Shown: piece after piece, positions 1 to 50,142 of the stretch
Numbering within the stretch: the stretch's first letter is position 1
Layout: the number at the start of each line of letters is the position of its first letter
Origin: a virus
IMG/VR virus record: IMGVR_UViG_3300035498_000744
Location: 64,001 to 114,142 of that record
Direction: 5' to 3' (one strand)
Length of the DNA: 50,142 bases
Made by a program: the position numbers and the translations under genes
The notes under the pieces: model-generated
Database searches by the model: none
Told to the model about the DNA's origin: nothing
What the model saw: the letters and a program-made list of their open reading frames with translations, nothing else

Positions 1-113
1 CTCTAATTGCCTCTAAACTCTCTACCCCTACTCCACTAGTCTTTTTAAAAGGCGCTGTATGTGGCATCCTTATATACTGCGCGGTAGCGTGCTTCCGCAA
101 AGGTAAAGATTAT

Positions 114-281
114 ATGGTTCCAGCTTGCGTAATAGGATTTATAACTTTCGGTGCGGAGCACTGCATAGCTGATTTATGCTACTTTTTATCGGCTGGATTC
201 TTCTCTATTGATGTAGTTATTTTCTTGTTAGTAGTAACTCTTGGTAATGCGGTAGGGGCATTATTAGTTGACAGCTTGTAA
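114..281 (+). CDS. Short hydrophobic ORF with formate/nitrite-transporter (FNT)-like C-terminal motif (GAEHCIAD...LGNAVGALL); fragment or remnant
   Basis: Open frame 18..281 ending TAA at 279-281. Hydrophobic sequence resembles the FNT signature region by recall. An upstream in-frame stop at 15-17 limits it to under 90 aa. Confidence 0.25.
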   Translation: MVPACVIGFITFGAEHCIADLCYFLSAGFFSIDVVIFLLVVTLGNAVGALLVDSL

Positions 282-320
282 AAAATATATTATTATATTA
301 TAAGATAAAGGAGGATTAGA

Positions 321-671
321 ATGACTCTTTATGAGATGAATAAAGCTAGTTATGCTTCTTTGCCCGAGTTAAATGAAGATGGTATTTAGTATGGAACTAA
401 CCTTATAAAAGAATATATTAAAAATACTAATAACCGTTATTATATGATTTTGAATCATGATATTCATTATTATACTCTATATAACAAAGAGCGTGCTACT
501 TCAAAAGAACTTGCTCAAAATGTTGTAGAACTGATGAGTAAACTTGGTTCTATTAGAGCCATAGAACTATCTGAAAACGAACAAGCAATTGAGTTTTGGA
601 TTATTGATATTACCGGAGAATGTAATATGTATGCTTTCTTCCGTTATGATGGCGGGGTGATTACTCTATGA
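321..671 (+). CDS. Hypothetical protein (116 aa); contains the ORF-track 444..671 piece
   Basis: ATG 321 lies 5 nt after a strong RBS, AAGGAGGA at 309-316. One in-frame TAG at 387-389 is read through. The gene ends TGA and its stop overlaps the next start (ATGA). Confidence 0.5.
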
Positions 672-922
672 ACGACGTAATCCTTATAAGTTATAATCCA
701 TTTGCCAGAGAGAGTGAAATTTTCATTTGTAAGAATGGAAAATCTAGAAGCGTAGCTATTAGTTCAGATTTAGATGACTTAGCTAAAAAGGTTATTTCTC
801 TCGCTTATGAAAACGAGATTTTCAGCGTGAAATCCAAGGCTCCCTATGAGACTTCTTTTGAAATCAAGCAACTGATTAACGAGTATGATTCTTTAAAAAA
901 GATTACAGTAGAAGGTATTTAA
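668..922 (+). CDS. Hypothetical protein
   Basis: ORF-track frame, ATGA-coupled to the upstream gene, TAA stop, no in-frame TAG. Confidence 0.5.
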   Translation: MNDVILISYNPFARESEIFICKNGKSRSVAISSDLDDLAKKVISLAYENEIFSVKSKAPYETSFEIKQLINEYDSLKKITVEGI

Positions 923-924
923 CT

Positions 925-1176
925 ATGTATTATACTTTAAAAACCACCACAACTTATCGTGTGCCCACCGTTGAAGACGCCCTTAAACTAAGGAAGTATC
1001 TTGAAAAGAATGCAGTCGGAGAGCTTAATTCTTTTACATACACGACGAAAGAGATCAAGATTAAAGGAGAAGTTGTCGAAACTTATCAGCTTGTAAAAGT
1101 AAGTTTTAATATAGACAACGAGAAAGAGCCAGAAGGCATCCAAACTGTTCTTATGGAGGAGAAGGCCAATGATTAA
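925..1176 (+). CDS. Hypothetical protein
   Basis: ORF-track frame, TAA stop; overlaps the dUTPase start. Confidence 0.5.
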   Translation: MYYTLKTTTTYRVPTVEDALKLRKYLEKNAVGELNSFTYTTKEIKIKGEVVETYQLVKVSFNIDNEKEPEGIQTVLMEEKAND

Positions 1177-1732
1177 ATTTGAAAAAGTTCAAAGATTTGC
1201 GAATGTTGACCTTCCTCTCCCGACACGCGCTACCTCAAATTCCGCAGGGTATGACTTTGTAGTGGCAGAAGATATTGTAATTCCTCCGTATGACTTTATC
1301 AAGACTAAGATTCAAGATGCTCTTTTTGAGAAAGACCGTCCTAAAGATTACTATGCTTTCATTAATCCTCTTACTCTTGATGAAATGGCCTCTGTGACCA
1401 AAGACCTCGGCACTAAAGTTACTTTGGTATCGACTGGCATGAAATGTCATCTTGAACCCGGGCAGTATCTTGAACTTAGCGTGCGGAGCTCCACTCCTTT
1501 GAAGCATTGGCTTATCATGGCTAATGGGGTGGGTATAGTCGATGCGGACTACTACAACTCAAGCGCTAATGAGGGTGAAATCTTCTTTCAAATCATCAAC
1601 TTAGCTCCATTCGCTATTCAACTTAAGCGTGGAGATAGAATCGGTCAAGGTATTATTAAAAACTACTTGACTATTGATGATGACTCCGCGGAAGGGACTC
1701 GAGAAGGAGGTTTCGGAAGCACTGGAACATGA
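1169..1732 (+). CDS. dut: dUTP diphosphatase (dUTPase)
   Basis: Carries the conserved dUTPase motif 5 (REGGFGSTG) at the C-terminus and an AGYD-type motif 3, plus an N-terminal motif by recall. Standard-code ORF ending TGA. Confidence 0.75.
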   Translation: MIKFEKVQRFANVDLPLPTRATSNSAGYDFVVAEDIVIPPYDFIKTKIQDALFEKDRPKDYYAFINPLTLDEMASVTKDLGTKVTLVSTGMKCHLEPGQYLELSVRSSTPLKHWLIMANGVGIVDADYYNSSANEGEIFFQIINLAPFAIQLKRGDRIGQGIIKNYLTIDDDSAEGTREGGFGSTGT

Positions 1733-2205
1733 ATCTTTTAGCATTAGACCAAAGTAGCCATGTATCGGGATACGCGATTTTTAAAGACGGAAAGCTCGAT
1801 TCTTATGGCAAGTTTTCTGTGGATGATGAATCAGTAGACAAAAGATTGGTAAAAATCCGAAAATGGCTAGCTGACTTAATCTTAAATAACTAGATTGATG
1901 AAGTGGTATATGAAGATATTCAATAGCAGAGCAATGTAGCTAACAATGTAAAAACTTTTAAAGTGCTTGCGGAAGTCTATGGTACTATCTCCGAATACCT
2001 TGAAGAATAGGGAATTCCACATAGTTCCGTTCTAGCTTCATCATGGAAGTCAACTCTAGGAATCAAAGGCCGCACACGCCAAGAATAGAAAAAAAATGCC
2101 CAATAGTTCGTAATTGATAAGTATAGCGTCAAGGTGGTGCAAGATATAGCGGATGCAATTTGCATAGGAGAACATCATCTTTCTCATTCCCATGGGGCTT
2201 GGTAA
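1729..2205 (+). CDS. RuvC-like Holliday-junction resolvase (158 aa, 5 in-frame TAG)
   Basis: ATG at 1729 overlaps the dut stop. Hand translation MNLLALDQSSHVSGYAIF...YEDIQ*Q...DIADAICIGEHH matches the RuvC fold and acidic residues. It is coherent only if TAG at 5 positions is a sense codon, and it ends TAA at 2203-2205. Confidence 0.65.
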
Positions 2206-2293
2206 TTTTGGGCAATTTAAATCATTTCATTATCTTCCATTCTCATAAATAGAGTACTAGAAAACTTTATTGATGGGGAGTGGAAGATTTTCT

Positions 2294-2746
2294 ATGCTTA
2301 CTTTTATAGCTAAATATTGGTTAGAAGCGCTATTCGGGGCTATAGCAGCGGGGTTAGGCTATGCTTGTAAGAAGATTTGGAAGTTATATCAAGATGAAAA
2401 GAAACATCAAAAATCAAAAGAACAAGCAGAATTTTATAAAGAGCTCCAAAATCTTCTTGCAAAAAATGGAGAAGAACTTCGTAAAAGTAATGAATAGCTT
2501 GACCAATCTATTCATGTTTTAAATGATGAGGTAGAAGTTGTAAAACATGGTATTTTAAATGTCCAAGGAAAGATATTTAAAAATCAATGCAGAGAATATC
2601 TTGAAGAAGAGCATAAAGTAACTCTTGCGGAATATGAGTCTCTTGAAGAAGACCACGCAATCTATAATTCTTTGGATGGAAATCATGATGGCGATATGTT
2701 GTTTACCATGGTAGAGGAAAAAGTAAAGAAAGATCTATCAGAGTAA
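2294..2746 (+). CDS. Membrane-anchored coiled-coil protein (N-terminal TM helix); 1 in-frame TAG (2495-2497)
   Basis: RBS GGAGTGG upstream of ATG 2294. ORF-track 2270..2497 continues through TAG to TAA at 2744-2746. Confidence 0.5.
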
Positions 2747-2751
2747 AAAAA

Positions 2752-2784
2752 TAAGGGGAAGAGATATTAAATCTCTTCCCTTTA
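2752..2784. terminator. Bidirectional intrinsic terminator between convergent genes
   Basis: Hairpin AAGGGGAAGAGAT...ATCTCTTCCCTTT with flanking A/T runs. Confidence 0.6.
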
Positions 2785-2786
2785 AA

Positions 2787-3059
2787 TTATTTAGCTTCAG
2801 GAGCTGCTAATTTCATATGGTCTTCCATTCTGTGCGTTTTATCATGAGCAATTTTTTCTTCTGGACTAGCTTCTTCCATTGCGGCAACAATAGAAGAGTA
2901 ATACATAGCCTCAGAAAGGTCTTTAATCATATCTACTACTTCGCCTAGCTCACTTGCGGAAACGTGCTCCAGATCATGCGTTTCCTCTTCTACAATTCCT
3001 AATAGGCAGTGCTGAATTTCTTTCATTCTGTGCATCATATTAAGCCACCCTCTCCGCAA
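2787..3059 (-). CDS. Hypothetical small acidic protein
   Basis: ORF-track frame, TAA stop. Confidence 0.45.
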   Translation of the reverse strand: MRRGWLNMMHRMKEIQHCLLGIVEEETHDLEHVSASELGEVVDMIKDLSEAMYYSSIVAAMEEASPEEKIAHDKTHRMEDHMKLAAPEAK

Positions 3060-3072
3060 TTAAGTTAGCATT

Positions 3073-3462
3073 CTAAATGCTAATAGCTTGAGAAGTAATA
3101 TTTCTTACGGTGATTTGAGAGCAGCAACCTTTCGGCACGTCAATAAAGATAGAAGCTGCTATGTTATTATATAGATTGACCGCACCTGGAGTAGAAATCA
3201 TTGTAGCTGAACCTACTGGCTCACCATCTAACGTGATGGCTAAAGTGATGGGGCCAGCGGTCCCCGTAGAAGGAACCGCCACATTGCCCCCAAAGACTAC
3301 TCGATATCTTGCCCTACTTTGACCGCTGGTTATACCACGAAGAGTAGTTATCCCACTCCCCTGACGATGCATTATGGAGCAATTACCATCGACTGGAGTC
3401 GCCGTAAATAATACATCTTGATTGCTACCAACTGTCTGAGCCGCAACAGCTGTAATCTCCAT
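3073..3462 (-). CDS. Hypothetical protein (129 aa)
   Basis: ATG preceded by AAGGAGG, ending TAA. Confidence 0.5.
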   Translation of the reverse strand: MEITAVAAQTVGSNQDVLFTATPVDGNCSIMHRQGSGITTLRGITSGQSRARYRVVFGGNVAVPSTGTAGPITLAITLDGEPVGSATMISTPGAVNLYNNIAASIFIDVPKGCCSQITVRNITSQAISI

Positions 3463-3479
3463 TATTCATTCCTCCTTAA

Positions 3480-4109
3480 TTAGCCGCAATTGCAACCATA
3501 ACCGCCGCTTAAACTTTCAACTGCGGCTACCGCGTAAGGGTAAGATGAATTTGGATTCATCACGGGGTACGCAGGAATTGGGCATGGTTTAAGCTGATTC
3601 ACAAGATACTGATTCTGCGCACACTGACTAAGCTAGAAATTAGCACCAAGAAGCTCGGTATTCTTCGCCTCGAGGCGATCCCGCAGTTCCTGCATAGTAT
3701 TAGCATTAATTAGGGCACGAGTCTATTCGCCCTCTTGATGAATCGCGTTAGTAATCGCGCAAGTGTTTTGTGCATTCTCGAATTTTACGCTATCGATATT
3801 GCGGTTAGTGTTACAGCAGCATGAATCCATGGCGTAACGATTCTCGGCTATAGCGCTATTTACACTGTTGATTCCCTGTGAGACCGAAGTAAATCCAGTA
3901 CAGAGGTCTCTCTGAAGGTTGCCAAAGTTGTTAAGCAAGGTTGTGTTGTTGCTGTAAAATCCGTCGCAGAGCCCTTGCTGGACTCCCCGCACACTGTTTT
4001 CTAACTGTTGAAAATTCATATCCTGGCATAGGTCAGCACGAGTTAAAGCACCCTGGGTGGCAGCATTATTAGCATTACCCCATCCGTTATTGCCATAGCC
4101 CATAAACAT
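3480..4109 (-). CDS. Cys-containing hypothetical protein (209 aa, 2 in-frame TAG)
   Basis: ORF-track 3723..4109 ends at TAG. Read-through gives a coherent 80-aa extension to TAA at 3480-3482. The next gene's RBS and ATG follow immediately. Confidence 0.5.
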
Positions 4110-4155
4110 GAATAAAAATAAAATAATTATCCCAATTTGTTACCCTAAGAGCTTT

Positions 4156-4347
4156 TTATCTCTCAGATCTATTACTTGGTTTTTGTAATAGTTCAGCATA
4201 TCTTTTCAACTCTTCATCGTTACTCTATAGAAGTTTATCGTCCCCTATAAGTAAAAGAGCCAATAGAATTATGAACCATATTTGAAAACTATTATCTTCT
4301 TGTTCTTTAGATTCTCCAGATCTAAAGATAAATTTTTCAATTTCCAT
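4156..4347 (-). CDS. Small single-TM protein (63 aa), 1 in-frame TAG
   Basis: RBS AAAAGGAGAG then ATG. Hydrophobic stretch WFIILLALLLIG. Ends TAA. Confidence 0.4.
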
Positions 4348-4519
4348 TATTACTCTCCTTTTCTTTAAAGTTGTCGCGGCCTCTTGGCAAGATTATATTC
4401 TCTTTCGAGTTTCACTTGCTATGCGTTGCGGCTGGAAGGAGTATTGCCCCCATCCTTCACCTCTGATTAGCATTTCAGCCTTCCAGATTTTTTCCGCGAT
4501 TTACCCATGGCAGATTTGT

Positions 4520-4609
4520 TTACCATGCGCCATTATTGGCGAATCCATCCTTGTTTTCACCGCTTGCAGCAGCAATATCAGACAAACTGTAACCTTGAGT
4601 ATTAAACAT
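4520..4609 (-). CDS. 29-aa peptide (MFNTQGYSLSDIAAASGENKDGFANNGAW)
   Basis: RBS CAAGGAGGAA then ATG, TAA stop. Shares an NNG(A)W motif with the N-terminus of the 3480..4109 protein. Confidence 0.2.
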   Translation of the reverse strand: MFNTQGYSLSDIAAASGENKDGFANNGAW

Positions 4610-4630
4610 ATAAGTTCCTCCTTGTTAATT

Positions 4631-4855
4631 TTAAAGACCCAACATTTGTTTGAAGCTGGCAAACTCTTTGTCAAAGTCTCCTCCCCTAGAAGCGACGAGA
4701 TTCCTAGCTATTTGTTCTATTTGGGTAGTATTTCCTTGCTTAACTAGATTCATTAAATTTGCCATCATAGGATTCCCTTGACTTGATTGTTCTAGCATAC
4801 TCATAACTAACTGCTAGGGGTTTTGCCCATTTTTAATAAGCTCCAATGGATTCAT
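4631..4855 (-). CDS. Hypothetical protein (74 aa), 1 in-frame TAG
   Basis: RBS TAAGGAGATG then ATG, TAA stop. Confidence 0.35.
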
Positions 4856-4871
4856 ATTCACATCTCCTTAT

Positions 4872-5273
4872 TTAGAATTTAATTTGCGGAGCCTCGTTTT
4901 GAGATTCTTCAATCTAGGTTTGAGGCACCGCCGCGAAAGATTGTTTAAGTTGATTAATAGCTCTTTCAAACTCTTCTCTTGTTATGAAGTTTCCCGTTGT
5001 CTCTATTGGCGCAAGTTTTAGCTCGTAAACATTTAATGTCGAAGTACCATCTAGATTAATTTGTTTCGTATATATCTTCTTATTAGCGAGATCTGGGAAA
5101 TAGAATACGGAACCATCAAAGTCTACGCTAGTAGCTCTTACCTCATCAATAGAAGAAACAGGATGGCCTTTAATCCCTATTTGCGGCTGCGCCTAAACCT
5201 AAGCTTGGTCTATGTAGGGCTATCTTCCATAGTAAGAGATAGGTTGCTACTGTGGGTAATATGAATAGTTCAT
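4872..5273 (-). CDS. Gln/Tyr/Pro-rich protein (133 aa), 5 in-frame TAG
   Basis: Codon-by-codon translation gives MNYSYYPQ*QPISYYGR*PYIDQA*V*AQPQ..., with TAG codons lying inside a CAA/CAG-rich glutamine tract. Ends TAA. Confidence 0.45.
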
Positions 5274-5382
5274 TGGCATTTAGTTTTTCTCCTCCTTCAC
5301 ATTTTATTGGGTCTTTCACTAATATATGAAAAACTGGGAAAGTTCATTAACCTACTTTGCCAAAAATTTTTGTAAATTCTCT

Positions 5383-5727
5383 TTAAGCCTAGCCTAGAGT
5401 TGCGGCGTAGCTCCAAAATGGTAATTTCATATCTTCATTAAGTTCTTTCTTAATAAGAATATCATAATTGCATAGGATAGAGTGAAGCGTAGTATAATCT
5501 TTATCTTCTATAATCATTTTCATCATATCAAGGATTTCTTTTTCATATGCTCCTCCTTCACGACTTGCAAGATCTTCTAATGAGGCAAGATAATATTTAT
5601 TCCATTCTTCTCTTGTATAACCTGGACTTAGTCCTGTAGTTTCATAAAAGAATGTTTCAAGTTCTTTAAGTCCTTCTTCTGGAATCATTTCAATTCCTCC
5701 TTCTATTGATATTCGCGGAATTGGCAT
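5383..5727 (-). CDS. Hypothetical acidic protein
   Basis: ORF-track 5389..5727 ends at TAG. Two further codons are read before TAA. Confidence 0.5.
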
Positions 5728-5778
5728 TTTTGCTTAATAGATTTTGCCCAAAAAATTGGGAACCAGCGGGTAAAAAAT

Positions 5779-5812
5779 AAAAGGAACCTAAATATTAGGT
5801 TCCTTTATTCTT
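5779..5812. terminator. Hairpin terminator (AAGGAACCTAA...TTAGGTTCCTT)
   Basis: Perfect 10-bp stem with T/A runs on both sides. Confidence 0.5.
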
Positions 5813-6181
5813 GTTTACTTCTGCCTCAATTAATTGAGTTAAATAAACATTTAAATCTCCAGTAGTCTCGGTAATATATTCCTTTGCGTCATCAGATAAA
5901 ATAGCCATCACCGCAGTTAAAGTCTTATTGAAAGCTTCTTTTTGCGCTTCTTCATCGAAGGTATTAGAATTTTTAAGACTATTTACATAAGTCTAATTTG
6001 TAGCTATTACACAATCTGAAATAGTTTGATAGAGCATATCAGTATACTTCTGGGCAGTTTCATTATTGGTTGAATTTTTAATTTCATCTCGTTTAGCGGA
6101 GAGATAATCTACAAGATACTTGGTTAAAATACCAAGCAAAGGGATTATACATAGCTAGAAAATTTGAGTTAATAGATCCAT
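5795..6181 (-). CDS. Membrane protein (128 aa, 2 in-frame TAG)
   Basis: RBS AAGGAGGAATATTT then ATG. Stop TAA sits inside the hairpin. Confidence 0.45.
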
Positions 6182-6324
6182 AAATATTCCTCCTTATAAG
6201 ATATGAAATAATAGAAAGAAAAATTAAACAACATTGGCCTAAACTTTTGGACTAAAGTATATAATAGTCCTTTGGGAATTTTCATATATAGTAGAATAGA
6301 GTAAGATACTCTTCTACTAATCAG

Positions 6325-6360
6325 GGGAAAGAGTAACTATACTCTTTCCCAATTTTTTAT
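6325..6360 (+). terminator. Terminator-like hairpin immediately upstream of the fibre-gene RBS
   Basis: GGGGAAAGAGTAACTATACTCTTTCCC followed by AATTTTTTATT. Confidence 0.35.
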
Positions 6361-6380
6361 TAAGAAAGGAGAAGATTAGT

Positions 6381-7502
6381 ATGAGTGTAAAGGTTATTTT
6401 ACAAGGTTAGAATAAATCTTCTACTTCCGCTGATGACATAGATTCTGGTACTCTAAGCAGCGATAGATTACCTGTTGTACCTATTGCTAAAGGTGGTACT
6501 GGATTAACGTCTAGTCCAAGTTTATTGACTAATTTAGGTTCCACTAGTACTGCCAATATCTTAACCGCTAGTCCAAGACCCGGTATTACTGGTACATTAG
6601 CTATTTCTCATGGCGGTACTGGCTTAACTTCTAGTCCTAGTATGTTGACGAATCTAGCTTCCACTACGGCTGCTAGTATATTAGCTGCTAGTCCTAGGCC
6701 TGGAGTTACTGGAACTTTACCTGTAGCGAATGGCGGAACTGGTAATACTTCTGTGGATTCTTCGCCAACCTCTGGTTCAACTAAGATGGTAACCTCTGGA
6801 GGGGTTTATACAGCGTTATCGAGTAAACTAGATACCTCTACTAGCAGAACTGCTAATACTGTCTATGCCGCGCCTAACGGAAGCGCTGGAGCAGCGAGCT
6901 TTAGGAGTTTAGTCGCAGCCGATATTCCAGATCTCCCAGCTAGTAAAATAACTAGTGGGACCCTGCCTCTTACTAGAGGAGGAACTGGGGTAACAAGCTT
7001 AGATAGTTTAAAGACTGTGTTGGGGATAAGCGATGGGGGGTTAAAGATAATCCCTACCCTAGTATTTCAATCATCATCATCTTCGTCGACCTTCCCTTAT
7101 GTAAAGATAGAAGCAGATTTCAAACCATATACTTTATTGTGTGTACAAATGTCTGGAGCCGGAGATATAAAGCGCACTAGCACTTCTTATTCAGGTGAAC
7201 TTTATTACCGACTTGGGAGCCTTTCCTCTAATAGTAACAGTGATTGGAGTGCAAATCTCTATACATACACAGTAACAGCACCAATAACGGGCACTGAATC
7301 TTTCGAGTTTACTTCTCCATATGTATTACTATATAGGTATGGCCCCTATGCAAGCTCATCGTATTTTGCCCCGTCTTATCAAAGAAACGGGGGAAGTGCT
7401 TACTATTCAGGCCTTTCTGGTTTCGCTATACACTCGTCTTATGCCACTTTTACGACAATATCATGGGACTTAAAAATATATGGTTTAGAGATAATAATTT
7501 GA
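6381..7502 (+). CDS. Tail-fibre protein (373 aa), the expressed copy: constant N-terminal part plus C-terminal variant A. 1 in-frame TAG (6408-6410)
   Basis: RBS AAAGGAGAAG then ATG. Tandem 35-aa Gly/Thr/Ser repeats (GGTGLTSSPSxLTNLxSTxxAxILxASPRPGxTGTL). Canonical fibre motif ADIPDLPASKITSGTLPLTRGGTGVTSLDSLKTVLGI. Confidence 0.7.
6930..7034. repeat. Inverted repeat, left copy (105 bp, identical to the reverse complement of 8461..8565); lies inside the fibre ORF
   Basis: Checked base by base against 8461..8565. Confidence 0.8.
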
Positions 7503-7674
7503 TATCTATAAATTTTAATTAATTTGGATTTGTAGAAAGTTCATAGAATAAAATTTGCTTTATTTTAAAATTGCAAAATTGTGTTAATATATACCATTAG
7601 ATAATTATTGTCTAACTTCATATATTTGCCGTATAAAGAATATATGGCTATAAATCACTTACTGATAATAAATA

Positions 7675-7745
7675 AAAAACCCATCTTTATAAAGCTTTTT
7701 AATGAATAATAAAGTTTTATAAAGATGGGTTTTTATTTATTGTCA
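7675..7745. terminator. Large bidirectional terminator hairpin in the AT-rich spacer
   Basis: CCCATCTTTATAAAG ... CTTTATAAAGATGGG, a 15-bp stem, flanked by A and T runs. Confidence 0.6.
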
Positions 7746-8145
7746 GAAGGCACGATACAACATATATAGTTGGAAAATGGCTTATTTTATAGGAGATTTT
7801 AAAATTTCTTTGTAAATTTGTCTATATCAAACGCTCTGAAAAGAAACAAAAAAATTACTCAACTAAATCTATGTGGCAATCTATTATGACGCTGCCGCCA
7901 AGCGAAAATTATTAATTAATTATTGCTCATAAATAGATATATAGAGAAGCAGAGCTTAAAAACTCATCTCTAGATAATGTTGTGTATACTCTCGGCAGTT
8001 GCTTCAACACTTTTGTTTTATTCATATTGATTAATTTTATATTATCTATGCCAACTGTTTTAAATCACGTTCAAGATTTATAACCTTTTAAAGAGCTTTT
8101 TTTAATTTTATCTAAAATCAAACTTATTCCCTTGTATTAATACAT

Positions 8146-8460
8146 TTAACCTATAGCGATATAATGATATATGTAATTTTTTGTATTAGCTTCTGTGTAA
8201 TAACCAGAGTCCGACTAGCTGTATGCCTTAAATCCAGTATCTACAATTTCAATAATTACAAGCTTTGAACTATCATAATGGGTGTAAGAAGGGGAGTTTG
8301 GTAGCGCGATTCCTCCTGCCGTTATTTGGTATTTAGTATTATCCCACCCAAACCCCATTTTTGCACTTGCTACAATTACTGCTTTAGGTGTAAAACCCAC
8401 ATTTATATACTAACTTGTCTTACCATCTCCTGTATAACTCCCTACAATAATTTGCATTGA
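8146..8460 (-). CDS. Promoterless, start-less alternative tail-fibre C-terminal cassette (variant B, about 104 aa). In frame with IR-R and silent in this orientation
   Basis: Minus-strand frame runs from IR-R (…LKTVLGISD) through SMQIIVGSYTGDGKTSQYINVGFTPKAV... to TAA at 8146-8148. There is no RBS or start, and the fibre-gene terminator sits directly upstream. Confidence 0.5.
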
Positions 8461-8565
8461 ATCGCTTATCCCCAACACAGTCTTTAAACTATCTAAGCTT
8501 GTTACCCCAGTTCCTCCTCTAGTAAGAGGCAGGGTCCCACTAGTTATTTTACTAGCTGGGAGATC
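8461..8565. repeat. Inverted repeat, right copy (105 bp)
   Basis: Reverse complement equals 6930..7034. Confidence 0.8.
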
Positions 8566-8580
8566 TTATTAAAGCACGAA

Positions 8581-8622
8581 AGGCGGACACTAGAAACATA
8601 AATCTAGTGTCCGCCTTTTTTT
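8581..8622. terminator. Intrinsic terminator (13-bp stem plus T8) abutting the tail-fibre stop
   Basis: AGGCGGACACTAG...CTAGTGTCCGCCTTTTTTTT. Confidence 0.6.
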
Positions 8623-9370
8623 ATTTGTTATCTATAACCGTCAAAACAATAGCATTAGTAGGAGTGTCATCAAGAAAATAAAATGTAATAGTCTTAGCAT
8701 CAGGGTCTGCATCAGCTTTAACTATCTTCATATAGTCAGTAAGATTTCCATCACTAGAAGCAAGAGTAACAATAGGAGGAACCTCTCCGCTCTTCCCGCA
8801 AGTCAATCCACTTACAATAGCACTATAAGTCGTATAATTGCCATCTGTTCCGTATGTGTCTTCACTAAAAGTAGGAATCGTAACCGTATAAGATGTAGTA
8901 GCTACCTCTTTGACTTTTGTATCAACCTCAGTCTTACTATATACACTAAGATTAGACCTGGCATTTGCGGCGGTCGTAGCTCCAGTACCGCCATTACCGA
9001 GACTAAGAGTCCCCACGGACGGAGTCCCATTGCTCAAGCTAACCGCGCCAGTGCCAGTTAAAGTAGAAGGCACATCGCTAGTTAAAACGACGATGCCTGT
9101 GCCAGTTAAGTTAGCTCCACTTCCTACCAAAATCTTCTTATTAGAGCTATCTTTAATGATAACGTCATCAACACTAACTTGCTTTGAGCCATCGCTATTC
9201 GTTAATACATCCGCCGAATAAGCATTAAGCTCTAACCTGGTATCAACATTATCAATCTTAACATCTACGAACATATGTGACTTATCAGTTGAAAAATAAA
9301 CGTATCCTTCCGTAAACGGAATCTAGTTAAGTAGCTCCTCTGGGCCATTATATGGTTTAAACAAAGCCAT
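8621..9370 (-). CDS. Tail-fibre protein (249 aa); 1 in-frame TAG
   Basis: RBS AAGGAGA then ATG 9370, TAA stop. Motif LSLGNGGTGATTAANARSNL is typical of phage fibres. Confidence 0.65.
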
Positions 9371-9386
9371 GATTAATTAATCTCCT

Positions 9387-11432
9387 TTATATCCTAGAAA
9401 TTGTGGGCACTGTGCCAGTTGCCCCCGCAAGGCTTGAAAAAGTACCCCATTCAGAAATCTTTTTATCTACTTCCTCTTTAGAATAGACTTCCGCACGTTT
9501 ATCTGTAATTAGCTATTTTAAAGTCGTTTCTAAAGCATTAACATAGGTTACGCTATAAGCTTTATTAGTATCTCCTTCAGCTACAGCTTCATTTTCAATA
9601 AGATTAGAAACACCACCGGTTAGCTAAACTCGACCCCATTCTCCACTAGTCATAGTAGAGTCGCTATACACGTAGAAATACCAATAAGAAATCTCGGTTT
9701 TTTCTACTAAATCTTGATAAGTTACCGCTACTACTCCATCCGCCGCAGGAAGCTCTCCAAGATCAGTTTTAATTTTCTCCCCGACCGAAGCAACCTTATC
9801 CTCAACGTCATTACTAGTATAAGTAAACGAACCTACAATTCTTAAAGAAGAACCAGTAGGGCCTTTAATAGTACCTAAAGCCTCATTCCACGTCTGTCCG
9901 TCCCACTTATAGAACTTGCCTTCTTCGGTATGAATGAAGATATCTCCGGGCTTAAGACTGCTAGTATCTGTGGGAAATACCATACCTATGTTAATATTGC
10001 TTCCTTCAGCAATAGTGAAATCAAAAGCTATAGTATCAGCATCCGCAATCTCTATTTCTACTTTACTATTGTTTCTCTCTTCAGAGCCCAAGAAAGTAGG
10101 AGTATTAACCTTAAACTTAGGTATTTTTGGCAAATTAAATTTCAGCTTCTAACCAAGCTCGTCAACCGCATTATCAAAAGTCTGCTCAACGCTAACTTCT
10201 GCCCGTTTATCGTCTCCTTCTCTTGTTAAATCAAAAGGAGAAAACCATTCTGTTGAGACTTGCGGGAGCGGCGCTCTTAGACAAGCTTTATAGGTAAATT
10301 CAGTTTGACTGCCCGTCGCACTAGTTACAAGATAAATAAAACCAGTTGGCTCGTTAATGTAATAATCACCAGTAGCATAGTTTAACACTTCGCTATCAGT
10401 AAGAATCTTAACGCCATTGCTATCTTTATATTTACTTCCAAGCAGTGAGCCATAGTAAAACCTCACCGCACGAGGCAGAGAAAACACGAGATCAGTATAA
10501 TATTTTTCTATCCCATCTTGAGTTTCATTTGATTCACTCTTGTCAACCTTAGGAGCTTGATCTGGAGCGAGTACAACCTAGGAATCTGCGAGCCTTACTT
10601 CTCTCGTAGAAGGCAAGGTAAAAATCAATGTTGGCTTATTTACATCATACCCAGCTTCTTCTTCTCCAAGAAGCCTAACTTTAGGAGCAGTATTCGGAGC
10701 ATTCTAAATAGCATCAGCAACCTACACTAATTGCGCTTGGGGGATAGAAACCCGCAAAATTGGCTCTTCTATAGAGCCAGTATCGTTGGGATAATCATCG
10801 GTGGGACCAATATCTAGCCTTACTTGCGGGGACTCCCCTGCGTCGAGCTTTGTATCTAGAACAGCCGTCCTAATAACCTAGGATTTCGGCAAACTAAATT
10901 TAAACTCTTTGGTATAGCCATCATTCGCTGCGGTCTCAAGAACTTCTATCGTTGGTGTTTCTCCGACTGCCAATGGAACATATTGCTATTCCCCATTCTT
11001 AAAATCCCAACTATGTGGTAAATTTAGCTAGATTTGAGGATAGTCAACATCGCTATAGTCTACACTAAAGCTAGGAGCTTCATTCGCAGCAATAGCCTAA
11101 GAAGTAAAATTCAACTTGGGAGTATTACCAGTCATAGAAGAAATTAATTCATAGCTCAATCCATTACTTTCAGAACTATGATCCTCATCATAAGCCTTTC
11201 TCCATAATGTAGAGTTATAAGTCTTACCATTATAGGCGGTTAAATCAATCTACCGATTCGCTTCATAACCGCTACCATTAGGCATTCCATATGATACAAC
11301 TACAAATTCTCCAACTTGAATTGGAGATACCCAACCTCGGTCTATATCATTATCTAATTCTACTTTAGTACTAAAGATGGTTTTAATGGAAAAATCCTGC
11401 CCATTTACACCACCGTAAAAACTATCTGCCAT
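9387..11432 (-). CDS. Large tail/baseplate structural protein (about 681 aa; many in-frame TAG)
   Basis: RBS AAGGAGGTG then ATG 11432. ORF-track pieces 11250..11432, 10149..10487 and 9624..10133 share one frame and join through TAG. Ends TAA at 9387-9389. Confidence 0.55.
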
Positions 11433-11446
11433 GGTTAAGCACCTCC

Positions 11447-12022
11447 TTATTCATAAATAAAGTCTATAATAATATTATACAAGTCTGTATAATTGGCATC
11501 TGAATTAATATTATCTTGATCTGGCAAGACATAAACGCCCTAAGTTCCTTGTTTGTATAGAGCTAGAGCTGCTTGATATTTCTCGTTATATTTAGCTTCA
11601 GCAGTATTATAAGCTTCCCAATAAGCCTAATACTCTTCAGAAGTTGTATCGGTAGGCTTAGAAGGTAAGTTATTCATTGCGATTTTCCTCTCTGCCTCAG
11701 CCTTCTCAAATCCGGCCATACCCTCAGCTATTAATCTCTATTCTTCATCTATATCTCTAGTATATTTCCTTGGTCTATCAAAATACATACTAGTTATAAC
11801 TATATCTTCATCGAGCTCGTATATTCCAGTCCTACCAACCATGATAGTCTTAGAATCATTTAATATAACCTTAGTTCCTGGCGGAGCTTGTATACCTAAC
11901 TTGTTTAGCTAGGTAGCTCCAATCGCTGTAACTATATCATTGTATATGTTTGTCCCGCTAGAAATATACTATCCACTAGCGGTATCTAATACGTTATAAT
12001 ATACTTGGCCAACATTAGCCAT
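11447..12022 (-). CDS. Tail-associated protein (191 aa; 5 in-frame TAG)
   Basis: RBS AAGGAGGT then ATG 12022. Hand translation is coherent; ends TAA. Confidence 0.45.
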
Positions 12023-12039
12023 ATCTCTCCCTTACCTCC

Positions 12040-15000
12040 TTATACTCGTGTTAAAACCTCTGTAGCAGTAATGCTCATCGTCCCATTATAAGCAAGAGGC
12101 AAAGAGAATTGAGTAATCTAGTAATTACCATTAATTCCGCTTTCTCTATCCTCTATATGAATGACATTGTTCGGCTCCATATAGTATTTAGGTAGACAAG
12201 TAATCGAGATAGAAGTATTATAACTCAAGTTCTAATACATCATTTCTCTTATTCTATCGAAACAGCTTATTCCAGTTGAGCTAATTGAGAATAAGCTATA
12301 TAATTGCGGGGTCCACACGAAATATTGTTGCCCAGTAGCTTGACATTGAGCAATTAAATCTTTAGCTTTAGAATTATTCTCAATAAACACTATGTCTGGG
12401 ACTTCCTTATTATATAAGGAATTTATGTCAGAACTATTAATTACTTTAGTCCTTCTGCCTATCTGGCTCACGGAATATTTTCCTATTGCCGATCCAGTGT
12501 CAATAAAATCTAGCCAATAGTTTAATTTTTCTGGGTTCTCAAAAACATCCGGGTTCCAATACCTTGTAGTCTTCCATTTCTCTTTAGTCGGGTCGTATAA
12601 GCCTCGCCATTCCGCAATCAATTCAGCATCATAATAGTTATCATAAACATTATTAGTAGCTTGTTCTCTTCTCTATAATTCTTCTTGCCATTCTTCAATT
12701 AATTTAGAATCGTGCTCATCTTCGCAAATACTACTAGCCACTTGCGCAATTAGCGCTTTACGATACAACTCTTCTCGCCATTCGTCGCATGGACTCCCGA
12801 CTAAAGTCGCTTCATACCCATCGACCGCATATCCGCTAGCTATATCATTAAAATCATATCTAATTATTAAATTAGCTTCTTTACTCTTGATTTCCCACAT
12901 ATAATAGCTAGCATAGTCAATCGGCGGTTTCTTGTCAATAGCAAGATGATAGCGAATACTCACTTTAGCTCCAGAAGAAGTTTCTCGCTCTCCCCAAACA
13001 TAGAAGTCATTCTTAATATTAGAATAATTTGGAGACCTAGTGATTGCGGTAATAGTATCAAGATCAGTAAGCGAATATTGAAACTTTTTTGCGCTATTAT
13101 AATCTTTGATATAATCCTCTGCGGATAGGTCATTTAGGGGATTCCCGCTATTTAAATAATTTTTTATCTCTTGGAAAACAAAGCGACCATCTAGATCATA
13201 AAAATATTCATAATTTCCCAGCGTTTCTACTATTTTATCTAAGAGAGTTGTAACCGTGTCTCCCGCCTCTAGAATTAATTCGCTAGGATAAGTAAAATCA
13301 GTTTCTTCATACCCTACATCTTCTCCATAAGAATAATTATACGGAAAATCATCACTTGCAGAAAAACTAACTCCAGAATAATCGCTGCTAAAATAGATTG
13401 GAGAATCTCCTAGGTACTTCACAAGCATTTTCACTGTATCATCTATGTCACTAATAATTATGTTATTAACGGGCTCTCCACCCCAATGGTTAACCGCTTC
13501 AAAGATAATTTCATAGATCGTAGGATAGTAGATTTCTATATCTCCATTATCTAGATAAACATATTTCTCATGAAAGGTTGTAGAAGCGGGAAGCGTGCCT
13601 CCCGCAGTTCCATCAAGCAAACACATCTTGTCTTTCCCTGTAACCGAAATATTCCATCCACTAGTAGAGCGAGATATATTGGCTGTAGAAATTACAAACA
13701 AGCCGCATGGAAACCAAATAATGTCTCCATAAGAAGAATAAGACTTGAATGGATTCTTGTATCCTATTGATACTTTTATCTTTTTATTTGCTGAGATTTC
13801 GTTATCTATATCTTCAATATTACTAGTATCATAAGAAGCCAGCATTGAAAAACTAATAGTTCTCCTTACACTAGAAGAACCATTAACGCTTAAATTACCG
13901 CTTGTTATATTGCCCTATATCTCTTTAATTGGCTTCTCATCAAAAGTAAGAAGAGTTATTTTAATATATTGCGTGCGGAGATTGAGCTTGTCAAGTTTAG
14001 CAAGGAAGGTTGTATCATTCAAATATTCAAACATTTTTTACACTCCTTGCTACTTCATTGTCTTCTAGGTGGTTAGACATTTGTAATTAATTACGCAAAA
14101 ACTCGGTGCAGCTAATGCTATATATTTAACATTGCCATCTAGATCGCTTAAGGTATATCTTCCTGTCGGTCCAATCCTGATTGTAGTTATATTATTTTCA
14201 TTCCTACCAATATTAAGGATAGTACCTTCATCTGCTTCAATATCAAAGTAAGTTACATGGCTAAATTCATAATATCTAGTTCCGTCAAATAGCTCACCAT
14301 CAACTTCTTCAAATCTTGTATCATATATAAACTCAACTTGTTTTTGAGTCTCTTCTTTGATAATATCATAAATATTAACTGTCTTATATAGGTTAAAATT
14401 AGTATTATCTACAAGAATATCTCCCTGACTATCATATTTAATAGAAGTAGTTCTAGTTGAATTGCTATAAATTCTGTATGTCTCGCTATTCGCATAGTTA
14501 TAATTATAGCTTTTCAAAACTTCATCTGTACCAGTAAATATCCCAGAAATTTGTCCCCAAATTCTAGATGTATCTATCGCAGAAACAACTAAAACAGAAG
14601 TATCAATAATCTAATTGAGCTAACAAGTATAACTAATAACAAGAGGTTGAATAGAAGAAATTAACTTCAAGGAATCAATATCATATTTCAAGCTATAGAT
14701 TTTACCAGGGGGGATGGTAATTGTTTTACCATTGACTTCAAGTTTTACAGTTCCAACTAACGGACCTTCAAGAGCTTTTTCTAAGTCTTTATACGCCTAG
14801 TATTGTTGGTCATACTCAGAATAATCTTCTCCATTGTCTATAGCCTCATTCTTCTAAGCCATTAATTCTAGCTTCTTCGCGGTTAAATCTATTTCTGGAT
14901 AAGTCTATACGTTTATAGAAGTAATCTTTAAGAGGTTATATTTATAACCTCCACCTATACTTACTTCCTCTTGCTTCTTGATTATATCATAAAGATTTTC

Positions 15001-16725
15001 TCCAGCAGCATACAAGCCACTAATTTGTCCAAAGGAGCGAACTTTCTCGTCGTTACTAAGATACTCAAATCCTCCAATGTCGATAATACCAAACTCATTT
15101 AAGTTTTCAAGAGTATTTTCCAGAACCTCATAAGCAGTAGCAGAAAAAGAAAATATCATGCGTCCAAGCTCTGTTTTAGGCGTTAATGATACATTATGTA
15201 AAACTACTATTATATTGCCTTCGGTGGGAGATTTATATAGCTTATAATCAAAATTATTCAAGAACTCTTCGACTTTTTCCCTAAAACGTCGTTCCATGTA
15301 TACATTATCTGGAGTTATATTAGTATTAAGTTCTTGATCCTCATCATATTTATCGGAAGAAATAACATTCTCTCCATCATACCAATAACCATTGCTGTTC
15401 AAAGAAAAGAAAGTCTAATCACTATCCATATGCAAGCTAATAGTTCCACTAATAGGAAATTCTGCATAATATGCTTGGCCATTTCGAACTAAACTTGGAT
15501 ATTTACCGCCAAGGGTGTCTTGCTTTGTAGTCAAAGTGGTATGCTTAAAACTACTTAGCTATTGGTCAAACTGCATTCTTAATTGCACGTCATCATGATA
15601 TAAGAAAGAATACTCAAAATCGACAGATCTAGCAAGCTTTTCGGTTTCATATAAAGGCGATGTCCGCAATCCCTCAGAATTTTCTTGCTAAATGGCATAC
15701 TTATATTTAACTCCGCTTTCAATAATAAAATCTTGAAAGATAAGTGTGTTATTAAAGTCTTGCTTATTGAATAGTAAGTATTTCAAATCTTCCCATATAG
15801 TAAAGTCTGTATATTCAGAAGCTCTAGAAATAACAAGATTGCCGCTGAAGGTTTCATCCGCAGTTAAGTATAAATTAATGCAACCATTTTCTGCATTATA
15901 AGGTAAGCTATCAACAGCAAAGAAAGATACTCCATCTAGCGTAAACAAATAGCTCTATGTAGCCATAAAGGTATAAGAGTTTGCGGAAGCCTCATATCCA
16001 TTTATTGTCTAGATATAGTATTCTACAGTATAGGTAGCGTTATTAATAAGAGCATACTAAAATCTATATGTATCAGTGGTCTCAACAGAACTATTATGCT
16101 ACAACCATCCAGTATCTTGGAGGACTTCCATTTCTTCGTCATATAAGATAAATCTATACTTATCTTCTGCTTCATTGTTTTGTTCTTCAATAGTACAAGA
16201 ACCAGTAAAAGTAGGAGTAAGAGAAGATTCTGTACGCTTCTTTGAGATAACATCTTGCTTAGCTTTTTCTGCGTTCTTTATATAAACAGTTGGCTTACTA
16301 ATAGCCTTAATGACCATAACAGTGGACCATTCAGAAAAAGCGCTGTTATCTATCTATTCTTTCTTCCAAGCAGCAAACTTTTCTACACTAGTATATTTAG
16401 CATTTGTACCGAAGCGTACCTAAATCTTATATAAATACCCAGGCTACCAAGTTTCGCTTAAATCACTTGAAAGAATTGCTACTCCGTAAGTCGTGCCGGT
16501 TATAGGCGCCGCAGGAGTATCTTTGTAAATAATACCATCTGGATATAAAGATGTATTTACAATGCTCTTATTATTAGACTATCTTACTACCCTAATCTAT
16601 ACATGGCCTATATCCTTAAGAGAAGTTATTTGCTACAAGGCAAAATAAACCATGTAACTATTTGTATCATATAGAAAAGCGGCTTGAGTGCTCTACAGGG
16701 TAGGAGGATAAAGACTAATGGGCAT
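12040..16725 (-). CDS. Giant tail-tip/baseplate structural protein (about 1561 aa)
   Basis: RBS AAAGGAGGTG then ATG 16725. The seven ORF-track pieces between 12232 and 16317 (e.g. 16099..16317, 12673..13845) all share one frame and are separated by TAG where checked. Ends TAA at 12040-12042, inside the next RBS. Not every codon was verified. Confidence 0.5.
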
Positions 16726-16794
16726 ATTAACCGCACCTCCTTTTTCTCTATAAATATTTTGAAAAAATAGCTTTATTAACTAACCATTATCGCC

Positions 16795-16830
16795 CAAAAG
16801 GAAATAGGGGAAGAATTACTCTTCCCCTAG
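16795..16830 (-). terminator. Hairpin terminator after a small gene
   Basis: AGGGGAAGAATTACTCTTCCCCT followed on the minus strand by a T-rich run. Confidence 0.45.
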
Positions 16831-17178
16831 AATGATAGGATATATAGCTTCTAGATCTTTTAGCGAGAAATTTAGACTCTCTAAGCTACTGGCTTTTACC
16901 TTGACTAATTCAATTGGATTCTCCATATCTAAAAGTTCAGTAATTTCATTATTAGCTTCTTTTATCTTATCTTGCGGGACTACAATCTCGCCATTTTCTT
17001 CTGCCCCATAAGCCAAGAAAATCTTCTACCTAACTTCGTCAAAATCTTTAATTACTGGCTCAAGCATTTTTATATTTCGAGTAATTGCATAGGCTATCTA
17101 GAAAGGTAACGCATCAGACCTCGAATCCCGCAGTCCCACTAATGCCTAATATATTTCAATCGCTTCTCTTGTTTGCAC
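16816..17178 (-). CDS. Hypothetical protein (120 aa; 3 in-frame TAG)
   Basis: RBS TAAGGAGGT then a GTG start. Ends TAA. Confidence 0.45.
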
Positions 17179-17190
17179 TTTTAAACCTCC

Positions 17191-18027
17191 TTAATAAATG
17201 CTATTGAGCAAATTCATTAGCCCTACATATTCTTTCCATGTTATATCTGTATCATTGGCGGTCACTTTGTAGCTATTAAAATCAGAAACTGAAAACTCAC
17301 TATTATCAGCCATGTCTGCTAATGCAGCAACTACTTTATTAACATGATCAGCTTCTATATAATCGCCTGATTTTACAATCGTAAAACTATAGTCGGATAA
17401 CCCGCAATATTCTCTAAATTCGTTTATTCTATCGCAAAAATTATTCCATTCAAGAGCAGTAAGAGTAATTTCATGCTCGCTTGACATCTCATCCAAAGTG
17501 TCCCATTCCCAATCCTCTGGTCTATTTGTAGTTTCACAAGTAATCCCTTCGTCCATAAAGGGACCCAACTTTTCGGCTTCGTAGTTTGTAGCATTGACTC
17601 CACAATAATTCACCACATAAGCTGTTCCTGGCTCTAGCCCAGTAATGGTATAATTTCTAACTCTGGCATAGGATAAACAATTAGATAAAGCAGAATAATC
17701 ACTAGGTATATAAGTCGCCGTAGACTCAGAACTTTTTCTATAAGCTATGATATATCTAGTAGCTTTACTAATAGAAGCACAAGAAATGGTAATAAAATCT
17801 CTCCCGCAATTAGTTACTTCTATTTCTCCCGATTCTGTAACCCTATTTTTATAAGGGTCTTCTTCTTCCTTCTCTCCACTAGAAGAGCTTTCTCCAGAAC
17901 TACTCCCGCCACTAGAAGAAGAATTTCCTCCACTAGAGCTAGAACCAGGTTTTGTTATGCTACCACCAGATCCTGATGTGCCACTATCATCAGCAAGAGC
18001 AAAAAACCATAAATCAAATAAAGACAT
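17191..18027 (-). CDS. Structural protein with a long Gly/Ser-rich linker
   Basis: Complete ORF-track gene, RBS GTGAGGTAA then ATG, TAA stop. Confidence 0.55.
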   Translation of the reverse strand: MSLFDLWFFALADDSGTSGSGGSITKPGSSSSGGNSSSSGGSSSGESSSSGEKEEEDPYKNRVTESGEIEVTNCGRDFITISCASISKATRYIIAYRKSSESTATYIPSDYSALSNCLSYARVRNYTITGLEPGTAYVVNYCGVNATNYEAEKLGPFMDEGITCETTNRPEDWEWDTLDEMSSEHEITLTALEWNNFCDRINEFREYCGLSDYSFTIVKSGDYIEADHVNKVVAALADMADNSEFSVSDFNSYKVTANDTDITWKEYVGLMNLLNSIY

Positions 18028-18035
18028 ACTTTACC

Positions 18036-21000
18036 TCACTTATACTTTGCATAAATACCAGTTATATTATTGCAATTGTCAAATGATACTGTATTAGCTG
18101 AAAAGGTAATCGTTCCTCTAGAATTAATATTCCATCTTCCATTGCTATAAACGCCTGCTGTCAAACCAATTACCGGTTCATCACTTGTGCCTTGCCCATC
18201 CGCAGAAATATAGACGGAACCTCCTCGCCCCCTAACAGCAATTTCCGCGTTCTTAGACTCTAGCACAATTTTGCCTCCGCTATTCTAACTAGTAATTAAT
18301 CCAATATTATCTCCACTGTAATAACTTGTTGTCTAGCAAAGATTCAACGTACTTCCTATCTTTATCCCCTAAGTACTTGATAAAGAAATATTATTTGCAG
18401 ATAATCCATTGCTGTTTATAGTCCAGCCACCAATTTCTCCCTCATCGGCATAAATAGTTCCCCTAATTTCAGCTCCTTCGCAACTCATCTTACCAGAGCT
18501 ATCAATCCAAAAATAGGTTCCACTAGAAAAACTAGGATTAGTATTTTCCGTTTCATTTCCGGTTAAACTATCTGCATTAACCCAAATCCTGTAGCCATTA
18601 GCACCAGAACTGGCAAGGCCAATTTTACCATTACTAGATGTGAGCCTATTGCTAAGAATTTTCCAACCGCCAATGGTTCCTTCTTTTGCAGTGAGTGCGC
18701 CAGTCTTAGTTACTAGAAATTTAGCACTAGAGCTGATAGAGCCACCAATCTAAATAGCGTAGGTATCACTGGAATTACTATTTAATTCTACATAATTCAA
18801 TCCACTACCACTGAATATCTTTCCAGTCTATATACTCCATCCGCCAGAACGACCTGTTCCGCCAATCTGTCCTTCCGTAGCATAAATTGTGCCTTGAATA
18901 TCGGCCCCAGTAGCCTTTAATTTCCCATCGTATGTTACATAGAAATTTTCCTCATTATTTGAAGATTCGGAATCCTATGAGTAGCCAACTCCTATGGCCT
19001 TAACATCACCAGCAACAGCCTTATCAGACAATCTTATATACATTCCATTTGGAGCTGACTATATAGTTCCATTACTTTTTACAGTAACATCTCCACCATG
19101 GATAACTCCACTAGTCCCATCTATAGTAATCTAGCCACCGCCACTTTTAGCTCCAAAATATGCCTTGCCGTCCTACATTAAGCCAAAAGTATTGACACCA
19201 TTCTGATATCCATATAGTCCTATTTTTTCTTGTCCGCTATCTTTGCCCATAACTACGCCGGTAAAACGATTATAGCTATCTTTTTCTCCAGCGCCAATCT
19301 AAGGAGCAAGTAATCCAGTCTGATAATAATATGTATCGGCTTTATAAGTGCTACTATTCAAAGCTATTTGAGTATAATATCCATTATCATCACGAGAATA
19401 ATAGACACGACCCTTGATAAAAGATCCCGAATCATCGAGTTTATAAATACCAGAAACCTAAGTGCCGTCCCATCCATTTATAGCTTCATTCCCATAAGCA
19501 TCGAGATACATAACAATAGGATGTAAAATATATTGAGAATCCGTGCACTTAAGTTGAAGGATTCCTATATTGCTATCATTACTGCTTGTATTTTCGTATA
19601 TAAAGGAATTTGCAGGCTTAAGATAAAAGAGATTCCCATCTTGCTCTATATTAAGAATGGAGGTATTTAAGGAAAGTATCGTGCTATTGCTAGATATATC
19701 TTTACTATTATATAAGAAAGTAATATTATTACTATAGAATGAAGGATTTAGCCCAGAAGTTGTATATTTAATATAACTAGGTATGCTAGAAATATCTACT
19801 TTAGAATAATCAATTCCTCCTACAGCAACATCAATAGGATAAAAAGCATAAATATAGGTTTTCTTATTGTCTGCTTTGTCAGTAATAGTGACCTAAACCT
19901 TAACGAAGAACTCAAGATTTGCGGAAGTCGACTCAGAGTTTATTGTACCTTGTCCTTTAACTACTACCTAATTAGTATCCTTCGCTGACAAAGTAACGTT
20001 GGCCTCTTCCCATTTATACGTTAAGCTGTAGCTACTATTGTTGTTTAATAGCTCGCCATTTCTATAAACATAGCATTTTAAAGAAAGAGAATTTTTCCAT
20101 CCATTATTATAGATTAAAGGATGCAACCCGCTTAGTTTATTGCCATCGCTATCACATGGTCTAATGGCTGTTATATAGGTAGTTCCATTAGTTCCTTGGT
20201 CTCCGTCTTTAAGGAATAATATCTCCTTGTCAAAAGTATAAATCTATTCATCTATAGTTACTATTCTTACTTTTAAAGTATTATTGTTGGAGTTAATGTT
20301 GTATTTCTATTTAATAGTATAATGTAAAATATTGGTATTGTCAACCCAAAGATTTTCAAACATGGAATTTGGGGGCTAGAGTTTCGTTCCCGTAGAAATC
20401 TTCTCTCCATCTGGGCTCAGCCATTCTATCTTATAAGAATTTCCAGTACCTTCTTTCCAAGTCAGTACAACTGATAATGTACGCTCTTTTTCCGAATCTT
20501 CAAAGGTGACGTCTCCATTAGCATCATATCTAAAATTATCTTCTCCGTCATAAGAAATATATAAATCTTCCTCTGATTTACTATTAACAATAGTCTACTC
20601 TAACGTTCCTATTATTGTTGTTCTATCATAGCCATAAACCGCACAGTAAAACGTCACGCTACTATATAAAAGATAATTGTTTACTTTAATAGAGCTCTAC
20701 TTTTTACCGTTCGTAACTTCAAGATAACTTCCGTCTGGGTAAGATAAATACCAATCTCCGAACAAAGACACATCATTTTTATTATTAATTAACTACAGCT
20801 TAATAGTATCTCCAGATGTAATTTGCTATATTTCATAATCATAGGAACTATTAAGGTTGTATACCGTAATCTCAGCACTTAAAGTAGTAGTTTCTTTGTA
20901 GGTTACTACAAGTTTATATCTGCTCTCGTGAAAAATATCATTGCTATCAAGAGTAAGAAGATTAAATTCTTGATTATTGGTTTTCTCTACTGCTTTCCAG

Positions 21001-22085
21001 CCGAATCCAGCTTCTTTGTCGTAGGCATCCGAACCTATCATTACGCTAAGATCTCTCTTAAACCATTTACACTCGCAATTGGTAGAATCCATAATAGATT
21101 CACCTTGATAGATAAGCTAACCTCTTAAATCAATAGAAGAGACAGAGGAAGTAATAGAGTTGCCTTTAGGCGCCTAAATATTAAGATAATAAAGATTCTC
21201 AGTCAGGTCTTTTTCTTCCACATAACACACTTCAACATTTTTTACAAAGATATTTGGCTCAGTAGTATTTTGCTTATTGGTTTCTGAGCCATTCACTACA
21301 TACTTGTCATACTCGAAATTCTCTTCAAATAGCTTGATAGATTTTAACCCAAGCAGATAGTTAGTTTGAGCTTTAAGAATTACGGATTGCGGAGTGTAGA
21401 CTGTAAACTGATAAGGAGCTCCATTAAATGAACTTAAATCAAGTTTGAAAGAGACTACCTTATCCTCGTTAGTATAAAACTCTATCTCTATACCATAATT
21501 ACCTTTGGTATGCTCAGATTGCAAAGTCGTTAAAAAAGACCCTTTAATCTAGATTAATTCATAGTTATTTGCATATTGCTGAAATTGTCCATGATATTGA
21601 GTTGAAGAATATTTATCTGCCCCTTTATAAATATATACTTGACTTGCGGAAGTCCCTGCTTCAGCGCCCGCTACCACTCCATATACAGCGCTCTCAGTCT
21701 CGCTTCCCGCAACTATATTACCTTTATTATAAATGTAGAATTTATCAAACGTGGGGCTTACTTCATTAATCGACTGTTGTAAAGCCTATATCTAACTATA
21801 TGATAACGACTATTCAGAAACTAAACTTAAAATAACTTTTTTGTTTGAGAAATTCCCCTCGGGCACGGTCACGTAGACGCTGTCCCCTATAGAATACTAT
21901 TTAGAGATATCACTGCTGTAAACAGAGAAAATATTCCCTGAATATTTTACTTTATATTCTCCAGTATCAAGATTTTCAATACTATATATCTAGGCTTTGA
22001 TAGTTTTATCATAGTTTAACTTTGAAATTTTCTCGTCTGTGACTATATCAATCGCAGATAAAAGTTGCTCAGATACGTTATTCAT
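18036..22085 (-). CDS. Distal-tail (Dit)-like N-terminus continuous with a tail-associated fibre-like protein: either one ORF of about 1349 aa or two same-frame genes
   Basis: RBS AGAAAGGAG then ATG 22085. Codon-checked 22085 to 21522 and 18450 to 18036; only TAG interrupts. ORF-track pieces 21174..21524, 20826..21092 and 18036..18266 are in the same frame. Ends TGA. The 18450–20826 stretch was not fully verified. Confidence 0.5.
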
Positions 22086-22107
22086 AATAACTCCTTTCTC
22101 TCTTTTA

Positions 22108-22135
22108 AGAAGAAGAGGGGAGGAAGTCTCCCCTC
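22108..22135 (-). terminator. Hairpin between the tape-measure stop and the next RBS (attenuator-like)
   Basis: AGAGGGGAGACTTCCTCCCCTCT. Confidence 0.35.
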
Positions 22136-22139
22136 TTAG

Positions 22140-25100
22140 TTAACTCTTCTTTCTTTTTGCCCACTAAGAAGCGTCATTTACAATGCTAGCAAAGGCATCT
22201 TCAATTTCACTCGAAGAAGTAACATTCGGGAATTCAACGTGTTCAATGCGGATATTTTGCTCTAAAGTACCATTATTCAAAGTCGGACTACTAGAAGTCT
22301 AGAGAGCTGATGCCATAAGAGCGATTCCCGCAGATGCATTTCCGTCAAGAATTTTTTCAATCTAAGCGAATACATCAGTCCCTAAAGAACGAATAGTCTA
22401 AACTGCCGTCAAGATATTTTCTGTATCGCTCTTGTTTAATATTAGCTCTTTTTCGTCTAAGAAAGCTAATTTTTTGTCATTAAATTCTCCTGTATATCCC
22501 CCAGTATCAAATCCAACTACTTTGATCCACTCATCTCTGGAGATATCAGTAAAATACTTACCGTTAGATATTGTTCGATTAAGTAGTTTCTATGCGTCTG
22601 GGTCTCCAGCGTCTGCGCGTTGCAATAGAGCGTCTATGCGAGCTGTAGTTGCTTGGCCATATCCTGTATATCCAGAGGCAATCTTCTAATCTCGCAAAGC
22701 CATATAGTTTTTATACTCTTCACTATATCCAGCATTACCCTTGAGATATTCTTCATACATTAACATAGAATAATCAGTATTATCAGTAGTTTCATCGACC
22801 CCACTAGCAGTAGCATAATTAGTAGCAATATCGTTTGCGATACCGCCCATGCTTGAAGCAGCGGCTTTAGCATTCTTGGCTAGGGTTGCATATTCTGCAC
22901 TTAAGTCTTGAACAGTTCCCAGCAAATTCCTTAAAGAACTTTCTGCGTCTAAAGCGGCATCTCGAACTTCATCTGTGCTTGTCGCTACATTAGACGTATA
23001 CTCAGAGAGGTCATCCATAGAAGTTCCAGTTTTATCGGCAACTTCTTTAACTGAACCCTAATAATCCTACCAAGCTTCTTCTAACTCATCTAGTAGACTA
23101 TCTAATTTTTCTTTAAAGGTCTTAGAGTTACTAGTCATATCGTTTAGATCTTTTGCATAGGTATTATCAAACTAATCTACAAGCTTTGTGTTATCGCCTA
23201 CAATGTTCTAAAGAGTTTCGCTATCTGAGGTTAGCAAACTTATAATAGAAGAATCAGAATTCTTGATAATTTTTTGTATATCCTCGCTAGTTATTCCAGT
23301 AATATCAGAAACCTTATCTCCGGTAATGAGAGCATTGTCTATCAGACTCTAGTTTCCAGCATCTGTCATATCCTTTATTGCTATCTACTTTTCGTTTTCA
23401 AGATATTTGATTTTCTCATTATAGTATTCAGTTAGTTCGGTTAATTTAGCCTAAGCCTCTTCATAGGTCAAAGTGCCATCAGCCATCTATTGATAAATTT
23501 CACTGACTTCCTCTTCACAATCTTGCATTGTAGAGATTATCTCGCTTGACATTTCTTTAACTTGCTTTTTAGCGATATTGTACAAGTCATTGTTTGCGTC
23601 TAACAGATTTTGCTCAGCGTCGGCTATCGAATTAGCATCTGCGGTATATTGATAATTCCAGTTTCCTTGACTATCCCGCACAAGTCTTAATTGACTCTTA
23701 TCATTCTCTGCATCTTCTAGCGCCATCTAAGCTTGAAGAACTTTATATTGAGCTTCGAGAATATCTAAGTCATACTCAGACAAGGTATTTCCTTCTCTTC
23801 TGACATCTATCTACTCTTGTAACGCTTTTAATTGTTCTTTATATTTTGAGTTAGTAGTATCGTCAATATCAGCCTAGAGTTTATTATACCAAGAAGAAAC
23901 TTCATAAGCCTCATTAACCTTATCTAGATAACGCTCTTCTTCTTCAATATAATGGTCGTACTTTTCGGATAGTAAATCTAGCCCCAGCCCCCCAGAAATC
24001 GCTTTATCATAATCATCAATTAATTTTTCAATGGCAGTTGTATATATCTCTTGAGTGGTCTCCATCGCCTCTTGAGCCTTCTCGAGTAGTTCCTCTTGAG
24101 TTGAATTGTATTCTTCAAGCAACGCATCTCGGTTTGCTTTAAGAGTATCATAGGCTGCGTCGGTTTCTTCAACTCCTACCAAATTCGCTTCTGCTTCTGC
24201 AAGCAACTCGCCCAAGTTTTCATATTTAGCTTTTAATACCTAGCCTTCAGCAATTTGCGCATTAAGTTTCTCCTAAGCAACTTTCTAAAGAGTATTATAA
24301 CCTTGAGTAGTCTTATAAGTTACCCCTTGTAGAGCATAAAGTTCTTTAATACTGCTAAGGACAGTCTAATTATGTTCAAGCTAATCTGTAAACTTAGCAT
24401 ATCTCTAAGAAGCCGCATCAAGAGCATCACTAAACATAGTTTCAAGAGACTCCGCATAATCTATTAACTCTTCTGCGGTAGAAATTGCCTAACTTTGAAG
24501 ATCTTTTAAACTATCTTGAATACGTTCTTTATCAGCCTAATTTGTAGCTTTTGCCCACTGCTCCATTAAATCATTATAGTTCTCTTGATAAGTTTCTAGC
24601 TTACTAATGTCGATTTGTGCCATCTCATAGCTTATCTAAGCAGACTATATTCCATGAGTAAGCTCATCGCCATAGGATTCCGCAATTTCTTTACTAAGCT
24701 ATTTAGCTTGCTTCTTTAAGTCTTTAACTGAAATAGTAACTTCCAGTTTATAATCAATAGCGTCAAGAGCTTTGTCAGCCTATTTCCGAAGATTCTCTTC
24801 CATATTATCTTGAACATCACGCATTTCATCTATATCATCTTCGTAGGTGTCCAAAAGCTTAATCTCATTCTCATATTTCTCTTTAGCCGTATCGACATTC
24901 TCTTTCAGAAGTTCCATTATTTCTTCTGAGGAGCCTGCGTCGATGGCTGCGTTGTAGCTCTCTACCGCTTCTTCTACAGCCCTATAACTCTATAACCGCA
25001 AATTGTTATAGCTAAATAATTCTCCATTTTCAGCAAATATATCTTCACCAAAAACTTGAATGAGAGCTGCTTTATCTTCAGTTAAATGCTAATTTACAAA

Positions 25101-28100
25101 GTTTAATTTATCCTAATAATTAGAATATTGCTTAGAAAGAGCTTCAATTTCTGCTTCATATCCTTTAACTTTATCTAAGCCAAAAGCTCGCTCCGTATTT
25201 TCTTCAAGATCTTCTAAAAGATCGTTCTGCCTCTCGATTTGGCGATTAACTTCGTGGTAGCGATCAATTATATCATCTAGAGTATCTAAATCTTCTTTAT
25301 CATATGTTTTAGTAGAGCCAGAGGAGCCAGAATCACTATCTGTATCGCTTAAAGTAGCAGCACTAAGAAGCTTGGATACCGCAGCTTTATTAGCGGCAAT
25401 CGAAGCATTAAGAGAATCTATATATTCACTTATTTGCCTCTTAGCGGCCCTTCCTATCGCTTTAGACTCATCTTTAGTATAATCCTATGTTTTGATTTTC
25501 TAGTTCTTATACTTATCTAGATTATAACCGTGTAAATCCCACTCAGAGTCTTCTTCGTTTATTTTGTTTAAATCTGGCCCAAGGTCTTCGATAAAACCTT
25601 CAAGGAGTTCTATATCTTTGCTAGTTACATCCGCTAAGCTAGAAGCGACAGAGCTGATTTTTGCAGTGCCACCCCAAGTAGTATCTCCAATATGCTGAAT
25701 TTCTTGACTTGCAGTATAAGCCGCAGACCTAATCTTCTCCATATTTTCGAGAACAGAAGTGGTGCCTTGCGCAATATTGTTTGCCATTCCCGTAGCGCCT
25801 TGCCCAGCATAATCCTCGATATTATCATATAGAGTCGCCCAATTAGTATTAGAAGTTGCGAGTAGATTGACTTCATCTTCTAGCATATCGCCATTATTTA
25901 GAGCTTGAGCATCCCTGTAGCTAGATAATAATTGTTCCTTTTCGGTATTGGTCAAGCTACTAATTAAAAGATCTCCAGATGCTAAATCTTCCGCGATCTT
26001 TAAACTAGCTTCTGCGGATGCTTTTTCGGCTTCTAATTGGGCGATATTGTCATTTAAAATACCAGCCTTAGTCTTTGCATCAATAGCCAAGATACCATTT
26101 GATGTATCAAAATACCGTTGATAAATTTCATCAGTTAACTCAAAGGTACCATCTTCTAATAACTTTGCCGTAGACATAAAACCAGAATAGACAGACTCTA
26201 TAGCTTTAGCAGATTCAAGACTTACGGACCAAACTTGCTCTCCTGCTGAATTAGTAACCTAAGTAACCCCCGAATCAATAGCATCAAAGACAGAAACAAG
26301 ATCATCTACAGAATTTTCTATCTAGGTTAACTGATTCTAATAATTAAGCTTGGCATTAACAGTAATATTATATTCAGCACTCTCGATCTTATCCTAAAGG
26401 TCATTTACTGCGCTTTCTTTTGCTTCTACTTTCGAGATTACTAAATCTGCGTCTTCTATACCCTCTTCTATCGCGTTAGAAGATCCATTAGAAAGCTCTT
26501 TGAACAAGTCTTGCCAGTCTTTGTGACTGATTTCCTGTATGACACTTGCGATTTCCTCCGAAAGAGTAAATTCTTCGCCGTTTCTTATAGCTTCTTGATA
26601 GTCTTCGTAAGCCTATTTTGCTAGTCCCCAAGCTTCTTTATCTTGTTCAGCTTGAGTATACTCCTCAGAACTTTTATCTTGTTCTAAGTCAGCTTGCGCG
26701 TCTGCTAATTGTTGCTATAAAATTTCGAGTTGAGCGACGCTACCTTCAGCAATACCCTCATAAGAACGATTAATTAAATCCTATAAGTAAGCTTTTTGTT
26801 CAACAACAGAGCGAGAAAGAAAATCTTCAAAAGAAATGATTCCCTCTTCGGCGTTACCCCAATCAAAACTACTCGCTAGCTCAGCTAGGCTCTCTGAAGT
26901 AAAAGTTCCATCTCCAAGGGCGTCTAAAGCAGCTTGCGCGGACGCTAGCTTATTAGTGGCATTAGTAGTACCTTCTAGTGCTTCCTAGTAAGCTGCGGCA
27001 TTTTTATAAGCATTCTTAAAATTACTGGCAGTTAAAGTTGCCCAATTCATAGAGGCTAGAACTGAGGCATCATACTTATCATCGCTAAAATAATCATCAA
27101 CCGAGCCTTTTAGCTCTTCATCGGTGATAATATCTTTGACGTCTTTAACCGCATTATAGATATCATTAAACTTAGATACCGTGCTCCCGCTAGCTACGGC
27201 CGCAATTATATTAGATATTTCTTCTTCCGAGCGGCCCTATTTAGCAAGATTTTCAGTTACTTGATTTACCCAATCAGCATAATCTTCATAGGTGCTAATT
27301 CCCTAAAAGCTCTCACCTCGCTCAAGATTGAGAACATCCTAACTTTCTTGAAGCTCTTTATAAGTTTCTACCGTGTCAGTTAAATTGTCTCTCCAAGCTA
27401 CGGCTTTCTGATATATCCCAGATTCAGAGAGCTCTATTGCCGACATAGAAGATACCATTTCATCTATTGCCGCATTAACCTGATCATAAAGTTCTACCAA
27501 TTCATCAGGGTTCGACTTATCAACAGCAAACTAAAATGTATCAGTCGAAAGTCCATTAGAAGTCACATAATTGCTACTAACATTCTTCTATAAGGCTTCA
27601 TAAGCTTTTGATTCTTCAGCCCCAGAACCACTAAATGAGCCCCTGTACGTTCCGCCAATTATGCCATAATTTATGCCCTCTTTTGCGGTAGACCACATCT
27701 ACTCGCCTGCGGCGTTTATCGCGGTATCAATGGCATCTTGTTCATTCGCAATGGCTTTTTCTTGAGCGCCTTTAGCTTTATTTAAAACCGCAACATAATC
27801 ATCATAATTTCCACTAAGTTTAGCTAGAGCGGCTCCTTCGATCTAGTAAGCTTCAGCGAGATTACGAGTAGCTTCATCCAAAGCATCTTTATTTTCCCCA
27901 CTCTCTTGGTAAGATTCAAGAGCTTCCTACATAGAAGTTAAAAGTTGCTTATTAGATTCTACTTCTTCTTGCGCGGCTTTGGCGGCATTAATCTAGGCCT
28001 AATATGCTTTTTCGGCAGCTTCACGTTGCTTCTCAACTACTTTAGATATTACAGTATATAAAGTAGTTAAAACTGTTATTCCTATTGTTGTGGTACTAGC

Positions 28101-30821
28101 AAGATTCTTAAGGGAAGAACCTAATAAGTTGGTAGAGGTAGCGGCAGCCTCGTTTCCAGAAATCGTAAAAGCTAAAGTTTTTCCCAAGAGATTAAATGCT
28201 ACTTGATCCGCTTTAGCTTGAATTCCAGTTTCTTCAAAGAATCTATTTAATGACGACTATGATTGGATTAAAGGGGGAATTACCATAGTTAACGCAGTAA
28301 TGCCCTAAATTAATTTTTCTGCTGTAGTTAGATCATCTGCATCAAAAAGGCTCCCTAATGTCTTAATACCATTAAATGCCACACTCAAAGAAGACAAAGC
28401 TTGAATAGCTTCTGTGGTTTTACTAGCAAAGTCCTTTACCCGCAAAGAACCAGTAACTAAACCTTCGCTTTCTTCATTAATTCTCTTGGTTGCGGCTTCA
28501 GTACTTTGAGATAGTCCTTCCTCTGCCATCGCGGCTCTTCGCGTTTCCTAGTCAAAGTTTTCTATATTGTCAGAAAATTTATCTGGTAGTATATACTTAA
28601 GAACCTCTTTTACCGCTTCTATCTTTTTTTCTGTCTCAGCAGAGGCCTCACTTAACTAGTTAAACTTTGACGTCGCTTCGTCGATAGAAGTAACATCACT
28701 AAATTCTTTTATACTCTATAATGCTTTTAAGCTTTTCTCGTCTATCGTCCCAAATGTATTTTCAAGTTCTTGATAAGCACTTAGGCTACTCTCTTGGACC
28801 CCGGCCTCTGATGATAATTTCTTAAGACTATTAGCTAAGTTGCTAATTATAGTAGGTAATTTAGCATTTTCAGTGAAGATTGATGTATCTTCAAGCAAGT
28901 CCTGGACATTTTGTTTTTCACTTCCGCTAACAAAAGAACGAACTTTAGTAGCATTTATACCCCTTTTGCCTCTAGTTGATTTTAAGCTAAATTCCGCCTA
29001 GTCTGCTAATTCCTAAGCGCTTTTTTTCTAGTCCGCGTAAAGCTAAGCTTGAGTCTCAAGATTCTTAATTCTCTATAAGTCTTTTTCGATTATAGCCTTA
29101 GTAGACTCATCTAAACTCAAAGATTGCTTATTTATTTCTGCCTCAAGAGACATTTCTTGTTGTTTTAGCTCAAGAATCCGGTTTTGGTCAGCATTAATAT
29201 CCTTAAGACCATTCATACTAATAACAAGATCTGCCGCTTGTTCTTGAGTGGCAATGGCTTGCTGCTATGCCTCTTTAGTAACGAAACTTAAACTAGTTGC
29301 AACGTCTCTAATCGACTAAGACATTTTATTTCCAAATGCCTTGGACATTAAAGCAGCGCTGATAGAAAAAACGCCCTGCATACCACCGGCCGCATCTATA
29401 ACATTAGCAATGCCAGAGAGGATAGGCGTAAAAATATTATCTAGATTAATAAAGAAATCTTCGTTGATTAAGCTATCATAAATGTCTTCACTTGCGGCAG
29501 TCACTCTATCGCGAGCAGCTTCCCAAGATTCAGCGTAAATATTAGCTTGCTTTTGAAGAGTCCCCTCAGAAGCATAGGCAGTTTTTAGATTATTTTGGAA
29601 ATCACTCCAATTATTCATGAGGGCCATAAGCTAGGTATATTGTCTCGTTCCAGCTACAGTCTGGGCTAAAGCAACCTACTGAGAAGAAGAAATTTCTCCC
29701 CATTTCTAACCCAACTCATCAAGAATATTGTCCATATCTTTGAGCTCTCCATTAGCATCAATGATATTGACTCCAACTTGATATAAAGCCTTAGAATATG
29801 TATCTAATGTGACTCCATCATCTAAGGTTTCCCCAAGACTTAAATCTTGAATACGCGCGAACAGTGTCTTGAAGGCTGTACCTACTACGTCAGCTGACTG
29901 CCGCGTAGTAGCAGTAACAGTAGCCAATGCAGAAGTAGCATACTCATAACTTAAGCCTACTGATTCACCGATCGCCGCAAACTTTTCAAGTCCTTCAGCA
30001 ATCTCTTGAGAACTAGATGCGGTCGTAGCACCTAATGCAGTCATAACATCTACATAATATTCTAGACTTTTGCTACCGTCATCAAAGTTATTCCATACAG
30101 CAGTTAGCTACTCAGAGGCGGTTTCCGCAGACTAAGCAGATACATTGGCAAACTTAATAGTCGCTTCAGTTCTCTCTTGCACAGCTTCGTCATCCAAGCC
30201 CTACTGAAAATAAATCAAGGATGCGTCTGTATAATCAGTAGTTGTAGTACTCAAAGACTAAGCAGCTTTGTTTGCCTATTCAGCGAATGCCGCCATATCT
30301 TCAGCAGACTTCTAAGTAACTATACGTATACTATTAAGCGACTCATTTAAATCTTGAGTATACCCATAAGCATGGGAAACTGCACTAGTAAACCCTTGCA
30401 GCATACTAGAGGTTAATTGCCACCTCATAGTATTCTTCATCGTTGTCCACAAGGAATCCATAAGCTTGTTAGTCCGCATTAAAGGCATTTCCGCAGAAGT
30501 GATAGCCTCAGCCACTTGCATAAAAGCCTATTCACCATCGGGCCCCAGCATACTCAACTAATAAGCATAATCTTCAAGGTTTTTCCCGCTCGCCTTAAGA
30601 TTATCATTAAACATAGACAGATCAAACTTGCCAGTGCTTTCATTTACCGCACTTTTAATATTATCAGCTAGTTCTAAAGCTGTCGCAGAAGTTTTTGACA
30701 AAGCAATCTGAGGAGCTGTACTAAGCTTATTTAGAGACTCTAAAGCTCGCTTCATCTAAGTTTCAAACTAGCTAGTATCAGCAGTAATACCAATTTGATA
30801 AGTATACTTCTTCCCCGCCAT
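22140..30821 (-). CDS. Tape-measure protein (about 2893 aa)
   Basis: RBS AAAGGAGAGG then ATG 30821. Eleven ORF-track pieces from 30755 down to 22686 share one frame. Codon-checked 30821–30750, 26400–26178 and 22686–22140 with only TAG interruptions. Alpha-helical, A/E/K/L/Q-rich. Ends TAA at 22140-22142. Confidence 0.6.
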
Positions 30822-30854
30822 ATTACCTTCCTCTCCTTTAGCTCAATATAAAAA

Positions 30855-30885
30855 GGGACTTGAGAATTAAAATCTCAAGTCCCAT
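30855..30885 (-). terminator. Hairpin (11-bp stem plus a U-run) between the chaperone and tape-measure genes
   Basis: GGGACTTGAGA...TCTCAAGTCCC followed by TTTTATATT on the minus strand. Confidence 0.4.
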
Positions 30886-30918
30886 TCTCTAATTATATTT
30901 AAAAATCAAATGGTTAGA

Positions 30919-31500
30919 TTAACCGTTTTTAACCACATCTAGTACCTTACCCATAGCTTTAGTAGCATCATCGCTCTTTATTTTATCCAAGATATTGTTT
31001 AACTGTTCATCAAGATTTTCGGCGCTATCAGACATATTATTGATAATACCAGCAGCAGATGAATTATAGCGAGATATATCTGCTATTGTATCTTCCACAA
31101 GATCTTCCATAAAATCAATCTCATCTTGAGGTATTGCATTTCTAATTAAGTCTACAACGCCATTCATCTCAAGAGCATCATAAACATGACTAACATCTTC
31201 CATATTAATGTCAATACCTCCATACCATTGGCAAATAGCAAGAGCAAAGTAAACATTAACGCGTAGAGGACTAAAACAACCAGTCGTTTGATCTAGTGCA
31301 TTATTGATTACGAAATCAAGAACAGCTTCTTTTTCTTTAATAGGTAAGTATTTACGGACTTCGAGAATCAACGTGTCGTTAATCTTAACTTGTTGAGTAA
31401 TCTCTTCGGTGGGTAGTTGCAGATCTTCAAAAGAACTCATATTATTAACCTCCTTCATCTTATTTATTATATCAAATTTTTTCTGTTTAATCAAAATCAT
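30919..31500 (-). CDS. Acidic tail-assembly chaperone (gpG-like)
   Basis: Position is between the tail-tube region and the tape-measure gene. Acidic composition. Alternative start at ATG 31440 has a strong AAGGAGGT RBS. The 31500 start is ATGA-coupled to the upstream gene. Confidence 0.5.
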   Translation of the reverse strand: MILIKQKKFDIINKMKEVNNMSSFEDLQLPTEEITQQVKINDTLILEVRKYLPIKEKEAVLDFVINNALDQTTGCFSPLRVNVYFALAICQWYGGIDINMEDVSHVYDALEMNGVVDLIRNAIPQDEIDFMEDLVEDTIADISRYNSSAAGIINNMSDSAENLDEQLNNILDKIKSDDATKAMGKVLDVVKNG

Positions 31501-32952
31501 TTTGCAAGTTCATATAGATTTCTTCCATTTAGTTTAACTGTCAAGTATAGATTAGTTACCGCTTCTTGTCTTACCTTATCACTTCGAGTAAACGCCATAA
31601 CCGCATCCCTCTTCCTATACGTTGTCGATTTCTTCTCGCCTGAAGCATCTATCCAGTCATTATGAAAATTAAATTTTGTTGAAACATATTTATTTATAGC
31701 TTCTGGATTCGCTTCAAAAATATTAGATACTTGATTTAGGATAGAAATAATTGGAATCGGACGCCCGCTAACTACCAAACAATCTGCAATATCAAATGTC
31801 CCGCTCTTCCCTAATTTTGTTCCACCGCCGGCAAGAAACTAATCAAAATATTTAGCGATAACTCCCCTCGAAATCATCCTGTACTCCCCAGAATTAGAAT
31901 TCGCCCATACAAGCGTATTTAAGGCAGCATTGTCCATTGGAATTCGAGGAGAATCAAAGACTGATTGGACTAAATTCCATGCCTTTACCGTATCAAATAT
32001 CTTAATTCCATCAAATGAGTTTTTGTTGTTTTTGTCATATTTCCAATTACCAGACGAGTCTACCACACTAGCAGAGGCTTTTAAACTTAAACCCTACTAT
32101 ACTACAAATTCATTATCATTTATTTTTACAGTATATTCTATCACAGTATCTGGTTTGGCCATAGTAGAAATAGTCTAATTAGCAATTTGCTACGGAGTTT
32201 CAGCGCCAGTTGAAATCACCTTTACGTTTTTAATATTTGAAAACTACTTGCTCACAGCCATTGCCGCTTTTGTTGCCATAAAATTCGTAGTAGCCTCATT
32301 CAAAAAACCTAGCTACGAGGCAAAGCGCTACTGAGCAGGGTACGGTTTTATAGTTGGATCATTTTTAATCTTGTCCACAATAGATTGCAACTTCTAAAAT
32401 TGCTACTCGGCCTTTTCCATATTGACTTTTAGTCCCTCGATCATTTCAGGACTTTCTAATGCTAAAAAATTAATTTTATCTTCGCTAGAAAGAGAAGTAT
32501 ACTATTGTCTTAACTTATTCACTTCTTGTTCTATATTATTAATAGCCTAGGTTCTTTTATCGCTATTAAGTTGCCAGCATAATCCTGATATTTTTTTTAA
32601 TGCAGTCGCTACAGAATCTCCTCCAAATTCATTCTATATAGATAAATTATTTACAATATAATTAACCCATTCTTCTTGCTCTTTGGTATAATATTCACCC
32701 GTAATAAGATTTCTTAACTCGGAGTCTAATATTGACTATCGTCTCTCAGTATATCTATTTAAGATATTTTTTCCATAGTCATTTATAACATCCTGTTTCT
32801 AGAAGATAAGATCCGTAGTTAAAGATTTGATTTTTTCATATCCTTCTTTGGTACCTCTAACATATACAATTCTATTTATGCCATAAGTAGGCGGTGCCTA
32901 GACTGATTTCATTGTTTCCGCATTTTTCCTGAAGGCTATCCCGGCCATTCTT
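31497..32952 (-). CDS. Tail structural protein (about 484 aa; many TAG)
   Basis: RBS GGAGGGG then ATG 32952. Hand translation joins with ORF-track pieces 31839..32066 and 31497..31778. Ends TGA. Confidence 0.45.
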
Positions 32953-32975
32953 AATCATCCCCTCCACAAAACAAA

Positions 32976-33005
32976 AAAAGGGAGAGACGCATGTCTCTCC
33001 CTTAG
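32976..33005 (-). terminator. Strong intrinsic terminator downstream of the major tail gene
   Basis: GGGAGAGAC-GCAT-GTCTCTCCC followed on the minus strand by a T7 run. Confidence 0.6.
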
Positions 33006-33093
33006 TCCTCTTCCTCATCGGAGAGAGGTTCCTCATTAATGAGTTCGTCCTTTTGATTATTCTCCTAGGACGATTCGGAGATTAGACGTTTCC

Positions 33094-34080
33094 CTAGCTA
33101 GCTTCAGTCTTACAATTATCTCGATATTCAGTTTCGCCAGCATCACTTACGCTATCATCAATAATCTGAATAGCAGCTAGAACCTTCTTAGTCTTATCAA
33201 ACTTAGTATAATCGGGGAAGGTATCGACCACGAAATTGAAAGTTGAAGGATCGCCAGTAGAAGCCATAGAAACCGTAAAGTTAGACTGCACCTTACCTTT
33301 CGGAATAATAACTTCAGCAGGCATATCATATCCGTCGGACTCACGACGATACAGAGTAGACCCTTCGATATAGAAGTAAGTGCTCAAAATCTCAGGCGTA
33401 ATCTCAATTTGCCAGACCTTGCTAGTCTTCAGAACATAGTAATCAACAAGAACGATATCGCCAGCCTTAAAATGAGGATGAGCGCCAACCACAGCGCCAC
33501 TTTCTTGGCTACCGCAGCAAACAATAGTGGTCTTACCATCCTCAATAGTTACAGTGCGAGGTACACAAGGCTCGACTTCTACCTCGCCAGAATCATCAAG
33601 CTTCATAACATAGATATCTGCTTCAGCATGATAATTATCCTTCTCTTCTTGCTCAGTAACATGATTAGCACCACGGCCACCATTCCAACATACGGTTTCA
33701 GGTAGTTCAATAGTCTCATCAGCAGTAGCTTCAACTTGAGAAGTCATATGCACATACATTGGTTTAATATAGCCTTCAGAATCTGCGGTTTCCCCTGCCT
33801 CAGAGAGCATAGCGCCTGCCAGAACAGAGAAGCTTTCTGGGGTTAGAAGAGCATCTTCCATGTTCAAAGTTAGCGTGCGGTCACCATCCCAAGCTAGCAA
33901 ACGCGCATTACCGCGGCCTCCCTAAGCGTAAACCGTAGAAACAGCACCCTCGAGAGAAGAGGTCTTCAAGGTCTCAAAGTGCAGTACTGGATCATTCTTA
34001 TAGAAAGTACGAGACCCCAGCTTAAAAGTAGACTTAGTCTTAAAAACTGCATCCACGATTTCGCGGCTACCAAATCTCAT
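33094..34080 (-). CDS. Putative major tail (tube) protein (328 aa)
   Basis: RBS AAGGAGGA then ATG 34080, one TAG, TAA stop. Followed by the strongest terminator in the operon. Family assignment by recall only. Confidence 0.45.
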
Positions 34081-34092
34081 ATTATTTCCTCC

Positions 34093-34818
34093 TTAATTAT
34101 TGTTATGGATATTTCTCATCCAAGATTCCACTTGCTTATCAGGTTTGCCTCCTGCGAGTCTTACACGCAAGTCAGCGTCCCACTCAACAAATGCATTATA
34201 TCTTTCCATCAAGTCAAATAACTGATACAAATTTAGATTAAGACAATCATTAATTGTCAATGAATTAGTACCAATAGTCAAGATAGATATATATCGTGTT
34301 AAAACACTTTCATTTTCACCTTTGTTCTTAATAGTAGCTACTTTTTGTCTTCCCTTTAAAATTTTATCCGCTATTCTTTTAGCAGCTTCATTTGCAGGTT
34401 TATAAATCACATTATCGCCCTAAAAAAGATTATGTACACAAAGAACCTCTCTCGCAACTGATTGAAATAAATCAAAATTGTTCCCATCAATCATAACCGG
34501 TTCTCCACCCTCTGGCGCAGATAAAATAATCGAATTTCTAGTTATCATTGCTACTCGATCAGGAAACAAAAGCTTGAGAAGCATAATTAAATGGTTCTTC
34601 TTCTCTTTGTCTTTTGATTGTTCTAACACTTTCATTAATACTTGAAAATTGTTCATGCCGGACAAAAGAGTTTCGTCCTATACTAAAGATTCCTTCTCTA
34701 AACAGAGATATTGTACAGCAGAAAAAAACTCTTGCTCTCCCATATAGGCAATTTCTTTTATAACAGGTGGGTGTACTGTAATCTATAGCTCAGGAACTGG
34801 GATATCAATTCCTGCCAT
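34093..34818 (-). CDS. Hypothetical morphogenesis protein (about 241 aa)
   Basis: Frame continuity through TAG links ORF-track 34420..34665 and 34093..34410. Ends TAA. Confidence 0.4.
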
Positions 34819-34834
34819 CAAAGCAAGGCCATAA

Positions 34835-35371
34835 TCAATCAAGCGGATTCACCTTATCTTCATTGCCTCTCACCGCAAGATAACGCAAAGTAATACCGCC
34901 AAAATCATCGTCATAAATATCTTGGCTCGCAGAAATAAATTGCAGTACCCCTATACCGGTTAAATGCTAACCATCAAGCATAGAATCAATTTCTCCTGCA
35001 ATGCGATAGGGTCTTAATTCATATCCATCCAGATTCCAAACCTCAAAATTACAAATGATTTTTATTTCAACGATATGGTCCCGGTAAAAAGTATTTGACG
35101 TATTTGGGACAAAAGAATCATATGTTATTCGCAAATAAGTTTTTAAATCTTTGTCAATATAAACCTTTGGCACATTAGATATCTACTTAGATTTAAACAT
35201 CTCTCTAATTTCATCTGAAGACAGTTCTGGTCTAGACTCCCAATCTTGAGTGGTATAGCGCAATAATTTTAACACTTTCTTATTACTTAAAATTTTATTT
35301 ATAATTAAAGAAGTGTCCTTAGCAATACCCAGAAAGCTACTTTTAGGAAATTCATAAAAATTATTTTTCAT
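34835..35371 (-). CDS. Hypothetical morphogenesis protein (about 178 aa)
   Basis: ORF-track 35183..35371 and 34967..35173 joined through TAG; TGA at 34835-34837. Confidence 0.4.
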
Positions 35372-35384
35372 GTTTTATTCCCCC

Positions 35385-36368
35385 TCAAAACAAAGATTCT
35401 ACGACAATAACCTTTTCTAAAACTTTATCTCCACTAGTCTAATATAGAGTAAACTAGCCATGAGTCGATTTATTCCAGATTATCTTAACCGAATGCCCAT
35501 CAATAGGATAAATAGATACTGGAGTGTTTTTATCTACATTCCATTCTCCTTCTTCCTCTGAGGTATAAATCTCTGCAATCTTGGGCTTAATAAAAGTATT
35601 ACCTTTTATTTCGCTTTCTGGGGTAGGATCAACTGGCTTAATAAGCAAACCATTTTTTATCTCTGTTTCAAGATCGTCATTATCTCTATCGACATAATAT
35701 TCTTCAGCATTAACCTCAATAATATTTTTCATACTTATAGTATCTGGAGCTTCAACTCTCCAACACTTACCGGCAAAAATAAACTCTCTATATCTATCAA
35801 AAGCAAAAAGAGTTTTTTCATTCCTAGGCAAAAGAATATTCAAGCTTAAATTAGGCTTATCTATTCTTACCTAATTTTTTTGAATAGAATCTATCTAGGT
35901 TTCTACCGGACCACGAATCGCAGCCCAAGTAGTGTAGGCATTGCCATCCTCATCTAGAAAATTAATCTAATAACGACAACGCCTTATTTCCCCTCTAAAA
36001 TAAGCATCTTCCGTAATCTCTTGAAGATAAATTAACCAATAAGTATCAGTCTTCTTCCATTCAAAGACATCCCCTGGCTCTAAACCAGCTTGGTAATCAA
36101 TAGAAAGAATCTTGTCATCGTAATCTTGCTTAACCTTATCAGGATTAATAAGTGCGCGAACCTCAGGTATGTTGCGCTTACAATCATGTTTTGTAGCATC
36201 GACCGCAAGAACCTCGCTATTCTTTTGAACAAGTTCTATTGAACAAGCTTGATACGAATATTTTAAAGCCTATTGAAAAGTCCGCCACTTATCTTTAATC
36301 ATGCGGTCTTCTTGTCTTACTCCGCCTTGAAATTCAAAACGCTTCCTCATCATTTCAAGATTATTCAT
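35385..36368 (-). CDS. Hypothetical head-tail joining or tail-completion protein (about 327 aa)
   Basis: ATG overlaps the upstream stop. Contains ORF-track 35454..35843. TGA at 35385-35387. Confidence 0.4.
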
Positions 36369-36663
36369 TTTCAATCACCTGAGTTAGTAACTCAATACAC
36401 CGAAATACGGTTTTACGATATAGCATGAAATCTTCACACGTTTTTGAGGTTAAGCCCTCTAGCTTTGATAATAAAATCAATCCATTAACATTATTTTTAT
36501 AGATTTCAACTAAACCGCTAATCTCTTCAATCAAAACGTTTAAATGCGCTTTCCAATCTTCTCCATTTTCACGCATGGGAATTAATTTCCATAGTTGATT
36601 AATAAGTCTTTTTAAATCTTGAGCTTGGGTTTCTTTAGGAAACCCTATGTTATATTTATCCAT
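36361..36663 (-). CDS. Hypothetical protein (100 aa)
   Basis: Complete ORF-track gene, TAA stop. Confidence 0.45.
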   Translation of the reverse strand: MDKYNIGFPKETQAQDLKRLINQLWKLIPMRENGEDWKAHLNVLIEEISGLVEIYKNNVNGLILLSKLEGLTSKTCEDFMLYRKTVFRCIELLTQVIENE

Positions 36664-37156
36664 CGAAAGTGCTCGTTTCTGCTAAAGTAGACCAATTAGA
36701 CTTAATAGAACCCCTATCATCAACTATTCTCCTGCGCTTATATAAACGTTGCTTATGGAGAGACTAACGCTCGGCCTCTTTCTTCAGCTCAACTAACTTC
36801 GCAAGATGATTGGCCTAGCTCGTCATCTTAAAATCCTACCCTGAATACTTCATTCGTGTTTGCTCGATAGAAGCAATCTATCTTTGCAGCCAAGTATTAT
36901 ACATCAAGGTTGCCAATATATCTATTTCCTCTGAAGTTAAGTGTGAATTAAAAATGCCCAACTCTGTATCGAAATCATATAAAGGAAAGCGAGGAAACTC
37001 GAATCCTGGGATTGCATCAATCAAAATATTGAGCAAATCCTTTCGAGTATCTTCCTCGCTCCAAACAAAATAGGTATCATCAGTTATCTTACCAAAAAAC
37101 CTATCGTAAATATCTTCAAAGGGAGTTGGGCTGCCCTAAATGGGATAATCAGCCAT
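36656..37156 (-). CDS. Possible head-tail connector/adaptor protein (166 aa; 5 TAG)
   Basis: RBS GGGGGAGG then ATG 37156. Hand translation is coherent. Confidence 0.4.
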
Positions 37157-37169
37157 ATTTTCCTCCCCC

Positions 37170-37712
37170 TTACTTATCAGTCTTTACAACCACTCGACGA
37201 ACAGTCTCTTCTTCTTTTACTGCAACACGACGCTTAGCGGATGGTGTTTCCATAGAGTTCCCATCTTCGTCTCCGCTATTCTCAATGGCCGCAGTTACAT
37301 CGAAGCCTAATTGCTTTTTAATCGCTTCGCGTTTACCATAATCATTAAGAGGCAAGGAAACAGCGTATTGCTTAATTAAATCCTTTGTTCCTTGCGGTGC
37401 AAAATCTAAGGCGTCCTAGAACTCTTCTATAGAGCAAGCATTCATCCAATTAGGGATATCCTTCTCTTCAATCCAATATTCAGGCTCTTCTTTACCATTA
37501 ATCAAATAACGTAGAACTTCTTTATTATCAATATATAGATAATTATAAAGAAGAGCTCGGCCACCAGGTTGCTGAGAAACCTTTAGAAGCTCTGATACCG
37601 GAATATCCTTTTTAGTTTCCTGGGGATAATATACTCGACGAATTCCATCCTCTTTAATGTTGTATACTACCCTACCGGCGCTCTTATTTGTAACATTACA
37701 AGTCTCTTTCAT
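37170..37712 (-). CDS. Hypothetical head-associated protein (180 aa)
   Basis: ORF-track 37416..37712 and 37170..37355 joined through TAG; TAA stop. Confidence 0.45.
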
Positions 37713-37779
37713 ATTCTAAACTCCTTTTACTCAATAAATAAAAGGGGGCAAGGGTAAAGACCCTTACCCCCAGTTAGAA

Positions 37780-38832
37780 TCAATCACCAGTATTCGGATT
37801 GGGATTAACGTTGTCCAAGCTACCGGCAAGCTCAGTATCTACATAAGAGAAGATATTATTCGTCATCATGACGCCAACGCCAACCTTGCGGTAGACCTGA
37901 ATGTCTCGGCTCCAGTCCTCATTATCATCGACCTCGCGCATATGGGTATCGCCCTCGAAAGCAACCTTCACAGGTTGAGCATTGGCCCCAGCAGGAATAA
38001 CCCAACAATAGCCAGGATCGATAACCTTACGAGTATTAGTCTCATCCTCAACGGACTGGGGAAGAACAACCACTCGAATGCCCTTATAGTTAGCCAGATA
38101 ACCAGTGTTCCACATTGTATCACGCATGGTATCAGAAATCCAACCGTCTTGAGGAACAATCTTTACCGCAAACTCACGAGTGCAATAAATCGTTGGAGTA
38201 CCATAAGCAGAGGCAGTCTGCACCAGATAATCGAGAGTCCCCTCGTCGAAGCCAGCCACAGAAGCCCGATTAGCCTAAGGTAGAAGGTTTACAGAAGCCA
38301 TAAGAGCTTGAGCAATCTCACGATAAATAAGCTCATCCATACCATCCATAATAATTTGAATAAGCTCAGCGAAGTTCACCCGACCGTCAAGGAACTCCTC
38401 AAAACCAATCTTAGCGGCCGCACCCATAGCATTAGTCTGAAGCTCAAAACTCTCAGAACCAAGCTTAAAAGTCTCATAACGACCCGCCAGACCAGCATGA
38501 GTTACAAACTGCTTAGCCCGGGTAACGCCAGTACGACGTTTAAATACTGGACGAGTACCTTGCGGGAAAACTCGAATCTCGGCAAACTAGCCATAAGCAT
38601 CAATTAGCTTATTAGGAACGATATCGTCCATGGTCTACTCAAGCAGAGAGAATAGCTCATTTTTATTTTCGCGATACAGCTCATAAGTACCAGCAATCTC
38701 ATTCAGCTCATTGCGCAAAGTCTCATTTAAAGCGTTGTAGCTAAAAGATTCGCCGTTATAACTATAAGTCCCAGAAGGCTTAGCCGCAGCGACAGTCTTC
38801 ATAAGGGCAAGTAAATTAGTCCTATCTAACAT
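37780..38832 (-). CDS. Major capsid protein, lambda gpE-like (about 350 aa; 3 in-frame TAG)
   Basis: RBS AAAGGAG then ATG 38832. ORF-track 38635..38832 and 37780..38259 lie in one frame across TAG codons. N-terminus (DRTNLLALMKTV) and C-terminal region (YKGIRVVVLPQ...) resemble lambda E by recall. Confidence 0.65.
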
Positions 38833-38852
38833 TATTTAATTACTCCTTTCTT

Positions 38853-39524
38853 TTAGGCTACACGCTGAAGCTTAACGCCAGGTTGAAGATCTGGCATGGT
38901 ATAAACCTTAACTACCACAAAGATAGGATCAGCATCACCGCCAGCGCCCTTACCGGCAGCCAGGTATCCATCCTCACCAATCTTAAGAGTGTCGCCAACC
39001 TTCAAAGAACCAGCCTCAGCCATAATGGTATTAGTAGTAAAAAGATCCCCAATCTCAATTTTAACCACGCGAGGAGTCATCTTGGTGCCATTGGGCATCG
39101 GCACGCCGTAAGTAAACTTCTCAACATCGCGAGTATAAGCTACATTGGAACCCTCACGAGAACCATAAGTTCCATTGCTAATTACGTCAGAAGAGCTCTG
39201 ACCAACAGGGCTATATACATAAGCAGAATAATTCTCACGAAGCATGGCAAAATCAGCGTCGGTCTCACGATCCTCGTATACCTTAACCTCATTATAAACC
39301 ATCATCCAAGGACCAGAAGTAACCTCGGCATCAAAATCACAAACACCCTTAGCGTAATTATACTTTACAAATTGCCCATTCTCAAGCATATCAATATCAG
39401 CCGCGGCAGGTAGCTGAGCATAAACTTGACCGGTGCGCTTAGCAGACATATGGTTGTCTTCGACCTAGCCATAGCCACGGGTAACAAAAGTAGCGTTGCC
39501 ACGACGAATAGCACTCTTAGCCAT
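38853..39524 (-). CDS. Head protein upstream of the capsid gene (possible decoration or auxiliary protein, 223 aa)
   Basis: RBS AAAGGAGA then ATG 39524, one TAG read-through into ORF-track 38853..39449. Confidence 0.45.
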
Positions 39525-39549
39525 ATTCTTTATCTCCTTTGCTTACAAA

Positions 39550-40806
39550 TTAAATTTTATTCTTAGTCTCCCGAACAGCTTTAATCCAAGCGGGAGCCCC
39601 ATCATCATCCAGATTATTTAAACTAAACATTCCCTGGGCAGCTTCCTTCTCGTCCTCAAGATTAAAATTTACCTTATTGCGGACGCAAATAATAGAAAGC
39701 TTACCTTCAATATCATCAAGAGAGTAAGAATCAATGTTCTCAACGACATCCTTCTTATCCTCGTCACTAAGCATATAAAACTTATTAATCATGTCTTGCT
39801 TGCGGTCGCGCTCCGTGGCGAGCTTAAACTCTCGCAGAGCGGCAACCTCGGTCTCAATCTCATGATTTTCAGCCTCGAGAGCCGCATACTTACCCTAGAG
39901 CTCGTCATATTGAGCCTTCAGCTCGGCATACTCAACAACTTCAGCAAGATCATATTTCTTCTTATCTTGGTCGCCGCAAGCATTTTCGCCATTAGGCTTT
40001 TTCTTTTCGTCTTCCTTCTCCTCAGGAGCCTCGGTCTCAGGAGCCTTTTCTTTTTCCTCTTGATCTTCGGGCTTCTTCTCAAACTCAGTCTCCTGAGTCA
40101 AAGTTTTAGTCTCTTCCATGTGAGAGCCTCCTTTACTCAAAGTTTCTTGTAACTCAGTCAGCATAGAAAACATAGTAGCCTTAAATTCTTGAAACTCTGG
40201 GCTACTCTCTAGTGAAAACTGAGACTTAATTTGAGCGCCCTCAAAACAAGGCTCTACGTTCTCACCTAATACGCACAATTTCTCAATCAATGCTTCATTA
40301 TAAATAAAAATTCTCTTATTCGTCTTATCATCTTTTGTCCAAAACCCTCTAGAAGAATCATTATTTATCTCCATTGATTGGTTATTGCCTTGTTCCAGAA
40401 TCCTTTTTGCCTCTGGATAGGTTTCTGACCAGATATAAACATCGGTACATAGATACTCGCGTTCAGTACCTTCATCGTTGAATTTCTAAAACCACACATT
40501 AGCATCAGTGGGGACAAACCCATATGGTTTAGTTATATCAAGAATTTTATATTCTCCATCTTCAATGACGATTTCCCGCTCATGTCCTTCAAAATCTTTC
40601 TTCTCTTGATTATAAAAAGCAACCACTGGAGATCCAGGAAGTTTCTTCCCCATCTCTGTTGCAAGTTCCTTCGTTATTACTGTATTATTACGGTTAGGTT
40701 CTTGTCCTACATAACAAACTTTGCACATACCTTTGCTAATAAAAGGAGAAACCTACTTATCTTGAATATACTCTATCGTATTAGCAATAGGAACACTAAT
40801 ATGCAA
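39550..40806 (-). CDS. Scaffold-like protein with an acidic coiled-coil region (about 418 aa)
   Basis: TTG start 7 nt after AAGGAGGG (alternative ATG at 40728). ORF-track pieces 40486..40728, 39895..40374 and 39550..39792 share a frame across TAG. EKKPEDQEEKEK low-complexity region. Ends TAA. Confidence 0.55.
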
Positions 40807-40820
40807 GTCTAATCCCTCCT

Positions 40821-42263
40821 TTATGACATACTTTCCGAATTAGCTAGAGTTTTGTCAGACTTTTCCGAATCTTCTTTTTCCGGACGTCCGCTTTCTTTGG
40901 TCTCTATTGCCTTGCTACTCATGACATTACTCGTGACCGGCGGAATCATTATCTGAGACAAATTAAGAACTTCATTCTCAAAGGTCATCGTGGCAAGCAG
41001 TTCTGACTAAGAATGACCTAAAGCTATTTGCGGAAGCATCTTTGAATAGCCCATCTATGCGTGCTCTTTGTATAACTTAGCAAGCTCTTTATGGTTAAAT
41101 TGCGTAGTCTCTAGAATCTATACTCTAAAAGAATAATGATTCTTTTTATCAAACTTTGTAATAATTCTATTCAAGAGTCCTTTAAATAACTACGGGATAT
41201 CTCTTATAGAAGCTTCATCAACTAGAATAGAATTAGTTGTAGCTAAGTTACCATCAGCATTAAATAAGTTGCGAGAAATGCCCGCATTATTATAAACTGT
41301 TCGCTCTACTTTTTCAAGATCGTCTGTTGAGGTAGAAGAATTTGCATCTTTTGTATCAATTTTCTCAATATCTGCAAAAGTAGTCAATACATCTACTCCA
41401 ACTGCTCGCTTAAGCATTGTGACTGCGTTATTGTGGATATCTCTAGCTTCGTCAACGTCAAAAACTAAATCTCCATTTTTATCTAATGGGAGCTTCTATA
41501 CAATAATTTTAAGTAACTGTTGCATGGTCTTTTGGCGGTCTAGTTCTTGAGCCTGGTCTAAGTCAATAATAGAAGGAATAACCCCAACAAGAGGAGGAAA
41601 CTCGCTATCATTTAAGCTTAACTTAAAAGAGGTCTTAACGTCAAGCGGATACCAGCAAGTTTTATCTCCTGGATAATCACCCCTTAATTTTCCCTCTTTA
41701 TAAGTCACATAAGCTTGCTAAACATCTTTAGGGAAAGTTTTCAGGATATAAATCTTTTGCTATGGTTGCGGGAAGTACACATCGAAGAATTGTAAATTAA
41801 GCTCTACAACAGGATCAACTCCGCTATAATAGCGGCTGCGGCAGTAGTTAGCCGGCAGTTTCTAAACTCCAAATTTGTCGCCAAAATCCACAATAATACC
41901 ATACGAAGCCCCTTCCTTGACGATGTCTAAAGCAAGGTTCCCGCAAATCCTCTTTACATCAGAATTATCAAGATAGAGCAATACCTTGGAAAAGTCATTT
42001 AATAACTTCTTCTCTTTTGTTGCATCAATCGTATACGGCGTGACATACCAATCATACCTATAGAGATATGCGAGGTATCGACAAAGCTCATAGTAAATGC
42101 CATTGCTTTCATAAAAATAGTTAGATATTTCTCTAAGAGTCTTATAGTCATGCTTATAAATAGCTCGAAGAACAAAACCTTTGTCCCCATAGCTTGAGTT
42201 TATTTTTTTATAACTGCCAAGATTCACAGAAATATCATCTACAGTCCGCAGTCCAACTCGCAT
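40821..42263 (-). CDS. Portal protein (about 480 aa; about 8 in-frame TAG)
   Basis: ORF-track pieces 41862..42263, 41496..41708 and 41190..41417 share a frame and join through TAG. Hand translation continues to TAA just before the scaffold RBS. SPP1 gp6-like features by recall. Confidence 0.6.
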
Positions 42264-42350
42264 TTTTGCATAATCAGCATTTCCAATATCGAATCCCTTA
42301 GCTCTAATATCCTCCTATCGGTGTTTTAACAAAGAATATCACCTCCTTGT

Positions 42351-42711
42351 TTAGTAACCAGCCTTACTCATTATGTAATCATAATTCATGATATTTTCAT
42401 CTAAATAGGGTATTTCAACAAGCGTAATACCTTTCAGCGCGCAAAATCTACGCTTTTGATTATCGTTATACTTTTGCTGGTATAATCCTCTATTTCCCCC
42501 AAATTTACTTACAGCTTGATAATGCTGCTTACCTTGATACTCAATTAAAAAATCAAGATTTCCATCGTCATCAAATACAGCAAAATCAAAGCTATCGAAG
42601 AGGGCGACCACTAGGCGCTTTTAATCCAGGGAATTCATATTCCTCTTTAAAGTTTATGCCATTACTTTCCAGGATTTCATGAATTTTAATCTCGCCACGA
42701 GAAGCTCTCAT
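42351..42711 (-). pseudogene. Vsr/DUF559-like PD-(D/E)xK endonuclease, split by a frameshift between its N- and C-terminal parts
   Basis: N-terminal part from ATG 42711 with RBS GGGGGTGG: MRASRGEIKIHEILESNGINFKEEYEF... C-terminal part is ORF-track 42351..42611: FDFAVFDDDGNLDFLIEYQGKQHY...LVEIPY. The two parts are 100 nt apart, so they lie in different frames. Confidence 0.4.
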
Positions 42712-42773
42712 TTGTAACCACCCCCTTCTTTATTATATCTTAAAAAAGTCTAGGTTTAATTATCTAGTTTTGT

Positions 42774-45704
42774 CATCCGAGGAACATAAAATCTGAGAAG
42801 TTATGCTTGCGGCGCTTGCGCTTATTGTCTTCATTTTCTCGGATATAGTAGATTGCATAAAGCAAAGAAGAAAATTTATCATGCCCAATATTCCTATTAG
42901 CAGGTTTTAATTTGATATTAATCCCCTCATTCTCCTCGCGGAGGTTGAGCATTTCTTCTTTGAGTATGTCTGTTAGCTGATAGGGAATAAGATACTCTGC
43001 TCTCTATTCAGGGGTCATAGATTGCCCCATTTTCTTACCCATTAGTTTTGCTTTTGCTACCCGCTCAGATATCAAAAACTTAATTTTCCCAGACTCAATC
43101 TAACTTTGAAGCGTTGAATAAGCAGTAGAATCAATGGGAGCATTAGCTTTAATGACATAAATAGCGTCATCTTCTGTATCATTTGTACGAAATCGCTTAT
43201 ACTCCTAATCTGCATCTGTATAAGTTCCGCCTATCACCCCAAATGGAGGATAAACATCTCCTTCTTCTGTTATTTGACGTTTAACCATATAGTCCATAAG
43301 ACCAATCCCTACAATACCTTCCACATAGCTCGCTATTTCTATGTGCGTTCTTTTATGAACTGCTTATAGTTTCCCATAAGTTGAGACTATCTCTTTCTCT
43401 CAATGAGAGATCTTCCATTTCGACCACCAATCGCTTGCGGCCTACGTCTTTCGACTAGTCGTTGAACCTTTTCTTTCATCAATAGAAAAGAACTTGGCTG
43501 CGGATTAGCTTGCTTATTAAAGTTTAGCTTTCCCGCAATTAAAAAGATTTGCATCATGCAGTCGCCTACATGAGGGGCTATTTTATTAACCCGTTTCCAT
43601 CTATGACTAAACGTCTTGCCTTATAACGATAATATAACTTTTTAAGCTTGATAGCTTGTTCTTCAAAATGTAGTTCATTTTCCGCAAAAACATAAAGATT
43701 AACTAAAGTCTTTATAGAACTACCATCTAATTGCGGAGTTACCTTGATTATTGTTGCCACTGACTAACAATCTTTACGTCCTACGTCTACACCTATTACA
43801 TAATAAGCTTGGCTTGAAGACCGACCTGAATATTCATATTCGGGTTGATTAAGTATTCTGTTCCGGTCAAATTTCTCGCCATTAAAGAATGCTCCATCTA
43901 CCGTTCCAGTCCACTTGCTTGACATTTATCTTTAAAACTATTCGCAACATAGTTTCCCTTTCGGCTCCACATTTCTGTAGAGATGAGACTATATCATACA
44001 TTATTATTCTACGTATTTCTTAATAATAATGTTTTTGTGCTTCGATTTAAGGGAATTTCACCCACCCCATTAGCTTGGGCCCTACTCCTATTGAACTTAC
44101 GTCCCAAAGGGATAGTCGTTGAACCTTCTTGTTATTTTAACAAGCTTGGCTGCCGATTGTCCAATCCTAAATAATTTTACCATCCATGTGCTATTACGCA
44201 CACTGCTACGCCAAAAAGCTGCGGTTATTTAGGCTCTAAGGAGTTTCCGGCAATTCACAAAATTTATAGAGTACACAAGTTTTATACTCTCTTTCAAAGC
44301 CAGCTTCATTAAACGTAGGATCTCGCTTTAAGTCATTTAAAAAATTCTTTCCCAGCATCCCCATCAAGACTGGAACTCTATAAGTTCCGCCCATAATAAA
44401 GGCTTTACCAGGTTCTGTAACCATCTACACTAGTGTTTGAATCAACTTCTAGTAGCTAAAAGTATTCTTATAGCCAGCCGTTGTAATGTAAAGCTAAGAC
44501 TGGTTTAATACCTCGTCTTCCTAGACTGTCCCATCTAAACACTAGCGTGAAACATTCATCATCAAGAGAAAAGAAACTCTTGGACTATCTCATCAACTAC
44601 TGCCGAAAATAGTTGCTGCGCGCTTCGGACAGCGACAAACTCTGCTCTACTGGGTTACACTCATCACCCTTAGTCTCTACACCTTCCTTTTTTAAGGCTT
44701 GGCACGGGATTCTCTATATTCCCCGTTAGCTTGAATCGCTAGATTCAAACACCCTTTTGTCACAGGTTCACGCAGTTATTCACTTGTAACTCACGCTACA
44801 AGGCCCCAATGTTGTTCAGGGATTAAAACTTCTTGCAAGATCTATTGGTCTACGCCAACGCATTCCTCTATGAGCCCAGCATGTTTACGCCGTCCTCTCG
44901 AGCTTTCACGCGCCGCTATATTCTCAAAATCCGACCCATTCTTAAATACATATCGACAATGGTCTTTGCCTTCTGCGGTTCCTGACCCTCGTGTCCAATT
45001 GATCTCTCTTTTAAATGCGGGAATCTTTTCACAAATATCCTTAACCTTCTCTTGCAGTATCTATGCAGCTTGCTCCTTGCCTCCAGCCGTCGAGAATACG
45101 TGCGCTCCTGGATAGAGTATACAACGTATCACCTAGACTAATACGGAAAGGAAACTTTTTGAGTATGCCATTTGCTTTCTATTTAGTTCGCTACGCTAAA
45201 TACGTTCTCTTATGAACTGCTGTATGTCACCATACAGATAAGACTATATCTTCACCCTCGGCTTTACGTTAGGGGCCTACTTTTTCGGATACCAATCGCT
45301 TATATCCTACTCCCTCTCAGGATAGTCGTTGAACCTTTTCTTCCATCAATAGAGAAAGAACTTGGCTGCTGATTGTCTTGGTCAAGATGTCCCAGCAATT
45401 AAATAGGTCCTTCATTAATGTTTCCATCAATGCACGCTATACTCTAACGTGGATACACGGCATATACATACTTATATCTAGCTGCCACGCGCAGGAAAAC
45501 ACGCTAATAAAAGAAGAGATGGAAGGTTAATTCCTTTTCTGGGTCTCCGCCTGTCTACATAAAATCTACAAATAAATCTGGATACTCTCGCCAGAAAGCA
45601 ATATATTGCCTCATTATAGGTTTAACTGCTTCTAGCCTTTCTTTTGAGATTCCTACTTTTCTGGTAGCAATAGAAGAGGAATCTATTAATGATTCTAAGC
45701 TCAT
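42774..45704 (-). CDS. terL: Terminase large subunit, interrupted by about 4 self-splicing-intron-like elements. Exons roughly 45704-45470, 45170-44781, 44466-44194, 43928-43578, 43360-42774
   Basis: Exon 1 starts at an ATG overlapping the upstream stop (ATGA) after RBS AAGAGGAGG. Exon segments align in order with T4 gp17-type ATPase and nuclease motifs by recall: YQR, PRQS then KS, NGS, EEC, GVDVG, GIGLMDY. Exon boundaries are approximate. TGA at 42774-42776. Confidence 0.55.
43361..43577 (-). ncRNA. Group I intron-like element in terL
   Basis: On the minus strand, in 5' to 3' order: P-like AATTGCGGGAAAG, Q-like AATCCGCAGCCAAG, R-like GTTCAACGACTAG, S-like GAGATAGTCTC. These are consensus elements recalled from memory. 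Begins at the in-frame TAA of exon 4. Confidence 0.5.
43929..44193 (-). ncRNA. Group I intron-like element in terL
   Basis: Q-like AATCGGCAGCCAAG, R-like GTTCAACGACTATCC, S-like GATATAGTCTC. Confidence 0.45.
44467..44780 (-). ncRNA. Structured intervening sequence in terL (intron of uncertain class)
   Basis: Exon 2 ends TGA at 44781 and coding resumes near 44466. Contains a perfect hairpin (TTGAATCGCTAGATTCAA), a GCTAACGGGGAA / AATCCCGTG element repeated near 46950-46990, and an S-like GAGATAGTCC. Confidence 0.3.
45171..45470 (-). ncRNA. Group I intron-like element splitting the terL Walker-A region
   Basis: P-like AATTGCTGGGACA, Q-like AATCAGCAGCCAAG, R-like GTTCAACGACTATCC, S-like AAGATATAGTCT. 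Confidence 0.5.
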
Positions 45705-46126
45705 GATTCATCCTCCTCTTTTTCTTGGTCTACAAATTCATTAAACTCAACAAAGTCCGCATCTTTTATTGGTGAAGAGCTATAGTTAAATAGCCTCTCT
45801 TCTGCGGCATTATTAACATCTTCCTCGGAAATTTTAGCGGCGTCCGCAATAGCTTCTTTTTCTTGCTCTATTGCTTTAAGACTATTTTCAATAAGATTAT
45901 TAAGACCAACTTCTTCGGTTACTAAATCATGAGTATAATTTTGCATATCTTGAATAACTCTATCTACTTTATCTTGTGGTTTATCTACATAATATCTTGG
46001 AATAAAACCATCTCGTTCGCACAAGGCTACTATTTCTCCAATGGAATCTATATAATCACCTTGTTCTTCCTTGATCTAAGCAGCAGTGCATATTACTCCA
46101 TTGTTTCCAATGGCATTGACTATCTT
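45701..46126 (-). CDS. Acidic protein directly upstream of terL (about 141 aa open frame with no canonical start); terS candidate or a 3' exon
   Basis: ORF-track 45701..46024 extends upstream through one TAG to TAA at 46127. Its TGA overlaps the terL ATG. The first ATG/GTG/TTG is an internal TTG at 46024. Confidence 0.35.
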
Positions 46127-46258
46127 TTACTTTCACACTAAGCGAAAGGAAACCATTTCAGTTTTCAGAGGCTTCGTTTCCTAAAACCTCACTACGTACC
46201 AATAGTAGCCTTACTTCCCTGCCCAGAAGGCCTAGGGAATAGTCGATACAGATTCAAA

Positions 46259-46900
46259 TTAAATATATTTAACTATATAGCCGTGATAAGGTTTGCCTTG
46301 AAGAATATATTTTTTTAGAGTATCGGTACTTCCATTCGGGCTTAATCCAACGAAAACTTTAAAATCACGTTGTGTTTCAAATTCCCGAATAAAATTTCCA
46401 TTCAAATCATAAATAGCTACTCCTTTTGCAGTAGGAGCTTTTCCCCCTTGCTTAGCTTCGCTCATTTTCTTTTTAGATTCTTCATTATGGTGTCGTCCCC
46501 ACCAAGGATGCTCCTCTTTGCAAAAATGTTTGCCATAAAAATAATTCTTTTCTCCCTTAGCAGCTTCCGAAAGCTTTCTTTTTCGCTCTGCTTGAGCTTC
46601 CTCGCTCATACCAGCACAAGGATTACTGTTGAATCCACCTTCGGCTATATTATAAAAATTCTCGTTAGCAACAGCATCATAAGCTTGAATCCATTTTCTT
46701 TCAGCAATGTTCATGCTTTCATAATCTTGGCATATCTCAAGTATCTCTTTCTTAAAATTCTCTTTACCATATTTGGAAACAGCTTTCTTAAGCAAGCTTC
46801 CACTTCCAATATAGCTATCATCAATTTCTCCATGATGCTGGCCTATATATTGCTTGCCATCAATGAGGTTAGTAGTTAAATAAATGTAATACTGCTTCAT
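46259..46900 (-). CDS. GIY-YIG homing endonuclease (I-TevI/Seg-like)
   Basis: N-terminus KQYYIYLTTNLIDGKQYIGQH is a GIY-YIG motif. RBS AAAGGAG then ATG 46900 (the track's TTG 46909 is less likely). Basic C-terminal DNA-binding region. Standard-code ORF. Confidence 0.7.
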   Translation of the reverse strand: MKQYYIYLTTNLIDGKQYIGQHHGEIDDSYIGSGSLLKKAVSKYGKENFKKEILEICQDYESMNIAERKWIQAYDAVANENFYNIAEGGFNSNPCAGMSEEAQAERKRKLSEAAKGEKNYFYGKHFCKEEHPWWGRHHNEESKKKMSEAKQGGKAPTAKGVAIYDLNGNFIREFETQRDFKVFVGLSPNGSTDTLKKYILQGKPYHGYIVKYI

Positions 46901-46990
46901 ACTACACAAACTCCTTTAAATATATTTAATAAGTTTTCCACGGGATTACCATGCCACTAAACGTGGTTTAGGCTTCCCCGTTAGCTCGTT

Positions 46991-47716
46991 TTAAGAAACG
47001 AACCCCAGTGGTAACTGGTAAAGTTTTTCACGGTCCACTATTTCGAACCTGCCGCTTTTCATCAACGTATCATACGCTTTAGACATTTTTTGGAAGCTAT
47101 CAATATCCCCAGCATCGAGCAACTAATTTGCTTTAAGACTTGTTTTACAAATCATAATAAGTGTGTCTTTATGCCCAGCAGTCTATATATCATAAGACTG
47201 CATAAAATCTCGATACAGTTGTTCTAACTTTACCCACTCTTCTGGGCGATAGCCTCTCCCCCATTTAAGCCTAAGCATGAGTCTATCTTCTTCAGTTAAC
47301 TGTTCTGAAAACTCATCTTCTACCCATTCTGGGTCTTCATATTCGGGAACTTCTGCCGCCTCTACTTCAATTATAGGTTTTTGCGGCGTTCGGTCTATAG
47401 AGAGCCTTTCCTAGACTTCTTCATCTCTCAATCCACTAGCTTTCATTGCTTCAATGGTTCTTTGTCGAGACTCTTCCTCGATTTTTTCCGAATCGGCCCA
47501 TGTATATCTATTCCATTGCCGCAGTTTCATCTTAGAAAGATATCTGCCTAAAATAGTTACTCCACTAACCTTTGTAGGGTCTTTTCCATATTTTTCCAGA
47601 AGGGAATCCCATTCCTCTTTGATATAGGGGACATCAACCTCTTCCAAAATCCACTTATAGGTTTCTGGATCCCAGTTATCTACGTGCATAGTTATACATT
47701 TCTTGCAAGTAGTCAT
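46991..47716 (-). CDS. Hypothetical packaging-region protein (241 aa; terminase small-subunit candidate)
   Basis: ORF-track 47411..47716 continues through one TAG to TAA at 46991-46993. A mid-point stop I first called turned out to be an indexing error. Confidence 0.4.
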
Positions 47717-47811
47717 TACGCCATCAGGAGGATATCTATCTAACCTTTTAGATTTATAGAACTAATTTTCCTCCATGGTTTTACCGCATTTCTAACAATA
47801 ATGCTATGCCA

Positions 47812-48873
47812 TTACGCACCTCTTTTCTTATTTCGGCAATGCTTACATATACTATACAAGCCATCCTTGCTCATACCATTTCTAGAAAAGAATTGCGCAT
47901 GGGCGGGTTTTAATTCTCCGCACTTGGTACATCGTTTCATTGGATAGTTATTAGTCTTATATTCCCATGTTAAGAAGTCCTCAGTAGCGGTTTCCGCAAT
48001 TATCTTAGGAATTTTATTCCGCCATAAGGCCGACAAGTATTCTACAGTATAAGTGGTACCAAATTCATCTTTCAAAAGGTCTCGAATCTCACTATTTTGC
48101 TTTTTATCTATTTTTAGCTCTACTATACGTTGATAAATAGGATATTCCTTTAGCGCTTTATCACAAGTTTCCTCAAACGCCTAAAGCAAGTACCACATAT
48201 CTCCGCTGAATTGATCATAGCTGTCTTCTTTAAGTTTAGAATAGTTACATAAGATTGCTGATACGACTCTAGAATCCATAAGAGAAATACCACTTACCAT
48301 GACCTTAGGCCCTTCGGCAGTCTTTTCTAAATGAGAAGTATCATCAAGAGGTAAAAGATTCTATCCCCCTCTCGTTATTTTACACAAAGATATCGGTCGT
48401 TGATAAGCTTGCTTTATAAGATATTGGTCTTTTCGCATTTCGATTAAAGCTTTCTTTATAGTATAAGCCTACCTTGTTCCATTCGCACGTTTTAAAGCTT
48501 TTTCCCAGTCATTAATTGCTTCCCGCAATTGCCGCAAAGAAGGTATTGTGTCTAAATCATGCTAGGTAATGGAAATCTTTGGCTAAAGTAACGCATTTTT
48601 ATTTTCTACTATTAGGCTATAAATGCCATCTTCGCCATTTTCCATCTACGCTGCAAGCCCTTCAAAGGAATACTCTCTCTTATTAACTGTAGCCAATCTA
48701 TTTTCGGTTAAAATCTTCTTTTCTTTCTTCTCTTGTTTTTCCATACAAAGAATTAAATAATCTGCTAATGTCTCTAAATAAGCTGGAGTAATATCAGGGG
48801 TTTCCGCAATTATTTTTTCGACTAAGGCTTTACGTTCTTCTGGAGACTCGATAGTATAATCTAATTTGGTCAC
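47812..48873 (-). CDS. Protein with C-terminal HNH/zinc-ribbon-like motif (about 353 aa), first gene of the minus-strand operon
   Basis: RBS AAAGGAG then a GTG start. ORF-track 48646..48873 and 47812..48075 share a frame, joined by a TAG-only hand translation. C-terminus CTKCGELKPAHAQFFSRN...CKHCRNKK. Confidence 0.45.
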
Positions 48874-48890
48874 TTCTTCATCTCCTTTAC

Positions 48891-48926
48891 TCTATATATA
48901 ATAACAAAAAAAACTTAGATTGTCAA
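48891..48926 (-). promoter_or_regulatory. Sigma-A-like promoter for the minus-strand operon (TTGACA, 17 nt, TATATA)
   Basis: Read on the minus strand: TTGACAATCTAAGTTTTTTTTGTTATATA, about 25 nt upstream of the RBS. Confidence 0.45.
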
Positions 48927-48980
48927 TATCATTCCCTTCTATTTATATTTGATAAAAAACTCTATAAATAAATAATTAAA

Positions 48981-49010
48981 TTTGACCAATAAAAAATAAA
49001 ATGCTATAAT
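48981..49010 (+). promoter_or_regulatory. Sigma-A-like promoter (TTGACC, 17 nt, TATAAT) for the plus-strand right-arm genes
   Basis: TTGACCAATAAAAAATAAAATGCTATAAT about 30 nt upstream of RBS AAAGAGGG and ATG 49043. Confidence 0.5.
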
Positions 49011-49042
49011 ATTTTTATCAAGAGAGAAAAGAGGGCAAAAGA

Positions 49043-49357
49043 ATGTCTTTTTTTAGTAAGTCTCCTTGCCTTTTACCTGAAGGAGCTAAATATTTTTTTA
49101 ATATACTCGTGATAAACATTGGAATAAATTATGATAATTTAAGCGAGTTTTTTAATAATGGAAGTTGTAGTGCATGGTATTTAGACGCAATTAATAATCC
49201 TCGGCCATATGTAATTCATTTTTTCGCAAGTTCAACGCCTTACGATTGGGAATTAATAGGATACCCTCATTGTGTTATAGAAATAACCCCAGAGCAGAAA
49301 ATTTCTTTTTATGAGATGCTAGATTTTGGGACTAGCGATCCATGGAGGATAGATTAA
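49043..49357 (+). CDS. Hypothetical protein (104 aa)
   Basis: Complete standard-code ORF, TAA stop, overlaps the folD start. Confidence 0.5.
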   Translation: MSFFSKSPCLLPEGAKYFFNILVINIGINYDNLSEFFNNGSCSAWYLDAINNPRPYVIHFFASSTPYDWELIGYPHCVIEITPEQKISFYEMLDFGTSDPWRID

Positions 49358-50127
49358 TGGAACTTTTAAATATTAAAGAATATGTAAAACAAGAGAAAGA
49401 GAAACTGCGGGCGGCCGCTCCAAAGCGCATTAAACTGGGAATCATTGATGCCACAGAGCAAGGTGATTCCGCAAATCATTTATACATAAAAAATAAATGC
49501 AAAGATTTCGCCGAGATAGGTTGGGATTGCGAGATTTATCCAGTTACTGAAAATTCAGTGAAGCCAGCGATTAATCGAGCTATTGTTGGAGACTGCACTT
49601 CTATTATAGTCCAGTTGCCTACGAGAAAAGGAATAGATTTCCGGCCAGATATGATTCCTTCTTCTCTTGATTGTGATGGTGTGACAATGGGGTCTTTAGT
49701 AATTCCAGCTACTCCGAAGGGAATTGTTGATTATTTGAGGGCTTGCGGATTTCCATTTTCTAGAAAAACGGCAGTTGTTCTAGGTAGAAGTGATATTGTA
49801 GGCAAGCCTTTGGCAAAGCAACTGGCTGATCTTGATATGACAGTATCTTTATGCCATTCAAAGACAAGGTTAGAAGATAGAGTTTACTTGCTGAAAAATG
49901 CGGATTTAGTAATTTGCGCTATTGGCAAGGCTAAAAACGTGAAGCGAAGCGAATGCCCGCAAGCAGTTGTAGTAGATGTAGGAATTAATAGGGATGAGAA
50001 CGGCAAGCTTTGTGGCGATTTTGAAGAGGATGGAGGTCTTTCTACTCCTGTTCCAGGAGGGGTTGGTTTGCTAACTCGCTTAGCGTTAATGAAAAATTGC
50101 TATGTTTTGGGGAAAACATTAGAATAA
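49357..50127 (+). CDS. folD: Bifunctional methylene-THF dehydrogenase / methenyl-THF cyclohydrolase (FolD)
   Basis: FolD signatures: GRSxIVGKPL, CHSKT, VVDVGINR, GDF..., VPGGVGLLTRLALMKN. Start at the second ATG (MELLNIK...). No in-frame TAG in 257 codons. Confidence 0.8.
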   Translation: MELLNIKEYVKQEKEKLRAAAPKRIKLGIIDATEQGDSANHLYIKNKCKDFAEIGWDCEIYPVTENSVKPAINRAIVGDCTSIIVQLPTRKGIDFRPDMIPSSLDCDGVTMGSLVIPATPKGIVDYLRACGFPFSRKTAVVLGRSDIVGKPLAKQLADLDMTVSLCHSKTRLEDRVYLLKNADLVICAIGKAKNVKRSECPQAVVVDVGINRDENGKLCGDFEEDGGLSTPVPGGVGLLTRLALMKNCYVLGKTLE

Positions 50128-50142
50128 GGAGAATGGAGCTAA

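What the first reader, a model, noticed from the sequence alone, without database searches (positions are those of the whole stretch)
1..50142. No suppressor tRNA in the window, and TAG use is uneven between genes
No tRNA-like sequence was spotted in the non-coding stretches (7503-8145, 46127-46258, 46901-46990, 48874-49042). A recoded phage needs a TAG-decoding tRNA, encoded elsewhere in the phage or supplied by a host. The left-arm ORFs 668..922, 925..1176 and dut, and the right-arm folD plus 49043..49357, contain no TAG in about 720 codons. Structural genes use TAG at 3–6%. Only 321..671 and the resolvase break this pattern. That uneven split is like the early/late partition described for recoded phages.
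Basis: inference. Interest (0 to 1): 0.55.

Follow-up and report, generated by a model that had tools for sequence, protein, structure and literature searches.

The report
Recoded phage fragment; suppressor tRNA lies outside
The window is about one third of a roughly 145-kb gut phage that reads the TAG stop codon as glutamine; it has no TAG-reading tRNA because close relatives keep that tRNA in a cluster tens of kilobases beyond the window's end, and the uneven TAG use fits a pattern already described for such phages.

Summary
ARAGORN and Rfam find no tRNA in the window. TAG is clearly a sense codon: the longest ORF grows from 414 to 2901 aa, and TAG positions align with Gln in homologues. TAG use is uneven (246 TAG in 14,962 codons; chi2 p=7e-6; 10 TAG-free genes against 3 expected).

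Two details are wrong. Structural genes use TAG at 0.3–3.3%, not 3–6%. The ORFs at 4–6% read through group I introns in the terminase gene.

The missing tRNA comes from where the window is cut. Identical short contigs extend past both ends. Relatives (portal 70–74% identical) are 143–149 kb. Walking along them found an array of about 30 tRNAs that includes one Gln-like tRNA(CUA). If gene order is shared, the array starts about 23 kb, and the tRNA(CUA) lies about 41 kb, beyond the window's right end.

In the best-covered relative, TAG makes up 0.12% of codons in the early block, 0.37% in replication genes and 1.86% in structural and packaging genes. Major capsid and tube-like genes and homing endonucleases avoid TAG.

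This is a new member of the known code-15 phages related to phAss-1. Interest is low to moderate.

The parts
321..1732 (+). Left-arm genes at the tail end of the replication and nucleotide-metabolism unit: 321..671 (1 TAG), 668..922, 925..1176 and dUTPase 1169..1732 (all 0 TAG). A sigma70-like promoter lies at 268-296.
   Evidence: (phrog_135 dUTPase, 4.8e-34)
1729..2205 (+). RuvC-like Holliday-junction resolvase; TAG-rich (5 TAG in 158 codons, TAG/Gln 0.45)
   Evidence: (Pfam RuvC); the homologue in the relative has 9 TAG in 159 codons
2273..2746 (+). Last gene of the rightward unit (1 TAG), followed by a bidirectional terminator-like hairpin at 2752-2784
2787..6181 (-). Block of lysis and unknown genes, including the holin 5795..6181 (2 TAG); TAG/Gln 0.22
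   Evidence: (phrog_13712 holin, 3.5e-32)
7658..7752 (.). Perfect long hairpin in the 7503-8145 gap between convergent genes; probably a bidirectional terminator, not a tRNA
   Evidence: dG -49.7 kcal/mol, z -11.4; no tRNA match at E<=10
8146..42263 (-). Late structural module: tail fibres, tape-measure protein 22140..30821 (2893 aa, 77 TAG), candidate capsid 37780..38832 (3 TAG), portal 40821..42263 (8 TAG). TAG is 0-3.3% per gene.
42351..42611 (-). HNH homing-endonuclease fragment, 0 TAG
42773..45704 (-). Large terminase gene in five exons (about 587 codons, 14 TAG), split by four intervening sequences: 43363-43597, 43965-44293, about 44563-44835 and 45220-45456
   Evidence: tblastn against the intron-less homologue in L010; three group I introns at 86-98 bits; fourth at 24 bits, E=0.05
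45701..47812 (-). Zinc-ribbon gene (phrog_3314; 7 TAG) split by a 957-nt insert (46088-47044). The insert holds a TAG-free GIY-YIG/NUMOD homing endonuclease (46259..46900).
   Evidence: no Rfam match
47812..48873 (-). Sigma-factor-like gene (PHROG annotation only; 6 TAG). It probably starts at GTG 48873.
   Evidence: phrog_5767, 2.6e-31; conserved N-terminal extension
48874..49042 (.). Divergent control region with two 11/12 sigma70-like promoters, each with a TG extended -10: 48926->48898 on the minus strand and 48982->49010 on the plus strand. No tRNA.
49043..50127 (+). First two genes of the rightward unit: 49043..49357 and folD 49342..50127. Both have 0 TAG but only 6 Gln codons in all.
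   Evidence: (Pfam THF_DHG_CYH_C, 2.3e-37)

Best explanation
The window is about 34% of a roughly 143-149-kb tailed phage that uses genetic code 15 (TAG = Gln). The phage is a distant relative of phAss-1, probably virulent, and probably infects Oscillospiraceae-like Clostridia. The window covers the whole late module on the minus strand (sigma-like gene, packaging, head, tail, lysis), the last six genes of the long rightward early/middle unit (left arm) and its first two genes (right arm).

The suppressor tRNA is absent because, in this lineage, it sits in an array of about 30 tRNAs downstream of a TAG-free early block. If gene order is shared, the array starts about 23 kb, and the tRNA(CUA) lies about 41 kb, beyond the window's right end.

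Inferred mechanism:
1. Early genes carry almost no TAG, either as sense or as stop, so host ribosomes can read them while release factor 1 still terminates at TAG.
2. The tRNA array is then transcribed. It includes two tRNA-Gln genes and a Gln-like tRNA(CUA) with a U1-U72 mismatch, G73 and an encoded CCA end.
3. Only after that can TAG-bearing genes be translated in full: the sigma-like factor, terminase, portal, tail proteins, holin and resolvase.

Two more factors shape TAG density on top of timing. The most abundant virion proteins (capsid, scaffold-like, tube-like) keep TAG low, which fits less efficient decoding. Mobile homing-endonuclease genes have none.

Shown: the recoding, TAG = Gln by alignment, no tRNA in the window, the location of the tRNA in relatives, and the TAG gradient. 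Inferred: that this exact genome carries the tRNA, the timing of expression, and the causal role of TAG.
For: - Recoding: (414 -> 2901 aa).
- TAG = Gln: window TAG positions align to Gln 40% and to TAG 19% in close relatives, against 48% and 17% for the window's own CAA/CAG positions. In distant, mostly unrecoded relatives TAG positions align to Gln 41%.
- No tRNA in the window: with a positive control.
- The window is a fragment: contigs identical to it extend 3.6 kb to the right and 0.7 kb to the left. Relatives with portal 70-74% identical are 96-149 kb.
- In published phAss-1, the 50 kb holding the structural module has no tRNA. Its 36 tRNAs, three of them CUA, lie at 62 kb and 102-114 kb (PMC10607447).
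- Walking along IMGVR_UViG_3300045988_084596 and _091188: no tRNA around the portal, dUTPase, NrdD, PolIII-alpha or the early genes. The array starts at about 65.3 kb, where synteny with phAss-1 predicted it.
- L207 is 98.6-99.4% identical to _091188 over 10 kb. It continues to a tRNA(CUA) at 18519-18594, between tRNA-Ser(uga) and tRNA-Leu(caa). The same tRNA is seen in 7 contigs. It scores 59.8 bits on the Rfam tRNA model and resembles phAss-1 Sup #2.
- TAG gradient in the relative: early 0.12% (32 of 37 genes TAG-free), replication 0.37%, structural and packaging 1.86%, resolvase pair 4.3%, lysis 1.72%.
- In the window: arms without the resolvase have 2 TAG in 992 codons against 244 in 13,970 elsewhere (p=1.3e-5; per Gln p=8e-4). 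Homing endonucleases 0 of 15 Gln codons (p=8e-4). Abundant virion candidates TAG/Gln 0.18 against 0.41 (p=0.0035).
- Capsid and tube-like homologues are TAG-free in every recoded relative.
Against: - The tRNA(CUA) was seen only in relatives whose portal is 72-74% identical, not in this genome.
- PMC10607447 reports two TAG-recoded genomes of the wider group without a tRNA(CUA).
- Evidence for timing inside the window is thin. The five TAG-free arm ORFs hold only 15 Gln codons and were picked after the fact.
- folD and its neighbour are TAG-rich in the relative, although they sit at the start of the rightward unit behind a consensus promoter.
- Within the late block, heterogeneity of TAG/Gln is only marginal (p=0.09).
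- There are no expression data.
- The function labels 'sigma-like', 'capsid' and 'tube-like' rest on PHROG matches or position only.
- The terminase label is weak by profile (Pfam 0.0067, PHROG 7e-4, no PDB match). It rests mainly on position and on homology to the phAss-1 terminase region.
Confidence: 0.8

Rival explanations
1. This phage encodes no suppressor tRNA at all. It relies on a host tRNA(CUA), on a co-infecting phage, or on weakened host termination to read TAG.
For: No tRNA in 50 kb or in 4.3 kb of identical flanking contigs. PMC10607447 reports two TAG-recoded members of the wider group without tRNA-Sup-CTA, and notes that some recoded phages lack one.
Against: Every array-bearing contig of the nearest clade that reaches the position has a tRNA(CUA) (7 of 7). 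The window uses TAG more heavily than those relatives, even in its capsid gene, so it needs efficient decoding. In relatives and in phAss-1 the structural third of the genome is also free of tRNAs, so absence here carries no information.
Confidence: 0.1
2. The uneven TAG use is not regulatory. It reflects Gln content, small-sample noise and neutral drift between CAG/CAA and TAG since recoding, plus recent acquisition of some genes from standard-code sources.
For: Individually, the TAG-free genes are only weakly significant (p=0.01-0.25). 17191..18027 has no Gln codon at all. TAG/Gln within the late block is only marginally heterogeneous (p=0.09). folD is TAG-free here but has 4 TAG in the relative. 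Recoding depth varies across the clade from none to heavy, as gradual drift would produce. The TAG-free homing endonucleases are mobile.
Against: In the relative, 32 of 37 early genes over 4,814 codons are TAG-free, with TAG/Gln 0.05 against 0.44 in the late block. Capsid and tube-like genes are TAG-free in five independent recoded relatives. The resolvase is TAG-rich in both genomes. Drift alone does not predict patterns conserved by function.
Confidence: 0.12
3. The host itself reads TAG as Gln, so the phage needs no switch and the distribution of TAG has no meaning.
For: None from the tools.
Against: Early genes avoid TAG almost completely, as sense and as stop (stops in the relative's early block: 27 TAA, 7 TGA, 2 TAG). 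That is the signature of genes that must work under both codes. Relatives carry their own tRNA(CUA). Relatives occur as stand-alone contigs of about 148 kb, not as integrated prophages. No code-15 bacterium is known (own knowledge), and hosts with the standard code have been shown for several recoded phages (PMC10607447).
Confidence: 0.03

Closest known systems
phAss-1 (OQ749652.1) and the phAss-1-related monophyletic group of 90-150-kb gut Caudoviricetes; NCBI 'Caudoviricetes code 15 clade' (Babkin et al. 2023, PMC10607447)
   Same: TAG -> Gln recoding is concentrated in virion genes. Genome size class is the same. A large tRNA array with tRNA-Sup(CUA) lies outside the structural module. No dedicated aminoacyl-tRNA synthetase was seen. 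Portal (37%), terminase (38-44%), PolIII-alpha (38%) and NrdD (41%) are homologous. The suppressor tRNA of the window's clade resembles phAss-1 Sup #2, sharing the anticodon arm GGTCTCTAAAACC and the T arm. The predicted host is among the Clostridia (Oscillospiraceae).
   Different: Only 36-44% amino-acid identity in hallmark genes, and no nucleotide-level match, so it is not a Phassvirus. The nearest clade has one tRNA(CUA), not two or three, and none next to NrdD. dUTPase is TAG-free here but recoded in phAss-1. Here the terminase gene holds four intervening sequences. The relatives' array also holds a tmRNA.
Stop-codon-recoded phages in general and the 'recoding regulates lytic genes' model (Borges et al. 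2022, Nat Microbiol 7:918, as cited in PMC10607447 and PMC10879173; Peters et al. 2022, PMC9523058; Ivanova et al. 2014)
   Same: Early genes are compatible with the standard code. Recoded stop codons are enriched in structural and lysis genes. The suppressor tRNA is phage-encoded. The holin carries TAG.
   Different: Nothing essential. Added detail here: replication genes are intermediate (0.37%), the most abundant virion proteins are TAG-poor, a sigma-like gene behind a consensus promoter is TAG-rich, and recoding depth is graded among close relatives.
Group I introns with homing endonucleases in essential genes of large phages of Bacillota (for example the Twort/K-like and SPO1-like phages; own knowledge)
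   Same: Self-splicing group I introns (Rfam RF00028, 86-98 bits) interrupt a conserved late gene. GIY-YIG and HNH endonuclease ORFs lie nearby.
   Different: Four intervening sequences in one terminase gene, plus a fifth insert in the adjacent gene. The host genome is code 15, while the endonuclease ORFs are TAG-free.

Membership tests
Code-15 (TAG->Gln) recoded phage | In-frame TAG fragments conserved genes under the standard code, and reading TAG as sense restores full-length ORFs | tested here: met
   (414 -> 2901 aa; coding total 27.6 -> 60.3 kb); full-length portal, tape-measure protein and terminase
Code-15 (TAG->Gln) recoded phage | TAG positions align with Gln in homologues | tested here: met
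   Gln is the top aligned residue (40-41%), with the same profile as the window's own CAA/CAG codons
Code-15 (TAG->Gln) recoded phage | Phage-encoded suppressor tRNA with anticodon CUA | tested here: inconclusive
   Absent from the window. Present in 7 contigs of the nearest clade, outside the region homologous to the window. The rest of this genome was not available.
Code-15 (TAG->Gln) recoded phage | Recoded codon depleted in early genes and enriched in structural and lysis genes | tested here: met
   Relative: 0.12% against 1.86%. Window: arms 0.2% against 1.75%, from few codons.
Code-15 (TAG->Gln) recoded phage | Gln actually inserted at UAG during infection | not testable with these tools
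   Needs proteomics, as in PMC9523058
phAss-1-related group (Babkin 2023) | Homologous hallmark proteins and overall module synteny | tested here: met
   Portal 37%; terminase, PolIII-alpha, NrdD and early-gene anchors are collinear between the relative and phAss-1
phAss-1-related group (Babkin 2023) | Placement inside the monophyletic group by whole-proteome or marker phylogeny | not tested
   No tree was built. The nearest cultured-phage hits are the same ones the paper lists (Enterococcus EF1).
Genus Phassvirus | High nucleotide identity to phAss-1 (members are 80-86% identical) | tested here: not met
   No megablast match to any GenBank phage; protein identity is only 36-44%
Group I intron (Rfam RF00028) | Covariance-model score above gathering, and precise interruption of a conserved ORF | tested here: met
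   Three introns at 86-98 bits, at gaps in the terminase alignment. The fourth (24 bits) and the GIY-YIG insert (no match) are inconclusive.

The most novel reading that the evidence does not exclude
TAG recoding may gate the late transcription programme, not just late translation. The first gene of the late strand is a sigma-factor-like protein behind a near-consensus host-type promoter. It carries 6 TAG codons here, and 11 of 19 Gln codons are TAG in the relative. Its mRNA could therefore be made early but yield full-length protein only once the phage tRNA(CUA) has accumulated. That would couple a genetic-code switch to a transcriptional switch. The clade also offers a graded series for studying how a code change spreads through a genome: unrecoded, lightly recoded, heavily recoded, with capsid genes recoded last.
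Probability: 0.2. Interest if true: 0.6.

Novelty: new member of a known kind. Interest (0 to 1): 0.25.

Why it matters
Practical points:
- A missing suppressor tRNA in a partial contig should not be read as dependence on the host. In this lineage the tRNA lies more than 40 kb from the recoded structural genes.
- TAG counts per gene are inflated if group I introns are read as coding sequence.

Biological points:
- The clade gives a clean example of three levels of TAG use: early about 0, replication low, late high.
- There is an extra dip in the most abundant virion proteins, which suggests suppression carries a cost.
- Recoding depth is graded among relatives that share 60-75% identical portals.

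None of this changes the accepted picture of code-15 phages.

Tried and rejected
- Megablast of both halves of the window against GenBank phages: no match.
- folD as a probe in IMG/VR: no relative found.
- Exact-protein look-ups for dUTPase and folD: only contigs of 2-5.6 kb, with no tRNA. The window's own long contig could not be reached.
- phAss-1 NrdD as a probe: it retrieved only phAss-1-like contigs.
- Idea that the suppressor pair sits next to NrdD as in phAss-1: rejected for this clade. NrdD lies 2-4 kb upstream of dUTPase, and there is no tRNA within 10 kb in 32 loci.
- Walking from the replication side and the first two steps from the early side: no tRNA.
- All 8 viral, 1 metagenome and 1 genome scans are used.
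- Release factor or GlnRS genes: none seen in the window or between the tRNAs of L207 (by inspection only).
- Theta or HDV-like ribozyme next to the suppressor tRNA: no Rfam match in L207. The family may not be in Rfam.
- PDB sequence search with the spliced terminase: no hit.
- Rfam on the GIY-YIG insert: no intron match.
- Borges et al. 2022 could not be read and is cited second-hand.


Full report
**1. The observation**

ARAGORN finds no tRNA or tmRNA in the 50,142 bases. Rfam gives no tRNA match at gathering score or at E<=1 over the whole window. Permissive scans of the two largest gaps, 7400-8250 and 45900-47200, also give none. blastn with suppressor tRNAs of relatives finds only chance words of 9-15 nt. 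As a positive control, ARAGORN recovers all 36 tRNAs of phage phAss-1, including its three CUA tRNAs. The negative result is therefore reliable.

TAG is a sense codon. With TAG read through, the longest ORF rises from 414 to 2901 aa and ORFs of at least 100 aa cover 60.3 kb instead of 27.6 kb. Reading TGA or TAA as sense produces no long ORFs.

TAG means Gln. At window TAG positions, close relatives have Gln 40% and TAG 19% of the time. At the window's own CAA/CAG positions the figures are 48% and 17%. In distant, mostly unrecoded relatives, Gln is again the top residue at 41%.

**2. Gene map**

Sources.

- Plus strand 321-2746: three small ORFs, dUTPase, a RuvC-like resolvase and one more ORF. 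A terminator-like hairpin at 2752-2784 ends this unit.
- Minus strand 2787-6181: unknown genes and a holin.
- 6381-7502 (+): a fibre-like gene.
- 8146-42263 (-): tail, tape-measure protein (2893 aa), head and portal.
- 42773-45704 (-): terminase.
- 45701-47812 (-): a zinc-ribbon gene.
- 47812-48873 (-): a sigma-factor-like gene (PHROG label only).
- 48874-49042: a control region with two divergent 11/12 sigma70-type promoters.
- 49043-50127 (+): a small ORF and folD.

The 7503-8145 gap holds a perfect long hairpin (dG -49.7 kcal/mol, z -11.4). It is probably a bidirectional terminator.

**3. Introns and their effect on TAG counts**

Rfam finds three group I introns above gathering score. A tblastn of the intron-less terminase from relative L010 shows that the window's terminase is in five exons. 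The fourth gap coincides with a weak group I match (24 bits, E=0.05).

The next gene upstream is split by 957 nt that carry a GIY-YIG/NUMOD homing endonuclease.

The ORFs with 4-6% TAG in a naive code-15 map (43270..43557, 44194..44562) read through these introns.

**4. TAG statistics on 43 curated genes**

Sources.

- Overall: 246 TAG in 14,962 codons (1.64%). TAG supplies 37% of Gln codons.
- Heterogeneity: chi2 94.1, df 42, p=7e-6.
- TAG-free genes: 10 observed, 3.0 expected (p about 1.5e-4).
They hold only 15 Gln codons, so per Gln p=0.0016.

| Class | TAG/Gln |
|---|---|
| Tail | 0.44 |
| Packaging | 0.42 |
| Head | 0.29 |
| Lysis | 0.22 |
| Left arm | 0.23 (5 of 7 TAG are in the resolvase) |
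| Right arm | 0 of 6 |
| Homing endonucleases | 0 of 15 |

- Structural genes range from 0.27% to 3.3%, not 3-6%.
- Candidate abundant virion proteins have TAG/Gln 0.18 against 0.41 for other late genes (p=0.0035).
- Within the late block, heterogeneity of TAG/Gln is marginal (p=0.09).

**5. The window is a fragment**

Short public contigs identical to the window run 3.6 kb past its right end and 0.7 kb past its left end. Proteins of the window have relatives in long contigs:

- Portal, 70-73% identical, on IMG/VR contigs of 96-146 kb.
- Portal, 74% identical, on stand-alone contigs of about 148 kb binned into Oscillospiraceae and Eubacterium MAGs.

The nearest published phage is phAss-1: 135,976 bp, portal 37% identical, filed by NCBI under 'Caudoviricetes code 15 clade'. 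Its paper reports TAG -> Gln, 36 tRNAs and three tRNA-Sup-CTA (PMC10607447). In the GenBank record the first 50 kb, which hold the structural module, have no tRNA. The suppressors lie at 62.4-62.6 kb and 105.7 kb.

**6. Locating the suppressor in the nearest clade**

I walked along contig IMGVR_UViG_3300045988_084596 (146,360 bp) and its close relatives, using proteins at the ends of fetched loci as probes.

- No tRNA lies within 10 kb of the portal, dUTPase, NrdD or PolIII-alpha, or in the first 23 kb of the early region.
- Synteny anchors with phAss-1 predicted the array at about 62-74 kb.
- The array starts at about 65.3 kb, with 18-24 tRNAs up to the end of the locus.
- A metagenome scan with an ORF from the array's end gave contigs that are 98.6-99.4% identical to contig _091188 over 10 kb.
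- These contigs extend the array through tRNA-Gln(uug), tRNA-Gln(cug), Leu, Met and Ser(uga) to a tRNA with anticodon CUA, followed by Leu(caa) and Cys. The CUA tRNA is seen in 7 contigs.
- Rfam scores this tRNA at 59.8 bits.
- It has an unpaired U1-U72, G73 and an encoded CCA end, and it resembles phAss-1 Sup #2.

In collinear coordinates, the array would begin about 23 kb, and the tRNA(CUA) would lie about 41 kb, to the right of window position 50142.

**7. The early/late split**

In the pieces of contig _084596 that were fetched:

| Module | Size | TAG % of codons | TAG/Gln |
|---|---|---|---|
| Early block | 37 genes, 4,814 codons, 32 TAG-free | 0.12 | 0.05 |
| Replication and nucleotide metabolism | | 0.37 | 0.10 |
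| Structural and packaging | | 1.86 | 0.44 |
| Resolvase pair | | 4.3 | |
| Lysis block | | 1.72 | |

Early genes also almost never end in TAG: their stops are 27 TAA, 7 TGA and 2 TAG. They can therefore be read under either code.

Three observations complicate a simple timing story:

- folD and its upstream ORF have 4 and 6 TAG in the relative.
- Capsid and tube-like homologues are TAG-free in all five recoded relatives examined.
- Recoding depth differs among relatives, from none (L033) to heavy (L010 and the window).

**8. Interpretation**

The best reading is an ordinary code-15 phage, with the window cut so that the tRNA array falls outside it. TAG density follows expression timing, as proposed by Borges et al. 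2022 (cited second-hand) and supported by proteomics for crAss-like phages (PMC9523058). Expression level and gene mobility modulate it.

That this particular genome carries the tRNA(CUA) is inferred, with probability of about 0.85-0.9. The causal role of TAG in timing is also inferred.

**9. Novelty**

Recoding, suppressor tRNAs in phage tRNA arrays, and TAG enrichment in lytic genes are all published, including for this wider group. The window adds a divergent member. Its side features are the intron-rich terminase gene and the TAG-rich sigma-like gene behind a consensus promoter.

Noticed in passing
window 42773-45704 (minus strand): The large terminase gene is split into five exons by four intervening sequences. 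Three are clear group I introns (86-98 bits). The fourth (about 44563-44835) scores only 24 bits but sits exactly at a gap in the protein alignment.
   Followed up: partly
window 46088-47044 (minus strand): A 957-nt insert splits the zinc-ribbon gene upstream of the terminase and carries a TAG-free GIY-YIG/NUMOD homing endonuclease (46259..46900). It behaves like an intron with an endonuclease ORF, but no RNA family matches it.
   Followed up: partly
window 42351-42611: A truncated HNH homing-endonuclease ORF lies just downstream of the terminase. It has no TAG and is probably a remnant of a mobile element.
   Followed up: no
window 7658-7752 and 2752-2784: Long perfect hairpins flanked by A and T runs sit at both convergence points of transcription. 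The first has dG -49.7 kcal/mol and z -11.4. They are likely bidirectional terminators.
   Followed up: partly
window 48874-49042: Two divergent, near-consensus sigma70-type promoters with TG extended -10 elements. One faces the TAG-rich sigma-like gene and the other faces the TAG-free ORF and folD.
   Followed up: partly
L207 7791-8106 (also L196, L212, L214, L215): The relatives' tRNA array contains a tmRNA gene (Rfam 113 bits; tag peptide DNDYFENYLAA). That is notable in a phage that reassigns a stop codon.
   Followed up: no
L207 4257-4314: A twister-P1 ribozyme-like match (51.7 bits, below the gathering score of 67.2; E=3.8e-9) ends 5 nt before tRNA-Ser(gcu). It may be a tRNA-processing ribozyme.
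   Followed up: no
L010, L012, L015, L022, L033 against window 33082-48744: Recoding depth is graded among relatives whose portals are 60-73% identical: none in L033, light in L012 and L022, medium in L015, heavy in L010 and the window. Capsid and tube-like genes are TAG-free in all relatives but carry 3 and 2 TAG in the window.
   Followed up: partly
L207 12599-17066: Four or five paralogous fibre-like ORFs with TAG codons sit inside the tRNA array of relatives, between tRNA-Met and tRNA-Ser, next to an AAA-ATPase-like ORF.
   Followed up: no
L001 3745-3873 and 4139-4357 (same phage, right of the window): Two small early-region ORFs called under the standard code end at TAG, one of them with a TAA/TGA three codons later. 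This may be genuine use of TAG as a stop in early genes.
   Followed up: partly

What the first reader, a model, noticed from the sequence alone, without database searches (positions are those of the whole stretch)
321..48873. TAG is a sense codon across the phage genes (likely TAG to Gln recoding)
TAG repeatedly interrupts frames that are otherwise continuous, have strong RBSs and are recognisable by homology. Examples are the RuvC-like gene (5 TAG in 158 codons), the lambda-E-like capsid gene (3), portal (about 8), the tape-measure gene (roughly one per 15–20 codons), and a codon-checked fibre stretch at 18036-18450 (4 TAG, no other stops). Every recoded gene ends in TAA or TGA. In the terminase gene a TAG sits where T4 gp17 has the conserved Q of its RQ motif. 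In the 4872..5273 protein the TAGs fall inside a CAA/CAG-rich Q tract. This makes the phage a stop-codon-recoded one, like crAss-like and Lak phages, but with a Firmicutes-style gene set.
Basis: partly seen in the sequence, partly recalled or inferred. Interest (0 to 1): 0.95.

Follow-up and report, generated by a model that had tools for sequence, protein, structure and literature searches.

The report
Gut phage reading TAG as glutamine

Summary
With TAG read as sense, non-overlapping ORFs of at least 100 aa cover 89% of the window instead of 34%. The longest ORF grows from 413 to 2,900 codons. About 250 TAGs lie in frame, with no in-frame TAA or TGA.

TAG→Gln is supported without circularity. 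In 36 related loci that never carry in-frame TAG, 39% of the 77 alignable TAG positions have a Gln majority. The window's own CAA/CAG codons score 40% and all other codons 2.5% (p≈6e-28).

TAG supplies 40% of Gln codons in the lysis, structural and packaging block. It supplies 8% in the metabolic block and none in a homing endonuclease gene.

The window has no tRNA. Close recoded relatives carry a tRNA(CUA) in an array about 30 kb beyond the right edge.

Three reader details are wrong:
- The tape-measure gene has one TAG per 38 codons, not 15–20.
- The fibre stretch has 3 TAGs, not 4.
- The terminase "RQ" TAG is the first triplet of a group I intron.

This is a new member of a known kind (Borges 2022; Babkin 2023, phAss-1 group).

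Side finds are four group I introns in the terminase gene and an unusual long-arm suppressor tRNA family.

The parts
321..48873 (.). Span of genes with in-frame TAG read as sense. 39 of the 50 ORF calls have at least one TAG, and about 250 TAG codons remain after intron correction.
1729..2205 (+). RuvC-like Holliday junction resolvase, 158 aa with 5 TAGs. Codon 120 is Gln (CAA/CAG) in all 16 standard-code relatives and TAG in 47 recoded ones.
   Evidence: phrog_159/827; codon table
1169..1732 (+). dUTPase, TAG-free (6 CAA/CAG). It belongs to the TAG-poor rightward metabolic block.
5795..6181 (-). Holin, 2 TAGs.
   Evidence: phrog_13712
4872..5279 (-). Small protein with a Gln-rich N-terminus. 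4 of its 5 TAGs fall among CAA/CAG codons.
8146..22085 (-). Tail, baseplate and fibre gene block (g16–g24), 75 TAGs in total. The largest gene is 18036-22085 (1,349 aa, 28 TAGs).
   Evidence: homologues in phAss-1
22140..30821 (-). Tape-measure-like protein, 2,893 aa with 77 TAGs (one per 38 codons). It is the orthologue of the phAss-1 3,155-codon ORF that has 110 TAGs.
37780..38832 (-). Probable major capsid protein, inferred from position only. 350 aa, 3 TAGs, 51% identical to a phAss-1 ORF.
   Evidence: phrog_4088 with no assigned function; no PDB hit
40821..42332 (-). Portal protein, 503 aa with 9 TAGs. 7 of the 9 positions are CAA, CAG or TAG in relatives.
   Evidence: phrog_2739
42773..45704 (-). 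Terminase large subunit gene in five exons. Approximate exon coordinates are 45704-45447, 45168-44818, 44562-44278, 43919-43587 and 43297-42773. The spliced product is about 582 aa with 14 TAGs. TAG codon 67 (FY-TAG-RVFLR) is an invariant Gln in 55 of 55 relatives.
45169..45446 (-). Group I intron 1, inserted between 'YPR' and 'AYSKS' of the P-loop-like region.
   Evidence: Rfam RF00028, 97.8 bits; junction read directly
44577..44835 (-). Probable group I intron 2. The Rfam hit is weak (24 bits, E = 0.0045), but it fills exactly the gap between exons 2 and 3.
43965..44293 (-). Group I intron 3.
   Evidence: Rfam RF00028, 86.2 bits
43363..43597 (-). Group I intron 4.
   Evidence: Rfam RF00028, 98.1 bits
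46259..46909 (-). GIY-YIG/NUMOD3 homing endonuclease gene, TAG-free (0 of 9 Gln codons). It sits in a roughly 970-nt insertion that splits a gene which is one ORF in relatives (pieces 46991-47812 and 45701-46024).
47812..48873 (-). Sigma-factor-like protein with a C-terminal zinc-finger/HNH-like region, 6 TAGs.
   Evidence: phrog_5767
49357..50127 (+). FolD-like methylene-THF dehydrogenase/cyclohydrolase, TAG-free. It is the first gene of the rightward block that leads to the tRNA array in relatives.

Best explanation
The window is part of a large (probably 100–150 kb) long-tailed siphovirus genome from gut or rumen-type metagenomes. It is related to phAss-1 and to large Firmicutes phages. In this genome UAG has been reassigned from stop to glutamine (genetic code 15).

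**Shown here.**
- TAG is in frame about 250 times in otherwise intact, conserved genes.
- It substitutes for CAA and CAG as a synonymous codon would.
- It supplies 38% of all Gln codons.
- It is concentrated in the lysis, tail, head and packaging genes.
- TAA and TGA are the only terminators.

**Inferred from close relatives and the literature.**
- Early genes, which avoid TAG, are translated under the host's standard code.
- A phage-encoded tRNA(CUA) from a tRNA array outside this window is then expressed and charged with Gln by host enzymes.
- That tRNA outcompetes release factor 1 at UAG, which allows the TAG-rich late genes to be translated.
- Recoding therefore acts as a timer, or safety lock, on virion and lysis gene expression.
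For: **ORF structure.**
- ORF coverage rises from 33.7% to 89.2% and the longest ORF from 413 to 2,900 codons when TAG is read as sense.
- There are 259 in-frame TAGs against no TAA or TGA, and nearly every ORF has a ribosome-binding site.
- The same sequence occurs in five samples.

**Gln assignment.**
- 77 TAG positions align to 36 standard-code loci. Q makes up 35.6% of aligned residues against a 4.2% background.
- Q is the majority residue at 39% of TAG positions, 40% of CAA/CAG positions and 2.5% of other positions (p = 6e-28).
- The log-likelihood for Q is -185, against -230 for the next best residue, E (first set).
- In recoded relatives, TAG positions read CAA 30%, TAG 15% and CAG 13%. 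This mirrors the profile at CAA positions.
- The portal shows the pattern position by position.
- Invariant Gln sites fall on TAG at TerL codon 67 and RuvC codon 120.

**Full-length proteins.** The spliced TerL with TAG read as an amino acid aligns end to end with intact standard-code TerL at 50–54% identity.

**Terminators.** Standard-code relatives end orthologues in TAG 9% of the time, including TerL of L052 and L046. In recoded relatives TGA use rises from 5% to 28%.

**Module bias.** TAG supplies 40% of Gln codons in the late block and 8% in the metabolic block (p = 0.0007). A recoded relative's helicase, PolIIIα and guanylate kinase genes have 0 TAG among 78 Gln codons.

**Suppressor tRNA.** Ten of the 16 tRNA-array loci fetched from recoded close relatives carry one tRNA(CUA). 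Four of the other six end too early, and two hold no tRNA at all. One of the three phAss-1 tRNA-Sup(CTA) genes is its homologue (PMC10607447).

**Model.** The timing model is taken from Borges et al..
Against: - No tRNA of any kind is present in the window, and the rest of this phage's genome could not be recovered. The suppressor is therefore inferred from relatives that share about 66% amino-acid identity.
- No release-factor or aminoacyl-tRNA synthetase gene was seen in any region examined.
- The relatives' suppressor has a long variable arm, which is a Ser/Leu/Tyr-type feature. Its charging with Gln is therefore not obvious from its structure.
- About 60% of TAG positions fall on variable, non-Gln columns. 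That is also true of the window's CAA/CAG codons.
- There are no proteomic data.
- Expression timing is not measured. RuvC and the sigma-like gene carry TAGs although they are not structural genes.
Confidence: 0.9

Rival explanations
1. TAG is a sense codon but encodes something other than Gln. One candidate is Ser, Leu or Tyr, inserted by a class-II-like suppressor. Others are Glu, Lys or pyrrolysine.
For: The relatives' tRNA(CUA) is 91 nt long with a 21–24-nt variable-arm hairpin. That length is typical of Ser, Leu and Tyr tRNAs, whose synthetases largely ignore the anticodon (textbook knowledge). ARAGORN labels it 'tRNA-Pyl'. E, S and K are the next most frequent residues opposite TAG, at 7–9% each.
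Against: The log-likelihoods are Q -185, E -230, S -240 and K -243. TAG sits on strictly invariant Gln sites. It exchanges with CAA, which is two nucleotide changes away, as often as CAA exchanges with itself. The suppressor has G73 and a weak or mismatched 1:72 pair, which are Gln-type acceptor features from textbook knowledge. It is no closer to Ser, Leu or Tyr tRNAs than to unrelated ones. No pyl genes were seen.
Confidence: 0.05
2. The TAGs are real stops. The genes would then be pseudogenes, assembly or sequencing artefacts, or a degraded prophage remnant.
For: Under code 11 the structural genes are fragmented. The terminase gene looks broken at first sight.
Against: There are no in-frame TAA or TGA codons among about 15,300 codons, whereas both are common off-frame. 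The sequence is identical in five samples. TAG positions are shared with relatives and align with Gln. The terminase breaks are explained by four group I introns. Dozens of related 100–150-kb contigs show the same pattern.
Confidence: 0.01
3. The phage encodes no suppressor of its own. TAG would then be read by a host that itself decodes UAG as sense, or by a co-infecting helper phage's suppressor tRNA.
For: No tRNA is present in the window. Borges et al. detected suppressor tRNAs in only about 40% of TAG-recoded genomes. Babkin et al. found recoded relatives without a detectable tRNA-Sup.
Against: Ten of the 16 array loci fetched from recoded close relatives carry a tRNA(CUA), and none of the other six holds a comparable stretch of the array. 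Early and replication genes avoid TAG, which is expected only if the infected cell starts out with TAG as a stop. Standard-code sister lineages use TAG as a stop.
Confidence: 0.05

Closest known systems
phAss-1 (OQ749652) and the monophyletic group of about 130–140-kb gut siphoviruses described by Babkin et al. 2023 (PMC10607447). NCBI files phAss-1 under 'Caudoviricetes code 15 clade'.
   Same: Both use TAG→Gln in TerL, portal, tape-measure, fibre and other virion genes. Almost the whole structural module is shared: portal 36–37% identity, TerL 37.5%, capsid-position protein 51%, and a tape-measure gene of about 3,000 codons. The long-arm tRNA(CUA) of this window's close relatives is homologous to one phAss-1 suppressor, at 80% identity with identical anticodon and T arms.
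   Different: This phage is not in the genus Phassvirus. There is no nucleotide-level match and the proteins are only 20–55% identical. The gene order differs. Here TerL carries four group I introns. The window itself contains no tRNA.
Recoded gut phage clades of Borges et al. 2022, in particular 'Agate' (about 154 ± 27 kb, with mixed standard and recoded members).
   Same: Standard-code and recoded members sit in one family. [quoted passage not shown] Intron and homing endonucleases are present, and the GC content is low (37%).
   Different: Membership could not be tested because no Agate sequences were available. Borges et al. report an intron endonuclease that is preferentially recoded in a TGA-recoded Agate phage, whereas the endonuclease gene here is TAG-free.
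crAss-like and Lak phages (TAG→Gln, validated by metaproteomics in PMC9523058).
   Same: They share the same codon reassignment and the same late-gene bias.
   Different: The lineage and the host phylum (Bacteroidota) are unrelated. The portal search returned only phages of Firmicutes hosts plus uncultured gut phage records.
Large standard-code Firmicutes siphoviruses: Enterococcus EF1 and VRE9, the Lactococcus 949 group, and Brevibacillus Sundance.
   Same: The portal is homologous at 27–30% identity. Genomes are 125–142 kb. They carry tRNA arrays, FolD, NrdD/G and intron-borne homing endonucleases.
   Different: They use the standard code.

Membership tests
Stop-codon-recoded phage, genetic code 15 (TAG→Gln) | Many in-frame TAGs in conserved essential genes, such that reading TAG as sense restores full-length ORFs and normal coding density | tested here: met
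   (coverage 33.7% rising to 89.2%). Spliced TerL is full length against standard-code orthologues.
Stop-codon-recoded phage, genetic code 15 (TAG→Gln) | TAG positions align preferentially with Gln in homologues that use the standard code | tested here: met
   Across 77 positions, Q makes up 35.6% of aligned residues against a 4.2% background. Q is the majority at 39% of positions against 2.5% for non-Gln codons (p = 6e-28). Q is the best-fitting residue.
Stop-codon-recoded phage, genetic code 15 (TAG→Gln) | TAG is not used as a terminator, so genes end in TAA or TGA | tested here: inconclusive
   Within the window this is true by construction. Indirect support comes from terminator usage: 24–28% TGA in the window and recoded relatives, against 5% TGA and 9% TAG in standard-code relatives.
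Stop-codon-recoded phage, genetic code 15 (TAG→Gln) | A phage-encoded suppressor tRNA with anticodon CUA | tested here: inconclusive
   The window has none and its flanks could not be retrieved. A tRNA(CUA) is present in 10 of the 16 tRNA-array loci fetched from close recoded relatives and in phAss-1.
Stop-codon-recoded phage, genetic code 15 (TAG→Gln) | Recoded codons enriched in late (structural or lysis) genes, with early or replication genes compatible with the standard code | tested here: met
   TAG supplies 40% of Gln codons in the late block and 8% in the metabolic block (p = 0.0007). Replication genes of the recoded relative L092 have 0 TAG among 78 Gln codons.
Stop-codon-recoded phage, genetic code 15 (TAG→Gln) | Peptide evidence for Gln at TAG | not testable with these tools
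   This needs metaproteomics of the source samples.
phAss-1-containing monophyletic group (Babkin et al. 2023) | Homologous TerL, portal, capsid and tape-measure module | tested here: met
   blastp against phAss-1 TAG-sense ORFs gives TerL E = 5e-125, portal E = 3e-101 and capsid-position protein E = 1e-124. No phylogeny was made.
Genus Phassvirus | About 80% or more nucleotide identity and shared synteny with phAss-1 | tested here: not met
   There is no megablast match. Proteins are 20–55% identical and the gene order differs.
Agate clade (Borges et al. 2022) | Placement in the TerL or whole-genome phylogeny of that study | not testable with these tools
   No Agate sequences were accessible. 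There is only a resemblance in size, mixed codes and module bias.
crAss-like / Lak phages | Homology of the hallmark portal gene | tested here: not met
   Portal tblastn hits are phages of Firmicutes hosts plus uncultured gut phage records.

The most novel reading that the evidence does not exclude
The tRNA that reads UAG in this phage family may be a structurally new kind of glutamine-inserting tRNA. It has a Gln-type acceptor end: G73 in 43 of 47 variants and a weak or mismatched 1:72 pair. It also has a conserved, covarying 21–24-nt variable-arm hairpin with a near-invariant YCUGAAG core. It is found on 101 metagenome contigs and is shared between phAss-1 and this window's relatives.

If the arm is a dedicated recognition element, it would be a new mechanistic component of phage code switching. 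It could recruit or evade a host or phage factor, block mischarging, or protect against anticodon nucleases. The code-15 phage papers listed in the literature search contain no mention of a variable arm.
Probability: 0.3. Interest if true: 0.6.

Novelty: new member of a known kind. Interest (0 to 1): 0.3.

Why it matters
**Practical value.** Standard gene callers shatter this genome. Under code 11 only a third of it is covered by ORFs of at least 100 aa. Two PHROG families of 'unknown function' match only the N- and C-terminal parts of its terminase, and may therefore derive from fragmented gene calls. Annotating the genome with code 15 and splicing four introns recovers a normal virion module.

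**Biological value.**
- It adds a densely recoded lineage to a family that holds both standard-code and recoded members. TAG supplies 38% of Gln codons here.
- It gives a clean natural comparison set for how reassignment spreads. Recoded relatives range from about 3 to 17 TAG per 1,000 aligned codons.
- The comparison shows a terminator shift from TAG to TGA and TAG-free replication genes.

It does not change the current picture of phage recoding.

Tried and rejected
- **Recovering the source contig.** The FolD protein look-up found nothing. The dUTPase look-up gave only 2–3-kb contigs. Exact edge strings were absent from the viral, metagenome and genome collections.
- **Close annotated relatives.** Megablast against GenBank phages found no match.
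- **Pfam on all proteins.** It was almost uninformative. Only dUTPase, GIY-YIG/NUMOD3, FolD and an FNT fragment matched.
- **tRNA hunting.** There were none around the portal, within 10 kb either side of dUTPase or of the helicase gene, or in two steps beyond FolD. The array turned up on the last viral scan.
- **Ancestry of the suppressor.** Similarity to other tRNAs was not informative.
- **PDB sequence and profile searches.** Neither the capsid-position protein nor TerL gave a hit. The 'lambda-E-like' and 'T4 gp17 motif' comparisons therefore remain untested.
- **The endonuclease-bearing insertion.** Rfam gave only noise when it was searched alone.
- **Prophage with host flanks.** This was considered and rejected. 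The FNT-like and FolD genes at the window edges are conserved, in the same order, in the related phage contigs.

Full report
**1. The observation**

The window is 50,142 bp with 37% GC.

- Under the standard bacterial code the longest stop-to-stop ORF is 413 aa. If TAG alone is read as sense it becomes 2,900 codons. Reading TGA or TAA as sense gives no such gain in maximum length.
- With TAG as sense, ORFs tile the minus strand almost without gaps from about 8.1 to 48.9 kb.
- I called a working set of 50 genes. Most have a Shine-Dalgarno-like site. Together they cover 92% of the window.
- The set contains 259 in-frame TAGs, no in-frame TAA or TGA, and terminators of 38 TAA and 12 TGA. In the two off-frames all three triplets are common, at 218–831 each.
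- On a like-for-like measure, non-overlapping ORFs of at least 100 aa cover 33.7% of the window under code 11 and 89.2% with TAG as sense. After removing run-on into introns, the in-frame TAG count is 250.
- Five short contigs from five different samples match the left 3 kb at 99.85–100% identity, TAGs included. The samples are two Logan runs and three JGI metagenomes. The TAGs are therefore not sequencing errors.

**2. What the genes are**

- PHROGs identifies a portal protein, several virion structural proteins, a holin, a RuvC-like resolvase, a dUTPase, a sigma-factor-like protein, a GIY-YIG homing endonuclease and a FolD-like enzyme. Pfam sees only a few of these.
- Annotated relatives of the portal are large siphoviruses of Firmicutes: the Lactococcus 949 group, Enterococcus EF1 and VRE9, and Brevibacillus Sundance, at 27–30% identity. 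The closest named record is the human-gut phage phAss-1, at 37%.
- Almost the whole structural module has an orthologue in phAss-1. TerL matches at E = 5e-125. The capsid-position protein is 51% identical. The tape-measure orthologue is a 3,155-codon ORF with 110 TAGs.
- The FNT-like fragment at the left edge and FolD at the right edge are conserved in related phage contigs, so they are not host flanks.

**3. Which amino acid TAG encodes**

I avoided database proteins, which could have been translated with code 15 already. Instead I worked from the DNA of related loci.

- A portal-based scan of IMG/VR returned 67 loci with 42–77% portal identity, on contigs of up to 148 kb. A dUTPase-based scan returned 80 more.
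- The relatives fall into two groups. One group has no in-frame TAG in up to about 4,000 aligned codons. The other has 3–17 TAG per 1,000 aligned codons.
- The first group really does use the standard code. Its orthologues end in TAG 9% of the time, and TerL of L052 and L046 stops at TAG at the conserved length.
- I used only the 36 standard-code loci for the test. 77 of the window's TAG positions could be aligned to them.
- Gln makes up 35.6% of the aligned residues, against a 4.2% background.
- Gln is the majority residue at 39% of TAG positions. The figure is 40% for the window's own CAA/CAG codons and 2.5% for all other codons (binomial p = 6e-28).
- I fitted the TAG profile to each amino acid's observed substitution profile. 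Gln scores a log-likelihood of -185 and the next best residue, Glu, scores -230 (first locus set).
- Among recoded close relatives, TAG positions read CAA 30%, TAG 15% and CAG 13%. This almost exactly mirrors what CAA positions do.
- Two strictly conserved sites make the point. TerL codon 67 (FY-TAG-RVFLR) is CAA, CAG or TAG in 55 of 55 relatives. RuvC codon 120 is CAA or CAG in all 16 standard-code relatives and TAG in 47 recoded ones.
- In the window, Gln codons are CAA 340, TAG 259 and CAG 85.

**4. Distribution of TAG**

- TAG supplies 40% of Gln codons in the leftward lysis, tail, head and packaging block.
- It supplies only 8% in the rightward metabolic block (FNT through g7, excluding RuvC, plus g49 and FolD). 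The difference is significant (Fisher p = 0.0007).
- The homing endonuclease gene has 0 TAG among 9 Gln codons.
- In the recoded relative L092, the helicase, the 1,298-aa PolIIIα and the guanylate kinase genes have 0 TAG among 78 Gln codons. NrdD has two TAGs.
- TGA terminators are 5% in standard-code relatives, 28% in recoded ones and 24% here.
- These patterns match the published picture, in which early genes are compatible with the host code and late genes need the code switch.

**5. The decoding machinery**

- The window has no tRNA, and its own flanks could not be retrieved.
- I walked outward in the close recoded relatives, which share about 66% amino-acid identity with the window.
- To the left of dUTPase lie NrdG, NrdD, a guanylate kinase gene, PolIIIα and a helicase gene. 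There are no tRNAs there.
- To the right of FolD lie a Pth2-like gene and about 20 kb of small genes. There are no tRNAs there either.
- Beyond that lies an array of 16–26 tRNAs plus a tmRNA. Ten of the 16 loci fetched there contain one tRNA with anticodon CTA. Four of the others stop after only a few tRNAs, and two hold none.
- ARAGORN also finds the published phAss-1 suppressors, so the earlier negative scans are meaningful.
- The relatives' suppressor is 91 nt long. It is 80% identical to one of the three phAss-1 tRNA-Sup(CTA) genes, with identical anticodon and T arms.
- A pattern search found this type on 101 metagenome contigs, from human gut assemblies and other JGI metagenome series.
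- Across 47 distinct variants the 21–24-nt variable region forms a hairpin. There are 22 different compensating stems around a conserved YCUGAAG core. G73 is present in 43 of 47 variants. Position 1:72 is a mismatch or a weak pair wherever it could be read.
- By textbook knowledge, G73 and a weak 1:72 pair are features of tRNA-Gln identity, whereas a long variable arm is typical of Ser, Leu and Tyr tRNAs. The tRNA structure alone therefore does not settle the amino acid. The codon evidence in section 3 does.
- No release-factor or synthetase gene was seen in any region examined.

**6.

- The tape-measure gene has one TAG per 38 codons, not one per 15–20.
- The fibre stretch 18036-18450 has 3 in-frame TAGs, not 4.
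- The terminase argument is mistaken in its detail.
  - The gene is a single ORF of about 580 aa in the eight relatives whose gene organisation was examined. The exceptions are L055 and probably L062, where the first exon is separate.
  - Here it is split into five exons by four group I introns. Three have strong Rfam hits (86–98 bits). The fourth is weak (24 bits) but falls exactly in the remaining gap.
  - Exon 1 ends ...CCA CGT (Y-P-R) at 45447. Intron 1 begins TAGAGT at 45446 and ends ...AAATG at 45169. Exon 2 starts GCA TAC TCA AAA (A-Y-S-K).
  - Relatives read PR|AYSKS at this point, with no Gln. The TAG after 'PR' is therefore intron sequence.
  - The spliced protein has 582 aa and 14 TAGs. 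It aligns end to end with standard-code TerL at 50–54% identity.
- The 'lambda-E-like' label and the comparison with T4 gp17 could not be tested. Neither the capsid-position protein nor TerL has a sequence-detectable relative in the PDB, even with a profile.

**7. Comparison with what is known, and novelty**

- TAG→Gln recoding in phages is established. It has metaproteomic validation in crAss-like phages (PMC9523058, listed).
- Borges et al. surveyed recoded gut phages, including Firmicutes-infecting clades. They described the late-gene bias, families that mix standard-code and recoded members, and detection of suppressor tRNAs in only about 40% of TAG-recoded genomes.
- Babkin et al. described phAss-1 and a monophyletic group of about 130–140-kb gut siphoviruses. 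Some of these use TAG→Gln with tRNA-Sup(CTA). NCBI files phAss-1 under 'Caudoviricetes code 15 clade'.
- The window is a divergent member of that broad group. It is not in the genus Phassvirus.
- I therefore rate it a new member of a known kind and set interest low to moderate.

Three side observations are less ordinary:
- four group I introns in one terminase gene;
- a second gene split by a TAG-free GIY-YIG endonuclease insertion that Rfam does not recognise as an intron;
- the conserved long-arm tRNA(CUA) family. The code-15 phage papers listed by a full-text search contain no mention of a variable arm.

**8. Limits**

- The suppressor, the genome size and the expression timing are inferred from relatives and from the literature.
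- The locus counts are not phylogenetically independent, although the position-weighted statistics reduce that problem.
- Exon boundaries other than the intron 1 junction are approximate.
- Gene starts come from a simple heuristic.

Noticed in passing
window 42773-45704 (minus strand): The terminase large subunit gene is interrupted by four group I introns, at about 45446-45169, 44835-44577, 44293-43965 and 43597-43363. Intron 1 sits inside the P-loop-like 'PR|AYSKS' motif. In the relatives examined the gene is one uninterrupted ORF, except in L055 and probably L062, where exon 1 is separate.
   Followed up: yes
window 45701-47812 (minus strand): A gene that is one ORF of 390–410 aa in relatives is split here into pieces at 46991-47812 and 45701-46024. 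The roughly 970-nt insertion between them carries a GIY-YIG/NUMOD3 homing endonuclease gene (46259-46909) with no TAG among its 9 Gln codons. Rfam does not recognise the insertion as a group I intron, so it could be an unusual intron or a free-standing endonuclease gene.
   Followed up: partly
L270:12087-12177, L269-L283 and L284-L363; phAss-1 L074:12442-12532: Close relatives and phAss-1 share a 91-nt tRNA(CUA). Its 21–24-nt variable-arm hairpin covaries (22 distinct stems) around a conserved YCUGAAG core. G73 is present in 43 of 47 variants, and 1:72 is weak or mismatched. The pattern matches 101 metagenome contigs. One relative (L280) has a 75-nt version without the arm.
   Followed up: partly
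L270:14669-15013, L269:12931-13275, L274, L281, L283: The tRNA arrays of the recoded relatives include a phage-encoded tmRNA, with tag peptide DNNYFDSHMAA or DNDYFDSHMAA. ARAGORN also predicts an odd tRNA with a 4-base anticodon (tgtt).
   Followed up: no
L013:3547-3978 (minus strand), just downstream of the FolD orthologue: Relatives encode a protein that resembles a Pth2-type peptidyl-tRNA hydrolase next to FolD, judged from its sequence only. It is another translation-related gene, in the standard-code-compatible block that leads to the tRNA array. No family search was run on it.
   Followed up: no
window 3-281; L092:8497-9129: A formate/nitrite-transporter-like membrane protein gene is conserved in this phage family, immediately after NrdD/NrdG. 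It looks like an auxiliary metabolic gene rather than a host flank.
   Followed up: partly
spliced TerL against PHROGs: phrog_15503 (profile length 245) and phrog_24618 (profile length 230), both of 'unknown function', match only the N-terminal part and the C-terminal part of this terminase. They may have been built from gene calls fragmented by TAG codons or introns.
   Followed up: partly
L052:7667-9403, L046:7696-9435: In two standard-code relatives the terminase gene terminates with TAG at the conserved length. Across orthologues, TGA terminators rise from 5% in standard-code relatives to 28% in recoded ones.
   Followed up: yes
window 17191-18027 (minus strand): This 278-aa protein has a Ser/Gly-rich N-terminus and contains no Gln codon of any kind (no CAA, CAG or TAG). 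Its TAG-free status therefore says nothing about the code.
   Followed up: no
window 6381-7502 (plus strand) and 7503-8145: A fibre-like gene with repeated GGTG(L/V)TS motifs lies on the plus strand, between the lysis genes (5.8-6.2 kb) and the tail genes (from 8.1 kb), both of which are on the minus strand. It is followed by about 640 nt with no convincing ORF.
   Followed up: no

What the first reader, a model, noticed from the sequence alone, without database searches (positions are those of the whole stretch)
6381..8565. Mu G-segment-like invertible tail-fibre switch
Two perfect 105-bp inverted repeats (6930-7034 and 8461-8565, verified base by base) flank a 1.4-kb segment. The left repeat lies inside the expressed plus-strand fibre gene, downstream of its constant N-terminal repeats. 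On the minus strand the right repeat continues in the same reading frame into a second, different C-terminal domain (variant B). Variant B has no start codon or RBS, and the upstream fibre gene's terminator sits directly in front of it. Inversion between the repeats would swap C-terminus A (157 aa) for C-terminus B (about 104 aa) on the same N-terminal shaft. No invertase gene is adjacent in this window.
Basis: seen in the sequence. Interest (0 to 1): 0.85.

Follow-up and report, generated by a model that had tools for sequence, protein, structure and literature searches.

The report
Two-tip tail-fibre cassette, invertase missing
A gut phage that reads the TAG stop codon as glutamine carries one tail-fibre gene with two alternative tips set between perfect 106-bp inverted repeats, so a flip would swap the tip, but no flipping enzyme is nearby and every assembly found shows the same orientation.

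Summary
A perfect 106-bp inverted repeat (6929-7034 / 8461-8566) is the only long repeat in the window. The left arm lies in frame inside the + strand tail-fibre gene (6381-7502) and encodes its last shaft repeat. The right arm runs in the same frame on the - strand into an intact 104-codon cassette, B (8460-8146).

B is open only because this phage reads TAG as Gln, which I verified independently. B is a real fibre-tip domain: it aligns end to end with the C-termini of six complete fibres and models as a beta-sandwich. A strong bidirectional terminator sits mid-segment, and a TAA closes the frame just outside the right arm. The layout therefore matches the Mu G and P1 C segments.

Activity is not shown:
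- The 50-kb window holds no site-specific recombinase.
- Two relatives carry a serine recombinase at the syntenic spot beside the fibre; here that gap is 200 bp.
- The repeats contain no gix/hix-like site.
- Nine contigs from seven samples, and the window, all have tip A fused to the shaft.
- None of 106 related fibre loci has such a repeat.

Most likely this is a poised two-cassette switch flipped rarely by homologous recombination. A silent relic of a second fibre gene is the main rival. It is a new variant of a known kind, of moderate interest.

The parts
6279..6362 (+). Conserved non-coding element just upstream of the fibre start. It has the invariant core GTAAGATAC, then a hairpin (6325-6350) followed by a T-run. 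It probably regulates the fibre gene.
   Evidence: blastn finds 75-83% identity in at least 10 related phage loci. The alignment shows the conserved core and compensatory changes in the stem. The terminator-like scan picks up the hairpin.
6381..7502 (+). Expressed tail-fibre gene, form A (373 aa). It has an RBS (AAGGAG) and an ATG at 6381. An in-frame TAG (read as Gln) lies at 6408-6410. Three shaft repeats are followed by the tip.
   Evidence: Sequence and ORF lists. PHROG tail fibre phrog_11393, E=5.6e-7. 1022 homologs, all fibre-like. The N-terminus MSVKVILQGQ matches the fibres of relative L075, one with TAG and one with CAA at codon 10.
6929..7034 (+). Left arm of the inverted repeat. It encodes DLPASKITSGTLPLTRGGTGVTSLDSLKTVLGISD, the last shaft repeat and the conserved junction before the tip.
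   Evidence: The same peptide junction precedes unrelated tips in P0001, P0002, P0237, P0156 and others.
7035..7502 (+). Tip A (155 aa plus stop), the form fused to the shaft in every assembly found.
   Evidence: A few short fibres (P0208, P0237, P0243) align along it and share the C-terminal IYG(I/M/L)(K/E) ending. The structure model was too poor to use (pLDDT 42).
7503..8145 (.). AT-rich non-coding spacer (24% G+C) between the two convergent cassettes.
   Evidence: No substantial ORF in any frame with TAG read as sense (longest open run 69 codons). No Rfam family matches.
7658..7749 (.). Bidirectional intrinsic terminator: a long hairpin with U-tracts on both strands, near the middle of the segment. 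It would serve whichever cassette is being read.
   Evidence: RNA folding gives dG -44.5 kcal/mol (+ strand, z -11.5) and -35.9 kcal/mol (- strand, z -9.0). Several contigs break at or just beyond it.
8146..8460 (-). Silent tip B cassette: 104 codons plus TAA, with two in-frame TAG (read as Gln) at 8412-8410 and 8217-8215. It lies in frame with the right repeat arm.
   Evidence: Chance of such an open frame is 0.16% (shuffles) or 1.9% (off-frame windows of real genes). It aligns end to end with the C-termini of six full fibres. Weak Pfam DUF7483 hit. AlphaFold model pLDDT 71, all-beta.
8461..8566 (-). Right arm of the inverted repeat, identical to the left arm. An in-frame TAA (8568-8566) lies immediately outside it on the - strand and overlaps its last base.
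8578..8619 (+). Terminator hairpin between the right arm and the neighbouring gene. It has a 17-bp stem and a T7 tail on the + strand only.
8621..9370 (-). Neighbouring fibre-like structural gene (249 aa, one TAG), conserved in relatives. It is context for the switch, not part of it.
   Evidence: PHROG tail-fibre families. tblastn finds it in the relatives.

Best explanation
This is a two-cassette receptor-binding tip locus in a roughly 135-kb gut phage. The phage reads TAG as Gln, is Phass-1-like, and probably infects Bacillota.

The fibre gene has a constant N-terminal anchor and shaft, then the last shaft repeat (the left repeat arm), then tip A. A second promoterless tip, B, lies tail to tail with A behind an identical copy of that last shaft repeat (the right arm).

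One reciprocal crossover between the two 106-bp arms would invert 7035-8460. That would fuse the shaft in frame to B and park A as the new silent cassette. The central bidirectional terminator would serve either form.

No dedicated invertase is linked and no invertase-type site is visible. I therefore infer that flipping is rare and relies on general homologous recombination during phage replication. A RuvC-like resolvase is encoded 4 kb away, but the rest of the recombination machinery was not seen.

The result would be a population dominated by the form that works on the current host (A), with a small reservoir of B-form genomes.

Shown: the repeats, the frames, the integrity and homology of B, the terminators, the TAG recoding, and the absence of a recombinase in the window. 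Inferred: that inversion occurs, how it occurs, and that the two tips bind different receptors.
For: - The 106-bp repeat is perfect, sharply bounded, and the only long inverted repeat in 50 kb.
- Both arms are in the fibre reading frame, so the predicted recombinant is an uninterrupted 322-aa fibre.
- B stays open over 104 codons (0.16-1.9% by chance). It uses TAG as Gln like the late genes. Its first TAG aligns with Gln in homologs P0064 and P0025.
- B aligns end to end with the C-terminal domains of six complete fibres. In each, the domain directly follows the same shaft-repeat junction.
- The B model is a 7-strand beta domain (pLDDT 71, pTM 0.65). Its weak fold matches include phage fibre and baseplate domains.
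- The silent right arm is not under coding selection in this orientation, yet it is 100% identical to the left arm. This points to recombination between the arms or to a very recent origin.
- The mid-segment hairpin is a strong terminator on both strands. A TAA closes the frame just outside the right arm.
- A RuvC-family resolvase lies at 1729-2205.
- The same fibre locus is a diversification hot spot in relatives, which carry DGRs or a second fibre there.
- Tail-fibre genes are an enriched class among gene-altering programmed inversions (PMC9881135).
Against: - Only one orientation is seen. The left junction (shaft, repeat, A) appears in the window, L027, L084 and L085. The right junction (flank, repeat, B) appears in the window, L027, L028, L029, L030 and L110. 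A 114-kb contig was reported only as having the same neighbouring genes.
- Seven guessed protein products of the flipped form are absent from a 15-billion-protein collection, while both controls are present.
- No serine or tyrosine recombinase turned up among the window ORFs scanned (all of 100 aa or more and most shorter ones, apart from the two giant ORFs), nor by tblastn with the relatives' enzyme.
- The arrangement is not recurrent. 39 loci of related phages and 106 loci with related fibres have no comparable repeat. It could be a recent accident rather than an evolved device.
- The phage population sampled is almost clonal (3 SNPs in 10.7 kb). Perfect repeat identity therefore cannot separate ongoing homogenisation from recent origin.
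- The fold of tip A could not be established.
Confidence: 0.42

Rival explanations
1. Silent relic. The phage once had two convergent fibre genes, as its relative L075 has two fibre genes. The 5' part of the second gene was lost, leaving its last shaft repeat and tip B. One recent gene-conversion or duplication event made the repeat identical. No regular switching occurs, and B is on its way to decay.
For: - No invertase is present and only one orientation is seen in ten sequences: the window and nine contigs.
- The arrangement is unique among 145 related loci.
- Relatives do carry paralogous fibre genes at this locus.
- An in-frame relation of repeat and B comes automatically if B derives from a full fibre gene.
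- The population is nearly clonal, so the arrangement may be young.
Against: - B has no frameshift and no TAA or TGA in 104 codons.
- Perfect identity over exactly one shaft repeat implies the arms have recombined. Conversion between inverted repeats is normally accompanied by crossovers, which are inversions.
- The paralogous fibre N-termini in L075 are only 71% identical.
Confidence: 0.3
2. True site-specific inversion system of the Gin/Hin or Bacteroides/Bifidobacterium invertase kind. Its recombinase is encoded outside this 50-kb window (the genome is about 130-145 kb) or by the host.
For: - Two relatives encode a 204-aa serine recombinase directly beside the orthologous fibre gene (Pfam Resolvase, E=3.7e-27).
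- About two thirds of this genome was not available to search.
- P1 shows that long inverted repeats can accompany short crossover sites (my own knowledge).
Against: - The syntenic slot is only 200 bp of intergenic DNA here (6182-6380).
- The relatives that have the recombinase show no inverted repeats around their fibres.
- That enzyme is closer to the Sin/Bin3 and gamma-delta resolvases than to Gin.
- The repeats hold no gix/hix-like site and no dyad symmetry above shuffled controls.
Confidence: 0.17
3. B is expressed in place as a free 103-aa protein from its own ATG (8457), using read-through transcription from the upstream structural operon. The repeat is incidental.
For: - An ATG is the second codon of B, and one gene caller predicted exactly this 103-aa product (P0124).
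- The hairpin in front of B has a poor U-tract on the - strand, so some read-through is conceivable.
Against: - There is no Shine-Dalgarno sequence at a workable distance: only GGGGA, 11 nt upstream.
- In all six homologs the domain is the C-terminal end of a long fibre, never a free protein.
- A tip with no shaft or anchor has no obvious way to join the virion.
Confidence: 0.05
4. Assembly artefact, or a mobile element with 106-bp terminal inverted repeats inserted into the fibre gene.
For: - Inverted repeats and palindromes often break or mis-join assemblies. Contigs do end at the repeat edges (6931, 8457) and at or near the central hairpin (7686, 7709, 7780).
Against: - The same arrangement was assembled independently in seven samples by different pipelines, and contigs cross each arm.
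- The left arm encodes a canonical fibre shaft repeat that continues in frame into tip A. It is therefore native gene sequence, not a transposon end.
- There is no target-site duplication and no transposase.
Confidence: 0.02

Closest known systems
Phage Mu G segment (Gin) and phage P1 C segment (Cin); also e14 P segment (Pin) and p15B Min
   Same: Both have a constant fibre N-terminus and two alternative C-terminal coding segments in opposite orientation. The segments lie between inverted repeats that cut through the fibre gene. Inversion would swap the receptor-binding tip, and only one form is expressed at a time. As in P1, the repeat is much longer than a minimal crossover site.
   Different: Here there is no linked gin/cin/pin gene, no gix/cix-like site and no enhancer. 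There are no U/U' fibre-assembly genes in the segment. Only the terminal domain is swapped (155 versus 104 aa). The host is probably a Gram-positive gut bacterium. The genes use TAG as Gln. Both orientations have not been observed.
Gene-altering programmed inversions and shufflons in prophage receptor-binding genes (Bifidobacterium Rin shufflon, PMC6109161; survey in PMC9881135)
   Same: Both involve intragenic inverted repeats in phage tail-fibre or receptor-binding genes of gut bacteria, producing alternative C-termini.
   Different: Those systems carry a dedicated invertase next to the variable gene and usually several short repeats. This locus has one long repeat pair and no invertase.
Diversity-generating retroelements (DGRs) acting on the orthologous fibre in sister phages (IMGVR_UViG_3300035517_000267 and IMGVR_UViG_3300029305_001775)
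   Same: The same locus and the same fibre N-terminal anchor (SVKCI-TGQ) are involved. The presumed purpose, varying the receptor-binding tip, is also the same.
   Different: The mechanism is entirely different: reverse transcriptase, Avd and template/variable repeats. None of these is present in the window.
Flip-flop isomerisation between long inverted repeats by general recombination (plastid genomes, herpesvirus segments)
   Same: Both have a long perfect inverted repeat and no site-specific enzyme. Inversion is expected as a by-product of recombination-dependent replication.
   Different: Those repeats are kilobases long, and the isomers are equimolar and functionally equivalent. Here the repeat is 106 bp, the isomers would differ in phenotype, and only one is seen.

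Membership tests
Gin/Cin/Pin/Hin-type invertible segment | A pair of inverted repeats bounds a segment that cuts through the fibre gene | tested here: met
   The arms are 106 bp and 100% identical, at 6929-7034 and 8461-8566. The left arm lies inside the fibre ORF.
Gin/Cin/Pin/Hin-type invertible segment | Two alternative C-terminal coding sequences in opposite orientation, each in frame with the constant part after inversion | tested here: met
   A runs 7035-7502 on the + strand and B runs 8460-8146 on the - strand. Both continue the frame of the repeat. B is homologous to the C-termini of real fibres.
Gin/Cin/Pin/Hin-type invertible segment | A small serine invertase gene lies next to the segment | tested here: not met
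   Pfam and PHROGs scans of the window ORFs gave no Resolvase or integrase hit. tblastn with the relatives' recombinase found nothing (best E=1.1). The rest of the genome was not available.
Gin/Cin/Pin/Hin-type invertible segment | 26-bp crossover sites with imperfect dyad symmetry (gix/hix/cix consensus, recalled from memory) | tested here: not met
   The degenerate consensus gives one chance-level match elsewhere in the window and none in the repeats. The best dyad in the repeat is 8 of 12 positions, the same as in shuffles.
Gin/Cin/Pin/Hin-type invertible segment | Both orientations coexist in populations | tested here: inconclusive
   All nine junction-spanning contigs from seven samples have the window's orientation. 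Predicted products of the flipped form are absent from the protein collection. Raw reads could not be examined, so a minority form is not excluded.
Gin/Cin/Pin/Hin-type invertible segment | Fibre-assembly (U/U'-type) genes travel with each variable part | tested here: not met
   The 643-bp spacer has no substantial ORF (longest open run 69 codons) and 24% G+C.
Shufflon (Rci-type) | Multiple short (about 19-bp) repeats, several cassettes and a tyrosine recombinase | tested here: not met
   There is one repeat pair, two cassettes and no tyrosine recombinase in the window.
Diversity-generating retroelement | Reverse transcriptase, a template repeat and a variable repeat at the 3' end of the target gene | tested here: not met
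   The window has none of these. Two relatives have them at the orthologous fibre.
Recombination-driven flip-flop between inverted repeats | A perfect repeat longer than the minimal pairing length for homologous recombination | tested here: met
   106 bp at 100% identity. That this length is sufficient is my own knowledge of RecA and phage recombinase requirements. It was not tested here.
Recombination-driven flip-flop between inverted repeats | Recombination functions are available during replication | tested here: inconclusive
   A RuvC-family resolvase lies at 1729-2205. No strand-exchange or annealing protein was seen in the window, and the rest of the genome was unavailable.
TAG-to-Gln recoded Phass-1-like phages | In-frame TAG in late genes, aligning with Gln in homologs | tested here: met
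   ORF content doubles and a 2893-aa ORF appears when TAG is read as sense. TAG positions align with Q 895 times, with the next residue (E) at 223. In a relative, TAG encodes the Q of the serine-recombinase motif YARVSTRDQ. The major capsid protein is 52% identical to that of Phass-1.

The most novel reading that the evidence does not exclude
This is a working host-range switch that needs no dedicated invertase. A 106-bp in-frame repeat lets the phage's own replication-coupled recombination flip the fibre tip at a low rate. Within one clade of TAG-recoded gut phages, the same fibre locus would then have been fitted with three different diversification devices: a DGR, a second fibre gene, and a recombinase-free inversion cassette.
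Probability: 0.3. Interest if true: 0.65.

Novelty: new variant of a known kind. Interest (0 to 1): 0.45.

Why it matters
Swapping fibre tips by inversion is textbook biology for Mu and P1. It has always been tied to a dedicated invertase, and to temperate phages of Gram-negative hosts or to prophages.

If this locus flips, large uncultured stop-codon-recoded gut phages could hedge their host range with nothing more than a short in-frame repeat. Such switches would be invisible to searches that start from invertase genes.

The locus also gives a natural comparison of three tip-diversification strategies at a single site in sister phages. It flags the conserved junction ...RGGTGVTSLD-LK--LGISD as a modular splice point for engineering fibres of this family.

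If the locus does not flip, it is a clean snapshot of how such switches could arise from duplicated fibre genes.

Tried and rejected
- DNA similarity to GenBank phages: none for the fibre region.
- Exact search for the repeat in the IMG/VR and JGI contig collections: no match, so this phage's fibre region is not in them.
- Contigs in the flipped orientation: look-ups by exact protein returned only the window's orientation. The chimeric product itself may not be looked up. An exact-sequence check of seven guessed flipped products was negative.
- Walking beyond the window to find a recombinase: only 0.7 kb (left) and 3.6 kb (right) could be reached. Neither stretch holds one. A 114-kb contig is on record but could not be displayed.
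- Comparable inverted repeats in relatives: none in 39 loci of related phages or in 106 loci with related fibres (positive control). The one hit, a 61-bp repeat in L101, flanks an unrelated amidase region.
- The relatives' recombinase as the missing enzyme: it is absent from the window, and its own loci show no invertible segment.
- Similarity between A and B: hhalign gives 1.6% probability, so I do not claim they share a fold.
- Structure of tip A: pLDDT 42, unusable.
I got round this with P0124.
- Rfam: nothing in 5700-8700.
- Mobile-element and assembly-artefact readings: rejected (see rival explanations).
Full report
**1. The observation**

The repeat finder on 5000-11000 returns one outstanding pair. 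The arms are 6929-7034 and 8461-8566, 106 nt long, 100% complementary and 1426 nt apart. A self-BLAST of the whole window confirms this as the only long inverted repeat in 50 kb. Otherwise the description is accurate.

**2. The genetic code had to be settled first**

Under the standard code the window is oddly poor in ORFs. Reading TAG as sense doubles the ORF content, from 27.6 to 60.3 kb in ORFs of at least 100 codons, and produces a 2893-aa ORF with 77 in-frame TAGs.

Three independent checks show that TAG means Gln:
- At the window's in-frame TAG positions, related phages have Q 895 times and another stop 390 times. The next most common residue is E, at 223.
- In a sister phage, the Q of the serine-recombinase catalytic motif YARVSTRDQ is encoded by TAG.
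- The first TAG of cassette B aligns with Q in two homologs.

The window holds no suppressor tRNA. The major capsid protein is 52% identical to that of Phass-1, a 136-kb human-gut phage described as TAG-to-Gln recoded (PMC10607447). It is 37% identical to the capsid proteins of roughly 140-kb Enterococcus phages. IMG/VR relatives are 100-148 kb. The window is therefore about a third of a large phage that probably infects Bacillota.

**3. Anatomy of the locus**

The fibre gene runs 6381-7502 on the + strand (373 aa, one TAG at codon 10). It lies opposite to the long structural operon on the - strand. It matches a PHROG tail-fibre family and has more than 1000 fibre-like homologs.

Its N-terminus, MSVKVILQGQ, is shared with the fibres of sister phages. 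In one of these, codon 10 is again TAG; in another it is CAA.

The left repeat arm encodes residues 184-218. This is the last copy of the shaft repeat (ITSGTLP..RGGTG.TS...L...LG). It is followed by the 155-aa tip A.

On the - strand the right arm continues in the same frame into 104 codons, cassette B, ending at TAA 8148-8146. B has two in-frame TAGs. Directly outside the right arm the frame is closed by TAA (8568-8566).

Between A and B lie 643 bp of 24% G+C DNA with no substantial ORF. Its centre is a 92-nt hairpin that folds strongly on both strands and carries U-tracts on both sides. The energies are -44.5 and -35.9 kcal/mol, with z-scores of -11.5 and -9.0. It is a bidirectional terminator that would serve whichever tip is being read.

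The hairpin at 8578-8619 has its T-run on the + strand.

**4. Is B real?**

- An open frame of 104 codons occurs in 0.16% of shuffles and in 1.9% of off-frame windows of real genes.
- B aligns end to end with the C-terminal domains of six complete fibres (P0064, P0019, P0072, P0025, P0031, P0001). All share the motifs V.G.Y.G.G, I.LGF.P.AV and GF.V, and a C-terminal Y.Y.A.(G/K/R). In each case the domain directly follows the last shaft repeat.
- With those homologs as the alignment, AlphaFold gives a seven-strand all-beta domain (pLDDT 71, pTM 0.65).

Tip A has only a few distant relatives among short fibres, and they share its ...IYG(I/M/L)(K/E).. ending. Its model was unusable (pLDDT 42). 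A and B show no detectable similarity to each other.

The peptide encoded by the repeat is a widely conserved junction that precedes many unrelated tips. It is a natural module boundary.

**5. Is there an invertase?**

Not in this window. All ORFs of 100 aa or more, apart from the two giant ones (18036-22085 and 22140-30821), and most shorter ones were scanned against Pfam or PHROGs. The hits were:
- dUTPase-like, RuvC, holin and portal;
- structural families;
- a GIY-YIG/NUMOD3 endonuclease.

The last gene of the window looks like FolD, from the Pfam annotation of an identical contig. No Resolvase or integrase family was hit.

The comparative picture is informative. In the closest IMG/VR relative (131.5 kb; L075, L082, L088), a 204-aa serine recombinase sits between a fibre gene and the holin (Pfam Resolvase, E=3.7e-27). 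In a second relative (144 kb; L074 joined to L089), the gene order is p249, [RT, Avd, DGR-target fibre], recombinase, holin, and onward. This is the window's order, except that the window has no recombinase and no DGR. The matching gap in the window (6182-6380) is only 200 bp.

tblastn with the relatives' enzyme finds nothing in the window. That enzyme is closer to the Sin/Bin3 and gamma-delta resolvases than to Gin. Its own neighbourhoods show no invertible segment.

The repeat itself has no gix/hix-like site and no dyad symmetry above shuffled controls.

**6. Is there orientation heterogeneity?**

Exact-protein look-ups recovered nine further contigs of this phage from seven samples. All are 99.97-100% identical to the window. 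The samples are JGI 3300035495, 3300035497, 3300035499, 3300043077 and 3300043104, and Logan SRR11792099 (fibre region) and SRR11792607/8 (left end of the window only).

Every contig that crosses an arm has the window's orientation:
- Shaft, repeat, A: L027, L084, L085.
- Flank, repeat, B: L027, L028, L029, L030, L110.

Contigs end at the repeat edges (6931, 8457) and at or near the central hairpin. That is what repeats do to assemblers, and it says nothing about inversion.

Seven guessed gene products of the flipped form are absent from the 15-billion-protein collection, while both controls are present.

This does not exclude a minority form. Mu lysates grown lytically are also almost pure G(+) (my own knowledge). 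It does show that A is the working form in nature. Raw reads could not be examined.

**7. Is the design recurrent?**

No. None of 39 loci from related phages, and none of 106 IMG/VR loci carrying related fibres, has an inverted repeat of at least 30 bp at 85% identity or better (control).

Instead, the orthologous fibre in the two relatives is diversified by a DGR, with reverse transcriptase, Avd and template/variable repeats. One relative also has a second, divergently transcribed fibre gene. The locus is thus a hot spot for tip variation, served by different devices in different lineages.

**8. Interpretation**

The architecture is that of a G/C-segment-type tip switch. One crossover in the repeat gives an in-frame shaft-B fibre of 322 aa and silences A.

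The defining enzyme and site of the Gin family were tested and not found, so I do not file this locus as a member of that family.

Mechanisms, in order of likelihood:
- **Rare inversion by general homologous recombination across the 106-bp arms (0.42).** This is favoured by three points: the perfect identity of an arm that is not under coding selection, the intact state of B, and the two-way terminator.
- **A relic of a second fibre gene with no regular switching (0.30).** This is favoured by the uniform orientation, the uniqueness of the arrangement and the near-clonal population (3 SNPs in 10.7 kb).
- **A site-specific enzyme encoded in the unseen two thirds of the genome or by the host (0.17).**
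- **Independent expression of B from its own ATG (0.05).**
- **An assembly artefact or a mobile element (0.02).**

**9. Novelty and score**

Fibre-tip inversion is a classical mechanism. Tail-fibre genes are a known enriched class among gene-altering programmed inversions (PMC9881135; Bifidobacterium Rin shufflon, PMC6109161).

What is new here:
- the setting, a large TAG-recoded Phass-1-like gut phage;
- the long perfect in-frame repeat with no linked invertase;
- the contrast with DGR-bearing sister phages.

I rate it a new variant of a known kind, interest 0.45. The deciding experiment is simple: read-level junction counts.

Noticed in passing
whole window, e.g. 22140-30821 (-), 18036-22085 (-), 14038-16725 (-): The phage reads TAG as glutamine. 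With TAG as sense, the late structural genes become long ORFs, including one of 2893 aa with 77 TAGs. Most small + strand genes at both window ends contain none. The window holds no suppressor tRNA.
   Followed up: yes
L082 2119-5495 (= IMGVR_UViG_3300035517_000267) and L074+L089 joined (IMGVR_UViG_3300029305_001775): In two sister phages the orthologous fibre gene is the target of a diversity-generating retroelement. The element comprises an Avd-like gene, a reverse transcriptase (YMDD motif) and a template/variable repeat pair at the fibre's 3' end.
   Followed up: partly
L075 18424-19035 (-); L089 about 2100-2693 (+): A 204-aa serine recombinase sits between the fibre and the holin in two relatives. 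It hits Pfam Resolvase and is nearest to the Sin/Bin3 and gamma-delta resolvases. It has several in-frame TAGs, one of which encodes the Q of the catalytic-motif YARVSTRDQ. No target repeats were found near it, and it is absent from the window.
   Followed up: partly
window 6279-6362; L089 1844-1921; L071 20533-20624; L075 about 21290-21350: A roughly 85-nt non-coding element lies upstream of the fibre start. It is conserved at 75-83% identity in at least 10 relatives. It has an invariant GTAAGATAC core followed by a hairpin with compensatory stem changes and a T-run. It is not in Rfam. It may be a late-gene regulatory or terminator/antiterminator element.
   Followed up: partly
L075 15846-21844 compared with window 3040-7502: The block running from the fibre through the lysis genes is inverted in the closest relative compared with the window and the second relative. 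Large rearrangements with an end point at the fibre locus have therefore occurred in this clade.
   Followed up: partly
window 42773-45946 (-), 43456-43506 and 45323-45374, 46259-46900 (-): The region upstream of the portal gene, presumably the terminase, is broken into six or seven short ORFs in different frames. It contains a 52-nt direct repeat (94% identity). A GIY-YIG/NUMOD3 homing endonuclease lies beside it. This suggests introns or other intervening sequences.
   Followed up: no
window 7658-7749: The long central hairpin coincides with the ends of three contigs (7686, 7709, 7780). It is a weak point for short-read assembly.
   Followed up: partly
window 1729-2205 (+): A RuvC-family Holliday-junction resolvase gene with five in-frame TAGs lies among otherwise nearly TAG-free + strand genes (next to the dUTPase at 1169-1732).
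   Followed up: no
window 3480-4109 (-): A cysteine-rich 209-aa protein (CCC and CNCG motifs; PHROG 16490, function unknown) is conserved beside the holin in the relatives.
   Followed up: no

What the first reader, a model, noticed from the sequence alone, without database searches (positions are those of the whole stretch)
42774..45704. Large terminase gene split by four intron-like elements, one inside the P-loop
TerL-like coding segments occur in order on the minus strand but are separated by 220–350-nt non-coding blocks that begin at in-frame TAA or TGA stops. Three of the four blocks carry the group I intron P, Q, R and S consensus elements in the correct 5'-to-3' order. The fourth has different conserved hairpins. 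The first element splits the Walker-A region between ...PRQS and KSFL...
Basis: partly seen in the sequence, partly recalled or inferred. Interest (0 to 1): 0.8.

Follow-up and report, generated by a model that had tools for sequence, protein, structure and literature searches.

The report
Phage terminase gene with four introns
A phage DNA-packaging (large terminase) gene is interrupted by four small self-splicing group I introns, one inside its ATP-binding loop, in a phage that also reads the TAG stop codon as glutamine; the call is correct, but this kind of gene is already known.

Summary
The finding holds. On the minus strand, 45704-42773 encodes one TerL gene in five exons split by four ORF-less group I introns: I1 45446-45169, I2 44817-44563, I3 44283-43923, I4 43588-43312. 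Three pass Rfam's Intron_gpI threshold (86-98 bits). The fourth scores only 24 bits, but it belongs to a divergent group I subfamily whose structure is supported by covariation, and a homolog at the same codon in Enterococcus phage EF1 does pass the threshold.

Every intron follows a U that forms a U.G wobble in P1, and every intron ends in G. Removing them gives a 586-aa ORF that aligns end to end with uninterrupted TerLs (85% identity to the closest). All five exons are under strong purifying selection.

- TAG is read as Gln, with 14 in-frame TAGs in TerL.
- Exon 3 starts earlier than TAG-as-stop reading implies.
- The adjacent upstream gene carries a probable fifth intron (47045-46089) that encodes a GIY-YIG endonuclease.

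Multi-intron phage TerL genes are documented, and one relative here is split into at least seven pieces. This is a new member of a known kind, of moderate interest.

The parts
45447..45704 (-). TerL exon 1 (aa 1-86, ends ...AVYPR). The ATG at 45704 overlaps the TGA stop of the upstream gene. Contains 2 in-frame TAG codons.
   Evidence: exact junction from alignment to uninterrupted homologs; pN 0.107, pS 0.780.
45169..45446 (-). Intron I1, 278 nt, group I with a P7.1/P7.2-type insertion after P7, no ORF. It is inserted between R86 and A87 of the P-loop (phase 0). It begins with TAG and ends ...CAAAUG. About 50 nt at its 3' end lie beyond the Rfam model and are shared with I4.
   Evidence: RF00028, 97.8 bits, E 3.8e-24. 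(U before the 5' splice site, G at the 3' end). (alignment with I4 and the L007 intron). (P1 CACGU|UA / UAGCGUG with a U.G wobble, read from the sequence).
44818..45168 (-). TerL exon 2 (aa 87-203, AYSKSFL...QEVLIP). It contains the rest of Walker A and the Walker B-like GLIEEC motif.
44563..44817 (-). Intron I2, 255 nt, a divergent group I intron with no ORF. It lies after Pro203 (phase 0). It has two extra hairpins between P3 and P4 and almost no P5 helix.
   Evidence: RF00028, only 24 bits. (76% column identity to the EF1 intron at the same codon; that copy scores 52.1 bits). (at least 28 distinct family members). (P3 pairs 5/5 in 22 of 28 members). (26 pairs with compensatory changes; 94.7% of cells paired against 76% in shuffles, 0/500).
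44284..44562 (-). TerL exon 3 (aa 204-296, MMNVSRqCLDG...FEREY). It has 5 in-frame TAG codons, which hide its 5' part under the standard code.
43923..44283 (-). Intron I3, 361 nt, group I, no ORF. It lies after Tyr296 (phase 0) at the ATPase/nuclease boundary and has a large insertion in P5.
   Evidence: 86.2 bits, E 1.1e-20.. (P1 AGAGUAU|A / UGUACUCU with a U.G wobble, read from the sequence).
43589..43922 (-). TerL exon 4 (aa 297-407 plus the first base of codon 408; SSKWTG...VIDGNG).
43312..43588 (-). Intron I4, 277 nt, group I, no ORF. It lies inside codon 408 (phase 1) of the conserved nuclease-domain motif IDGNG|LGIG. It is closely related to I1.
   Evidence: 98.1 bits, E 3.1e-24. (a homologous intron, 112 bits, at the identical nucleotide position in L007)..
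42773..43311 (-). TerL exon 5 (aa 408-586, then the TGA stop at 42775-42773).
46089..47045 (-). Probable fifth group I intron (I5), 957 nt, splitting the upstream YonG_N-type gene (exon 1 47812-47046, exon 2 46088-45701). It follows ...AGGUU and ends ...AAUAUG. It carries GCUAACGGGGAAG...UAAUCCCGUGG (P4/P5/P4'), GUAUCGACUA (P7) and AAAGAUAGUCAA (P7').
   Evidence: the gene is a single 387-aa ORF in intron-less relative L089 but two pieces here. (the spliced junction MKSGRF|TAAQIK matches L089). (with the ORF deleted, the RNA folds with z = -3.36, forming a long-range P3-like helix). Against: Rfam gives no hit even at E <= 10.
46259..46900 (-). GIY-YIG homing-endonuclease ORF (213 aa from the ATG at 46900, preceded by AGGAG) inside I5. 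It has NUMOD3 and NUMOD1 DNA-binding modules and no TAG codons.
   Evidence: Pfam NUMOD3 2.6e-12, SegE_GIY-YIG 7.6e-7, GIY-YIG 4.8e-5. (phrog_314 homing endonuclease, 2.9e-40). (nTAG 0).
42351..42711 (-). Free-standing homing-endonuclease-like gene between TerL and the portal-like gene. A 4-nt insertion near 42591-42594 disrupts it, so it is probably a pseudogene.
   Evidence: phrog_9084 homing endonuclease 7.6e-27; phrog_559 2.7e-25. (intact 118-aa ORF in L089; here aa 1-39 and aa 40-118 are in different frames).

Best explanation
Window 45704-42773 (minus strand) is a single functional large-terminase gene of a TAG-to-Gln recoded, SPbeta-like phage of roughly 140-150 kb, judging from relatives' contigs. 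Four short ORF-less group I introns interrupt it.

Inferred mechanism. The late pre-mRNA is transcribed through all five exons. Each intron folds into the group I core and excises itself by the standard two-step, guanosine-initiated transesterification. The 5' splice site is the U.G wobble in P1 and the 3' splice site follows the terminal G. The spliced 1761-nt mRNA is translated into a 586-aa TerL only if its 14 UAG codons are read as glutamine.

The introns sit in or beside the most conserved motifs: the P-loop, the segment after Walker B, the ATPase/nuclease junction, and the IDGNGLG nuclease motif. Homing endonucleases typically target such sequences. The same or neighbouring positions hold ORF-bearing introns in other phages, while most close relatives have none. 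The four introns are therefore best read as endonuclease-less descendants of mobile homing introns.

Shown here: ribozyme-model matches, splice-site rules, exact frame restoration, TerL identity, purifying selection, and presence/absence polymorphism among relatives. Inferred: actual splicing, its timing, and past mobility.
For: Intron identity
- I1, I3 and I4 match RF00028 over the full model at 86-98 bits.
- I2 scores 24 bits. It is homologous to the EF1 intron at the same codon, and that copy scores 52.1 bits against a gathering score of 50. Another subfamily member, in L032, scores 60.2 bits.
- An RNAalifold consensus of 13 subfamily cores recovers P3, P4, P6, P7.1, P7.2 and P8, with 26 of 42 pairs showing compensatory changes.
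- Controls on that structure: 94.7% of cells paired against 76.0% in shuffles (0/500), and 38-43% when the 3' partners are slid.

Splice sites and product
- All four introns follow a U and end in G. Excision gives a 1761-nt ORF with no frameshift.
- The junctions reproduce the uninterrupted homologs: YPR|AYSKSF, LIP|MMNVSR, REY|SSKW, GNG|LGIG.
- Full-length matches: P0001 at 85% identity, and Enterococcus, Geobacillus and SPbeta-like TerLs at 93-100% coverage.
- Fold search with a model of P0001 returns large terminases as the top 34 hits.
- PRAYSKS lies in the loop between a strand and a helix, the P-loop position.
- pN is 0.085-0.122 against pS 0.77-0.94 in every exon.

Recoding
- Reading TAG as sense doubles the ORF content of the window.
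- In-frame TAGs align with invariant Q67 and Q226.

Mobility signature
- Relatives L005, L081-L087 and P0001 are intron-less.
- L007 shares site 4 exactly.
- EF1, L021, L066 and eight other loci share site 2. Some of those inserts are about 1 kb, large enough to hold an ORF.
- L006 has an HNH-ORF-bearing intron 4 nt downstream of site 1.
- EF1 has an HNH-bearing intron 2 nt upstream of site 3.
Against: - No RNA data exist, so splicing is inferred.
- I2 is below Rfam's threshold. It has almost no P5 helix (only L066 shares this), so its autonomous activity is uncertain.
- No suppressor tRNA is present in the 50-kb window.
- The TerL family has no Pfam or PDB sequence match. The fold model was only moderately confident (pLDDT 56) and was made for a homolog, not for the window's own product.
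- Under TAG = Gln, ribosomes could read 35-90 nt into I1, I3 and I4 before reaching a stop. This might interfere with ribozyme folding.
Confidence: 0.9

Rival explanations
1. The gene is a decaying or pseudogenised terminase. On this reading the blocks are junk insertions and no full-length TerL is made.
For: The flanking homing-endonuclease-like gene 42351-42711 does carry a disrupting 4-nt insertion, so some decay occurs at this locus. I2 lacks a normal P5.
Against: - Excision at canonical U/G sites restores a perfect 586-aa frame.
- Every conserved motif is intact.
- pN/pS is about 0.13 in each of the five exons.
- TerL is essential for a tailed phage, and the surrounding late genes are intact under TAG = Q.
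Confidence: 0.03
2. The introns are real, but at least one of them (most likely I2, possibly others) cannot self-splice and needs a phage or host protein factor. TerL output would then be limited or conditional.
For: - I2 scores only 24 bits and has a near-absent P5.
- Several Bastillevirinae introns spliced in vivo but not in vitro (PMC11878797).
- Ribosome read-through into I1, I3 and I4 is longer under recoding.
Against: - The core helices P3, P4, P6, P7 and P8 of I2 are intact and fit the covarying family consensus.
- L066, at the same site, has the same minimal P5, and its flanking TerL pieces are readable in frame. The variant is therefore not unique to this window.
Confidence: 0.15
3. 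The five segments are translated separately as a fractured gene and assemble at the protein level, or the insertions are inteins removed by protein splicing.
For: Fractured genes and inteins are known in phage packaging and replication genes (PMC2677866 and PMC7886860).
Against: - Internal segments have no start codon or ribosome-binding site at their borders.
- I4 splits a codon (phase 1).
- All four inserts carry TAA/TGA stops in the exon frame within 8-29 codons.
- The inserts match an RNA covariance model, not Hint domains.
Confidence: 0.01
4. Beyond being selfish elements, the introns act as a regulatory gate. Splicing is GTP-dependent and sensitive to invading ribosomes. Together with UAG suppression it would time or throttle production of the packaging proteins.
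For: - Five introns are concentrated in two adjacent packaging genes within 5.3 kb, and none is detected elsewhere in 50 kb.
- A 'molecular on-switch' idea has been proposed for Bastillevirinae (PMC11878797).
- TAG is the first in-frame stop of I1, I3 and I4, so the recoding state changes how far ribosomes penetrate.
Against: - Most close relatives manage with no introns at all. A required regulatory role is therefore unlikely.
- The distribution fits homing at conserved sites.
- There are no expression data.
Confidence: 0.1

Closest known systems
Group I introns in TerL and DNA polymerase genes of Bastillevirinae (e.g. phage SIOphi TerL; PMC11878797)
   Same: TerL genes of phages of Gram-positive hosts are split by two or three group I introns. 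Splicing was verified in vitro and in vivo. The introns sit in core DNA-metabolism genes. A Vsr-like 'phrog_559' endonuclease is associated with TerL introns there, and the same family matches the gene downstream of TerL here.
   Different: Here there are four introns, all ORF-less and much shorter (255-361 nt against a mean of 802 nt). The TerL family is different (SPbeta YonF-like). The genome is TAG-recoded.
Enterococcus phage EF1/EF5 TerL (MF001358, MF001361)
   Same: TerL of the same family (46% identity), split into four pieces by three group I introns. The first intron is at exactly the I2 position and is homologous to I2. The third lies 2 nt from the I3 position.
   Different: EF1 uses the standard code. 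It has an extra site after Gly233 and no introns at sites 1 or 4. Its third intron carries an HNH endonuclease ORF.
Staphylococcus phage Twort orf142 (three group I introns in one gene; Landthaler & Shub 1999, cited)
   Same: Several small self-splicing group I introns with P7.1/P7.2 lie in one late structural gene of a Firmicute phage.
   Different: A different gene (tail tube), three introns rather than four, and the standard genetic code.
crAss-like Zeta/Delta-group phages (PMC7886860)
   Same: [quoted passage not shown] One MCP gene is split into five fragments. TerL with in-frame TAGs is documented.
   Different: An unrelated phage lineage (Crassvirales of Bacteroidetes). There, TerL typically carries inteins rather than introns, and the introns were recognised through their endonuclease ORFs. 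Here the TerL introns are ORF-less.
T4 td intron with I-TevI (GIY-YIG) - from established knowledge
   Same: The probable fifth intron has the classic layout of a group I ribozyme with a GIY-YIG/NUMOD endonuclease ORF looped out of the core.
   Different: The host gene is a YonG-like packaging-module gene. The ribozyme core is of the I2-like subtype and is not scored by Rfam.

Membership tests
Group I catalytic intron (Rfam RF00028) | Conserved catalytic core (P3-P8 with the P7 guanosine-binding helix) recognised by the family covariance model at or above the gathering score | tested here: met
   I1 97.8, I3 86.2 and I4 98.1 bits against a gathering score of 50, all full-length model matches.
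Group I catalytic intron (Rfam RF00028) - fourth element I2 | The same core, at or above the gathering score | tested here: inconclusive
   I2 scores 24 bits, below 50. Compensating evidence: a homolog at the same codon in EF1 scores 52.1 bits and subfamily member L032 scores 60.2 bits. The family structure (P3, P4, P6, P7, P7.1, P7.2, P8) is supported by covariation and passes the shuffle and slide controls.
Group I catalytic intron | 5' splice site after a U that forms a U.G wobble within P1; intron ends with G (omega G) | tested here: met
   the exon bases before all four introns end in T and all four introns end in G. The P1 pairings with a U.G wobble were read from the sequence. The same holds for I5.
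Group I catalytic intron | Precise excision restores the host reading frame | tested here: met
   The spliced CDS is 1761 nt (586 aa), colinear with intron-less homologs at all junctions.
Group I catalytic intron | Guanosine-dependent self-splicing activity | not testable with these tools
   Requires an in vitro splicing assay or RNA-seq.
Mobile (homing) group I intron | Intron-encoded homing endonuclease ORF | tested here: not met
   I1-I4 contain no ORF longer than 56 aa, and none of these resembles an endonuclease. Only the probable fifth intron, in the neighbouring gene, carries a GIY-YIG ORF. Related introns at or near sites 1, 2 and 3 in other phages carry ORFs or ORF-sized inserts.
Large terminase subunit (TerL) | N-terminal ASCE ATPase with Walker A and B motifs plus a C-terminal RNase H-like nuclease; terminase fold | tested here: met
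   - Fold search with an AlphaFold model of the 85%-identical homolog P0001 returns T4 gp17 (E 3.8e-8) and 33 further terminase chains as the top hits.
- PRAYSKS lies between a strand and a helix.
- There is a weak Terminase_6C match (E 0.0042, below the cut-off) and a weak phrog_5909 TerL match.
- Homologs are annotated as TerL.
- Synteny is YonG - TerL - portal-sized gene - YonD - YonB.

Caveats: model pLDDT is 56, and there is no Pfam or PDB hit by sequence.
TAG-to-Gln recoded phage (genetic code 15 type) | In-frame TAG codons in otherwise intact genes, aligned to Gln in standard-code homologs | tested here: met
   - ORF content rises from 9157 to 20011 aa when TAG is read as sense.
- One 2900-aa ORF contains 77 TAGs.
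- TerL TAGs align to invariant Q67 and Q226, and to Q478 in all three standard-code relatives.
- The TAG after the I5 junction aligns to CAG in L089.
TAG-to-Gln recoded phage (genetic code 15 type) | Phage-encoded suppressor tRNA(CUA) | tested here: not met
   ARAGORN finds no tRNA in the 50-kb window. The rest of the genome is not available, so absence from the phage is not shown.

The most novel reading that the evidence does not exclude
In this recoded phage the first in-frame stop of three of the four TerL introns is a TAG: codon 1 in I1, codon 16 in I3, codon 4 in I4. Once UAG is read as glutamine, ribosomes would run 35-90 nt into these introns, through P1-P2 and in I3 into P3/P4, before meeting a TAA or TGA. 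Splicing and TerL synthesis could therefore be coupled to the code-switch state. That would be a two-layer gate on DNA packaging that has not been described. It would be compounded by a fifth intron in the adjacent packaging gene, whose endonuclease ORF avoids TAG entirely.
Probability: 0.08. Interest if true: 0.6.

Novelty: new member of a known kind. Interest (0 to 1): 0.35.

Why it matters
Practical value. Standard gene callers will shatter this TerL into roughly a dozen fragments, because four introns and 14 in-frame TAGs act together. PHROG families 15503 and 24618 are labelled 'unknown function' and each covers only half of this protein; they may have been built from such fragments. Correct exon maps matter because TerL is the main marker for phage phylogeny and for predicting the packaging mechanism.

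Biological value.
- The locus gives a compact natural series of the homing cycle in one TerL clade: empty sites, ORF-bearing introns and ORF-less introns.
- It defines a hot-spot intron site (after Pro203) occupied in a dozen unrelated contigs.
- It shows that a whole group I subfamily, with two hairpins between P3 and P4, is poorly scored by RF00028.

None of this overturns current understanding.

Tried and rejected
- PDB sequence searches. Both the single spliced protein and a 6-sequence profile gave no terminase hit. I went to a fold search instead.
- Structure prediction of the spliced product. I used the closest database homolog, P0001.
- Exact-sequence look-up of the GIY-YIG protein. Nothing is on record.
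- Rfam on the 957-nt insertion in the upstream gene. No Intron_gpI hit even at E <= 10. That intron call rests on junctions, motifs and folding only.
- Literature search for 'P3.1/P3.2' hairpins in group I introns. It returned only irrelevant papers. I could not establish whether the I2-subfamily architecture has a published subgroup name.
- First anchor-based P3 test. It used the wrong register and anchors and gave a null result; it was corrected. The hairpin-A anchor test stayed mis-registered and was replaced by RNAalifold.
- A ViennaRNA z-score script for all introns timed out.
- Considered and rejected: inteins (stops in frame, RNA-model matches), group II introns or IS elements (no such Rfam or protein signal), and assembly chimera (insertions are precise, at canonical U/G sites, and shared with independent contigs).
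- My early assumption that the GIY-YIG gene was free-standing was wrong. It lies inside an intron of the neighbouring gene.
Full report
**Observation**

On the minus strand between 45704 and 42773 there are five TerL-like coding segments separated by four non-coding blocks. A whole-window Rfam scan at gathering thresholds gives exactly three hits, all Intron_gpI (RF00028) and all on the minus strand inside this gene:
- 45456-45220, 97.8 bits
- 44293-43965, 86.2 bits
- 43597-43363, 98.1 bits

All three are full-length model matches with E-values of 1e-20 to 1e-24. The fourth block gives only a sub-threshold hit to the same family at 44835-44577: 24 bits, E 9e-4 in a 951-nt search and E 0.05 window-wide. 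No other part of the 50-kb window gives an intron-like hit at E <= 1.

**The phage reads TAG as a sense codon**

TerL-like sequence runs straight through TAG codons, for example FFY-TAG-RVFLR.
- Treating TAG as sense raises the summed length of ORFs of at least 100 aa from 9157 to 20011 aa, mostly on the minus strand.
- One 2900-aa ORF contains 77 in-frame TAGs.
- In TerL the 14 TAGs include positions that are invariantly Gln in the family (Q67, Q226) and Q478, which is Gln in all three standard-code relatives. So TAG is read as Gln.
- No tRNA gene lies in the window.
- Relatives L005, L006 and L007 also have in-frame TAGs in TerL.

This matters for the exon map. Under the standard code exon 3 seems to begin at MVTEPGK. 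With TAG as sense it extends upstream to MMNVSRqCLDG.

**Exon-intron map**

I translated uninterrupted homologs found by tblastn (MT836163, Enterococcus phage VRE9_4, Geobacillus virus E3) and used them to fix each junction:

| Element | Coordinates | Notes |
|---|---|---|
| E1 | 45704-45447 | |
| I1 | 45446-45169 | 278 nt |
| E2 | 45168-44818 | |
| I2 | 44817-44563 | 255 nt |
| E3 | 44562-44284 | |
| I3 | 44283-43923 | 361 nt |
| E4 | 43922-43589 | |
| I4 | 43588-43312 | 277 nt, splits codon 408 |
| E5 | 43311-42773 | includes the TGA stop |

Every intron is preceded by a U and ends in G. In each case that U forms a U.G wobble in a P1 hairpin with the internal guide sequence; I read this directly from the sequence (for example I1 CACGU|UA with UAGCGUG, I4 GGGU|UA with UAGCCC).

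The spliced CDS is 1761 nt (586 aa). The junctions are:
- AVYPR|AYSKSFL
- EVLIP|MMNVSR
- FEREY|SSKWTG
- IDGNG|LGIGL

The basic claim that the first intron lies in the Walker A loop is right.

**Identity and integrity of the protein**

- The spliced protein aligns over 93-100% of its length with single-piece TerL genes of Enterococcus, Geobacillus, Alicyclobacillus and SPbeta-like Bacillus phages.
- The large protein database holds 7711 relatives at E <= 1e-10. The best are full-length and uninterrupted; P0001 is 85% identical and 585 aa.
- The family is outside Pfam: there is only a sub-threshold Terminase_6C match, and none of the 120 best homologs has a precomputed Pfam domain.
- It has no PDB relative by sequence or by profile.
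- I therefore modelled P0001 from an 18-sequence alignment. Mean pLDDT was 56, but 70-88 across most of residues 40-180 and 380-460.
- Foldseek against the PDB returned large terminases as the top 34 matches: T4 gp17 at E 3.8e-8, then HSV-1, Sf6, HK97, D6E, P74-26 and T7.
- In the model the invariant P-R-A-x-S-K-S motif lies in the loop between strand 80-84 and helix 93-105, which is the P-loop position.
- Synteny in the P0001 loci is YonG_N, TerL, a 118-aa ORF, a 503-aa portal-sized ORF, YonD_N, YonB. This is an SPbeta-like head and packaging module.
- Against the intron-less allele L089, every exon has pN 0.085-0.122 and saturated pS 0.77-0.94. No exon looks like decaying sequence.

**The fourth element, I2**

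I2 is 76% identical in alignment columns to the intron at the same codon of Enterococcus phage EF1. That EF1 copy passes Rfam's threshold at 52.1 bits.

Two pattern scans of IMG/VR with I2's conserved core returned many relatives, of which at least 28 are distinct sequences with the same architecture.

An alignment-independent test took the 5 nt upstream of the UGAAC anchor and the 5 nt after the GAAGYG anchor. It found 5/5 pairing in 22 of 28 members, with 17 different strand sequences, against 2.45/5 for non-self partners.

RNAalifold on 13 cores, run with no group I prior, recovered P3, P4, P6, P7.1, P7.2 and P8. It also found two extra hairpins between the 5' strand of P3 and P4. Of 42 pairs, 26 show compensatory changes.

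With the invariant P7 pseudoknot added, 94.7% of cells pair, against 76.0% in 500 shuffles (none reached the observed value) and 38-43% when the partners are slid. The covariation score is 0.516 against 0.143.

I2 is therefore a genuine group I intron of a divergent subfamily that RF00028 scores poorly. I2 and L066 are unusual within the subfamily in having almost no P5 helix. I could not find a published name for this architecture.

**Comparative picture**

Intron-less relatives at 62-85% TerL identity: L005/L081, L082-L087 and the P0001 loci.

Site by site:
- Site 4. L007 (81% identity) has a homologous intron (112 bits) at exactly the I4 position.
- Site 1. L006 (63% identity) has a group I intron 4 nt downstream of the I1 position. 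A 171-aa HNH-like ORF splits that intron.
- EF1 has three introns: one exactly at the I2 site, one after Gly233 (a site empty here), and one 2 nt upstream of the I3 site that carries an annotated HNH endonuclease.
- Site 2. The aa-203 site is occupied in L004, L013, L021/L026, L037, L038, L058, L059, L066, L069, L076 and L080. Where both flanks are on the contig, inserts range from about 0.24 to 1.04 kb.

One contig, L029 (IMGVR_UViG_3300045988_168855), has its TerL in at least seven pieces. At least two of its interruptions pass Rfam.

This is the classic signature of homing introns cycling through invasion, endonuclease loss and eventual intron loss. It also shows that a four-intron TerL is not exceptional.

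**Neighbouring genes**

Comparison with L089 showed that the gene immediately upstream of TerL is also split. It is YonG_N-type and a single 387-aa ORF in L089. In the window, aa 1-258 map to 47812-47045 and aa 259-383 to 46087-45710.

The intervening 957 nt (47045-46089) has these features:
- It follows a U and ends in G.
- It can form P1 (GGUU with GGACC, U.G at the splice site).
- It carries GCUAACGGGGAAG...UAAUCCCGUGG, GUAUCGACUA and AAAGAUAGUCAA, matching P4/P5/P4', P7 and P7' of the I2-type core.
- It contains the GIY-YIG/NUMOD3/NUMOD1 endonuclease ORF where P6 would lie.
- The spliced junction MKSGRF|TAAQIK equals the intron-less allele.

With the ORF deleted, the RNA folds with z = -3.36 and forms a long-range P3-like helix. 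Rfam does not score the element, so I call it a probable fifth intron.

The endonuclease ORF has no TAG in 213 codons, against 14 in 586 for TerL.

Downstream of TerL, a homing-endonuclease-like gene (phrog_9084 and phrog_559) is intact in L089 but broken here by a 4-nt insertion.

**Mechanism**

Established knowledge of group I introns implies GTP-initiated self-splicing of the four introns from the late transcript. Translation of the ligated mRNA then needs UAG suppression.

Bacterial group I introns usually carry an early in-frame stop that keeps ribosomes out of the ribozyme core (PMC2504315). Here the first stops are:

| Intron | Standard code | TAG read as sense |
|---|---|---|
| I1 | TAG, codon 1 | TAA, codon 16 |
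| I2 | TGA, codon 9 | TGA, codon 9 |
| I3 | TAG, codon 16 | TAA, codon 30 |
| I4 | TAG, codon 4 | TGA, codon 12 |

Recoding thus lengthens ribosome penetration into three of the introns. Whether this matters is unknown. It is the basis of the low-probability novel reading.

**Comparison with what is known**

- Bastillevirinae TerL genes are split by two or three group I introns, with splicing shown in vitro and in vivo and with exon skipping (PMC11878797).
- Twort orf142 has three introns (cited).
- B. cereus prophage TerL introns are documented.
- crAss-like Zeta-group genes are split into up to five fragments in recoded genomes (PMC7886860).
- The stop-codon-recoding survey mentions terminase genes fragmented by mobile introns in recoded phages.

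The present locus is a new member of this known kind. It is notable for four ORF-less introns in one TerL, a fifth in the adjacent gene, and their combination with TAG-to-Gln recoding in an SPbeta-like lineage.

**Verdict**

Corrections concern the exon borders, the nature of the fourth element, and the missed recoding. Novelty: new member of a known kind. Interest: 0.35.

Noticed in passing
whole window, e.g. 22140-30842 (-), 14038-16815 (-), 18036-22139 (-): The late-gene block on the minus strand is TAG-recoded: 77 in-frame TAGs in a 2900-aa ORF, 28 in a 1367-aa ORF, 22 in a 925-aa ORF. TAG aligns to conserved Gln. No tRNA gene lies in the 50-kb window.
   Followed up: partly
47045-46089 (-), with ORF 46900-46259 (-): A probable fifth group I intron (957 nt) splits the YonG_N-type gene just upstream of TerL and encodes a GIY-YIG/NUMOD homing endonuclease. 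Rfam does not score it. The call rests on comparison with the intron-less allele, the splice-site rules, core motifs and folding.
   Followed up: partly
46259-46900 (-): The intron-encoded GIY-YIG ORF has no TAG codon in 213 codons. TerL has 14 in 586, and the host gene's N-terminal ORF has 6 in 278. The endonuclease could therefore be translated without suppression, or it may be a recent import from a standard-code phage.
   Followed up: no
42351-42711 (-): The homing-endonuclease-like gene (phrog_9084/phrog_559, Vsr-like) between TerL and the portal-like gene is intact (118 aa) in the 85%-identical relative L089. Here a 4-nt insertion near 42591-42594 breaks the frame, so it is probably a pseudogene.
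   Followed up: partly
L029 (IMGVR_UViG_3300045988_168855), locus coordinates 13003-7083: The TerL of this 158-kb viral contig is split into at least seven tblastn pieces over about 5.9 kb. At least two interruptions are Rfam-passing group I introns and one is I2-like. It is more heavily invaded than the window's gene.
   Followed up: partly
I2 subfamily: window 44817-44563; L004 1068-1340; L013, L021, L032, L066 and others: This group I subfamily has two covarying hairpins between the 5' strand of P3 and P4. Its core sequences are GCUAACGGGGAA / AAUCCCGUGCCAAGCC / GGAAGGUGUAGAGACUA. RF00028 mostly scores it below the gathering threshold. It repeatedly occupies the TerL site after Pro203, sometimes with inserts of about 1 kb.
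   Followed up: partly
PHROG families 15503 and 24618: The two best PHROG matches to the spliced TerL are 'unknown function' families that each cover only one half of the protein (aa 14-232 and aa 354-585). They may have been built from intron-split TerL fragments.
   Followed up: no
window 45219-45169 and 43362-43312; L004 about 1630-1680; L007 about 325-368: I1, I4, the L007 intron and the second EF1 intron share a conserved 3' extension beyond the Rfam model: GCAGUUCAUAARAGAACG, then a hairpin, then a G-terminated tail. It looks like P9.1/P9.2 and marks one intron lineage that has spread to different TerL sites.
   Followed up: no

What the first reader, a model, noticed from the sequence alone, without database searches (positions are those of the whole stretch)
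46127..47041. GIY-YIG homing endonuclease between two packaging ORFs, possibly intron-borne
A standard-code GIY-YIG gene sits between a 241-aa upstream ORF and a 141-aa open frame that has no canonical start codon and abuts terL. The flanks contain structured motifs (GCTAACGGGGAA...AATCCCGTG at about 46950-46990, and a CGACTATTCC R-like motif at about 46240), one of which also occurs in the atypical terL intron. Either this is a free-standing homing endonuclease inserted between genes, as in the T4 seg/mob loci, or it is an intron-encoded endonuclease splitting a terS-like gene.
Basis: inference. Interest (0 to 1): 0.55.

Follow-up and report, generated by a model that had tools for sequence, protein, structure and literature searches.

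The report
Endonuclease-carrying group I intron splitting phage gene
The GIY-YIG gene sits inside a 957-base self-splicing-type (group I) intron that cuts one conserved phage packaging-module gene in two, which is an ordinary kind of mobile element at an insertion site I did not find described.

Summary
The intron-borne alternative is right and the free-standing alternative is wrong.

- **One split gene.** The two ORFs flanking the GIY-YIG gene are halves of one gene, a YonG-like protein (Pfam PF27269 YonG_N) just upstream of terL. About 8,000 homologues were found. The 120 listed are 381-403 aa, and the nine aligned read straight through the junction (...MKSGKF|TAAQNK...).
- **The intron.** It spans window 47045..46089 on the minus strand (957 nt). 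It has a U·G 5' splice site, a terminal G and an internal guide sequence that covaries with the exon. Helices P3-P9 are supported by covariation, including P7.1/P7.2 of subgroup IA and a T4-td-like P4-P6 core.
- **The endonuclease ORF.** It runs 46900..46259 and loops out of P6a. It matches TIGR01453 "group I intron endonuclease" above cut-off.
- **Independent support.** The same intron at the same site occurs with the ORF (L001, L002) and without it (L091, L174). A covariance model built without the window hits 46086-46254 at 105 bits.
- **Rfam.** RF00028 misses this subclass.
- **Limits.** Splicing and homing were not tested. The terS assignment rests on gene position only.

It is a new member of a known kind, of modest interest.

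The parts
47046..47812 (-). Exon 1 of the YonG-like (PF27269) gene. ATG at 47812; last exon base is U47046 (codon phase 2, ...AGG UU|).
   Evidence: The homologues aligned are colinear up to ...LMKSG(K/R)F. Translated with TAG=Gln.
46089..47045 (-). Group I intron, 957 nt, from C47045 to the terminal guanosine G46089.
   Evidence: Removing it restores ...KSGRF|TAAQIKEE... in frame. P1/P10 are; core helices are.
45701..46088 (-). Exon 2 of the YonG-like gene (C46088 to the TGA at 45703-45701, which overlaps the terL ATG).
46259..46900 (-). GIY-YIG homing endonuclease ORF (213 aa plus TAA) in the loop of P6a.
   Evidence: Pfam GIY-YIG, SegE_GIY-YIG and NUMOD3; TIGR01453 at 71.5 bits; PHROG 314.
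46911..46917 (-). AAAGGAG Shine-Dalgarno-like motif, with 10 nt between it and the endonuclease ATG.
   Evidence: Read from the sequence. The same motif survives in the ORF-less copy L174.
47032..47049 (-). P1 hairpin. Exon GGUU (47049-47046) pairs with the guide sequence GACC (47035-47032), with U47046·G47035 at the splice site. UAGUG (47040-47036) can pair with exon 2 CACUG (46088-46084) as P10.
   Evidence: Exon and guide covary across copies (GGUU/GACC, ACUU/GAGU, AGUU/GACU).
47020..47026 (-). P3, 5' strand (AAACUUU).
   Evidence: Cognate versus non-cognate duplex test over 54 distinct strand pairs, p = 6e-11.
46150..46157 (-). P3, 3' strand (AAuGGUUU), directly before P8.
47005..47018 (-). 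Hairpin between P3 and J3/4, labelled here P3.1 (CCAGU/ACUGG). Loop ACC (47012-47010) pairs with GGU (46200-46198) in the P7.2 loop.
   Evidence: The loop-loop pairs covary: AU 63/GC 8, CG 20/UA 45, CG 57/UA 7.
46984..47003 (-). Second hairpin, labelled here P3.2 (GUUCGUUU/AAACGAGC), abutting J3/4 UAA (46983-46981).
   Evidence: Four or more standard pair types at each of several positions.
46941..46980 (-). P4 (CGGGG/UCCCG) enclosing P5. P5 carries a motif resembling the 11-nt GAAA-tetraloop receptor (CCUAAA...CAUGG).
   Evidence: P5 covaries. P4 is invariant because it was used as the search pattern. The receptor reading comes from my own knowledge.
46916..46939 (-). P6 5' strand (GGA, 46939-46937) and P6a 5' strand (46930-46916).
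   Evidence: The third P6 pair is A-U, G-C, C-G or U-A and is standard in 76 of 76 sequences. P6a is a perfect 15-bp inverted repeat (I3).
46250..46272 (-). P6a 3' strand (46272-46258, overlapping the last endonuclease codons and the stop) and P6 3' strand (UCU, 46252-46250).
   Evidence: By eye, P6a is AAAUAUAUUC/GAAUAUAUUU in L001 and CAACAU/AUGUUG in L002.
46240..46246 (-). P7 5' strand (R element, U-c-GACUA with C46245 unpaired).
   Evidence: The outer pair is UA 53, GC 11, AU 10, CG 1; the other five pairs are invariant.
46160..46239 (-). P7.1 (46239-46215) and P7.2 (46211-46160). P7.2 contains an extra hairpin, P7.2a (46190-46168).
   Evidence: Helices 2-4: all 11 pairs show compensatory changes. 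P7.2a is present in only a subset of the family.
46117..46148 (-). P8 (46148-46130), J8/7, and the P7 3' strand (S element, UAGUCA, 46122-46117).
46098..46113 (-). P9 hairpin with a GAAA loop; it is followed by AGUAAUAUG, ending in G46089.
   Evidence: all six pairs show compensatory changes.

Best explanation
Window 47045..46089 (minus strand) is a mobile group I intron of subgroup IA. It interrupts a single YonG-like gene of the packaging module between the second and third bases of a conserved Phe codon (...MKSGRF|TAAQ...).

**Inferred mechanism (standard group I chemistry).**
1. The pre-mRNA folds into P1-P9.
2. An exogenous guanosine bound in P7 attacks after U47046, which is held in a U·G pair by the internal guide sequence.
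3. The freed exon 1 then attacks after the terminal G46089. This joins the exons and restores a 384-aa protein.

**The endonuclease (inferred).** The 213-aa GIY-YIG endonuclease is looped out of P6a and has its own ribosome-binding site. It would cut intron-less alleles in co-infecting relatives, so that repair copies the intron in (homing).

**Shown here:** gene continuity in homologues; splice-site and guide-sequence geometry; a ribozyme core supported by covariation; endonuclease family membership; copies at the same site with and without the ORF.

**Inferred, not shown:** actual splicing, endonuclease activity and homing.
For: 1. **Gene continuity.** 7,983 homologues were found. The best 120 are 381-403 aa and most cover 96-100% of the spliced query. 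The nine aligned read ...LMKSGKF-TAAQNK... with no insertion, and the window's 34 extra columns are unmatched. The intron-less DNA in L199 reads GGAAAATT|CACAGCAGCTCAG, against GGCAGGTT|CACTGCTGCTTAG in the window.
2. **Splice sites.** There is a U before the 5' splice site in a U·G pair, a G before the 3' splice site, and a 5-bp P10. The exon part of P1 covaries with the guide sequence in five copies at this site.
3. **Independent detection.** A covariance model of P7-P9, built from 58 other contigs without the window, hits 46086-46254(-) full length at 105.4 bits, E = 1.4e-23. It also hits the three Rfam-positive terL introns at 1e-7 to 3e-4.
4. **Covariation, 3' half.** On 75 sequences, 96.3% of cells pair and 24 of 29 pairs show compensatory changes. 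The covariation score is 0.70, against 0.19 when shuffled and about 0.1 when slid.
5. **Covariation, other helices.** P3, P3.2, P5 and P6 covary. The unconstrained minimum-energy fold of the ORF-deleted intron recovers 57 of the 70 proposed pairs.
6. **Orthologous copies.** The same intron sits at the same codon in L001 and L002, with endonucleases 73% and 70% identical. It also sits there ORF-less in L091, L174 and L195. L174 keeps the AAAGGAG motif and the ORF tail.
7. **Endonuclease family.** The ORF matches TIGR01453 'group I intron endonuclease' above its cut-off.
Against: - Rfam RF00028 does not reach its gathering score here. The only hit is a 15.4-bit partial match at 46097-46195. It also misses the ORF-less orthologues at E <= 0.01.
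- The order of helices is unusual: two hairpins lie between the P3 5' strand and J3/4.
- The exon-1 reading frame runs 18 codons into the intron, so ribosomes could disturb folding.
- There are no RNA data, so splicing is inferred.
- The alignment used was fitted to the model's structure, which favours that structure.
- The family was gathered with a pattern taken from the window. P4 conservation is therefore circular.
Confidence: 0.92

Rival explanations
1. The GIY-YIG gene is a free-standing homing endonuclease (like the T4 seg/mob genes) inserted between two independent genes.
For: The GIY-YIG domain also scores on the SegE_GIY-YIG profile. The ORF has its own Shine-Dalgarno-like motif. Both flanks are open in the same frame.
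Against: The two flanks are halves of one protein in the homologues aligned. The downstream frame has no start. The flanks of the ORF fold into a group I core supported by covariation. ORF-less copies of the same flanks occupy the same codon.
Confidence: 0.02
2. The intron is a decayed, non-splicing relic, and the YonG-like gene is a pseudogene or is expressed only as a truncated exon-1 product.
For: Rfam does not recognise it. Splicing is untested. The exon-1 frame ends at a TAA 18 codons into the intron.
Against: Every core helix, the unpaired base and G-C pair of P7, the terminal G and the guide sequence are intact. The window scores about as well as other family members on the independent model: 105 bits, within a range of 67-127. 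Both exons keep the family's invariant residues. The endonuclease ORF is full length.
Confidence: 0.05
3. The intron and the endonuclease gene are two separate mobile units. The ORF invaded, and can leave, an already resident ORF-less intron, so the endonuclease may not be the agent that placed the intron at this site.
For: ORF-less copies sit at the same site (L091, L174, L195). L174 looks like a clean ORF loss. Near-identical intron cores (85% identity) occur in a DnaB-like helicase gene, and a family member lies next to a GIY-YIG ORF whose N-terminal part is only 31% identical, in Enterococcus phage EF1.
Against: This does not conflict with the main explanation; it refines the element's history. 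The endonucleases of the three ORF-bearing copies at this site are 70-73% identical, which suggests they travelled with the intron.
Confidence: 0.3

Closest known systems
Phage T4 td intron with I-TevI (group IA2 intron; GIY-YIG endonuclease in the P6 region)
   Same: A phage protein-coding gene is split by a group IA intron with P7.1/P7.2. The GIY-YIG ORF with its own ribosome-binding site loops out of the P6a region. From my memory of the td sequence (not checked here), the P4-P6 core is almost the same: ...AACGGGGAA...AAUCCCGUG....
   Different: The host gene is YonG-like rather than thymidylate synthase. Two extra hairpins lie between P3 and J3/4, and there is no P2 between P1 and P3. The endonuclease has no detectable sequence match to any solved structure. 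The phage reads TAG as Gln.
Bacillus thuringiensis nrdF group IA intron with I-BthII (PMC2248736)
   Same: A group IA intron with P6a, P7.1 and P7.2 whose GIY-YIG ORF starts in the P6a loop. An ORF-deleted variant exists in a sister strain.
   Different: It is bacterial and chromosomal, in a ribonucleotide reductase gene, and its splicing was shown by RT-PCR. Here nothing was tested experimentally.
Introns in phage terminase and other conserved genes, as reviewed in PMC3984707
   Same: The review lists terminases, DNA polymerases and ribonucleotide reductases as typical phage targets for intron homing. This window also has four group I introns in terL.
   Different: The target here is the gene upstream of terL. 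My one literature search on this turned up no paper that, by title or abstract, reports an intron in a small-terminase or YonG-like gene.
phAss-1 / 'Phassvirus' group of TAG-to-Gln gut siphoviruses and Enterococcus phage EF1 (PMC10607447)
   Same: Phage Phass-1 and EF1 encode homologues of the YonG-like protein (36-38% identity). TAG is read as Gln in virion genes. EF1 carries a member of this intron family.
   Different: The relationship is only distant. That paper does not mention introns at all (0 occurrences).

Membership tests
Group I intron | P1 formed by the exon end and an internal guide sequence, with U·G at the 5' splice site | tested here: met
   GGUU/GACC with U47046·G47035. The pairing covaries in five copies at this site.
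Group I intron | Terminal guanosine at the 3' splice site, and P10 | tested here: met
   G46089 precedes exon 2. P10 has 5 consecutive pairs in the window and 2-3 in the orthologues.
Group I intron | Conserved core P3-P8 with the P3/P7 pseudoknot and a P7 guanosine site (unpaired base next to a G-C pair; R and S elements) | tested here: met
   P7, P7.1, P7.2, P8 and P9: 96.3% of cells pair and 24 of 29 pairs are compensatory. P3: p = 6e-11. P4-P6. R is UCGACUA and S is AGAUAGUCA.
Group I intron | Score at or above the Rfam RF00028 gathering threshold (50 bits) | tested here: not met
   Only a 15.4-bit partial hit. The ORF-less orthologues L091 and L174 are also missed at E <= 0.01. Two things probably explain this: the 640-nt ORF in P6a, and the hairpins between P3 and J3/4, which the model cannot place. 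The three terL introns score 86-98 bits and share the 3'-half architecture.
Group I intron | Precise excision restores the host reading frame | tested here: met
   Joining the exons gives ...KSGRF-TAAQIKEE..., colinear with the homologues aligned.
Group I intron | Guanosine-dependent self-splicing | not testable with these tools
   Needs in vitro transcription and splicing, or RNA-seq.
Subgroup IA | P7.1 and P7.2 between P7 and the P3 3' strand | tested here: met
   Both helices are present, and all 11 of their pairs show compensatory changes.
GIY-YIG homing endonuclease (I-TevI-like, TIGR01453) | N-terminal GIY-YIG catalytic domain plus NUMOD DNA-binding modules, scoring above the curated cut-offs | tested here: met
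   GIY-YIG 24.0 (cut-off 22.6), SegE_GIY-YIG 29.8 (25), NUMOD3 46.9 (20.4). TIGR01453 71.5 (56.05), covering profile positions 4-210 of 215.
GIY-YIG homing endonuclease (I-TevI-like, TIGR01453) | Catalytic Arg, Glu and Asn residues intact; site-specific cleavage of the intron-less allele | not tested
   By eye, the ERKWI and YNIAEGG motifs look like the Glu and Asn positions of I-TevI. The Arg was not located. There is no sequence match to a solved structure.
Free-standing homing endonuclease (T4 seg/mob type) | Located between complete, independent genes and not inside an intron | tested here: not met
   The flanks are one gene, and the ORF lies in P6a of a ribozyme.
Small terminase (terS) | Recognisable terS family profile or fold | tested here: inconclusive
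   The family is PF27269 YonG_N. PHROG 3314, the best PHROG match, has unknown function. No Pfam hit reached its cut-off and NCBIfam found no family. There is no PDB sequence hit. An AF2 model of homologue P0001 has pLDDT 69 and no fold match with E <= 0.001. Only the position upstream of terL, and the annotation in a few Bacillus phage records, suggest terS.

The most novel reading that the evidence does not exclude
The intron belongs to a large class (more than 118 IMG/VR contigs) that combines three features:
- a td-like P4-P6 core;
- two hairpins placed between the P3 5' strand and J3/4;
- a covarying loop-loop contact between the first of these hairpins and the P7.2 loop.

If this architecture has not been described, it is a distinct structural subtype of group IA introns. 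Rfam-based annotation would miss it systematically, so many 'split' or 'fragmented' genes in gut and Firmicutes phages, including cultured Enterococcus phage EF1, would really be intron-interrupted.
Probability: 0.25. Interest if true: 0.45.

Novelty: new member of a known kind. Interest (0 to 1): 0.3.

Why it matters
- **Annotation.** The YonG-like gene and terL of this phage can be read correctly only after removing five introns and reading TAG as Gln. A standard pipeline would report a string of fragments plus an 'intergenic' endonuclease.
- **Detection gap.** RF00028 fails on this intron subclass, even on ORF-less copies. This subclass is therefore likely to go unannotated wherever annotation relies on RF00028.
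- **Biology.** Production of a full-length YonG-like protein, and of terL, depends on RNA splicing.
- **A ready-made comparison.** Copies at this one site with the ORF, without it, and with a fresh ORF deletion give a compact example of the gain-and-loss cycle of homing endonuclease genes.
- **Overall.** None of this is a new principle.

Tried and rejected
- **Rfam, gathering and E-value modes.** No usable hit on the element or on its ORF-less orthologues. This was informative only as a negative.
- **A first splice-site guess.** From the sequence alone I placed the 5' splice site at 47002/47001 and the 3' splice site at 46096/46095. That guess was in frame and had a plausible hairpin. I abandoned it when the protein alignment put the junction at F|T. 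The hairpin turned out to be P3.2.
- **A canonical P3 next to J3/4.** No partner exists for one. Covariation placed the P3 5' strand upstream of the two hairpins.
- **Nucleotide search of deposited phages.** Only an 81-nt match to the P7 to P7.2 region in Enterococcus phage EF1 and shorter matches in the Lak phages; no close relative.
- **Promoter scan.** Nothing above chance upstream of the endonuclease.
- **PDB sequence searches for both proteins.** No match.
- **Structure prediction of the spliced window protein.** A homologue was modelled instead, with moderate confidence and no fold match, so terS could not be tested.
- **MAFFT alignment of the 5' halves.** The P3.1 strands were offset between rows, so I did not build a second model or run a formal pair count on it.
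- **'Standard-code endonuclease' as a meaningful feature.** Weakened. Zero TAG in 215 codons has P of about 0.02 at the local TAG rate, but the orthologous endonucleases carry 3 and 5 TAG codons.

Full report
**Setting.** All genes around the finding lie on the minus strand, and the phage reads TAG as a sense codon. Allowing TAG raises minus-strand open frames of at least 100 codons from 18.5 kb to 43.2 kb; recoding TGA or TAA does not do this. TAG aligns with Gln in orthologous proteins. ARAGORN finds no tRNA in the window.

**The observation.**
- A 213-aa ORF runs 46900..46259 on the minus strand. It matches Pfam GIY-YIG, SegE_GIY-YIG and NUMOD3 above their cut-offs. It also matches PHROG 314 'homing endonuclease' and NCBIfam TIGR01453 'group I intron endonuclease' at 71.5 bits against a cut-off of 56.05, over nearly the whole profile.
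- Upstream is an open frame ending at a TAA at 46991. Downstream is a 142-codon frame (46126..45701) with no credible start. Its stop overlaps the terL ATG.
- The quoted motifs are at the stated places, and ATCCCGTG recurs in one terL intron.
The upstream gene starts at 47812, not 47716. The element spans 46089-47045.

**One gene, not two.**
- I searched a fusion of the two flanking frames against the protein collection. It returned 7,983 homologues. The best 120 are 381-403 aa, and most cover 96-100% of the query.
- In the alignment, all nine homologues read ...YDSLMKSGKF-TAAQNKEE... without a break. The window has 34 extra columns there: the read-through tail of exon 1 and the head of the downstream frame.
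- The family is Pfam PF27269, YonG_N.
- An intron-less relative (L199) reads GGAAAATT|CACAGCAGCTCAG where the window, once the insert is removed, reads GGCAGGTT|CACTGCTGCTTAG.
- The insert therefore lies between the second and third bases of an invariant Phe codon, in one of the most conserved blocks of the protein.

**Splice sites.**
- The last exon base is U47046 and the last insert base is G46089.
- Exon GGUU pairs with GACC (47035-47032), giving the U·G wobble at the splice site.
- The five bases just 5' of that guide (UAGUG) can pair with the first five bases of exon 2 as P10.
- In four other copies at this site the exon bases differ (ACUU, AGUU) and the guide changes to match (GAGU, GACU).

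**The same intron elsewhere.**
- A scan of IMG/VR with the endonuclease found two contigs (L001, L002) with endonucleases 73% and 70% identical. Both sit in the same YonG-like gene at the same codon.
- A scan with the core pattern GCTAACGGGGAAG...TAATCCCGTGG found at least 118 contigs.
- Among these, L091 and L174/L195 carry an ORF-less intron at this very codon.
- L174 still has the AAAGGAG motif and the last few bases of the ORF, so it looks like a clean ORF deletion.
- Close relatives of the intron core occur in other genes. One is a DnaB-like helicase (L108).
- Another lies next to a GIY-YIG ORF in the DNA polymerase III alpha region of cultured Enterococcus phage EF1. That record annotates the ORF only as a 'hypothetical protein'.

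**RNA structure.**
- I cut out the P6a/ORF loop and aligned 76 distinct family members.
- Mutual information and per-pair counts support P3.2, P5, P6, P7, P7.1, P7.2 and P9. The third P6 pair takes four standard pair types and is standard in 76 of 76 sequences. The outer P7 pair is U-A, A-U or G-C.
- The same analysis supports a loop-loop contact between the first hairpin after P3 and the P7.2 loop.
- P3 was hard to find. Its 3' strand lies just before P8, as expected. Its 5' strand lies upstream of two hairpins rather than next to J3/4.
- Over 54 distinct strand pairs, cognate duplexes are more stable than non-cognate ones: mean -5.4 against -3.0 kcal/mol, Mann-Whitney p = 6e-11. Clear swaps include AAACAUCU/AGAUGUUU, CACACC/GGGUGUG and GCUCCUUU/AGAGGAGU.
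- 'P3.1' is named in the literature as an optional group I pairing. I did not verify that the name refers to this position.
- P6a in the window is a perfect 15-bp stem that encloses the ORF and overlaps its stop codon.
- The unconstrained minimum-energy fold of the ORF-deleted intron recovers 57 of the 70 proposed nested pairs.

**Formal test.**
- I built a covariance model of the 3' half (P7, P7.1, P7.2, P8, P9) from 58 contigs, excluding the window.
- It hits window 46086-46254(-) end to end at 105.4 bits, E = 1.4e-23.
- It also hits the 3' halves of the three Rfam-positive terL introns at 1e-7 to 3e-4. This ties the family to accepted group I introns.
- On the 75-sequence model-based alignment, 96.3% of cells pair and 24 of 29 pairs show compensatory changes. 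The covariation score is 0.70, against 0.19 when shuffled and about 0.1 when slid. That alignment was fitted to the structure, which favours it. RNAalifold on the plain MAFFT alignment independently recovered P7, P7.1 and P7.2.

**Why Rfam is silent.** RF00028 gives only a 15-bit partial hit here. It misses the ORF-less orthologues as well. So the long ORF is not the only cause. The different placement of helices around P3 probably also defeats the model.

**The endonuclease and the code.** The ORF has no TAG; about four would be expected, P about 0.02. The orthologues in L001 and L002 have 3 and 5 TAG codons, at positions where the window has CAA or CAG. 'Standard-code' is therefore not a conserved property of this endonuclease.

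**Host gene identity.**
- The gene is YonG_N family. It lies immediately upstream of terL. A few Bacillus phage records call it small terminase, and most call it hypothetical.
- Profile, solved-structure sequence and fold searches gave nothing decisive. 'terS-like' remains a positional guess.
- The nearest described phages are the TAG-recoded phAss-1 group and Enterococcus phage EF1. The paper on that group does not mention introns.

**Verdict.**
- This is a mobile group IA intron carrying a GIY-YIG homing endonuclease in P6a. That is the same kind of element as T4 td/I-TevI and the B. thuringiensis nrdF/I-BthII intron.
- It sits at an insertion site I did not find described, in a TAG-recoded phage whose adjacent terL has four more introns.
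- Splicing and homing are inferred, not shown.
- It is a new member of a known kind. The only mildly novel aspects are the helix arrangement around P3 and the blind spot in Rfam.

Noticed in passing
window 42773-45707 (minus strand): terL is cut into five exons by four ORF-less group I introns. Three pass Rfam's threshold (45220-45456, 43965-44293, 43363-43597; 86-98 bits). The fourth, at 44577-44835, scores only 24 bits. Together with the YonG-like intron, that makes five introns in 5 kb of the packaging module.
   Followed up: partly
window 8000-49000 (minus strand): TAG is read as a sense codon (Gln) throughout the structural module, at about 1.8% of codons. No tRNA gene of any kind, and so no suppressor tRNA, lies in the window.
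   Followed up: partly
window 46259-46900: The endonuclease ORF has no TAG codon, while its orthologues in L001 and L002 have 3 and 5. Two other ORFs in the window (30919-31509, 17191-18030) also lack TAG.
   Followed up: yes
window 46168-46190 and 46988-47005: An extra hairpin inside P7.2 has a conserved loop (UUUUAGGAAACGAAG) and a covarying stem. It is present in only a subset of the intron family. In the window, its region is 89% complementary over 18 nt to the P3.2 region, a possible alternative pairing.
   Followed up: no
L174 7700-8950, L195; L008, L013, L016; L159, L173: The YonG-like gene is interrupted at other positions in relatives. One intron with a TAG-containing HNH ORF lies after ...IDIGD. 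GIY-YIG-bearing inserts lie near residues 231-233. Another break lies between residues 137 and 165.
   Followed up: partly
L200 (Enterococcus phage EF1, MF001358.1, 128748-133828): A member of this intron family (102 bits on model R1) follows a GIY-YIG ORF annotated as 'hypothetical protein', in the DNA polymerase III alpha region of a cultured phage. A second, weaker hit (56 bits) follows the ORF annotated 'HNH homing endonuclease # Phage intron'.
   Followed up: partly
L108 2199-3250: An intron core 85% identical to the window's, also carrying a GIY-YIG ORF and the extra P7.2a hairpin, interrupts a DnaB-like helicase gene. This suggests the intron has moved between genes.
   Followed up: no
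L091 381-669, L174 8927-9267: Rfam RF00028 does not detect these ORF-less, apparently intact introns even at E <= 0.01.
   Followed up: yes
window 49342-50127 (plus strand): A 261-aa standard-code ORF on the opposite strand looks, by eye, like a FolD-type methylenetetrahydrofolate dehydrogenase/cyclohydrolase. This was not tested.
   Followed up: no
window 47812-48942 (minus strand): The gene upstream of the YonG-like gene ends in a CxxC...CxxC motif (KRCTKCGELK...SICKHCRNKK) that resembles the N-terminal zinc-ribbon-like motif of the YonG-like protein. The same arrangement is seen in L001 and L002.
   Followed up: no
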